A DNA stretch of 26,048 bases from positions 1-26,048 of the forward strand of contig DAOVYR010000001.1 of NCBI GenBank assembly GCA_030635525.1, read 5' to 3'. Below the pieces are notes generated by a model, which made no database searches, was not told where the DNA came from, and saw only the letters and a program-made list of their open reading frames with translations. Positions within the stretch are counted from its first letter, which is position 1, and each line of letters starts with the position of its first letter. The position numbers were made by a program, and so were the translations under genes. Source of the stretch: Candidatus Nanohalarchaeota archaeon (GTDB lineage Archaea > EX4484-52 > B79-G9). This document shows, in pieces, positions 1-26,048 of this stretch.

Positions 1-68
1 AAAATATATAAATCAACAACCCCAATATCATGTATAACATAACTTAACAACAAAAAAAGGTCTTAAAC

Positions 69-581
69 ATGCCAGCAGCAGAATCAACAGGTCCATCACC
101 CATAGAGATTATGCTCGGCAACATGAACCGCCTCGACTTTTTCGATTTTTTCTTAGTATGGATCCTCTTCTTTGCAATAATCTACGCAATCCTCAAAAAA
201 GCAGAATTCTCAGACGAACTATCAGTAAACGCAGTAATCGCCTTCGTAATGTCCTTCTTCATAATCAACTACACACCCGTTGGCATGACCTTAGGCACAT
301 TCTTCTCAACACTCTTCGGTCTCACCGCCGTAATAATCGCAGGACTTTTAGTAGGAATCCTGTTCTTAGGTATGGCCGGCATCAAGCTCGACGAAGTCCT
401 CGGCAAAGGCAACAAAACCGCCATAGCAGTCCTGTTAGGATTCCTTGCCATAATAACCTTCATAAGTGTCGGCGGCCTGAGCTTCTTCAACATAGAAAGC
501 GACATCGTAATAACACTATTCATGATTCTTTTAATGCTCTTTGCCGTAATGTTCATAGCAAAAGGCGAAGAAAGCAAATAA
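69..581 (+). CDS. Multi-pass membrane protein of unknown function (170 aa)
   Basis: ATG start and TAA stop. About 5-6 hydrophobic segments (FFDFFLVWILFFAIIYAILKK; VIAFVMSFFII; AVIIAGLLVGILFLG; IAVLLGFLAIITFI; IVITLFMILLMLFAVMFI). TATA-like aatatataaat at 3-13. Confidence 0.85.
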   Translation: MPAAESTGPSPIEIMLGNMNRLDFFDFFLVWILFFAIIYAILKKAEFSDELSVNAVIAFVMSFFIINYTPVGMTLGTFFSTLFGLTAVIIAGLLVGILFLGMAGIKLDEVLGKGNKTAIAVLLGFLAIITFISVGGLSFFNIESDIVITLFMILLMLFAVMFIAKGEESK

Positions 582-608
582 AAACCAGCAGAAATTTAGA
601 AAGTACCC

Positions 609-1688
609 TCAAACCCGCTCATCATCATCCGATTCATCAAAAACATCCGTATCTTCCACTTTATGAGAACCAGTCTTATTCTTGTCCTTTCCACTTATAC
701 CTGCACCTGTATGAGCGGACACTTCCTTATGAGCATCATCATCATCCCGCGAATCATGCTTGTCATCACCCAATGCATCACCAAAAATATCATCATGCTC
801 ATGCTTCTTACCCTTCTCCACATGCTCATCCTCAACTTTAGCATCCGGCGCATCAAACGTCCTTTCACCGCGCACGTGCCCTGCATCAACATCCCCCAGA
901 TGACCCGACACAAACTCCTTAACCTCCCTCACACTATCCACAAGATTAGGCACAATATCCTTAAACGCCCTCTCAAGCCCCGCAACCCTCGGTTCCATAT
1001 CAATAATCTTAGTAGAATTGTCCTTGATCCCCTCATGCGCAGACCCCATCTCCTTTCGCCTCGCATCCTCCTTCTCCTGCGAATCAGACTTAAACTCACC
1101 AATGATCTGCTGGATGCCCTTAATCTGGGCACCGATCTCCTTCATCTCTGATCTGAGTGAATTCACCCGCTCATTCACAACCGACTCAACAATCTCATAA
1201 ATATTCTCTCTCTCCTGATCACTGATCTTCGCCTGCTGCCCGGAACCGTCATCCTCGGGCATACTTATCCCCGCCGGCCTTCCTTCCCCCCCCATAGGAG
1301 ACATATTAGTAGAATCAGTAAAATCATGTGGCCTCTTCGAAAAATCCATTTCCTGCCTATCTGCACTCATCAGATCCTGATCCAGATACTGCTCCTGTGC
1401 AGACCCCATATCCATACCCTGCGCTCCGCCAAATGCCTGTCCCGGCGGCGGTCCCGCCATCGGCGGTGGCGCACCAGTAACCTCATTTCGCACAGACTCA
1501 TTCAGCGCATCATCAATCTCCTTAAAACTATACCCTTCATCCTTAAGAGAGCGAATAATATCAGACTCCGCAAGCCCCTTAGCACTAAGCTCATTAATCA
1601 CAATATGCGGATCCCGCCTGTCACCCTGTGCCTGCCCCGCTGCCTGCTTCTTCTTCTTTGTAAGCCGCCCAAACAACTTAAACTTCAT
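609..1688 (-). CDS. Cytoplasmic coiled-coil protein with a small N-terminal helical domain and an Asp/His-rich disordered tail (359 aa)
   Basis: Long ORF with no TM segment. N-terminal INELSAKGLAESDIIRSLKDEGYSFKEIDDAL, P/G/Q linker, heptad region (IVESVVNERVNSLRSEMKEIG...VAGLERAFKDIVPNLVDSVREVK). ATGA overlap with the upstream gene at 1685-1688. Confidence 0.85.
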   Translation of the reverse strand: MKFKLFGRLTKKKKQAAGQAQGDRRDPHIVINELSAKGLAESDIIRSLKDEGYSFKEIDDALNESVRNEVTGAPPPMAGPPPGQAFGGAQGMDMGSAQEQYLDQDLMSADRQEMDFSKRPHDFTDSTNMSPMGGEGRPAGISMPEDDGSGQQAKISDQERENIYEIVESVVNERVNSLRSEMKEIGAQIKGIQQIIGEFKSDSQEKEDARRKEMGSAHEGIKDNSTKIIDMEPRVAGLERAFKDIVPNLVDSVREVKEFVSGHLGDVDAGHVRGERTFDAPDAKVEDEHVEKGKKHEHDDIFGDALGDDKHDSRDDDDAHKEVSAHTGAGISGKDKNKTGSHKVEDTDVFDESDDDERV

Positions 1689-2053
1689 AGCCTCTCCTCA
1701 ATTAACTCTTCAACCTCTTTCCTGGTCACGAACTTCGTCGTAATCGGATTGATCAGATCAAGATAATTCTCAAGCTCCTTAAACTCCCTTCGCGGCACCA
1801 TCTCCTTGATCTCGCGGTGAATCTTATCAATATCAACCTCCATATTCGCAAGCCGGTCAAGTATCTGCTTAATCGTACATTTAGTAGACGTCTCATCATC
1901 AATAATCGTCTTCTTCTGCTTAATAGACTCCGTCTGCAGTGAATTCAACTGCTCCTTAAGATTCCTTATATTCTCCTCAAGCTCACGCACCCTCTTACTG
2001 TTATCATTTACACGACCGACAACATTATTCAGCATCACATTCATAGCAGGCAT
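1685..2053 (-). CDS. Small coiled-coil protein (about 122 aa; alternative GTG start at 2059)
   Basis: Continuous heptads (RVRELEENIRNLKEQLNSLQ...LANMEVDIDKIHREIKE) ending in VPRREFKELENYLDLINPITTKFVTRKEVEELI. TATA-like tract about 25-30 nt upstream. Translationally coupled to 609..1688. Confidence 0.85.
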   Translation of the reverse strand: MPAMNVMLNNVVGRVNDNSKRVRELEENIRNLKEQLNSLQTESIKQKKTIIDDETSTKCTIKQILDRLANMEVDIDKIHREIKEMVPRREFKELENYLDLINPITTKFVTRKEVEELIEERL

Positions 2054-2105
2054 ATACACTAATTATGTTCCGCCTAATATATATGTTTAATCATATCACC
2101 TGCCC

Positions 2106-2112
2106 AAAAAAA
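2106..2112 (-). terminator. Oligo-T archaeal terminator-like tract
   Basis: T7 on the minus strand immediately after the tandem TGA TGA stops at 2114-2119. Confidence 0.5.
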
Positions 2113-2116
2113 CTCA

Positions 2117-2380
2117 TCACCCGCACTCAGGATAATCATCCGCCATATAATCCGCACCAGTAGTACTCACAGCACCAACAAACAAATTAACCCTCCACTC
2201 AAGCGCCTCCATACCGACCGCACCAGACCCCTCACGGCACACAAGAGTAAAATCCACATCAGTATCATATATCAACCCGAAACTCAATCCGCAGCATGTC
2301 TCACAGATCTCTTCCTCCTCCTCTTCATCCACGTACCCCCATTCATCCGCAACAGGCACCTCATACTTCTCGCCGGACAC
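2117..2380 (-). CDS. C-terminal part of the family C pilin-like gene, separated from 2396..3427 by an in-frame TAG
   Basis: Same frame as the upstream ORF (CCT GAT TAG GGG GAG TAT TGT GTT GTG TCC). Y-x4-D-x4-C...LEWR matches Y-x4-D-x4-C...LDWR at the C-terminus of paralog 16336..17436. Ends in a double TGA plus T-tract. Confidence 0.7.
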   Translation of the reverse strand: MSGEKYEVPVADEWGYVDEEEEEEICETCCGLSFGLIYDTDVDFTLVCREGSGAVGMEALEWRVNLFVGAVSTTGADYMADDYPECG

Positions 2381-2395
2381 AACACAATACTCCCC

Positions 2396-3427
2396 CTAAT
2401 CAGGATCAACTTCACAATCCGGCCTTTCACAAACAGACTCACTTGACACCCCATTGCATATTTTAGCAGTACCCCTGACCGCGCACCTGTCCCTCAAACA
2501 ACTTGCGCACGACTCACTGCAGCACCCCTCCGACTCATAACTGCGCCTCTTTTCATTAACAATAACCGGCTCCCTTATAGAAATACACTTAATCACCGCA
2601 TCACAACTCACATTCTCTCCTCCAAAATACATTCCGTCATAAACCAAAGTCCTGACAGCTTCATCCACAGCACTTCTCACAACATACTTCATCCTCTCCT
2701 CCCAGCATGGAAAAATCATCTCTGCCACCGTATCGGCATCAGGACAATATGGTCCGCTGCACGAGCAGGACTCAAAACTCAACCCCAAAGGCAAAATCGC
2801 ACCATCATTCAGCTTCCTCTCAATATTCTTCCGGACAACATCATCCAAAACCCACTCCTTCAATATCTCATAATCATACCGGAAATGATTTACCCCCAAA
2901 TCCTTCTCAACCACCACATCCTCATTGCTCACAAAAGAACTCCCGTCACTCATCCTGACATTCAGCCCACTGCCTCTGGCAACAATCTCCTTCTTATCAT
3001 CAGAAAATTCAGTATTCACGCAATCCATCCTGCCCACACTCAAAAAGTCAACCACATCTCCTTCATCTTCAATCAAAGAAATATACGAATTCACAATATC
3101 CATAGTCTCATCATTAACCTCCGAAAGAACATCGGAAAAACCAGGCACCTGCGGGACAACACACTGCCAATACCTAACCTCATCATTATCCCATCCCCCT
3201 TTTACCGCAACAGCACCCAAAGCATGACTGCCCGAAAGTCCAAGAGCCATTTCCACGTAAGAAAGAACCTTATAAGACTCCTCATTCAGCCTCGAAAAAA
3301 CAAGAGTCTCAGTAGAACTGATCTTTTCACTAATACCCATATTAGCATTATACTGCATCCATATAAGACCTGCAATAGCAAGCCCTATAATTATAAAACC
3401 CATAACAGCTACACTTACACCCTTCAT
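2396..3427 (-). CDS. Class III signal peptide (type IV pilin-like) protein, family C, Cys-rich; amber-interrupted
   Basis: MKG|VSVAVMGFIIIGLAIAGLIWMQY. Shares AVKGG...RYW...P...VL with 16336..17436 (AIAGGG...RYW...APTEEEVL). Start moved from 3451 to the ATG before KG. Confidence 0.8.
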   Translation of the reverse strand: MKGVSVAVMGFIIIGLAIAGLIWMQYNANMGISEKISSTETLVFSRLNEESYKVLSYVEMALGLSGSHALGAVAVKGGWDNDEVRYWQCVVPQVPGFSDVLSEVNDETMDIVNSYISLIEDEGDVVDFLSVGRMDCVNTEFSDDKKEIVARGSGLNVRMSDGSSFVSNEDVVVEKDLGVNHFRYDYEILKEWVLDDVVRKNIERKLNDGAILPLGLSFESCSCSGPYCPDADTVAEMIFPCWEERMKYVVRSAVDEAVRTLVYDGMYFGGENVSCDAVIKCISIREPVIVNEKRRSYESEGCCSESCASCLRDRCAVRGTAKICNGVSSESVCERPDCEVDPD

Positions 3428-3451
3428 ATCAATCATCCATAGACTTCTCAT

Positions 3452-3970
3452 TCACCATACATACAGGTACGCAATCGCATTTTCCCTGCTGTCCGCTATC
3501 GGAACAACAACCCTGTGCACCATAACATCAACATCATCACTCGGCACACTATTGAGTTCAAACGACTTAACACCATCCCTCTCAACAAAAAAATAATAAT
3601 TATAGTCTGGCAAAGTCCGGTCAAGATACTGCCTGACAACATCCATCGCATCTACCCTGGCACCGCCCGCCTGATACATCCAATCACTGGATTCATCACC
3701 GAACCGCTGCGATTCACCAATAACCCCTGCAACCGTACTATGAGCGCCATCAACATAATACATATTCACAAGCGCAATCTCCGCATACTTATACTTCTGC
3801 TGCTTCGCAATCATCTTCGAAGATTCAATCTTCTGGTTCTGCGTAACAAAAAAGAAATACAAAAAAACCACCGAAACAAGCATAATCACAGCCATGATAT
3901 TCAGCATTGACTCCTGCCCCTTTCTTCTAAAGCTCCGCCCCCCGCACAAACACTTCATAAAAACACACAT
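3452..3970 (-). CDS. Class III signal peptide (type IV pilin-like) protein, family A, minimal form (about 172 aa)
   Basis: RRKG|QESMLNIMAVIMLVSVVFLYFFF. Ends AIAYLYVW. TGATG overlap with the upstream gene. Confidence 0.8.
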   Translation of the reverse strand: MCVFMKCLCGGRSFRRKGQESMLNIMAVIMLVSVVFLYFFFVTQNQKIESSKMIAKQQKYKYAEIALVNMYYVDGAHSTVAGVIGESQRFGDESSDWMYQAGGARVDAMDVVRQYLDRTLPDYNYYFFVERDGVKSFELNSVPSDDVDVMVHRVVVPIADSRENAIAYLYVW

Positions 3971-4731
3971 CAATTAACAACTCTCAACAGTTTCTTATCA
4001 TGATTATATTTAAAAACAATATACTGAAGCCCTGCCTCAATCTGCATGAACTCAATATTATTGAAACTCAAAACCTTGCAAAAATCACCCGCGTACGTCC
4101 TAAGGCAGATGCTCTTCCTGCCATCCGCATCAGCCATCACAACCGGATAATCCAGCCTGATAGTCATAGAAGCACTCACATGCTTATCCATCTCAGACCC
4201 TGTCCTATACACCTTCTCAACCATCCCGACAACAGAGTCAAGATCGCCCTGCCTTAAATTCAGATTAAGCTCCCCCGCATTTACAGAACCGTCTTCATAT
4301 TTAATCGCAACAGGCATAGTGATCCCGAATTCATGCTTTAATCCATACACCCCCGAATCCTCTGCCTCTCCAAGCCGCCACGAACTCTCGTTTGGCGAAT
4401 CAATATCCCTGACAGTCGCACTCCACCCCAGTCTCTCATCCCGCGTACAGGGCGCCTCATTATTAACAAAATCCTCATTAAGCGCATCAAGCATACGCGC
4501 ACTCACAAGATAAGGATATCTGGTAGAATCACATGAAATGCAATCTATAACCTCATCAAACACAGGAATCGCCTTTGACTTAAAATCATATTCCTCTGCT
4601 TCCTGGGCAATACTAACATTCACCTCCAGAGTCTTTATCACAAAAATCGCAAATATACTTATAAGTATGATTAACATTATCGGCTGCGTAAATATATTTA
4701 TCTGCCCCTTATTCTGTTGCTCCCTAATCAT
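3970..4731 (-). CDS. Class III signal peptide (type IV pilin-like) protein, family B (253 aa)
   Basis: MIREQQNKG|QINIFTQPIMLIILISIFAIFVI. Shares DCI, GW..VRD...W..G, MP[VI]AI, GDL..V.G and DYP with 18784..19554. Start moved from 4848 to 4731, giving an 8-nt overlap with the upstream gene. Confidence 0.85.
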   Translation of the reverse strand: MIREQQNKGQINIFTQPIMLIILISIFAIFVIKTLEVNVSIAQEAEEYDFKSKAIPVFDEVIDCISCDSTRYPYLVSARMLDALNEDFVNNEAPCTRDERLGWSATVRDIDSPNESSWRLGEAEDSGVYGLKHEFGITMPVAIKYEDGSVNAGELNLNLRQGDLDSVVGMVEKVYRTGSEMDKHVSASMTIRLDYPVVMADADGRKSICLRTYAGDFCKVLSFNNIEFMQIEAGLQYIVFKYNHDKKLLRVVN

Positions 4732-5221
4732 CACTGCCCTCACAATCCTTGCATTTAGGGTCGCACACATCAAACAATCTGCACCCTTTATCGCATACTT
4801 CATCATCAATATTACATATTCCCGGGCACGTACCCTCCTTGAGCTCAATAATGCCCGATGTTTTGCGTATGCATATTGCCTGTGAATTCTCTATATCCGC
4901 ATCCCTGACATCTTCCGAAAGAATAACAGACACCGCATCTCTCGTCGGGTATTTTATAGAAAGTCTCCGCTCATCAACAGTCAGCCTATATGTTCTGGCA
5001 GAGATATCATACAGATACTCAACATTATCATGTTTGGACAAATAAACCATGCTTATCTTCGACTTCAATTCACCTGCAAACTCCCTTTCAGATGTAGCGA
5101 ACACATTGCTTATCTGGTAAATCACAAGATTATAAAACGACGCAAAAAACAATATCGACGCAATTAAGCCTCCAATAAAAAGAACAGACTCCACAGTAAC
5201 AGACGCTCCCTTTCGCCTCAT
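4724..5221 (-). CDS. Class III signal peptide (type IV pilin-like) protein, family D, minimal form (165 aa)
   Basis: MRRKG|ASVTVESVLFIGGLIASILFF. Ends in Cys-rich CNIDDEVCDKGC...DVCDPKC, as in 19568..22060 and 22176..23135. Start moved from 5320. Confidence 0.85.
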   Translation of the reverse strand: MRRKGASVTVESVLFIGGLIASILFFASFYNLVIYQISNVFATSEREFAGELKSKISMVYLSKHDNVEYLYDISARTYRLTVDERRLSIKYPTRDAVSVILSEDVRDADIENSQAICIRKTSGIIELKEGTCPGICNIDDEVCDKGCRLFDVCDPKCKDCEGSDD

Positions 5222-5278
5222 CCTACAGTGCGCAACCATAACTAATTTATGTCCGTCCTGCAATATAAAGTTTGACAA

Positions 5279-5301
5279 GAAAATCAAAAATAAGCAAAAA
5301 A
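5279..5301 (-). terminator. T-rich terminator-like tract downstream of 5432..6901
   Basis: Minus strand TTTTTTGCTTATTTTTGATTTT. Confidence 0.35.
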
Positions 5302-5431
5302 GCGCACAACCACTATACAAACCAATTTATACATGTTTCAGATATATACTCGCTGTCGTGTCCTATATCTTAGGGATTGAGAGACAGGGGAACGGATTCA
5401 TTTTGTTTCTTCCCCCTACAGTCACTAAAAC

Positions 5432-6901
5432 CTAATAATAACTCCACTCAAAATACCCGTCACCGTCAAAATCATCGCATGTGCCCCTTGAAAGATCATA
5501 GCACAATCCCAGGCAGCACACCGCATTATCTATTGAGAGCACATCGCAATCCGCATTGCTCTTGCACGGGGGTAGAGGAATAGCATCTATATTTCCAAAA
5601 GAGAAACTCTCAGTAAAATCCTTTGTCGGCAGGCATCCCACTTCATCCGCGAAGTAATCTACCTGTACCTTCAACTCACTCATATCCGTTGCTGTGGTCT
5701 CGATAATGATCTCAGACGTCTCACCGCCAAAAAGACTCTGCGGCGCATAAAGTATTTCATATTCCGGCGCATTCAGGCTGACAGTATCAATATGCGCAAG
5801 CATATCGCCTGTGTTCTCGACCATCACGCGCAGGTAAAGCGGCGCACCCTCATACAAAGTAGGCTGATAATAAGATCTCTTTATCTCAATATCCGGTCCC
5901 CTCTCACCGAGAGCAGGGTCGACTTCAGTCAATGTCATAGAATGGCTTGCACCGAACATCGACATTTCAAAATACTCATAAATCCAGTTCATGTCACTGA
6001 AATGATTGCCTCCGGTTCCGCTAAATCCAATCCTTGGATTATTTTCTTCATTTCCATATATTAATGGTTTAAACGTAGGCAGATAATTATATGCAATAGA
6101 AGGAACAGCGAATTTATCACCCCAGTTTGTGGAAGATAGACTGTCAAAATACATCATGCATATGGGATTTGTATCTACCTGATAGACCGACTCATCTTCG
6201 CTTTCACTTTCATCTAAAGGCGTCATTTCATCCTGGCAGCAGAGGAGCGAAAGATAAGCACTCCATACTCCATAATTACTGTCGACAGGAGTGCGATATA
6301 CGACAATATCCTCCCTGTTTACAGCATCATTATCAACAACATAAGTATCTGGCAGTGTGTCGCTCATAGTCGGTCTGTAGTTATTAGGATAACTGTTTAC
6401 CTTATGCCATTCAATAAGGTCTGTCAACATGCTTTCCAATTCTGGACAACTCAACCACTGTATAGGCGGCGTATCTTCAGGTCCTCCTTTTGAGAACCAT
6501 TCACCCGATTTCGTATCTGCAAACGTATTCAACTCATCGCCCTTGCAGAATGTGTCTCCGTCTTTTAATACATAACCTCTGTCAACAATCTGGAGCGACG
6601 AATATAGATTAATTGCCGTGTGAGTAATAAAAGGACCGTAACAGACAGGGCAATAGGAACTGGTGGTTCCTTCTTTTCTACATCCGTGCCCATCAATAAT
6701 ATCCTCCTCCAGTTCACCTAGGCTGTATCTCACGATATCCAATGCCTCAACATTCTCGCTCACTGCAGTCAATGCTTCGGGGTCAGTGATATTAAGCCCC
6801 CTCGACTGGATATGATTCACATACCCGCTTGCCATTGACACAATCATAAAAAAGCATATCATTGCCATACCAATAATAATTGATTTTTTTGTAATTTTCA
6901 T
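5432..6901 (-). CDS. Secreted or surface protein with a C-terminal Ig-like (CARDB-type) domain and Cys/Asp-rich tip (489 aa)
   Basis: Sec-type N-terminus MKITKKSIIIGMAMICFFMIVSMASG. LYEGAPLYLRVMVENTGD...SLFGGETSEIII is typical of Ig-like beta-sandwiches. Ends CKSNADC...CCLGLC...CDDFDGDG. Confidence 0.7.
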   Translation of the reverse strand: MKITKKSIIIGMAMICFFMIVSMASGYVNHIQSRGLNITDPEALTAVSENVEALDIVRYSLGELEEDIIDGHGCRKEGTTSSYCPVCYGPFITHTAINLYSSLQIVDRGYVLKDGDTFCKGDELNTFADTKSGEWFSKGGPEDTPPIQWLSCPELESMLTDLIEWHKVNSYPNNYRPTMSDTLPDTYVVDNDAVNREDIVVYRTPVDSNYGVWSAYLSLLCCQDEMTPLDESESEDESVYQVDTNPICMMYFDSLSSTNWGDKFAVPSIAYNYLPTFKPLIYGNEENNPRIGFSGTGGNHFSDMNWIYEYFEMSMFGASHSMTLTEVDPALGERGPDIEIKRSYYQPTLYEGAPLYLRVMVENTGDMLAHIDTVSLNAPEYEILYAPQSLFGGETSEIIIETTATDMSELKVQVDYFADEVGCLPTKDFTESFSFGNIDAIPLPPCKSNADCDVLSIDNAVCCLGLCYDLSRGTCDDFDGDGYFEWSYY

Positions 6902-8535
6902 GAATCTTCCCCTCCTTCTTTTTTATTTCTGCGCGCCTGCACAAGCAAAAACGCAGCGATCAAAAAAGTTATAGAAAAAATCACGACTAATGCCCTGACT
7001 GAATTGAATGAACCCTCCCCGTCAGGTACTTTCGGCTCGACACCAGCGTCTCCGGCTGCAAGCGCAATTGAAGTTTCAGCTGACAGATCGTGATTCGTTT
7101 CTCTTGCGACAATCTTGTATGACCCTTCAGCACCATAAATCTTGATGCTTTCATAAAATGTGCCGTCAATATTCTGGTCTTTGACGCGATGGATGATATC
7201 TCCGTCAGGATTCATTATATAGGCAAGTATATTCCCTCTCAGGTTATTGTTCTCATCATCTTTGAATGTGACCGTATAACGGAGTGTATCACCCTGCTTG
7301 TACAGGGATTTATCAGTATCTACATTCAGGGTCTTCTCAGTATTTTTGAATTTGGAATAATCATATATCAGTGTAATCTCATCAGCCATATTATCATTCT
7401 TATCATAAAGGCGCATCTTCAATGTCAAATAATTCGCGCTCTCTTTTGGCACAAACTCCCAGTTGACACCCATCGGGTCAGCGCTGATTATCCTCGTGTC
7501 CATTACATCAGTATATATTGTATTTCCGCTCTTGTCCCTGATCTCTACAGTGCCATGACCTTCAAATGTGCTTGAGTGATCTGCCGTATTTGAGACGCAG
7601 GCAAATACAGTTGTCTTTTCACCTGTCTCAAGCGGGAATCTGTCAATGCCAAGATACCCGATACCTCCTTTGGAACCCCCTACAGCGAGTCTCATCTTGA
7701 GTATTGATTTCTCATCCGCGCTCGTGGCAACGAATTTAATCTCATATGCGCCTGTTTTAAGCGCAGGTAGATCATACATGATATCTTCCACACCATTTGC
7801 TTCAAGAACAATTATCTTTTCCAGAGAATATTCTGCAATAGGTCTTTCAGTAACATCATCCCAGTCATATACATTCATTTTCAGTGTGACTTGCTTCTTT
7901 GCAGTGCCCTCATTTACCAGCTTTGTCTTGATACTGAGCGGCGTCGATGCATCAAAAGACGGGGAATTGGTCCCGAATGTATATTTATTATCATTGATAG
8001 TTGTGGATTCTTTATCAAGATATATGCGCGACACAGCATCTGCATTTTTCACATTGAACGTAGTCATTTCTCCCGGCACCCCCGGCGGTCCGTATGGAAG
8101 CATGCTTATCCCTACAAGATTGAACTTTTCACCTACAATGAAATATGTTTTCACCGTATATTTTCCGCCCTTTGCACCGCTAGGTACTTTCCATTTGAAA
8201 TAGAACGGAATCTTATCATCCCTATAGAGGCTGATATCATCTTCTGAGATAAATTCATCAACCATGTGCTCTATATCCTCAGGGCCGTCATAGAATATCT
8301 GCACCCTCACTTTACCCTCGACAATAGGCGCATCCATGTGGCTCAAAAGATTATAAAAGACACGGACCTCGTCACCAGGGGCATAACTCACCTTCTCCGG
8401 ATGCAGGTCATTGAATTCAAGCCCGCTCTGGAACTTATAGTACTTGAAACAGTCAGCATTTTCACTTGCAGCAAAAGCATGACTCGGCATGCACAAAATC
8501 AAAGCCACCATAATTGATATAATTATCTTTTTCAT
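6898..8535 (-). CDS. Membrane-anchored cell-surface protein with multiple Ig-like/MG2-like beta domains (545 aa)
   Basis: RBS AGGTGAT 4 nt before ATG. Signal peptide MKKIIISIMVALILCMPSHAFA. Repeated EKVSYAPGDEVRV / DKSLYKQGDTLRY motif. C-terminal TM plus basic tail (VVIFSITFLIAAFLLVQARRNKK). Confidence 0.75.
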   Translation of the reverse strand: MKKIIISIMVALILCMPSHAFAASENADCFKYYKFQSGLEFNDLHPEKVSYAPGDEVRVFYNLLSHMDAPIVEGKVRVQIFYDGPEDIEHMVDEFISEDDISLYRDDKIPFYFKWKVPSGAKGGKYTVKTYFIVGEKFNLVGISMLPYGPPGVPGEMTTFNVKNADAVSRIYLDKESTTINDNKYTFGTNSPSFDASTPLSIKTKLVNEGTAKKQVTLKMNVYDWDDVTERPIAEYSLEKIIVLEANGVEDIMYDLPALKTGAYEIKFVATSADEKSILKMRLAVGGSKGGIGYLGIDRFPLETGEKTTVFACVSNTADHSSTFEGHGTVEIRDKSGNTIYTDVMDTRIISADPMGVNWEFVPKESANYLTLKMRLYDKNDNMADEITLIYDYSKFKNTEKTLNVDTDKSLYKQGDTLRYTVTFKDDENNNLRGNILAYIMNPDGDIIHRVKDQNIDGTFYESIKIYGAEGSYKIVARETNHDLSAETSIALAAGDAGVEPKVPDGEGSFNSVRALVVIFSITFLIAAFLLVQARRNKKEGGEDS

Positions 8536-8585
8536 TAACATCACCTTTTAGTTACTGTATAATATATTTTAACTTATATATAAAA

Positions 8586-9887
8586 CTAACACATTATCTT
8601 CGCAGCAGCACGAAACTCAAACCCTTCAATCCCATTCATAAGCGGTACTTCAGCATAATTTGTAGTTGACATGACCCCGCACCCGCAATAGCACCCGCTC
8701 TCATCAAAATGAAGTTCTTCACGAATTGCCGAAAGAATCTTATTCGCCGCTACCTCTTGAGGCACATTGATCTCCTGCTTGATACCCTGCGCCTCTTTAA
8801 ACTCCGCATCAGGCATGCTCGAATAATCCGTCGTCAAAAACAACTTCCCCCCGGAATCCACATAATCCCGAACAGCATTAATTTCTGCATCAGACCACAG
8901 CCTGACATCCTCGCAGATAACCTCCCCGCTCCTCGAAACCCCGTATATGTCCTCACCCGAGCACCATCCCGGCCTGAAAATCCACACCTGCCCATAACTG
9001 CCAAGCAACGCAGGCGTTATTTCAGCATCATGCCTGAAATCATCAACAGTAATACTCTGTGCTTTAATACTATCAGTCAACTCCTCAAAATTCGCCAAAT
9101 TCGGATCCATCTTATTATCCTCCCATATAATAAGCATGGTATCATCCACCCCCAAAAGATTATTGAAATACCCCGCCACATTAGCCGCAAAATCAACCGT
9201 GGCCTTTGGCACATTGCATACACTTGAAGTACCCGCATGATTGCAAAAAGGCGTAGTATCCCCAAGCAAAACCATCTCATCCTCAACCATCACACACGTT
9301 GGCTGTCTGTTGCACCCCATAAGCACAGTATAATTGCACCTTGAAAAGACGCAGCCCGTCTCTGACACTGTCGCTTCAATATCATCCGCAAGCACCGAAA
9401 CACCGCACTCATTTTTCACAAAATAAGTAGGAAACGTAGTATATGTCGGCTTCTTCAAAATCTTATCCGCAAGCGACAAAACAGTCTTCTTCTGCCCGAA
9501 ATAACTCATCTCAATCTCGCACTTCAACCTTCGGCACGTCAGCCTGTCCTCCCTCAACTTCATGCACAAGTAACTCCCGACAAACGTCTCATGCTTCTCC
9601 ACCTTTTCATCAAACTCTTCCGGGAACACCTTATCATCATTCGCAATATAAAGACCCTCGACAATATCCGGGATACTGATATCATAGAAATCCTCCTCAC
9701 CCTCGCTGGCCGTACACAATGTATTAGTGCGCGTATATATTTCAGAAAACTGCTGTTTCGCATCTTGTCGCGCATTCTCCATAAAAACCTTACTAAGCAT
9801 ACTCGTAAATGTCCCGATAACCAGAAGCCCGATAATCAGCCCTGAAATCACCCAGTTCCACGCAAACGCCTTTCTTTGACTATTCAT
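8586..9887 (-). CDS. Class III signal peptide protein, family E, with a C-terminal GATase-like/DUF4350-like alpha/beta domain (433 aa)
   Basis: MNSQRKA|FAWNWVISGLIIGLLVIGTF. Core C...LC...C...C.I.MSY.G shared with 23233 and 24835. C-terminal AEINAVRDYVDSGGKLFLTTD resembles class I GATase-like folds (tentative). Confidence 0.75.
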   Translation of the reverse strand: MNSQRKAFAWNWVISGLIIGLLVIGTFTSMLSKVFMENARQDAKQQFSEIYTRTNTLCTASEGEEDFYDISIPDIVEGLYIANDDKVFPEEFDEKVEKHETFVGSYLCMKLREDRLTCRRLKCEIEMSYFGQKKTVLSLADKILKKPTYTTFPTYFVKNECGVSVLADDIEATVSETGCVFSRCNYTVLMGCNRQPTCVMVEDEMVLLGDTTPFCNHAGTSSVCNVPKATVDFAANVAGYFNNLLGVDDTMLIIWEDNKMDPNLANFEELTDSIKAQSITVDDFRHDAEITPALLGSYGQVWIFRPGWCSGEDIYGVSRSGEVICEDVRLWSDAEINAVRDYVDSGGKLFLTTDYSSMPDAEFKEAQGIKQEINVPQEVAANKILSAIREELHFDESGCYCGCGVMSTTNYAEVPLMNGIEGFEFRAAAKIMC

Positions 9888-9909
9888 ATTACTGCCCTAA
9901 ATCAGACTT

Positions 9910-10701
9910 TCACATTGCCGGCAATTCCTCGACTCTCTCATCTTCATAGACCCCGACTTTCGACGGCCATTCCTGACCATCAATTGTGACCTCAAACAAA
10001 AGGATTGGAACATCATCCCACTTCCATGGCCCCCTGGCATTCATAGAAACCACGGTCTTCCCCTCGGACTCATAGTGGCTCTCAATCAACTCTCTTGCCC
10101 TCTCTTCACTAAGCGACAACTCTATTAACTCACACTTCTTAGTATCTGTATTGCATTCCTCAGAAGGATTAGTACAAAAGCAGTCAATGCAGCAGGTATA
10201 TGGCTCCTCTGGTGACTCGCACCTGCCATCTCCGCATACGGGCTTAACACATATTTTCTCAGTAGGCGAACAGCGCATCCCCGTTCCACACCTGCAATCC
10301 TTGCAGTCAAAACAATTCTCAGACGCATCACAAACCCCGTCTCCGCACTCAGGCCCTTCAGGCTCTATTTCCTTTTCTACACACTTCTTCTCAAAAGAAC
10401 ATTCCTCATCTGCTTTGCATCCGCAGTCTTTCACGCAGTCCGCGCAATTCTCAGTCTTATCACACTTCCCGTCACCGCAAACTATTTTCGGATCCACCGG
10501 CGGATTATCACCAGAAGGACCATTATCGCCGGAATCTCCACCCATAAAAGAAAATATTGCAACAATAAGAACAATCACAACAGCAAGCCCTCCAACAAGA
10601 AATAACACTTTCTTCTTATCAATCTCTGCGCCAGCATCCTCTGTTTGATATTGCCCCGCACCTTCATCTGCACTATATTGATTAATCACATAAATCACCA
10701 T
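9910..10701 (-). CDS. Single-pass membrane protein with three CGDGxC Cys-rich repeats and a possible PepSY-like C-terminal domain (about 263 aa; alternative GTG start 10689)
   Basis: TM VLFLVGGLAVVIVLIVAIFSF. Repeats CGDGKCDKTENCADCVKDC, CGDGVCDASENCFDCKDC, CGDGRCESPEEPYTCCIDC. The track start at 10776 lies inside the upstream gene and was rejected. Confidence 0.75.
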   Translation of the reverse strand: MVIYVINQYSADEGAGQYQTEDAGAEIDKKKVLFLVGGLAVVIVLIVAIFSFMGGDSGDNGPSGDNPPVDPKIVCGDGKCDKTENCADCVKDCGCKADEECSFEKKCVEKEIEPEGPECGDGVCDASENCFDCKDCRCGTGMRCSPTEKICVKPVCGDGRCESPEEPYTCCIDCFCTNPSEECNTDTKKCELIELSLSEERARELIESHYESEGKTVVSMNARGPWKWDDVPILLFEVTIDGQEWPSKVGVYEDERVEELPAM

Positions 10702-13037
10702 TTTGACTTGATTTTTAATGTAGGATCTCCCATCAGATAGTTGATATGATATTGATAAGTATGCCCGCCACCGCACTCACATCCATAGCTGGAAGGATAC
10801 CCGAAAAACGCATTCTTCCCTTTCATATAAGCATTTCCTATCCTTGTCCCCACACTGAACCTTGTAGCAACTTCTGTATATAGTGAACCAATACAGCAGT
10901 CACCCCCGGGTCGCCCGGCGCATGGCATAAAATTACCATAATTATTATCAGAACTCCCCAAAAACACAGCTCCGCCATTCTTTAAGTATGTCATCGCAAT
11001 AGAATTTGATGTTGTGCTTTTCATTGTTAAATGCCCTCCGCCGCAAGCCATACTCATCCACAACGCATCTGACAGGTCAAGACTATTGAAACTGGCAGGA
11101 TTTGCATTAACAGAGCCTCCATGAAGCATATCTGTCACACTCGGTCCCGGCCCGTGCGCAAGCACAATCACAAAATCCTTTCCACTTGTCTGGGCAAGAT
11201 CAATATTTCCACAAATGCCATCGCATGGCGAATCCCCCCATACATCCTGGCATGTGCATATCCCGGAGTTCCAGTCTCTTGCATCATATCCCCCGCAACC
11301 GTATGTCGCAGAGCCCATAATCGGCGATGCATGTGAATTAAGGACAATCCCTCCGGTCTTGTGCAGGTTTATTGCAGTATCTAGTGTATTCAGTATTACA
11401 TCTATATCCCCGCTATTCGGTGCAGGCATTCTCCCGACAGGAATGTCCACCATATAATTACCATCACCATCAATGTCACCATAAGGGTCATCCGAGCCCC
11501 ACTTAGAACCAACCGGGGCCTGCGGGAAATTAGCATATCCGCCGATAATAATCAAATATTTCGTTTCCATTTTTACTATTAATCCCTCAAGAACCAGATC
11601 AATATCCGTCCAGCTGCCTGTATTCGTAACATGCCCGTTAGGCGACATCACAGTATCCATCATATCTTCATCATCAATATAAAAAAACGACCCATCAAGC
11701 CCGTCAACAGCAAGTGCCTCAATAAACAGGTTAATCTTATCCTCAAGATCGGCAATCTGCCCTTCAGAATACACACTTTCAAGATTACCCTTAAGCGCAA
11801 CAATCAACACCTCGCCCCCAAGCTTGCACTCAGTCCCGTTCCATCTCTCTCCCGCAGGACAGCAATGCTTATCTCCCACAGGCCCGTTGCACACAAGCTT
11901 CTCAGGCGCATCAGAACACTCAGGCTGGCACGAACAATTCTCCCCCTCAATCTTATTCAAAACCAGCTCAGCGCACCCGCTCATATCCGCATTGACCGCA
12001 TCAGGACAGCAAAAAAAGTCAGTACCCATATCACCGCAATCACCATCCACCGGACAGTCATCCGTACACGTCTCACAATTCTCCCCTATACCGCACTTAC
12101 TATTCCCGCAGCATTCAGTCAGGTCAAACCAGTCAGTAAACCCGGTAGGACAATCCGGGTCCTTATCAAGAAAAGTACAATCAAAAGAACAGAACCCATT
12201 GCAGATTCCGTCACATTCATAACAGTCAGTATCATTAAGCCCGCTTGGGTTCCCGGGGTATGTCGTAGAATTGCAGTCAAAATCACAGTGATGATTTGCA
12301 GGAGCGCAATCAGGATCACACCTGCCATCTCTCACACCCTGCGAATCCGGGTCACATATTCCATCCGTATTAAAAACATCAACGCAATCCGGGTCATAGG
12401 CCCTCTTAGGATCAAGATCATCATTATAGCAGTCAAGATCGCATATCCCGTCAAGATCCCCTGCATCCACAACATAATTATCATTTTGGTCAACACAATC
12501 AATATCGCACTGCACATCCTCTCTTGCATCAGGAACATAACACAAAGGGTCGCACACATGCTCCTCTTCATAAGAGCATATCGCATCGCACTTATCATCA
12601 TAAGGGTCGCACCCCTCCATACCCACCTCGATAATAATATCCTTAGGACTCCCCGAAGTCCATATCTGCAGGTAGTCACCCATCTTCACAGGAAAATCAC
12701 CATCATTCCCGTAAACAAGAATAGCACCTGCGCCAATAGGCGACGGCGCCCCGCTGCGATAAAACACAAGCGGGCTACCCTCAGTATCGACAATCTCGTA
12801 AGTATAAGCAAGTTCATTAAAATCATCATGTGACATAGAAAAACTGGTCTTGACATTCATTGCCTCATTACAGTCACCATTATATATTGCCTCAATCAAC
12901 GCCTGGAAATCATCATACGATACTTCCTCATCAGACATCGCCACACATACATCATAAACAACACCGGATGTATTATTAAAAAGAACCACAACACCTAAAA
13001 GAACCGCAACACCTAAAAAAGCAAATTTCGCATCCAT
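10695..13037 (-). CDS. Secreted or membrane-anchored peptidase C25 (gingipain-like) family protein with Cys/Asp-rich repeats (780 aa)
   Basis: N-terminal hydrophobic segment. C25-type motifs: YLIIIGG; SDDPYGDIDGDG...DIPVGRMP; catalytic His in LAHG (11154-11156); catalytic Cys in SMACGGG (11043-11045); GGAVFLGSS; terminal YLMGDPTLKI. Confidence 0.8.
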   Translation of the reverse strand: MDAKFAFLGVAVLLGVVVLFNNTSGVVYDVCVAMSDEEVSYDDFQALIEAIYNGDCNEAMNVKTSFSMSHDDFNELAYTYEIVDTEGSPLVFYRSGAPSPIGAGAILVYGNDGDFPVKMGDYLQIWTSGSPKDIIIEVGMEGCDPYDDKCDAICSYEEEHVCDPLCYVPDAREDVQCDIDCVDQNDNYVVDAGDLDGICDLDCYNDDLDPKRAYDPDCVDVFNTDGICDPDSQGVRDGRCDPDCAPANHHCDFDCNSTTYPGNPSGLNDTDCYECDGICNGFCSFDCTFLDKDPDCPTGFTDWFDLTECCGNSKCGIGENCETCTDDCPVDGDCGDMGTDFFCCPDAVNADMSGCAELVLNKIEGENCSCQPECSDAPEKLVCNGPVGDKHCCPAGERWNGTECKLGGEVLIVALKGNLESVYSEGQIADLEDKINLFIEALAVDGLDGSFFYIDDEDMMDTVMSPNGHVTNTGSWTDIDLVLEGLIVKMETKYLIIIGGYANFPQAPVGSKWGSDDPYGDIDGDGNYMVDIPVGRMPAPNSGDIDVILNTLDTAINLHKTGGIVLNSHASPIMGSATYGCGGYDARDWNSGICTCQDVWGDSPCDGICGNIDLAQTSGKDFVIVLAHGPGPSVTDMLHGGSVNANPASFNSLDLSDALWMSMACGGGHLTMKSTTSNSIAMTYLKNGGAVFLGSSDNNYGNFMPCAGRPGGDCCIGSLYTEVATRFSVGTRIGNAYMKGKNAFFGYPSSYGCECGGGHTYQYHINYLMGDPTLKIKSKW

Positions 13038-13102
13038 AAACACACCCAAGCCTACCAATTATATCTAACAATATATATTGTCAAAGTACTATATATAATT
13101 TA

Positions 13103-13238
13103 TTCCCAAGTGGGTCCAATACACCGCAGCTTGCTGCGGATATAATTCACTTGGGAAGACTAAAAATCGCCGACTTAGAAATTCGCGTAATACTCCGGAG
13201 CTTGCTCCGATTGGGATAGCGAATTTCAGGCGATTTTT
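13103..13238. repeat. Tandem pair of long hairpins, each capped by G-CTTG-C (REP-like element or structured RNA)
   Basis: Hairpin 1: ttcccaagtg (13103-12) / cacttgggaa (13148-57) with inner ccgcag-cttg-ctgcgg. Hairpin 2: aaaaatcgcc (13162-71) / ggcgattttt (13229-38), gaaattcgc / gcgaatttc, inner cggag-cttg-ctccg. Confidence 0.8.
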
Positions 13239-13262
13239 TTTATTTCAGGAAATAATCATTCG

Positions 13263-13712
13263 TCAGAAAGACTCTTTAATCTTATCAACAATCCGCTTAC
13301 TACTATAAAGCGCACCTAACTCCACTTCATCCACCCTTTTAACCGCCGCCGCAAGCCCCGCTTTCTTCAATTTCCCACGTAAATCTTTCACATCATGCAT
13401 CTGGTTAGGACCAACAACAATCACATCCGGCCTTATATCCTTCACAATTTCAATAAAATCCTTCCCTTCATACCCCAAAACAGCAAAATCCACGCTCTTC
13501 AGCGCCCCGACAACCTCAACCCGCTGGTTTTCAGGAACAACGGGCGCCCTCTTAAGCTTAAGAGCAGTAGAATCACGCGCAACAACAACACAAAGATAAT
13601 CCCCAAACTCCCGCGCCTTCTGAAGAAAAAAAACATGACCGGGATGAACAATATCAAAAACCCCGCCAACAAGAACAACCTTCTCTTTTTTCCTCAAATC
13701 CCTGACATCCAT
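13263..13712 (-). CDS. ribL: Archaeal FAD synthetase (cytidylyltransferase-like, HxGH nucleotidyltransferase)
   Basis: VLVGGVFDIVHPGHVFFLQKAREFGDYLCVVVARD...PVVPENQRVEVVGALKSVDFAVLG...IVKDIRPDVIVVG. Length 149 aa fits the RibL family. Confidence 0.85.
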   Translation of the reverse strand: MDVRDLRKKEKVVLVGGVFDIVHPGHVFFLQKAREFGDYLCVVVARDSTALKLKRAPVVPENQRVEVVGALKSVDFAVLGYEGKDFIEIVKDIRPDVIVVGPNQMHDVKDLRGKLKKAGLAAAVKRVDEVELGALYSSKRIVDKIKESF

Positions 13713-13741
13713 ACCACTATTTATACAGAGCCAGATTTATA

Positions 13742-13780
13742 TTTTTGATTGCATATAAAGTGTGAACCGACAATCAAAAA
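13742..13780. promoter_or_regulatory. 10-bp perfect inverted repeat overlapping the ribL promoter region
   Basis: tttttgattg (13742-51) / caatcaaaaa (13771-80) with a 19-nt spacer containing a TTTATAT box on the minus strand. Adjacent to minus-strand AAAAATATAAAT, about 25 nt upstream of the ribL ATG. Confidence 0.45.
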
Positions 13781-13830
13781 GCTTGAAATCCGCCAAATGC
13801 CTCGAAATTTCATGACTGATTTACCGCAAA

Positions 13831-14268
13831 TCAACTCTTAACATGAATCTCATTCTTAACAATCACATAATTAATAGAAAAAAGATCATCCGCAAAATTA
13901 ACACCTGTGTAATCAACACTACCTACGATTTCAGGATCAAGCAAGCCATCTATGGCAGGTCCGCTCGTTCCCACCTCAGCAGTCCCCTTCAGCACAAAAC
14001 ACACCCTGCTGTCCTTAGCATCCCTCGTCTCAACCCAGCACAACTCAATAAAATGAGCAAAATCCTCGACAGTGAACGGTCCCTCAATAAATGCAGCATT
14101 CGTATCAATATCGTCATCCACATTAGGATCAGCAATAACCTTCCACTTCTTCATGATATCTCCCCTGAAATTATAGATCATCCCGATAACAACCGCCACA
14201 ACCACAAGTACAATAATCATCTTCGCGATATACTCAAGCGACATCTGTGCTTTCCGTCTTAACATCAT
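13831..14268 (-). CDS. Class III signal peptide (archaeal type IV pilin-like) protein, family F (145 aa)
   Basis: Canonical RRKA|QMSLE with +1 Q and +5 E, followed by a hydrophobic helix. ELCW...RVCFVL motif. Confidence 0.85.
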   Translation of the reverse strand: MMLRRKAQMSLEYIAKMIIVLVVVAVVIGMIYNFRGDIMKKWKVIADPNVDDDIDTNAAFIEGPFTVEDFAHFIELCWVETRDAKDSRVCFVLKGTAEVGTSGPAIDGLLDPEIVGSVDYTGVNFADDLFSINYVIVKNEIHVKS

Positions 14269-14837
14269 GCTTTCACCATAACAGTATCATTAATCTCATT
14301 ATACTCAATTAATATTAGTGGCTGGTTCCTAATAAATGTATCCCTTACCTGCCATTCAATAGTATCATGGATCCCGCAATTGCCGTCATAGATTACAGCA
14401 TCGCCATTCTCATCGACAATCACATTATTCTCAAGCACATCACACCCACCCTCATCCTCAAGGAGCTTGGTAACATTGTATTCATATATATTATCATCAG
14501 GACGCTCCTCAGCAAGCAGCGCATAGCAAAGTCGCACATTATTCTCCTGCAGGCACCCTGCCTTATGCTGATAGCATGTAATGGCATGCGCCGCTATTTC
14601 GCGGGTAAAACTCTCAGTATCCGAATCCATTATCTTGTACCGCTCAGAACTGCATGTCGCCATCTCGCAAAACGCAGGCGGCTCCGCGATAGTTGAATAA
14701 ACAGAACAGAATATTCTATTCACAGAAAGATTTATTACCCCGAGAAACGAAAGAAGCACAAACAGCGACACAAAACCAATCGTGATTATACCTATAGTCT
14801 CAATTGCCAGCCCTTTTTTATTGCGATATTTACCCAT
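14265..14837 (-). CDS. Class III signal peptide protein, family F (190 aa)
   Basis: MGKYRNKKG|LAIETIGIITIGFVSLFVLL. ITCY...RLCYAL motif. ATGA overlap with 13831..14268. Confidence 0.85.
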   Translation of the reverse strand: MGKYRNKKGLAIETIGIITIGFVSLFVLLSFLGVINLSVNRIFCSVYSTIAEPPAFCEMATCSSERYKIMDSDTESFTREIAAHAITCYQHKAGCLQENNVRLCYALLAEERPDDNIYEYNVTKLLEDEGGCDVLENNVIVDENGDAVIYDGNCGIHDTIEWQVRDTFIRNQPLILIEYNEINDTVMVKA

Positions 14838-14886
14838 GGCTAATTATAGGTCACTCTACTAAATAAAGTTTTACCCTAAAAGAAAG

Positions 14887-15534
14887 CTAGCAATTTTCAG
14901 TACACTTAACACAAAGCTCGTCCGCCGTCCCTCTGCACTCATCATAGAAACTATCGCATAGCACACCCGAAGAGCATCTGGAATGCATTTCTTCACAATT
15001 ATTCTTGAAATCATCGCATAATAGCTTGCACTTCTCAACGCAGCACGCCCCGACACAAACCGAATTCACCTCTATAATCTCAATCCGCCTTCTTGATGCC
15101 ACATACGTTATCTTGACTTCACTATCTTTATTAAAAACTTCCCAATACACTTTATCCTCTTCACCGCAATCCTCATCTGCCTCATCTTCTATATTCAGAT
15201 GACTGTTCGCCAGATACCCGCAATCAAGATACCTGTTAAAATCAGACTCCGTATAGTTCTCAGTAGAATTCACAGTCAACGTATAACAGACATCATTCGC
15301 TTTAGAATTGCCCTTTTTATTCAGCTTCCAGCAATTTTTTGCAAGTATCGCAAGAGTCTCAGAAACAAAATCCGAATCTCCAATCACATTGTCTTCCTCA
15401 AACGAGTTCTTTACACCGATTCCAAACTTACTGACCATGGCAAAAAGCAGCATCCCCAGCGCAAGCGCGAAAATAATCATAATCAGTTCAGGATAAGACA
15501 TTACTGCCCCTTTTCTTCTCTTCATATAAACCAT
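14887..15534 (-). CDS. Class III signal peptide protein, family F, with a Cys-rich helical tail (about 215 aa; alternative starts 15549 and 15525)
   Basis: MKRRKG|AVMSYPELIMIIFALALGMLLF. KNCW...DVCYTL motif. Tail CVGACCVEKCKLLCDDFKNNC...C. Confidence 0.85.
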   Translation of the reverse strand: MVYMKRRKGAVMSYPELIMIIFALALGMLLFAMVSKFGIGVKNSFEEDNVIGDSDFVSETLAILAKNCWKLNKKGNSKANDVCYTLTVNSTENYTESDFNRYLDCGYLANSHLNIEDEADEDCGEEDKVYWEVFNKDSEVKITYVASRRRIEIIEVNSVCVGACCVEKCKLLCDDFKNNCEEMHSRCSSGVLCDSFYDECRGTADELCVKCTENC

Positions 15535-15551
15535 ATAATCTATATCCATAC

Positions 15552-15565
15552 CAGTATATATAATT
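15552..15565 (-). promoter_or_regulatory. TATA-box-like motif (minus strand AATTATATATACTG)
   Basis: TTATATAT begins about 30 nt upstream of the ATG at 15534. Near-identical copies at 17500-17514, 17518-17531 and 22152-22166. Confidence 0.55.
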
Positions 15566-16251
15566 TACTTCAGCATATATTCAAGAGCATCTTCAAGGTT
15601 CGCAACCTCAATGACCTTGATGCCAACCTCCCGACCAACATCAATCTCTTCCTTTTCAACAACACCCACACACTCAGAACCCTCCGCACACACCTTTCTC
15701 TCAACATAATTAGTATCAATTGCATTACCCTCAGGCACAAGAAATGTCTCAACCCCCTCCTTCTTCAGAGCCCGTGCCTTATCCAGTATTTTACCTGCGC
15801 TTAAAATCCTTCCATCCTGTCGGATTGCCCCTGTAATCGCAACAGACGGCATAACCTCCCTCCCCATAGCAGCCGCAGCAATCCCAACCGCAACCGCAGC
15901 ACCCATAGACTCGCCTTCAATCATGGCACCCCCGCAATCAAACGACACCGCCACATCATATTCCTCAGCACAAGCCTCTGCAATCCCGAAACCGGCACTC
16001 GCAGCATCCTTAATCATCGGCTGCGCCCTATACTCATCCACATACGCATCCCCGATATCCACAAGCACTCTCCCCGTACCCGGCACAAGAGATATGGATG
16101 CATCAACCACCTGCGCACCCTTTGACCCATTCATGACCGGCACCTTTATTGTTGCAGAAGACAAATACCCTCCATAATCTCCATTGCCCGCAACCATCCA
16201 TACAGCAATCAAAAAAGCACAAACAAACCCAATATCCTTACCATAGCTCAT
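15565..16251 (-). CDS. Exported or membrane-anchored Lon-type (S16) serine protease domain without an AAA+ module (about 228 aa)
   Basis: N-terminal hydrophobic segment. EGESMG Ser (15907-09) and ILDKARA Lys (15778-80) are exactly 43 residues apart, the canonical Lon dyad spacing. VAITGAI..DG.I and FLVPEGN motifs. Confidence 0.85.
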   Translation of the reverse strand: MSYGKDIGFVCAFLIAVWMVAGNGDYGGYLSSATIKVPVMNGSKGAQVVDASISLVPGTGRVLVDIGDAYVDEYRAQPMIKDAASAGFGIAEACAEEYDVAVSFDCGGAMIEGESMGAAVAVGIAAAAMGREVMPSVAITGAIRQDGRILSAGKILDKARALKKEGVETFLVPEGNAIDTNYVERKVCAEGSECVGVVEKEEIDVGREVGIKVIEVANLEDALEYMLK

Positions 16252-16289
16252 ACCTACCAATATGGCAGAACATACTTAAATTTGAATTG

Positions 16290-16311
16290 AAAAAATAAAA
16301 GAAAAAAAGAA
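16290..16311 (-). terminator. T-rich terminator-like tract after 16336..17436
   Basis: Minus strand TTCTTTTTTTCTTTTATTTTTT. Confidence 0.55.
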
Positions 16312-16335
16312 CAGGGAACAATCCCCATCCTGCTC

Positions 16336-17436
16336 TTAATCAACAACTTCACAGTTCGTCCCGATAGTATCCACAATATAAAGCCTCCAGTCCAGGTAAT
16401 CCTTGGCATTTAACTTGTGGCACTCATCAACTACATCAATTCTCACACGGTAGCTTCCAACAGTAGTACCCTGTGCAATAAGATGACCTGTCGAATCCAG
16501 AGAAGAACCCTCTACACCATCCGTATGCTTCGGATCGAAACAAAGCTCCTTAGTGAACGGTTCAGGAGTCTGGCTATTAAAGCAACTCACACCGTCAACT
16601 TCCGCCGTAGGATCAGGACACTCAATCTCGCACGTCACATTGATGCAGCAATTCTCGATGTCACTACCGCAGAACTCCTCCTGAAGTTTCCTGCATGCTT
16701 CCTCAACACCAAGAAGCACCTTCTCACTATCCGAAATCTCATCATCAGTACATACTTCCCTCACAGTTGATGTCACAATAATATTGAACATATCTCCGCT
16801 GATGAAGTTAAACAATGTATAATAAATCGGCCAGAACTGGTTCGGAGCAATATCGGCAACTATATTGCCTTCATACCTGTCCTTCTGATTCTCCTTTCCT
16901 GTAACCTCGATTGTGCCGCCCGTAAGCCCATTCTGGAACGCATCCGCCACCTCTACATTCCTCTCAAGGTAAGGATAACATGCTGCCTCAGACGGGTTAT
17001 AAGACCCCACGCAATCATAATCAGAAATAATCACACCTTTGGACTCATAGTGCTCCCTTTCTTTCATCACAAACTCTTTCATAAGCGAAAGTGACGTATT
17101 GCTCAACGAACACAAGACTTCTTCCTCAGTAGGAGCAGTAAGCTCACCATTAGCAACCCAGTATCTGGTCCCTGTAATCCCGCAATTTTCACCACCGCCT
17201 GCAATCGCGACATCCATTGATCCCTCCTGGCTGGAATATATCAAATCCGTCTTAAGGGTCCTTTTCACCGTCTCAAGAACCGCCCTGTTCTCCTCACTCG
17301 CCGTAATATCTGTAATCCTGTCCTGTGCCCCGGCACCAGCCATATTCTGGTAAGTCATCCAGCCGATTACAACAGCAACTCCAAGAACAGCAATTATTCC
17401 AATTGACGATGTAGACATTCCTTTTTTCTTCATCAT
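16336..17436 (-). CDS. Class III signal peptide protein, family C (366 aa)
   Basis: RBS AGGTGAT at 17442-17448. MMKKKG|MSTSSIGIIAVLGVAVVIGWM. Paralog of 2117..3427. Confidence 0.85.
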   Translation of the reverse strand: MMKKKGMSTSSIGIIAVLGVAVVIGWMTYQNMAGAGAQDRITDITASEENRAVLETVKRTLKTDLIYSSQEGSMDVAIAGGGENCGITGTRYWVANGELTAPTEEEVLCSLSNTSLSLMKEFVMKEREHYESKGVIISDYDCVGSYNPSEAACYPYLERNVEVADAFQNGLTGGTIEVTGKENQKDRYEGNIVADIAPNQFWPIYYTLFNFISGDMFNIIVTSTVREVCTDDEISDSEKVLLGVEEACRKLQEEFCGSDIENCCINVTCEIECPDPTAEVDGVSCFNSQTPEPFTKELCFDPKHTDGVEGSSLDSTGHLIAQGTTVGSYRVRIDVVDECHKLNAKDYLDWRLYIVDTIGTNCEVVD

Positions 17437-17498
17437 ATTATATCACCTTCCATCCTCTTCAAATCCAAGATTATATTTATTTATCTATTTCACCTTAA

Positions 17499-17531
17499 GT
17501 AGTATATATATATTATGTAGTATATATAATT
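17499..17531 (-). promoter_or_regulatory. Tandem 12-nt direct repeat of a TATA-like motif
   Basis: gtagtatatata at 17499-17510 and 17517-17528, in the 103-nt gap upstream of the family C gene. Confidence 0.55.
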
Positions 17532-17539
17532 ACCTCACA

Positions 17540-18787
17540 TCAATTCCACTGTTTCAGCGTAAGATTCAGATACTCAAAATTCGGCATCGGCGTAGCCACA
17601 ATAAACGACCGTATCCTCTTTCCTTCAGGTATCTGTGAGCCAAGCCTTACAGGCTCTCTTGCAAACGATTGATTGTACACCATATCCCTTATCGAATCAG
17701 ATGCTGATGAACCCGCCGATAAATCAAACATTTCACCGCCCGTTTCATTACCCATCTCAGTCATCCATTCACTCAACAATCCTTTGCCACAGTCACAATA
17801 AGTGACTCCTCCTGTAGTTTCAACAGTCAAATCCACACAATCATTTGGATTATTGGAAAAACATATCACTCCGCACGAATCTGCTTTCAATGGAAATATC
17901 TTTACCTTATTATCTTTTGCAGACCCTATACCCTTATCAAGAGTTTTTCTCTGTGTTCCGCAACCCGCTTCGGTGCATCCGCACTCACTACCGGCAGTTA
18001 GCTCATCAGATAACGGCATCCCTATTCTGATAGAGAAATCATTCCATCCATCTTCACCTGGTCCGGCCTCAGATAGACAAGCAACTCCATTGCCCCAGTC
18101 TTCATCTGTTGTATGCGGATAAGAACATTCAGTTTCCTTTTCAGAAATCGCATGACAGTCAAAATCCGGTATATCTGCAAAATCCGCACAAGTAACTGTT
18201 GCTGTATGCACTATACTGGTTGTCATATTGTCCTTCCAGTAGCATGTAGCCTGCGATTCCAGGAAATACAAATCAATCGTCGTATCTTTCCCTTCCTTTT
18301 TTAATTCATTTAATATATCCGGAACTTCTGTTTTAAGAGCCATAATATCATCACACATAGACCTCGATGTATCAGCCACAACAAAAATCTGCACACCAGA
18401 CCTGTGCGGTATCGGCAGCGTCAGATTCCAATGTCCTTCCCCGTAAATCGCATCAAGCCTCTTTGCAACCTCTTCGTCCACATTGATGACAAGCGGATTC
18501 TTAGGTCCCCCAAGATCAACAGTAGTATTCTCAAGAAACCCTACATACCCCAGGAGCTCAAGAAAAGTCTTCCCGCTCCGATCCTCAGTCATCACCATAA
18601 ACGCATTCACACCGGACCTGAAAGACGCTTCCTCCTGCGCACTCTGCCCTGTCCCCTGCGTCGTAAGCTTCTGGTCAACCACAACAGATTTCAGGACAAT
18701 AATAATGATAGTAACAACAACAACAAGAATCAAAAAATTAAGTATCTCTCCAGCCTGTCCCTTCTTAATGTTTCTCATCTTCATCAT
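17540..18787 (-). CDS. Class III signal peptide protein, family A, with an inserted von Willebrand factor A domain (415 aa)
   Basis: KKG|QAGEILNFLILVVVVTIIIIVL. MIDAS DxSxS as IFVVADTSRSM (18359-18373), later MPLSDE. KIFPL and TGGEMFDL are vWA-like strands. Ends LTLKQWN, like family A. Confidence 0.8.
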   Translation of the reverse strand: MMKMRNIKKGQAGEILNFLILVVVVTIIIIVLKSVVVDQKLTTQGTGQSAQEEASFRSGVNAFMVMTEDRSGKTFLELLGYVGFLENTTVDLGGPKNPLVINVDEEVAKRLDAIYGEGHWNLTLPIPHRSGVQIFVVADTSRSMCDDIMALKTEVPDILNELKKEGKDTTIDLYFLESQATCYWKDNMTTSIVHTATVTCADFADIPDFDCHAISEKETECSYPHTTDEDWGNGVACLSEAGPGEDGWNDFSIRIGMPLSDELTAGSECGCTEAGCGTQRKTLDKGIGSAKDNKVKIFPLKADSCGVICFSNNPNDCVDLTVETTGGVTYCDCGKGLLSEWMTEMGNETGGEMFDLSAGSSASDSIRDMVYNQSFAREPVRLGSQIPEGKRIRSFIVATPMPNFEYLNLTLKQWN

Positions 18788-19554
18788 GTTCTCACCACCA
18801 CCATGTCTGAAGAATACCTGTACTCTGCTGATATCTGATATTCTCCTCTTACCTTAATCCCGTCAAAGAATATCTCGCAATACATATCTCTGCACACTTT
18901 ATCCTTGCCAAGCACCATGCACAATTTTCCATCTTCATATAATATCGGATAATCTATATGAAATGTCCTTTTATCTTCAAAACTGCTGTAACTTCTTCTC
19001 CCTGCCATACAAATATAGTCAAAAAATCCTGCCACCCGCTCAAGATCCCCTGAAAATGTAGTGACCTTGATCCTCCCGGGATTTACCTCTGTTGCAGAAT
19101 GCCTTATTGCAATCGGCATTGAAGACACTTTTCTCTGGTCAAGCACTCTGTTCGCGATCTTCTTATCGTAATCCGGTGCCCCGAATGTCCATACATCATC
19201 AGTCATCAAATCCCTGACCTCAACATGCCACCCGCGAATATAATTTCTCGCACACTCCGGCTCTACATCAGCATATTTTTTCTCAAACTCTTCAAGTTTT
19301 TCAACAGACACAATTGAGCCATAAACCCCCAGCTCAAGAGGATTATATGCAATGCAATCCTCGGAATTAGTCAAGATGGATATTGTGGCACTTGTATCAA
19401 CAATCGCATCAATCGCCCCGGCATCTTTATACGCCTGCATTTTATAGTTTTGCAGCGCATAAAAAATCACAAACAGTACAATGATTGTCATAATCAGCGC
19501 AATCGGCTTCACAATATAATATTGTCCCTTTTTGGTATTATTATCTACTGACAT
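18784..19554 (-). CDS. Class III signal peptide protein, family B (256 aa)
   Basis: TKKG|QYYIVKPIALIMTIIVLFVIFYAL. Paralog of 3970..4731. ATGA overlap with 17540..18787. Confidence 0.85.
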   Translation of the reverse strand: MSVDNNTKKGQYYIVKPIALIMTIIVLFVIFYALQNYKMQAYKDAGAIDAIVDTSATISILTNSEDCIAYNPLELGVYGSIVSVEKLEEFEKKYADVEPECARNYIRGWHVEVRDLMTDDVWTFGAPDYDKKIANRVLDQRKVSSMPIAIRHSATEVNPGRIKVTTFSGDLERVAGFFDYICMAGRRSYSSFEDKRTFHIDYPILYEDGKLCMVLGKDKVCRDMYCEIFFDGIKVRGEYQISAEYRYSSDMVVVRT

Positions 19555-19567
19555 AATGCATCACATT

Positions 19568-22060
19568 TTAACATCCCATTGGATTTCCTGCCTCCATTGG
19601 ATTCCTCTTAAATGGGCATGATACGCTGTTATCTGCAAGTATGCTGCATCCCTCTGTAATTGCATGTGGATGATGTATAGAGCAACTTGACAGATCATCG
19701 CACCACGGGCAGTCACACTCCACATCACCGCCATTTACCTCGCAGTTATCAGCATCCGTCGGTATTATCGCTTGCCCGTCACAGACAATCCCCTGGAAAC
19801 CATACCGTCCATTATCATTCCATAAATCCTTCATACTTGTACAATATAAATCACCGCTTAAAGTGCTCATCGGGTAGACCTCATGAAATGTTGTATCAAC
19901 AACAATCCAGTTTCCATCCCCTGCAGCATTGCATTCATCAACAATAAACTGCCCTCCCTGATGCAACTTATAATTACCATATTTACCAAGATTCTCAATC
20001 GAGCTATCGCACTGTAAAAGATTCCATGCATGAGCCGTATCACCGACATTATAGAATGCAGACCATACATTATGCGCAGGAACACCAAGTGTCCTCAATA
20101 TACTGGTCACCGCAGTAGAATGGTCCCCACAGTAGCCTACACCGCAGCACTTATCATATACTTCCGCAGTAATAGTGCACGCACCATAGCATGAACTTGC
20201 CGGCGGGCAACAGTTTTGGAAATCTGCGAAATAATCTTCATTATGAACTATAGTCTTACTTGCAGGTTGCACAAGCGTAGCACTGTACCTGCTGCCATCA
20301 AACGCCCACCCGTCCGGCGAATCCGCTAACCAGTTCTCAATCACCTGCTCTATGTCCCATCCGCGCCTATCAAGGAAATTCATAACATCCCGCTGGCAAA
20401 CCTCAAGAGCATCAGTATGCCACACAAGCCCATCCTGATCAATAACCGACTTAGTCCACACACCTATATCAACCTTCGCCCCGCAATCCGGCTCTCCGCA
20501 GTCCGGATCCCATCTCTTCCACCTGCTCAGATCACAGTCTGTGTCGCAGACACCATCATCAACAGTTGAACAACGGCTATCCCCGAAAACGCTCGCACTT
20601 CCGGGTCCGCCGCCACCGGGACAGTCCGCAGCATCGGCAGCACACGGTCCGGTGCAGACCCATGCGCATCCATTATCATTCCCAATGCAATCCGGATCAG
20701 CTGCTGCACCAAAACATGGATAATAACCATTCATATCCGCCCAATCACCAATGCATGTCTGCTCACTATAGCAAATACCGTCTGCTGCATCAGTACAGTC
20801 TTCAAAATTATGCCCTGGAACAGGCAATGTTGTAGTATAAGGGGTCTCCCAGTTTTTTGGATGCGTACCGTCAATTCCAATAGGCCATTTTGCAATATGA
20901 TTAGGTATATCCTCACTCGCAGACGAAAATGGGCTAATCTCACACCATCCGTTCCCGTCGCATGCAGGCTTGTTTGGATCAGAATTATCAGCGCAAATCA
21001 TCGACCCGGGGCAGCATGCCAGATCAAGTCCCATATCCTCCCCGCAACATGGTATGCTTGAACAATCATCACCCTCTCCCGCGCACTTCCCGCAATCAGG
21101 GTCATACAGCCCGCCGCAATCAGGATCGCATATCCCATTCTCACTCCTGTCAAGCCATGAAGTATTCACAGGTCCCGCGCAATCAAGATCACACACTCCG
21201 TCCGGATAAAGCCTCTTAACAACTGTACCCTTATACCCGCAGTCAAGATCGCAAAACCCATCCTCAGAAACAAAAGTCCCGTTAACATCAGTCATATTAT
21301 ACTTATTACAGTCAACATCACAAATCCCCCAGCTTGACGTCCCGTTATTCAGGCAGTCAATATCACACATACTATCCTCATCCATATGCGAATCACCGTC
21401 ACATATCCTATCCTCGTCAGTAGACCTTTTGTACCCTTTCCCGTCATCCTCAAAAGCCCTGATGCAGTCCCTTGCCTCATTCACCTTATCCTCTTCATTA
21501 GTAAAGCAGTCCCTGTCACATATATTGTCGCTTGCAAGAGAACAGCGGTCATCACACACCTGATCCTCAACCTCATCCACATTGCAGTCCGGGTCGCAGT
21601 CAGCATTCACTATACATGCCGGATCGCATCTATTATCATTAGTATTGCAAATGCACTTATCATCACTCAATGCAATGCGCATATCATCCTGATTCTTCAC
21701 CATGCACAGATATTTTGGCTTCTCAATCGTATAAGGTCTCGTATGCGTAAGTGCCATAAAAGGCGCACTATAACTCTTTCCGTCTGCACTCACTTTAAGC
21801 CTCTTATAATCCACCTCTACATCCACATTCATACCCTTCGGTAGCGTGTAAAGTATGCCCACACTGCCTGCCTCAGCAGCAACCCTGTCAATACTTACAG
21901 CAATATCCTTTGCAACAAAAGCAAGCGCAGATTCTTCAGCCGCCTCAGACTGCCCGCCAAAAATCATAGAACCCATAGACGCCATCAGCACAAACGAAAT
22001 AATTACACCGAAAGCTAACAAAACAGTTTCAGAAATCACAATTGCTCCTTTACGCTTCAT
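19568..22060 (-). CDS. Class III signal peptide protein, family D, with a Cys/Asp repeat stalk and a C-terminal transglutaminase-like (Cys-His-Asp) domain (830 aa)
   Basis: MKRKG|AIVISETVLLAFGVIISFVLM. About 11 CDxDC-type repeats. GYCGDHSTAVTSILRTLGVPA (Cys 20129-31), AHAWNL (His 20030-32), WIVVDTT (Asp 19895-97). Start moved from 22135. Confidence 0.85.
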   Translation of the reverse strand: MKRKGAIVISETVLLAFGVIISFVLMASMGSMIFGGQSEAAEESALAFVAKDIAVSIDRVAAEAGSVGILYTLPKGMNVDVEVDYKRLKVSADGKSYSAPFMALTHTRPYTIEKPKYLCMVKNQDDMRIALSDDKCICNTNDNRCDPACIVNADCDPDCNVDEVEDQVCDDRCSLASDNICDRDCFTNEEDKVNEARDCIRAFEDDGKGYKRSTDEDRICDGDSHMDEDSMCDIDCLNNGTSSWGICDVDCNKYNMTDVNGTFVSEDGFCDLDCGYKGTVVKRLYPDGVCDLDCAGPVNTSWLDRSENGICDPDCGGLYDPDCGKCAGEGDDCSSIPCCGEDMGLDLACCPGSMICADNSDPNKPACDGNGWCEISPFSSASEDIPNHIAKWPIGIDGTHPKNWETPYTTTLPVPGHNFEDCTDAADGICYSEQTCIGDWADMNGYYPCFGAAADPDCIGNDNGCAWVCTGPCAADAADCPGGGGPGSASVFGDSRCSTVDDGVCDTDCDLSRWKRWDPDCGEPDCGAKVDIGVWTKSVIDQDGLVWHTDALEVCQRDVMNFLDRRGWDIEQVIENWLADSPDGWAFDGSRYSATLVQPASKTIVHNEDYFADFQNCCPPASSCYGACTITAEVYDKCCGVGYCGDHSTAVTSILRTLGVPAHNVWSAFYNVGDTAHAWNLLQCDSSIENLGKYGNYKLHQGGQFIVDECNAAGDGNWIVVDTTFHEVYPMSTLSGDLYCTSMKDLWNDNGRYGFQGIVCDGQAIIPTDADNCEVNGGDVECDCPWCDDLSSCSIHHPHAITEGCSILADNSVSCPFKRNPMEAGNPMGC
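21729..21811. repeat. 83-nt perfect direct repeat, copy 1
   Basis: Identical base for base to 22804-22886. Confidence 0.9.
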
Positions 22061-22151
22061 ATTCACGTCTCTAATACTACTCAATATATATCTACTAAAC
22101 ACATATATTGTAGCAACTACTATATAAAATTTCAAACCATTCCTTCAATTT

Positions 22152-22166
22152 CAGTATATATATTAT
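22152..22166 (-). promoter_or_regulatory. TATA-box-like motif (minus strand ATAATATATATACTG)
   Basis: Shares agtatatatattat with 17501-17514. Lies in the AT-rich gap upstream of 19568..22060. Confidence 0.5.
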
Positions 22167-22175
22167 TATCTCCCA

Positions 22176-23135
22176 TCAGAATCCCATATCACAATCCATA
22201 TCATACAACTCCCCGCAGTCAGGATCGCATACATTATTCACAATAGCGCAATCAAGGTCACACACCCCATCCTCATAGAGCATCTTCACCCCATTATCTC
22301 CCGCAACATACCCGCAATCCAGATCACAAAACCCGTCTTGTGAGAAATACACCCCATTCTCCATATACATCCCATACTTATTGCAGTCAACATCACAAAG
22401 CCCCCAGCTTGACGTCCCGTTATTCATACAGTCAATATCACACATCTCATCCTCAACCATATGTGAATCCGCATCGCATATCCGGTCCTCACTAACAGAC
22501 CTCTTATAGCCATTATCATCAGTCTCAAAAACATCAATACAATCCCTTACCTCATTCACCATATCCTTCTCATTAGTAAAACAATCCATATCACATACCC
22601 TATCACCCTCCTTTGAACACCGCCTGTCGCACACCCTGTCCTCAACCCCATCCGCATTGCACGCCGGGTCACATGCAGGCCCAACAATGCATGCCGGATC
22701 GCACCGTTTATCAGCAGTATAGCACACGCACTTATCCTTGCTCAAAGAAATCCTCATATCATCCTGGTTTTTCACCATGCACAGATACTGTGGCTTATCG
22801 ATTGTATAAGGTCTCGTATGCGTAAGTGCCATAAAAGGCGCACTATAACTCTTTCCGTCTGCACTCACTTTAAGCCTCTTATAATCAACATCCACATCCA
22901 CTTTCATCCCCTTGGGCACTTTGTAGACCATGGCCACACTGCCCGCCTCCGCCGCCACACTATCCAGATTCAAAGCAATATCCTTCGCAACAAGCGCAAG
23001 CGCCGAAATATCCGCCGCCTCAGACTGCCCGGAAAAAAGCATAGATCCCATAGTTCCCATCAGTACAAACGATATAATGATGCCAAAAGCTACAAGAACA
23101 GTTTCAGAAATAACAATTGCGCCCAGCCGCCTCAC
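22176..23135 (-). CDS. Class III signal peptide protein, family D, with a Cys/Asp repeat stalk and no catalytic domain (319 aa)
   Basis: GTG start, RRLG|AIVISETVLVAFGIIISFVLM. Colinear with the N-terminal part (about 320 aa) of 19568..22060, ending CDPDCGELYDMDCDMGF. Confidence 0.85.
   Translation of the reverse strand: MRRLGAIVISETVLVAFGIIISFVLMGTMGSMLFSGQSEAADISALALVAKDIALNLDSVAAEAGSVAMVYKVPKGMKVDVDVDYKRLKVSADGKSYSAPFMALTHTRPYTIDKPQYLCMVKNQDDMRISLSKDKCVCYTADKRCDPACIVGPACDPACNADGVEDRVCDRRCSKEGDRVCDMDCFTNEKDMVNEVRDCIDVFETDDNGYKRSVSEDRICDADSHMVEDEMCDIDCMNNGTSSWGLCDVDCNKYGMYMENGVYFSQDGFCDLDCGYVAGDNGVKMLYEDGVCDLDCAIVNNVCDPDCGELYDMDCDMGF
22804..22886. repeat. 83-nt perfect direct repeat, copy 2
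   Basis: Identical to 21729-21811. Confidence 0.9.
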
Positions 23136-23232
23136 AATAACAACACACTCTCCAAAATGATTCCGTAAAATATATTTACACACGTATTATATTCATCTTC
23201 AAAAAATCAATCACAATACCATTCCTGCTTTC

Positions 23233-24123
23233 TCAGCAGTTTGAGTCTGCTAAATCAATATCTCCGTCACAGTCATTATCAATACCATCGCCGCAATTTG
23301 TTTCTACTGCACCACAATCCGAATCCTCATCATCAATACAGCCGTCGCGGTCATTATCCATAGCATCATCACATATTGTCTCACTCAACTCTATACAATG
23401 TTTGCTCCAGTCATCCCCCATTACCCCTTGTGGGTTATCAGGATCTGCGCAATAACCGCACCTCTTCTTCACAACGCACACACAGTTTTCACATTTCATA
23501 TAAGAGCACGAGCCATATATCGGCTCACATGTAGTGGGCAGCGAATCACACTCCTCGCCAATATCCACATTCCCGTTCCCGCACGGCGAATCCTCCTTCA
23601 GGGATATTATCTTTTCAGAATTAATGCTCACCAAATCCTCACCGCTTTTAACAATAACCATTTCATAAGCATGCACAACATCTTCCCCTATTATTTGGTT
23701 CACCCGCGAAAAAAGGTTCTGCTCAAGACTCGGAGTGCCCAGGTACGACATATTAACATCACAACGAAGTTCCTCGCAATGCGGCTCATCACCATAGAAT
23801 TGTATGCACAAAAACTTACCCTCTGACCGCGTTTCTTGACTTATCATAACCGAAACCTTGTCCGGCGGTGGACCGGAAACATCAGAACTATAGATTGCCT
23901 TAATATCATCCGGGAAACTGCACTTATGAGGATAAATATTTTCAAGCCCTCCCTGGCACACCATCCTCGTCTTTGCCACCAGTTCAGAAAATTCCTGCAC
24001 AGCCATATATCGCTGCGTATCACTTAGCTGGTTGCCTCCGATAGACATACCGATAGCAAACACCATCATACCCATAGTAGTAAGGCCAAGGATCCATATC
24101 CATGTTGCTATTTCCGCTTTCAT
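23233..24123 (-). CDS. Pilin-like protein, family E, with C-terminal CGNG..EECD and DGIDNDCDG-type Cys/Asp repeats (296 aa)
   Basis: MKA|[23 protein letters not shown] (short, atypical leader). Family E core. Tail [53 protein letters not shown]. Confidence 0.8.
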
Positions 24124-24171
24124 AAATACCACAATAAAATATATTATTATCCTATATAAATAATTTCCAGA

Positions 24172-24786
24172 TTATATACCGGGAATTCCTAAAAAAGCAC
24201 TTTCTGCAAACTGGTACAGCAAATAAATCCCTGCCAATGCCGCTCCGATAAACGCCAGATAAACAATAATCTCAAGAATCTTTGCGATAGCTGACAGGAA
24301 ACTGTGCTTCGGCTTAGCAGGAACCTGCACCATCACAGGAGGTTGTTGAGGCGGAACCTGCCCGGGAGTTTGTTCCTGCGGCACCCCTGCCACCGGCGGC
24401 AACGGCTGATTCTGCACCATCTCATCGGGTCTGCGATACTTCTCTTGTGACTCATAATCTCTCATCATTCCATCTCTTTTGGGCCTCTCCTCAGAATCAT
24501 AAGATACCCTCCTGCTTCCATCATCAATCTCACTTTCATCCGCGTTCGTCATTTTTTCTCTCTCATAACCATCCTGCTCATACTCATTACTTCCGAATCC
24601 GGGTGTTCTCGACCTTTCATCATCCCTAGTTGTGTTATTTTCGGGGCATCCTTCACAATATTCAGGACTACCCAAGCCAGTATTTTGCCCTGCCGACTCA
24701 CCTGCAGGAACAATCTTAGTGCCGCAGCCAAAGCAATATCTTTCCCCTGCCTTTACCAACGCACCGCAATTTGGACAATATGGCAT
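24172..24786 (-). CDS. Zinc-ribbon membrane protein (204 aa)
   Basis: RBS GGTGA before the ATG at 24786. MPYCPNCG...YCFGCG double CxxC, charged and P/Q-rich linker, C-terminal TM (ILEIIVYLAFIGAALAGIYLLY). Confidence 0.8.
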   Translation of the reverse strand: MPYCPNCGALVKAGERYCFGCGTKIVPAGESAGQNTGLGSPEYCEGCPENNTTRDDERSRTPGFGSNEYEQDGYEREKMTNADESEIDDGSRRVSYDSEERPKRDGMMRDYESQEKYRRPDEMVQNQPLPPVAGVPQEQTPGQVPPQQPPVMVQVPAKPKHSFLSAIAKILEIIVYLAFIGAALAGIYLLYQFAESAFLGIPGI

Positions 24787-24834
24787 AAAATTCACCGCTT
24801 AAACATTTCGCACAACAGCTTATATAATTTTAAT

Positions 24835-25392
24835 TTATTTCAAAACCGGTTTTGCCTCAATCAGAACATTATCCTTGCCAGTCTTTGCAATACTCACCTT
24901 ATAGTTAAACACTCCTCCGGAAAGCCGTGCAATCCTATCAAGTTTCGACCCAGTGCGCGGAGTACCTATATATGTCATAGTGACATTGCATGCTGTCTTT
25001 TTACAATTAAACGTATCAAAATCATGCTCGACCTGGAACTGGTAGCACATATAATATCCGGAGGTAGCATTAAGATTTTCAATATAATATGGAGCCGAAT
25101 CATGAGGCGGCCCGTCATTTTCAGACACATATATCGCATAGACATCCCTGTTCACAGAGATGTCTTTTCCATATCTTGAACCTTTTGGCATTGAACATAT
25201 CTCATTTGCAGTATTATATATCATATTGTACTTTTCCACAACCTGCTGATTATTCAATTGCACAATAAGCATCATGATATTCTGCTGCGCACTCGCAAAA
25301 ACAAACGCCGCCATCATAATGCCTATAATGATCCACACCCATATAGACATGGAAATACCTTTACTCTTATTCATGCGCGAATTCATCTTCAT
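24835..25392 (-). CDS. Class III signal peptide protein, family E, minimal form (about 185 aa)
   Basis: KSKG|ISMSIWVWIIIGIMMAAFVF. EIC...YAIYVSE...YMCYQF...C...CNVTMTYIGTP. TATATAT begins about 30 nt upstream of the ATG at 25392. Confidence 0.85.
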   Translation of the reverse strand: MKMNSRMNKSKGISMSIWVWIIIGIMMAAFVFASAQQNIMMLIVQLNNQQVVEKYNMIYNTANEICSMPKGSRYGKDISVNRDVYAIYVSENDGPPHDSAPYYIENLNATSGYYMCYQFQVEHDFDTFNCKKTACNVTMTYIGTPRTGSKLDRIARLSGGVFNYKVSIAKTGKDNVLIEAKPVLK

Positions 25393-25514
25393 GCAAGTCA
25401 ATTAGCATAACTGACATATATACTTGATGCACGCAAAAGCCAGTAAACATTTATAAATATTAAACAAGCATTCTACAACATCTAATAACAACAATAATGA
25501 TTCAGGTGATTATA

Positions 25515-26000
25515 ATGGCAAAAAAAACAACAACAAAACGTAGAACAGGCGCAAAAGCAACCAAACCGCGCACAATAAAACCCGCTGCAATATCAACAAC
25601 AGAAAAAGACAACGCACCGGTAATTCGAAGAGAGATCTTCAACATGGAAACACTAAACATACTCTTAAGCTCAATAATACTCGTAGTATTACTATACTCT
25701 CTCTCTTTGGGAGGCACAACCACCGCACAACCCTCTGCATCCGCACCGCAATTCATCTCAGACGAAGCATCCTGCAAAACCTTCTGCGAATACAACCCGC
25801 AATACGGTGAAGGCGAATTCGGAGGCATAAGCGAAAACGGCCACTGTCTCTGCAAGATAGCACTCGACGAAATGCCGAACTACGCCAAGAACAAAACAAT
25901 GTCCGCAACCCTGTTGATAGATCAGGGAATAATCATAGAAAGCGCAACAATAACCGACGGAGTCGAACAGCAGCAGCAACCCTTCCAGATGATGCAATAG
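25515..26000 (+). CDS. Single-pass membrane protein with a Lys/Thr-rich N-terminal tail and small Cys-containing outer domain (161 aa)
   Basis: RBS AGGTGAT (25504-25510) 4 nt before ATG. MAKKTTTKRR..., TM ILLSSIILVVLLYSLSL, CKTFC...HCLC, poly-Q end. Divergent from the pilin locus. Confidence 0.8.
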   Translation: MAKKTTTKRRTGAKATKPRTIKPAAISTTEKDNAPVIRREIFNMETLNILLSSIILVVLLYSLSLGGTTTAQPSASAPQFISDEASCKTFCEYNPQYGEGEFGGISENGHCLCKIALDEMPNYAKNKTMSATLLIDQGIIIESATITDGVEQQQQPFQMMQ

Positions 26001-26048
26001 CTCAGAGGAACATATTCCTTGTATGTATCGTCTCTGCCCGACCTCTCC

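Follow-up and report, generated by a model that had tools for sequence, protein, structure and literature searches.

Gene content and N-terminal signature of the locus

The window, that is, the whole stretch of 26,048 nucleotides that was analysed, represents 2% of a 79%-complete assembly, and this 26-kb contig as a whole is given over to 15 pilus-subunit-like proteins, with adhesion or protein-cutting domains fused or adjacent to several of them. The source organism is a small-genome DPANN archaeon from cold-seep sediment, in line with the small symbiotic or predatory archaeon that the first-pass annotation of the same DNA had in mind, and, on the basis of a median pI of 8.3 and of the cold-seep and marine-sediment runs, it is not a halophile. 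The locus was found in no RNA run among the public runs searched.

At every start coordinate of the 15 pilin-like genes listed by the first-pass annotation, a minus-strand open reading frame begins, as described there, with a short basic leader, [KR/L]-[GA] and a hydrophobic helix or stretch, exemplified by KRKG/AIVISE in g21, KKG/QAGEIL in g19, RRKA/QMSLEY in g14 and MKA/EIATWIW in g23 (the slash marks the end of the leader). When the whole genome was scanned crudely for class III signals, 13 of 91 hits fell on the window contig, at a density of 0.50 hits per kb against 0.064 (Fisher p = 2e-7). Orthologs of 50-90% identity retain the [KR][GA] pair, with G and A exchanging, but differ in the length and sequence of their leaders; the leaders are archaeal-type and Gln is frequent at +1. 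An A24 peptidase would cleave the locus proteins at this motif. Profile searches, suggested by the first-pass annotation as a check, recovered the C25 and Lon_C domains above cut-off, but the Pilin_N and Class_IIIsignal models matched none of the 15 proteins significantly.

Paralog families and cassette order

Profile comparison with trimmed N-terminal helices supports four families, A (g07, g21, g22), B (g10, g23, g25), C (g06, g20) and D (g04+g03, g18), which bears out only in part the six families proposed by the first-pass annotation; homology of g05 to g19 (12%) and links among g14, g15 and g16 were not supported by the same comparison. B is the only multi-member family that was folded; for A, C and D, the pilin-like assignment comes from the N-terminus and the context alone. 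The genes are arranged as a five-position cassette, B-A-C-x-D, two copies of which flank a triplet of small pilin-like genes. The locus is syntenic in congeners, with families B and C found in seven of seven, and in the distant genome G021 (contig C5) and the metagenome contigs L107 and L106 a B-A-x-C-(g19-like)-D cassette adjoins a platform gene and small pilins.

Within family A, g21 (19568..22060) combines a pilin-like head, a Cys/Asp repeat stalk and a C-terminal transglutaminase-like domain, and its short tandem paralog g22 (22176..23135; RRLG/AIVISE, GTG start) is 72% identical across 325 aa (nucleotide identity 77-83%, spacing 1075). The minimal member g07 (4724..5221; RRKG/ASVTVES), which overlaps g06 by 8 nt, is linked to both by BLASTP (1.5e-10) and hhalign (88-94%). 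Family C comprises g20 (18784..19554; KKG/QYYIVKP; in seven of seven congeners), overlapping g19 by 4 nt, and g06 (3970..4731; NKG/QINIFTQP), connected by hhalign at 99.5% with the helix trimmed; the g06 homolog in L107 bears a vWA-like insert. In family D, g18 (16336..17436; KKKG/MSTSS), with paralogs on contig C67 of the same genome, matches g04 by hhalign at 95.4%. The latter forms with g03 a single gene of 436 codons (2117..3427; MKG/VSVAV) split by an in-frame TAG at 2396-2398, which is one open reading frame with Tyr at this site in the congeners G001 and G002; equally, position 2396 is G in contigs of four public runs, giving TAC. The x position is occupied in one copy by small pilin-like g05 (3452..3973; RRKG/QESMLN), whose motif is kept in seven orthologs, and in the other by g19 (17540..18787), in which the pilin-like N-terminus precedes a vWA-like domain with a DTSRS motif.

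The triplet starts with g16 (14887..15534; RRKG/AVMSYPEL), whose motif is conserved with KG/KA swaps. It is followed by g15 (14265..14837; KKG/LAIETIG), which has a paralog next to an ATPase and a platform-like gene on contig C175 and homologs beside the platform gene in G021, L106 and L107. The third member, g14 (13831..14268; RRKA/QMSLEYIAK, Glu at +5), is a candidate shaft subunit; its start is similar to that of Epd pilins (Q-x-S-x-E type), its match to Pfam Class_IIIsignal reaches E 0.53 only, the closest cluster in the Atlas comprises 979 members, for the most part from DPANN, and it is duplicated in G007.

The remaining genes, equally on the minus strand, include g24 (24172..24786), conserved between two B paralogs and unchanged in position in relatives, with an N-terminal zinc ribbon (Pfam Zn_ribbon_3/Zn_Ribbon_1/DZR) and a C-terminal transmembrane helix, and g13 (13263..13712), a cytoplasmic cytidylyltransferase-like protein (CTP_transf_like, 3.7e-18) at the same position in all relatives. 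The single-pass membrane protein g11 (9910..10701), by its sequence rich in Cys with CGDG repeats, has together with g12 a paralog pair on contig C162 of the same genome. The product of g09 (6898..8535) possesses a Sec-type signal, MG2/Ig-like domains (Pfam MG2, 2e-8) and a C-terminal anchor, and g08 (5432..6901) encodes an exported Cys-rich protein with no family match in Pfam; both genes are absent from the loci of G001 and G002. The acidic coiled-coil proteins g02 and g01 (609..2059), with no significant Pfam family, are conserved downstream of the locus and syntenic in G001 and G002.

Enzyme and adhesion domains

The C25 peptidase, the S16 protease and the pilin-fused transglutaminase-like Cys-His-Asp domain of the first-pass annotation are present with catalytic residues in place. 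The exported gingipain-type peptidase g12 (10695..13037; Pfam Peptidase_C25, 6e-12) shows conserved LAHG and MACGG dyad motifs and a conserved GDPTL end, and its stalk is of the same Cys/Asp repeat type as in g21/g22; the G002 ortholog displays HELGHTLGLGH, an HExxHxxGxxH metalloprotease signature, where C25 stands. A stand-alone Lon_C domain with no AAA+ part is exported as g17 (15565..16251; Pfam Lon_C, 2.6e-12), with its Ser (EGESMG) and Lys (ILDK) aligning to the S679 and K722 positions of Lon structures. In g21, Transglut_core scores just below the cut-off (1e-4; 22.9 versus 23 bits), and the GYCGDHS, HAWN and VVDTT motifs are conserved across four orthologs. Among the three enzymes only this domain is fused to a pilin-like head in the locus; g12 and g17 possess plain hydrophobic N-termini and no KG site. 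The AF2 model of g19 (pLDDT 70) consists of an N-terminal helix and a vWA-like fold, matched by Foldseek to integrin beta-I, integrin I-domains, Cachd1 and TFIIH p44 in the PDB (E 6e-5 to 1e-3, probability 0.97-1.0), with Pfam VWA_4 at 0.043 only.

Family B as a carrier of variable cargo

The 185-aa protein g25 (24835..25392; KSKG/ISMSIWVW) was modelled by AF2 with a pLDDT of 92.8 as a 52-residue helix (15-66) and a beta-sheet of 6-7 strands, a predicted pilin-type fold; structure prediction of the mature pilins had been advised in the first-pass annotation. The model aligns to an ESM Atlas cluster (TM 0.59/0.73), 40% of whose members contain PF04021 Class_IIIsignal, and to DUF7289 (0.51). In the AFDB, rows named 'Class III signal peptide-containing protein' were found along with type II secretion system protein and archaeal flagellin rows (E 1e-4 to 1e-2). 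Foldseek against solved structures returned nothing for this model, and VIA-align to real pilins gave Z 3-4 only. The fold, itself predicted with high confidence, resembles archaeal class III signal peptide proteins.

The paralogs extend this core at the C-terminus. In g23 (23233..24123), linked to g10 and g25 by BLASTP and hhalign, a Cys/Asp-rich extension with a weak NCBIfam match to an acidic double-disulfide repeat (4e-4) follows, and its orthologs measure between 177 and 681 aa; in g10 (8586..9887; QRKA/FAWNW) the cargo comprises about 260 aa, orthologs with cargo measure 165-723 aa in total, and P0113 is a full-length relative in another lineage. In metagenomes, about 220 cluster representatives of family B were found, the domain being N-terminal in every case, with M28 (six), C25 (four), C1, GH5 and Transglut_core (two each), pectate lyase, M64, M15_4, GH43, GH32, reprolysin and disaggregatase-related modules as C-terminal cargo. 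As family B relatives elsewhere bear so many different hydrolases, the link to enzymes is real and general. On the other hand, 34 of 114 relatives with intact N-termini (30%) miss the [KR][GA] site, so that some members of family B may escape cleavage.

Assembly machinery outside the window

ATPase, platform and peptidase genes are all missing from the window; the first-pass annotation, which had let its reading depend on type IV machinery being present in the genome, had assumed that these functions act in trans. Such machinery is indeed encoded on other contigs, with secretion ATPases on C2, C12, C107 and C175, the last three of which also carry platform genes. The machine on C175 consists of an ATPase (roughly 760 aa in this type), a 711-aa platform-like protein (roughly 710 aa in the type), so assigned because of a sub-threshold T2SSF match and its position adjoining the ATPase, and three small pilin-like proteins homologous to g15/g14; the 711-aa protein is found in 39 of 42 genomes of the phylum. 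The platform-like gene beside the cassette in distant relatives encodes a ~700-aa protein whose homologue adjoins the C175 secretion ATPase. The C107 locus, on the other hand, includes one ATPase and two platform genes. The A24 prepilin peptidase gene, sought as the first-pass annotation had advised, is missing from the assembly but is present in 30 of 30 relatives. In relatives it adjoins the C107-type locus, and by synteny it would be expected about 1.5 kb past the end of contig C107.

Interpretation and alternative explanations

We consider it fairly likely that the contig is a surface-organelle locus in which type IV filament subunits, assembled by machinery encoded elsewhere, include modular pilins that display cargo, and the locus probably allows the cell to present adhesins and enzymes on such a filament. 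For the shaft or core, g16, g15 and g14 are the likeliest subunits, with the two cassettes encoding larger pilin-like proteins that may act as modular or minor pilins. The N-terminal helix and small head of each would be built into the filament, or into its tip, serviced by a C175-type ATPase and platform, and the variable C-terminal part would provide the function, as the vWA adhesion domain of g19, the transglutaminase-like enzyme of g21, Cys/Asp-rich stalks or the cargo of g10. Sec-exported g12, g17 and the Ig-like proteins probably act at the same surface. The enzymes may target a host envelope or environmental polymers: of the attachment-and-digestion apparatus put forward by the first-pass annotation, the pilin-like proteins and the enzyme link stand, whereas cargo such as GH5 cellulase, GH43, pectate lyase and M28 would suit the scavenging of polymers just as well as an attack on a host.

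Alternatively, the helices could be uncleaved signal anchors, the proteins being adhesins and surface enzymes with an ordinary type II membrane anchor, perhaps associated with a filament as ArlF/ArlG are, with none polymerising. The family B relatives that begin directly with the helix (MPAEWLY, MESVEVWMW), the silent pilin HMMs, the weak resemblance to solved pilins, the peptidase gap in the assembly and the plain N-termini of g12 and g17 point this way. We judge it unlikely, as [KR][GA] with its G/A alternation is kept in each of the 15 genes and throughout their orthologs, the family B fold matches class III signal peptide clusters, the cassette adjoins small pilins and a platform-like gene in distant lineages, and 30 of 30 relatives possess A24.

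Enzymes conserved inside the locus might equally trim, cross-link or degrade pilins as maturation or turnover factors instead of acting outside, processing or degradation of pilins having been proposed before for transglutaminase-family surface peptidases (Makarova et al., 2016; PMC4858521). A slim chance is given to this explanation, since C25 is interchangeable with a metalloprotease at one position, a weak reprolysin-like match (0.002) occupies the family A position of G021, and glycoside hydrolases and pectate lyase among family B cargo cannot process pilins. A very slim one is left for a short type II secretion-like pseudopilus, itself devoid of such functions, that releases or positions Sec-exported C25, Lon_C, g08 and g09. 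Five different pilin-like proteins per cassette are reminiscent of GspG-K sets, exported enzymes lacking pilin heads lie inside the locus, and one AFDB row for the family B model is named type II secretion system protein; however, enzymes are fused to many members of families A and B themselves, which argues for display and against piston-like secretion, and Pfam revealed no secretin or outer membrane part in the locus. In an archaeon, an outer membrane or secretin is not expected.

Comparison with known systems

The tip complexes GspH-I-J-K and FimU-PilVWX-PilY1 also unite four or five different pilin-like proteins in conserved order, with genes often overlapping, and PilY1, as g19, bears a vWA domain; neither sequence nor significant structural similarity to the locus proteins was found. 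The Epd pilus of Methanococcus maripaludis (type IV filament system 1), whose bacterial descendant is the Tad pilus with Flp, TadE, TadF and vWA-bearing TadG (PMC4858521), equally has several minor pilin-like genes in one operon and further pilins in separate loci. It shares Gln at +1 and the Q-x-S-x-E-like start with g14, and one ATPase, two platform genes and, in relatives, the neighbouring A24 peptidase with C107. Unlike in Epd, Class_IIIsignal finds no significant match in the locus, the cassette of other lineages is tied to the C175-type machine and not to the two-platform locus, and subunits are fused to enzymes, which has not been described for Epd. Archaeal clade 1 type IV pili have been linked to transglutaminase-family surface peptidases (PMC4858521; PMC13705601), with pilin processing or degradation proposed as their task (Makarova et al., 2016). 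In the system that displays ABC-transporter binding proteins, extracellular proteins are likewise held at the surface through a pilin-type N-terminus and type IV filament assembly, whereas the locus displays hydrolases and adhesion domains on a carrier that includes a folded head with four conserved Cys.

Bacterial modular pilins such as PilB, with a vWA module, and PilC, with a lectin module, of Streptococcus sanguinis (Raynaud et al., 2021; PMC8179133) show the same design of a small N-terminal pilin module with a functional module grafted behind. They equally comprise a vWA adhesion module, comparable to g19 and expected at the filament tip, and predicted peptidase modules (S74, M26) (PMC8179133). 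In contrast, the leaders of the locus, which is known from sequence, are archaeal-type with no IPR012902 N-methylation motif, known pilin HMMs do not recognize carrier families A-D, and the cargo is more varied and for the most part hydrolytic. The principle of placing functions on modular pilins is known, but hardly described in archaea.

Organization of the locus and its paralogous families

The window represents one whole contig (C56) of an assembly of 1.25 Mb in 213 contigs with a completeness of 79%, and all its credible genes are located on the minus strand, numbered from g25 at the upstream end (25392) down to g01 (609). BLASTP, together with profile comparison after removal of the helices, assigns the pilin-like proteins to four multi-member families, namely A (g07, g21 and g22), B (g10, g23 and g25), C (g06 and g20) and D (g04+g03 and g18), while g05, g19, g14, g15 and g16 are sequence singletons. 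The six families proposed in the first-pass annotation are therefore only partly right, as paralogy is real for families A to D, but the links between g05 and g19 and among g14, g15 and g16 lack support. Equally, a derivation of g19 from g05 by an insert is unsupported by BLASTP (E = 1.2) and hhalign (12%), and the two genes have solely their cassette position in common.

A cassette with the gene order B-A-C-x-D is present twice on the minus strand, composed of g25/g23, g22/g21, g20, g19 and g18 in the first copy and of g10, g07, g06, g05 and g04 in the second copy. Genes inside the cassettes overlap by 4-8 nt (g20/g19, g07/g06 and g06/g05), and the small triplet g16-g15-g14 is situated between both copies. 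Synteny of the locus is kept in congeners with differences in gene presence and absence, the locus of congener G002 being without g17-g19 and g08-g10 and that of congener G001 without g08 and g09 and with a short g10. The locus proteins have a pI of 4-5 and are rich in cysteine, as expected of extracellular disulfide-bonded proteins.

The paralogous genes g21 and g22 (19568-23135) lie in tandem and are 77-83% identical at the nucleotide level along ~600 nt, at a spacing of 1075. Paralogs outside the window include two family D genes on either side of a g19-like gene (contig C67), a pair of g11 and C25 homologs (C162) and a Lon_C domain protein (C77). A cytidylyltransferase-like gene (13263-13712), encoding a basic, cytoplasmic protein, occupies the middle of the locus in all relatives. 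The two longest intergenic gaps (13038-13262 and 13713-13830) lie on either side of it, and this region probably separates transcription units. Rfam and tRNA scans of the window returned nothing, including no Rfam match in these two gaps. Directly downstream of the locus, g01 and g02 (609-2059) code for acidic coiled-coil proteins with a 4-nt gene overlap, which match no family, lack a signal sequence and are kept in G001 and G002.

The division of g04 and g03 is due to an in-frame TAG at 2396-2398. In G001 and G002, the two are one ORF with Tyr at this site, and contigs from four public runs, including a near-identical one, have G at 2396, giving TAC. Programmed readthrough or decay is ruled out by these observations, and the stop is thus an assembly error or a rare variant.

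N-terminal signal and fold of the pilin-like proteins

Upon sequence inspection, all 15 gene starts singled out in the first-pass annotation indeed encode a short basic leader, a [KR/L]-[GA] pair and about 20 hydrophobic residues, the layout of a class III signal (short positive leader, [KR]-[GA], ~20 hydrophobic residues), with L at -2 of g22 in the window replaced by K in G002, and with a leader of 3 residues only in g23. A crude scan of the whole genome for class III-like ORFs of at least 100 aa recovered 91 candidates, 13 of which are located on the window contig, that is on 2% of the DNA (Fisher p = 2e-7), so that the shared N-terminal layout has not arisen by chance. Aligned gene by gene, the orthologs (50-95% identity) of seven genomes of the genus and of two metagenome contigs conserve the [KR][GA] pair throughout; leader length and sequence are variable, and G alternates freely with A, in keeping with a -1 position. 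Five proteins (g05, g06, g14, g19 and g20) possess Gln at +1, among them g14 with the start QMSLEY and Glu at +5, to be read against the Epd-type (DUF361) definition of Gln at +1, a Q-x-S-x-E-F-type start and an HMM match. At E 0.01, the curated pilin models (PF07790 Pilin_N, PF04021 Class_IIIsignal, NCBIfam) match none of the 15 proteins, the best score being a non-significant E of 0.53 for g14 versus Class_IIIsignal; in contrast, two pilins on contig C12 of the same genome do match Pilin_N.

That an A24 prepilin peptidase (PibD/FlaK/EppA) cleaves off the leader is thus far a prediction, and the alternative that the N-termini serve as uncleaved signal anchors has to be weighed against the reading of the proteins as filament-borne modular pilins. 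A profile of the family B core, run against 1.84 billion cluster representatives, retrieved 220 proteins, 189 at E <=1e-10, with the domain always N-terminal and total lengths of 114-1111 aa. Among the 114 relatives with intact N-termini, 80 have [KR][GA] 2-5 residues before a conserved W-x-W, and in 34 the helix starts right away with no [KR][GA]. Cleavage in family B may consequently not be universal, which keeps the signal-anchor explanation alive, while the conservation of the [KR][GA] pair in the orthologs of the locus speaks for the modular pilin reading.

The predicted fold speaks to the same question. Modelled from an alignment of 79 family B relatives, g25 (pLDDT 92.8) consists of a helix of 52 residues (15-66) and, behind it, a sheet of six to seven strands. 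Of the two proteins modelled, g25 and g19, it is g25, and hence family B, that shows the lollipop fold of a ~50-residue alpha-1 helix with a beta-sheet head. In the ESM Atlas, this model resembles a cluster with PF04021 Class_IIIsignal in 40% of its members (TM 0.59/0.73), a DUF7289 cluster (TM 0.51) and unnamed DPANN clusters (TM 0.62-0.73). The best rows among the AlphaFold DB clusters are family B members themselves, followed at E 1e-4 to 1e-2 by rows named class III signal peptide-containing protein, type II secretion system protein and archaeal flagellin. Foldseek against the PDB gave no match for the family B model, and the highest Z in a wide VIA-align search was a weak 4.6, real pilins scoring 3-3.9. 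As modelled, the family B fold is pilin-type in relation to predicted archaeal pilins, not to solved ones. Complex prediction with trimmed versions of g07 (A), g05, g25 (B) and g06 (C) scored 0.57, and the control with B replaced 0.59, a result that favours neither binding nor its absence.

Enzymes and a vWA-like protein of the locus

All three protease-type domains recognized from the bare sequence are retrieved by profile searches at differing strength. The product of g12 is a Peptidase_C25 (Pfam 6e-12, 45.9 bits versus a cut-off of 23) with LAHG and MACGG (His-Gly ... Ala-Cys dyad) conserved in orthologs; as no solved relative of the domain was found by sequence, the dyad is assigned by motif. 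The Lon_C (S16) domain of g17 (Pfam 2.6e-12, 47.2 bits versus 21.1) has a Ser and a Lys at the positions of the catalytic dyad in Lon structures, which we take to be S679/K722 in E. coli Lon numbering. The domain stands alone without an AAA+ module, and g17 is therefore not a full Lon. For g21, the match to Transglut_core (PF01841) remains 0.1 bit under the cut-off (1e-4, 22.9 versus 23 bits), with Cys (GYCGDHS), His (HAWN) and Asp (VVDTT) present and conserved in four orthologs. This transglutaminase-like domain is located behind a pilin-like head, as had been proposed, and is the only one of the three enzymes with such a fusion, the N-termini of g12 and g17 being plain hydrophobic with no KG site.

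The G002 ortholog of g12 (contig C75, 9363-11108) keeps the N-terminal part and a Cys/Asp repeat stalk, on which a metzincin-type metalloprotease motif, HELGHTLGLGH, replaces the C25 domain of the window; the enzyme at the g12 position is thus exchangeable. Kinship of the g12 N-terminus with a g14-type pilin module was discarded (hhalign 5%). It matches a stand-alone 154-aa protein on a metagenome contig (L106) at 8e-15.

The model of g19 (pLDDT 70) comprises an N-terminal helix of low confidence (9-39) and an alpha/beta domain with integrin beta-I, I-domains and other vWA proteins as best Foldseek matches in the PDB (E 6e-5 to 1e-3). Its DTSRS fits the DxSxS start of a MIDAS motif with D, S and S invariant; the score versus Pfam VWA_4 is 0.043 only.

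Family B as a carrier of interchangeable cargo

A Pfam scan of those family B relatives that reach 300 aa or more (59 proteins) uncovered a broad range of C-terminal cargo. It comprises Peptidase_M28 (six), C25 (four) and papain C1 (two), next to GH5 cellulase and Transglut_core (two each) and single occurrences of pectate lyase, M64, M15_4, GH43, GH32, a reprolysin-like and a disaggregatase-related domain; further cargo includes beta-propellers, cohesin and CARDB. Within the genus, the same core occurs in proteins of variable size, with orthologs of 165-723 aa for g10 and 177-681 aa for g23. The varied hydrolases together with the variable ortholog lengths characterize family B as a carrier module for interchangeable surface enzymes. 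Named sources of family B relatives are 'archaeon' and Candidatus Aenigmarchaeota, and among 42 genomes of the phylum, the family is found in genus g1 and in G021, a member of another family of the same order, only. Family B genes also occur on their own. This is true of the long g10-type paralogs of congeners and of a gene for a 1109-aa protein with a disaggregatase-related domain and no cassette nearby (GCA_043805675.1, 10001-13330).

Filament machinery elsewhere in the genome

ATPase, platform protein and prepilin peptidase are, as initially stated, not encoded in the window, and secretion ATPase and platform genes were indeed located elsewhere in the genome, with T2SSE on contigs C107, C12, C2 and C175 and T2SSF on C12 and C107. 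Three loci of the type IV filament type can be distinguished, with the fourth T2SSE ATPase on C2. The C12 locus unites an ATPase with KaiC-like genes, a pair of platform genes and two pilins of the canonical Pilin_N kind. On C107, pilin-like genes whose sites read KAQ/KGQ accompany an ATPase of 599 aa and a pair of platform genes, a gene layout equal to that of archaeal system 1 (PMC13705601). The C175 locus (205-6450) encodes a 761-aa T2SSE ATPase and a 711-aa polytopic, platform-like protein whose T2SSF match is weak and below threshold; of its three small pilin-like genes, two are homologous to g15 and g14.

Of the phylum's 42 genomes, 39 encode the 711-aa protein; in congeners, a further, diverged copy stands on the opposite side of the ATPase. 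Few or no class III-like ORFs surround the ATPase-platform pair in other families of the phylum. The 711-aa protein has a homolog in G021 (31% identity, E 9e-129), which stands back to back with a B-A-x-C-x-D cassette and has g15/g14-like genes behind it; the protein at the family A position there shows a weak reprolysin-like match (E 0.002). On metagenome contig L107, a platform homolog precedes five small pilin-like genes, after which come B with M28 cargo, A, a protein rich in Cys, C bearing a vWA-like insert, a g19-like protein and two others, and the arrangement on L106 is similar. This platform linkage in G021, L107 and L106 is the best evidence that the cassette is part of a type IV filament system, with a machine of the C175 type, as judged from gene neighbourhood, as its likeliest partner. 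No filament ATPase adjoins the locus on the congeners' syntenic contigs of 32.6 kb and 25.9 kb, nor within 10 kb upstream of it on a 64-kb contig of a relative, so that the machinery would act in trans.

The expectation of a processing peptidase is borne out in relatives, but not in the assembly itself. Neither Pfam search nor tblastn with the proteins of three relatives detected A24 in this 79%-complete assembly, whereas all 30 relatives searched, including 7 of 7 congeners, have one of ~298 aa with 8-9 hydrophobic segments. By synteny with contig C1 of G002, the missing gene is predicted ~1.5 kb past the end of C107.

Habitat, reading and relation to known filaments

The NCBI label 'Nanohalarchaeota' evokes a halophile with a haloarchaeal host. 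The proteome is, however, not acidic, with a median pI of 8.3 for the long ORFs, and the locus is present in cold-seep and marine-sediment metagenomes from six studies, on which grounds the halophile idea is rejected and such a host unlikely.

An enzyme-tipped pilus would display interchangeable hydrolases and adhesins on a filament, with which ultra-small archaea might grip and subsequently breach the envelope of a host cell. We infer that the enzymes of the locus may attack a host; the range of cargo suits polymer scavenging equally well. That the ~760-aa ATPase, the ~710-aa fused platform-like protein, the pilin triplet and the cassette together constitute a distinct DPANN-wide filament subtype, an enzyme-tipped pilus for breach of the host envelope, is an extension of the modular pilin reading that we regard as rather improbable. 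Little is known of the ways in which DPANN archaea attach to other cells and feed on them, and the locus supplies specific candidates for subunits together with a gene order that is conserved. Equally, the ~170-residue family B carrier can be searched for in metagenomes, where it marks surface-displayed enzymes. If filament subunits, the proteins would be testable candidates for factors of host contact or polymer degradation in the communities of cold seeps.

No published description of the B-A-C-x-D cassette or of the family B carrier was found in the literature. DPANN pilins are scattered, poorly captured or unannotated in published surveys (PMC13705601, PMC9563170, PMC4858521), being scattered and probably under-detected in a 2026 survey of archaeal type IV filaments (PMC13705601) and absent from the annotation in a study of Nanohaloarchaeota (PMC9563170). 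Transglutaminase-family surface peptidases adjoin archaeal clade 1 type IV pili in an unknown role, and Tad pili include the vWA-bearing TadG (PMC4858521). Bacteria are established to have modular pilins, whose modules include vWA, lectin and even peptidase domains (PMC8179133); should the proteins of the locus be filament subunits, this 'modular pilin' principle would reach archaea, with enzymes as cargo.

Follow-up and report, generated by a model that had tools for sequence, protein, structure and literature searches.

Do two sets of genes, lying in the same order on one archaeal contig, encode the alternative tips of a surface filament? The window, that is the whole stretch of DNA analysed (26,048 nucleotides), is in full a 26-kb contig of a small-genome (DPANN-type) archaeon from cold-seep sediment, and its relatives are metagenome-assembled genomes labelled 'Ca. 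Nanohalarchaeota'. The eight ORFs that the original prediction had arranged as two copies of a D-B-A-C cassette were all found, on the minus strand and at the positions given below, and the motifs it quoted for the B, C, D and A proteins are present in the sequences. The contig is essentially a single large locus for surface-filament subunits, holding two E-D-B-A-C subtypes, a P3-P2-P1 trio and secreted proteases. All of the features described here are on the minus strand and are given in the direction of transcription; tRNA and Rfam scans of the window returned no RNA genes.

Upstream of copy 2 lies a gene for a prepilin-like protein of the E family (24835..25401, 188 aa), with paralogues at 23233 and 8586 (BLASTP 5e-17 and 2e-13 respectively; hhalign 97.7-98.8%). 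It is followed by a gene for a zinc-ribbon protein with a C-terminal transmembrane helix (24172..24795; Pfam Zn_ribbon matches), whose position between the two E genes is kept in two congeners (G002 and G005), and by the second E gene (23233..24132, 299 aa), with a Cys/Asp-rich C-terminal extension. Copy 2 has two D-family prepilin-like genes, tandem copies that are 72% identical over 325 aa: D2a (22176..23135; BLASTP to D1, E 2e-6) carries a stalk of Cys/Asp repeats but lacks an enzyme domain, and in D2b (19568..22060) a Cys/Asp stalk is accompanied by a transglutaminase-like core at the C-terminus. After these come the prepilin-like genes B2 (18784..19554), a plain form placed in the tree with B genes of another phylum, A2 (17540..18787), with a vWA-like insert of about 250 aa (about 17663-18400), and C2 (16336..17436). 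Directly 3' of C2 is a gene for a membrane-anchored Lon_C (S16) protease-like protein (15565..16260; Pfam Lon_C, E 2.6e-12), found at the equivalent position in G004 and G007.

The P3-P2-P1 trio of small prepilin-like genes sits between the two copies, is single-copy and encodes class III-like N-termini (13831..15549, with the genes at 14887-15549, 14265-14837 and 13831-14268). Three genes upstream of copy 1 encode a Peptidase C25-like protein (10695-13058; Pfam Peptidase_C25, E 6e-12) with a Cys/Asp stalk similar to that of D2, a Cys-rich transmembrane protein (9910-10776) with a homologue 5' of E in locus L062, and an E protein of 433 aa with a C-terminal extension (8586..9887), 29% identical over 403 aa to the product of the E gene of locus L064. 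Between this E gene and D1 are genes for two secreted or anchored accessory proteins, the first with an MG2 domain (6898-8544; Pfam MG2) and the second at 5432-6901. Homologues of the accessory pair (5432..8544) lie in collinear order in L064, at 34% identity for one (E 8e-112) and 24% for the other (E 8e-24); the pair is absent from G001, where E is immediately 5' of D1. Copy 1 is made up of the prepilin-like genes D1 (4724..5221), minimal at 165 aa, B1 (3970..4731), plain, A1 (3452..3970), a short form of 172 aa, and C1 (2117..3427), which in this assembly is interrupted by a TAG codon (2396-2398). The packing is operon-like, with overlaps of 8 nt between D1 and B1, 1 nt between B1 and A1, and 4 nt between B2 and A2.

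E is a fifth family, found 5' of D in both copies. Four is an arbitrary number for the unit: E is one of its conserved members, the P3-P2-P1 trio accompanies it and, in one clade, an extra gene lies between D and B.

Relationship and history of the two copies

When the four pairs were compared by all-versus-all hhalign, B and D were confirmed directly and C through intermediates, while the direct comparison of A1 with A2 was negative and only relatives joined them. B1 and B2 matched by BLASTP (E 2.5e-15 over 248 aa) and by hhalign (99.4%, or 99.3% minus the N-terminal helix), and the D1/D2 pair by hhalign (97.2%, or 94.9% minus the helix), with a BLASTP E value of 1.5e-10 between D1 and D2b. 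For C1 and C2, genus-level profiles gave hhalign values of 86% and 39% only; in iterative HMM searches with the globular parts alone they recruited each other (E 1e-19 and 4e-15), and the predicted paralogy of this pair is firm once intermediate sequences are added. The other family pairs all reached 63% or less in hhalign, except P1/P3 (92.7%).

Compared directly, A1 and A2 showed no similarity by BLASTP, by hhalign of genus alignments (2.7%) or by iterative HMM search with the globular parts alone, and a shuffle test with the insert removed gave z = 0.7, with controls just as good. Homologue searches of 5.8 billion proteins returned 9 matches for A1 and 7 for A2, only close relatives of the query. 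With relatives included, alignments of the short and long A forms matched each other by hhalign (98.5%, E 2.4e-15), and a second match fell in the C-terminal part that adjoins the insert. Foreign long forms (93%) and the short A forms of other lineages (hhalign 97.3%) also matched the A1 family. We place A1 and A2 in one family because relatives from other lineages link them, and only such deepened alignments did so.

The D-B-A-C order is conserved far beyond chance, being found again in the congeners, in G021 and, among 26 loci of other lineages, in the majority. The order of copy 1 is kept in all seven congeners. The wider order E-D-(x)-B-A-C was found in G021, which belongs to another family of the same phylum, in six metagenome loci and in 20 loci of another phylum, and was collinear in 12 of the 20 loci examined; of the 20 loci of the other phylum, 17 have the succession B-A, 14 the succession A-C, and 15 a D gene upstream. 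In G021 and in other phyla, too, the P3-P2-P1 trio adjoins the cassette. Searched for exhaustively by HMM, the B family comprised 183 protein clusters at 50% identity, and it is present in 57 of 301 sampled genomes of another small-genome archaeal phylum.

The B and C trees are congruent, each copy clustering with cassettes of another small-genome archaeal phylum, and their congruence shows that the cassette has been inherited as a unit. Of the old duplication with retained order that had been proposed, the age and the order stand but a local duplication does not, the trees presenting the copies as two ancient subtypes common to other phyla. Judged from the sequences, an ordered prepilin-like set, inherited as a unit, is present in at least two phyla.

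Prepilin features, cargo domains and filament machinery

In the alignments of B, A, D and C, a K/R at position -2 and a G/A at position -1 are invariant and precede a hydrophobic stretch (K8, G/A9 and Q10 in B; K17, G18 and Q19 in A; K4 and G5 in D; K2 and G3 in C). A class III signal motif is present, by inspection, in E and P1-P3, and PF04021 (Class_IIIsignal) gave a weak match to P1 (E 0.53). All members are thus predicted to carry class III (prepilin) signal peptides and to be type IV pilin-like. The AF2 model of A1 has a helix of 55 residues (14-68) and then a 4-5-stranded beta-sheet (mean pLDDT 68.7). Foldseek with this model returned nothing below E 0.1, pilins being absent from the matches, and in an exhaustive VIA-align search the best Z was 6.7, to PAS/Cache-like sensor domains and below the noise guide of the tool, with no pilin. 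In the A2 model, confidence is low for the pilin part (pLDDT 22-48). No family in Pfam or NCBIfam recognises A-E, and the B and D1 profiles had no match among PDB sequences. In a multimer prediction with mature D1, B1, C1 up to the stop and A1, with B1 as the partner, a control in which C was replaced scored close to the real complex. The haloarchaeal families DUF7285/7287/7288, a lead from the ESM Atlas, were dropped; DUF7287 has no match in this genome and its matches in relatives are mostly to N-terminal helices only, and no mention of the three families was found in the literature.

The genome encodes T2SSE ATPases on contigs C12 and C107, each beside two T2SSF platform ORFs, an arrangement reported for Nanobdellati as 'system 1' (Epd-like; PMC13705601). 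No ATPase or platform gene was found in the window or adjoining the cassette in five other genomes. The A24 prepilin peptidase (PF01478) was not found in this genome, which is 79% complete; PF01478 scored above the cut-off in three congeners (G002, G005 and G006), in G021 and in G143. The metatranscriptome libraries gave fragmentary contigs.

Perhaps, then, these are single-pass, signal-anchored surface proteins of a membrane-bound envelope complex, with N-termini that resemble prepilins and no type IV filament machine. Such an explanation would agree with a locus that lacks machinery genes and with the failure to match a pilin fold or a curated pilin family. However, the K/R-G/A before the helix is invariant in eight separate families, which is unexpected for plain signal anchors, and peptidase, ATPase and platform genes do exist in the lineage; we therefore regard this explanation as very unlikely.

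The contrast between one plain copy and another carrying a vWA domain and an enzyme was borne out by the vWA-like insert of A2 and the transglutaminase-like domain of D2b. A2 has a DxSxS motif at residues 139-143 and an AF2 alpha/beta domain at residues 130-375, and the best Foldseek matches of the insert are integrin beta I-like, CMG2 vWA and TFIIH p44 domains (E about 2e-4). D2b scored 22.8 bits against Pfam Transglut_core, just under the cut-off of 23, and contains the motifs GYCGDH...HAW...VVDT (Cys/His/Asp). Proteins of the B family have one of two architectures, a plain one and one in which an insert interrupts the protein near position 110; the inserts of relatives include VWA domains, Laminin_G_3 domains (a Laminin_G/ConA-like lectin in protein P0047) and propeller repeats. 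An HExxH metalloprotease occupies the D position in G021. From sequences and models, A2, D2b and the cargo-bearing B relatives each appear to join a prepilin carrier and a functional module in one polypeptide, as modular pilins do.

The enzymes in the locus also bring to mind a short pseudopilus or surface scaffold (cf. the type II secretion pseudopilus and the Sulfolobus bindosome), which would export or display its neighbours, namely the C25 peptidase, the transglutaminase-like domain, the Lon-like protease and the MG2 protein, and would not be an adhesive tip. The locus is unusually rich in domains of protease or protease-inhibitor type (Peptidase_C25, Lon_C, MG2 and Transglut_core, with HExxH in G021), and the presentation of substrate-binding proteins by type IV filament machineries of archaea has been discussed (PMC13705601). 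The commonest cargo of the B and A relatives, however, is adhesive and not catalytic (vWA, ConA-like lectin, propeller), and the conserved core does not regularly include the protease genes, so that we consider a scaffold of this kind unlikely.

It is instead probable, in our opinion, that the cassette is a minor-pilin/adhesin module of a Tad/Epd-like filament. A prepilin peptidase would cut the subunits after the conserved K/R-G/A, and the cleaved subunits would remain anchored through the hydrophobic N-terminal helix. A Tad/Epd-like machine, encoded by the ATPase and two platform genes on other contigs, would assemble them as low-abundance minor subunits, and assembly at the start of the filament would leave them at its tip. 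B, A, D and E would act as carriers, into or onto which adhesive or enzymatic modules are inserted or appended, differing by lineage (vWA, ConA-like lectin, beta-propeller, transglutaminase-like and metalloprotease domains); in this genome, subtype 1 is bare, and in subtype 2 A2 would display its vWA domain and D2b, on the Cys/Asp stalk, its transglutaminase-like domain. We infer incorporation into a filament, location at its tip, complex formation and an adhesive role, and the likely use would be attachment to a host cell or a surface. More tentatively, E-D-B-A-C and P1-P3 may make up an ordered, widely conserved module by which DPANN archaea attach to hosts, in which co-evolving minor pilins form the tip of a Tad/Epd-like filament and interchangeable cargo (adhesins and proteases), together with the coexistence of subtypes, determines the host or surface bound by the symbiont.

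Comparison with known systems

Cargo-bearing pilins are a known hallmark of tip-exposed minor pilins. In Streptococcus sanguinis, 'modular pilins' with a vWA module (PilB) or a ConA-like lectin module (PilC) are tip-exposed adhesins, and GspK and CofB are also modular type IV pilins (PMC8179133). The archaeal proteins share with these a prepilin N-terminus and a grafted functional module, combined with a putative small pilin module, and the module types coincide with those of S. sanguinis, with vWA in A2 and many B relatives and the lectin in P0047. As in GspK, the extra domain lies inside the putative pilin domain, whereas the PilB module is appended C-terminally and the inserts of A and B divide the carrier into an N-terminal and a C-terminal part. 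The carriers, for which no homology to the bacterial modular pilins was detected in sequence or fold, also differ from them in being archaeal, in lacking the N-methylation motif family of bacteria and in falling into families that Pfam does not contain.

The subunits of bacterial core minor-pilin sets are of low abundance, and PilY1 has a vWA domain. The locus resembles FimU-PilV-PilW-PilX with PilY1, and GspH-I-J-K, in being a fixed-order operon of several prepilin-like subunits with which a vWA-bearing adhesin is associated. The original prediction had gone further and linked the cassette to these sets; no homology or fold match was found (Pfam with A-D, PDB with the B and D profiles, and the A1 fold searches), and, unlike them, the locus has at least five families and a small-pilin trio.

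The Epd 'system 1' locus of Methanococcus maripaludis and the bacterial Tad pseudopilins TadE/F/G are also close to the present case. An ATPase and two platform genes occur in this genome as in system 1, and its minor pilin-like genes are clustered; in the Epd locus, however, the pilins, ATPase, platform and a dedicated peptidase lie together, while here the pilin set is apart from the machinery. Such loci hold at least five minor pilins, and adhesins as well, according to Makarova et al., who note a vWA domain in the bacterial Tad component TadG (PMC4858521, PMC13705601, PMC3875500). In euryarchaeal T4P loci the evolution of the pilin sets is independent of that of the ATPase/TadC module; like our cassette, these sets behave as mobile pilin-gene units that are duplicated or exchanged, with the module acting in trans (PMC4858521). 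The protein families and the lineage are different ones, however.

To our knowledge, the molecules that make the contact between DPANN archaea and their hosts are largely unknown. Every DPANN archaeon in cultivation lives attached to a host cell (PMC11291902). A 2026 census of archaeal type IV filaments described DPANN pilins as scattered and left open whether the genes form surface structures (PMC13705601); unlike that picture, the cassette is strongly ordered. The insertion hot spot of the B family (vWA, lectin, propeller) is the design of bacterial tip adhesins. An ordered set, inherited as a unit and with a hot spot for cargo, therefore provides candidate host-recognition proteins, new protein families for annotation, all of them now 'hypothetical', and a comparative handle, by which cassette subtype and cargo type may be set against host or habitat. 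If the cassette is the host-attachment module tentatively proposed above, the 'scattered' DPANN type IV filament genes would gain a defined and testable adhesive apparatus. The concepts of minor and modular pilins, established in bacteria and anticipated for archaea, are left unchanged.

Integrity of the two copies

In G002, copy 2 is without A, C and the Lon-like gene, and in G005 it is without D, A and C. The genomes G001, G003 and G006, which are 68-89% complete, yielded no B2-type gene. Because copy 2 is incomplete in two congeners, we would say only that the two copies may provide alternative tips, as had been proposed. Perhaps they do not, and one of them is redundant, decaying, or laterally acquired and being lost. 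The partial state of copy 2 and the genomes with no B2-type gene point this way, and the clustering of copy 2 genes with those of another phylum is compatible with lateral acquisition. However, the copy 2 ORFs are all intact here and in G004 and G007 (57-72% identity), the two cassette types occur together in G066 and in G072, and the genomes with no B2-type gene are themselves incomplete. The sole stop is in copy 1, and it is not seen in near-identical contigs of two cold-seep DNA runs. We consider it unlikely that one copy is redundant, decaying, or laterally acquired and being lost.

The stop in question is the in-frame TAG of C1 at 2396-2398. The same codon is TAT or TAC in the closest orthologues, which are uninterrupted ORFs of 436-446 aa. 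Recoding of TAG was rejected because it is used as an ordinary stop, terminating 134 of 671 long ORFs genome-wide and five genes in the window. In the near-identical contigs from the two cold-seep DNA runs, and in a contig from one metatranscriptome run, the codon is TAC (Tyr), position 2396 being G in the contigs of runs X1, X4 and X14.

Two paralogous cassettes and their larger unit

The source of the window is a metagenome-assembled genome (MAG) of 1.25 Mb, 79% complete, in which it forms the entire contig C56 (26,048 bp), and the nearest genomes are 'Candidatus Nanohalarchaeota archaeon' MAGs from Guaymas and cold-seep sediments. The sequence was also found almost letter for letter in cold-seep metagenomes. 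Every sizeable gene of the window lies on the minus strand and the GC skew is strongly negative throughout. The eight open reading frames that the original prediction had assigned to two D-B-A-C cassettes of prepilin-like genes (copy 1, 2117-5221; copy 2, 16336-23135) are real, and the motifs quoted for them are in place.

Pairing of the copies was examined with hhalign, using at a first depth orthologue alignments from seven congeners. B1 and B2, numbered by cassette copy, matched directly in BLASTP over 248 aa at E = 2.5e-15 and scored 99.4% in hhalign, or 99.3% without the N-terminal helix; for D1 and D2 the corresponding results were 1.5e-10 and 97.2%, or 94.9% without the helix. The tandem D genes of copy 2, D2a and D2b, are a recent pair with 72% identity. 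At this congener depth the C1/C2 link was moderate (86% and 39%), and A1/A2 reached only 2.7% with an alignment confined to signal and helix; a shuffle test of A1/A2 with the insert excised gave z = 0.7, no better than controls. After one extra HMM round using globular parts alone, with cassettes of other lineages added, C1 and C2 recruited each other (E = 1e-19 and 4e-15). Between the short and long A forms of all lineages the match was 98.5% (E = 2.4e-15) across the first 110 columns, and a second match covered the last ~40 columns, beyond an insert of ~250 residues. The A1 family alone reached 97.3% with the short forms of other lineages and 93% with their long forms. Because P1/P3, from a trio of small prepilin-like genes, was the only other high scorer among the extended families compared all against all (92.7%, remaining pairs at or below 63%), the A link is specific. 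As predicted, all four D/B/A/C pairs hold as paralogues by these sequence comparisons, A by transitive evidence only.

The predicted unit of four genes proved too small. Family E, a fifth set of prepilin-like genes (8586-9887, 23233-24132 and 24835-25401, minus strand; hhalign 97.7-98.8%, support equal to that of B), lies upstream of D in both copies and directly abuts D1 in one congener, G001. Loci of other lineages have genes collinear with the 9910-8586-6898-5432 stretch that precedes D1: in L064, D is preceded by E, by an MG2 protein at 34% identity (E = 8e-112) and by a 5432-gene homologue, and in L062 a homologue of the 9910 gene precedes E. The P3-P2-P1 trio (13831-15549, minus strand) is located between the copies and is unduplicated.

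Inside the tandem D genes (D2b, 21299-22116, against D2a, 22176-23135) a contig of sequencing run X1 joins and skips, with junctions that read 'skips 199, same length, diverged' and 'goes back 818', which suggests recombination or gene conversion, or assembly ambiguity.

Gene order, subtypes and integrity of the copies

Each of the seven congeners carries copy 1 (D1-B1-A1-C1, then two coiled-coil genes). For copy 2, G004 and G007 have the full set, G002 is missing A, C and the Lon-like gene, and the genes missing from G005 are D, A and C; a B2-type gene was not found in G001, G003 and G006, whose genomes are 68-89% complete. The two proteins encoded after C1 (609-2059) have no signal peptides, give weak coiled-coil matches only in Pfam, and follow C1 in every congener whose contig extends there; one of them, of 124 aa, is 84-96% identical genus-wide and is conserved far above the pilin-like genes.

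Outside the genus, the 42 species genomes of the phylum gave one clear B-profile match, in G021. Its order is E (192 aa), a 503-aa HExxH protein, a 250-aa anchored protein, B (525 aa, with an insert opening with a DxxxS motif), a gene of 174 aa with terminal W in the A position, and C (438 aa). At this same locus (L027, contig C5 of G021), head to head with E, is the gene of a polytopic membrane protein of 733 aa for which Pfam gave no match (7837-10038). P-type small pilin genes come after it, and the protein may be a divergent platform component.

An exhaustive profile HMM search of 1.84 billion representative proteins placed 183 clusters in family B, 128 of them at E <= 1e-10, and the cassette order was repeated in six metagenome contexts. 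B was present in 57 of 301 sampled genomes of another phylum (the phylum of one such MAG; genomes of 0.5-1.7 Mb). Atlas neighbours of B2 carry the labels Aenigmatarchaeota, Woesearchaeota and Nanobdellota, and one match was annotated Woesearchaeota. Twenty loci from that other phylum were annotated with the cassette family HMMs, and the predicted conservation of order extends to them: B is followed by A in 17 and A by C in 14, D is just upstream of B in 15 (one clade having an extra ORF between), E adjoins D upstream in nine, and 12 show the full E-D-(x)-B-A-C order without a break in collinearity. In these loci the P trio is often close by. Locus L083 (G213, contig C4), in another phylum, has a partial second cassette: next to its D-B-A(416 aa) run stands a second, divergently oriented pair of a short A (175 aa) and a C (333 aa), at 2712-4252.

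The maximum-likelihood trees built from 41 B sequences and from 32 C sequences were concordant. Copy 2 formed a clade with L061/L062, L064 and L079-L088 of the other phylum (support 100/100 for B and 100/99 for C), copy 1 grouped with L063 and L065 (99/95 and 95/90), and first-round HMM hits of the A and D families gave the identical partition. These sequence relationships argue that the copies are two ancient cassette subtypes, each passed on as a unit. The duplication had been predicted to be old, with the order kept; both age and order stand, and the copies did not arise by duplication within this genus, since they group with loci of another phylum. The two subtypes may have come together through ancient duplication or through transfer among DPANN lineages, and two differing cassette types also occur in G066 and G072.

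The original prediction took the two copies for alternative pilus tips. A competing view, that one copy is redundant or decaying, seems doubtful to us. C1 as given contains an in-frame TAG (2396-2398), a codon that this genome uses as a normal stop, at the end of 134 of 671 long ORFs. All six C1 orthologues are single ORFs of 436-446 aa, and the four closest have TAT or TAC at the aligned codon. Contigs from cold-seep DNA runs X1 and X4, with only 3-4 other differences from the window over more than 3 kb, carry G instead of C at position 2396, giving TAC (Tyr), which is also found in a contig of metatranscriptome run X14; a fourth, more diverged contig from RNA-library run X17 keeps the C. Given the near-identical contigs with TAC and the codons of the orthologues, the stop is an assembly error or minor allele and does not belong to the gene itself.

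Cargo, assembly machinery and neighbouring genes

All eight families (A-E and P1-P3) have a short basic leader ending K/R-G/A, these positions being invariant in the alignments, followed by a hydrophobic stretch. The structure model of A1 (mean pLDDT 68.7), an N-terminal helix of 55 residues and then a small sheet, has the general pilin arrangement, but fold searches of the PDB with it retrieved no pilin. That the cassette encodes plain signal-anchored envelope proteins is, in our view, quite improbable.

B occurs in two architectures, plain with a length of ~240-270 aa, or interrupted near position 110 by inserts that span 200-1000 aa and include VWA, Laminin_G_3 (ConA-like lectin) and propeller repeats. 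The copy 2 subtype has a plain B and a vWA insert in A, other subtypes have the insert in B and a short A, and neither insert is present in copy 1 here or in L065. The A2 insert opens with DTSRS (DxSxS) and is a predicted alpha/beta domain whose best PDB matches are the integrin beta I-like, CMG2 and TFIIH p44 vWA domains (E about 2e-4). D2b has at its C-terminus a transglutaminase-like core that scores slightly below the Pfam threshold and has its Cys, His and Asp motifs.

We think it fairly probable that E-D-B-A-C are minor pilin-like subunits, in contact with one another and co-assembled by a Tad/Epd-like machine, most plausibly at the filament tip, with B, A, D and E as carriers of adhesive or enzymatic cargo. 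For the carriers we draw on the modular pilins of S. sanguinis, PilB-vWA and PilC-lectin, and on GspK with its inserted domain (PMC8179133); for assembly, on Tad/Epd systems, which have the vWA-bearing TadG and several minor pilins with an adhesin (PMC4858521). The sequence data establish the paralogy, the gene order, inheritance as units, the prepilin-type N-termini, the insertion of cargo and the presence of machinery in the genome; incorporation into a filament, a position at its tip, contacts between subunits and adhesion are inferred by analogy. A rival reading, to which we give a small chance, is a display or secretion pseudopilus serving the many protease-type neighbours at the locus. 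Sets of minor pilins, pilins with cargo, and pilin sets whose movement does not depend on the ATPase module are already established. No Pfam or NCBIfam model covers families A-E, whose database entries are all named 'hypothetical protein'. No account of these families, of a strict order across DPANN phyla, of insertion hot spots in B and A, or of a genome in which two ancient subtypes co-exist was found in the literature covered, to which subscription journals did not belong, and a prior description is possible.

Contigs C12 and C107 encode secretion ATPases, each accompanied by two platform ORFs, which matches the 'system 1' layout reported for Nanobdellati (PMC13705601), and further pilin-like genes occur elsewhere in the genome. 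A search of this genome, 79% complete, found no A24 peptidase, although one is present in every relative tested. No ATPase adjoins the cassette in five other genomes, which fits the remark that DPANN pilins are located apart from their machinery (PMC13705601). Very short prepilin-like ORFs on C34 (6502-6753, 83 aa) and C136 (3730-4020, 96 aa) resemble Flp/EpdE-type major pilins without globular domain and could form the shaft of the filament. Two metatranscriptome libraries contain contigs that overlap C1, B1, the C25 gene, P1, C2 and D2b in part; the contigs belong to diverged strains, DNA can occur in such libraries, and we take them as no more than a hint of expression.

Directly after C2 lies a membrane-anchored protein with a Lon_C (S16) protease domain (15565-16260), a position kept in G004 and G007, which might process or regulate cassette 2 products. 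The N-terminus of a C25 (gingipain-like) peptidase (10695-13058) is hydrophobic but lacks a K-G site. This peptidase has a Cys/Asp-rich repeat stalk in common with the D2 proteins (19568-23135), which explains the cross-recruitment of D and C25 in HMM iterations. The double-hairpin intergenic element at 13100-13245 gave no match in tRNA and Rfam scans; it is a multi-copy repeat with contig depth ~7x that of its flanks, loose ends at both borders and at least seven further copies (87-97% identity) on other contigs of the genome.
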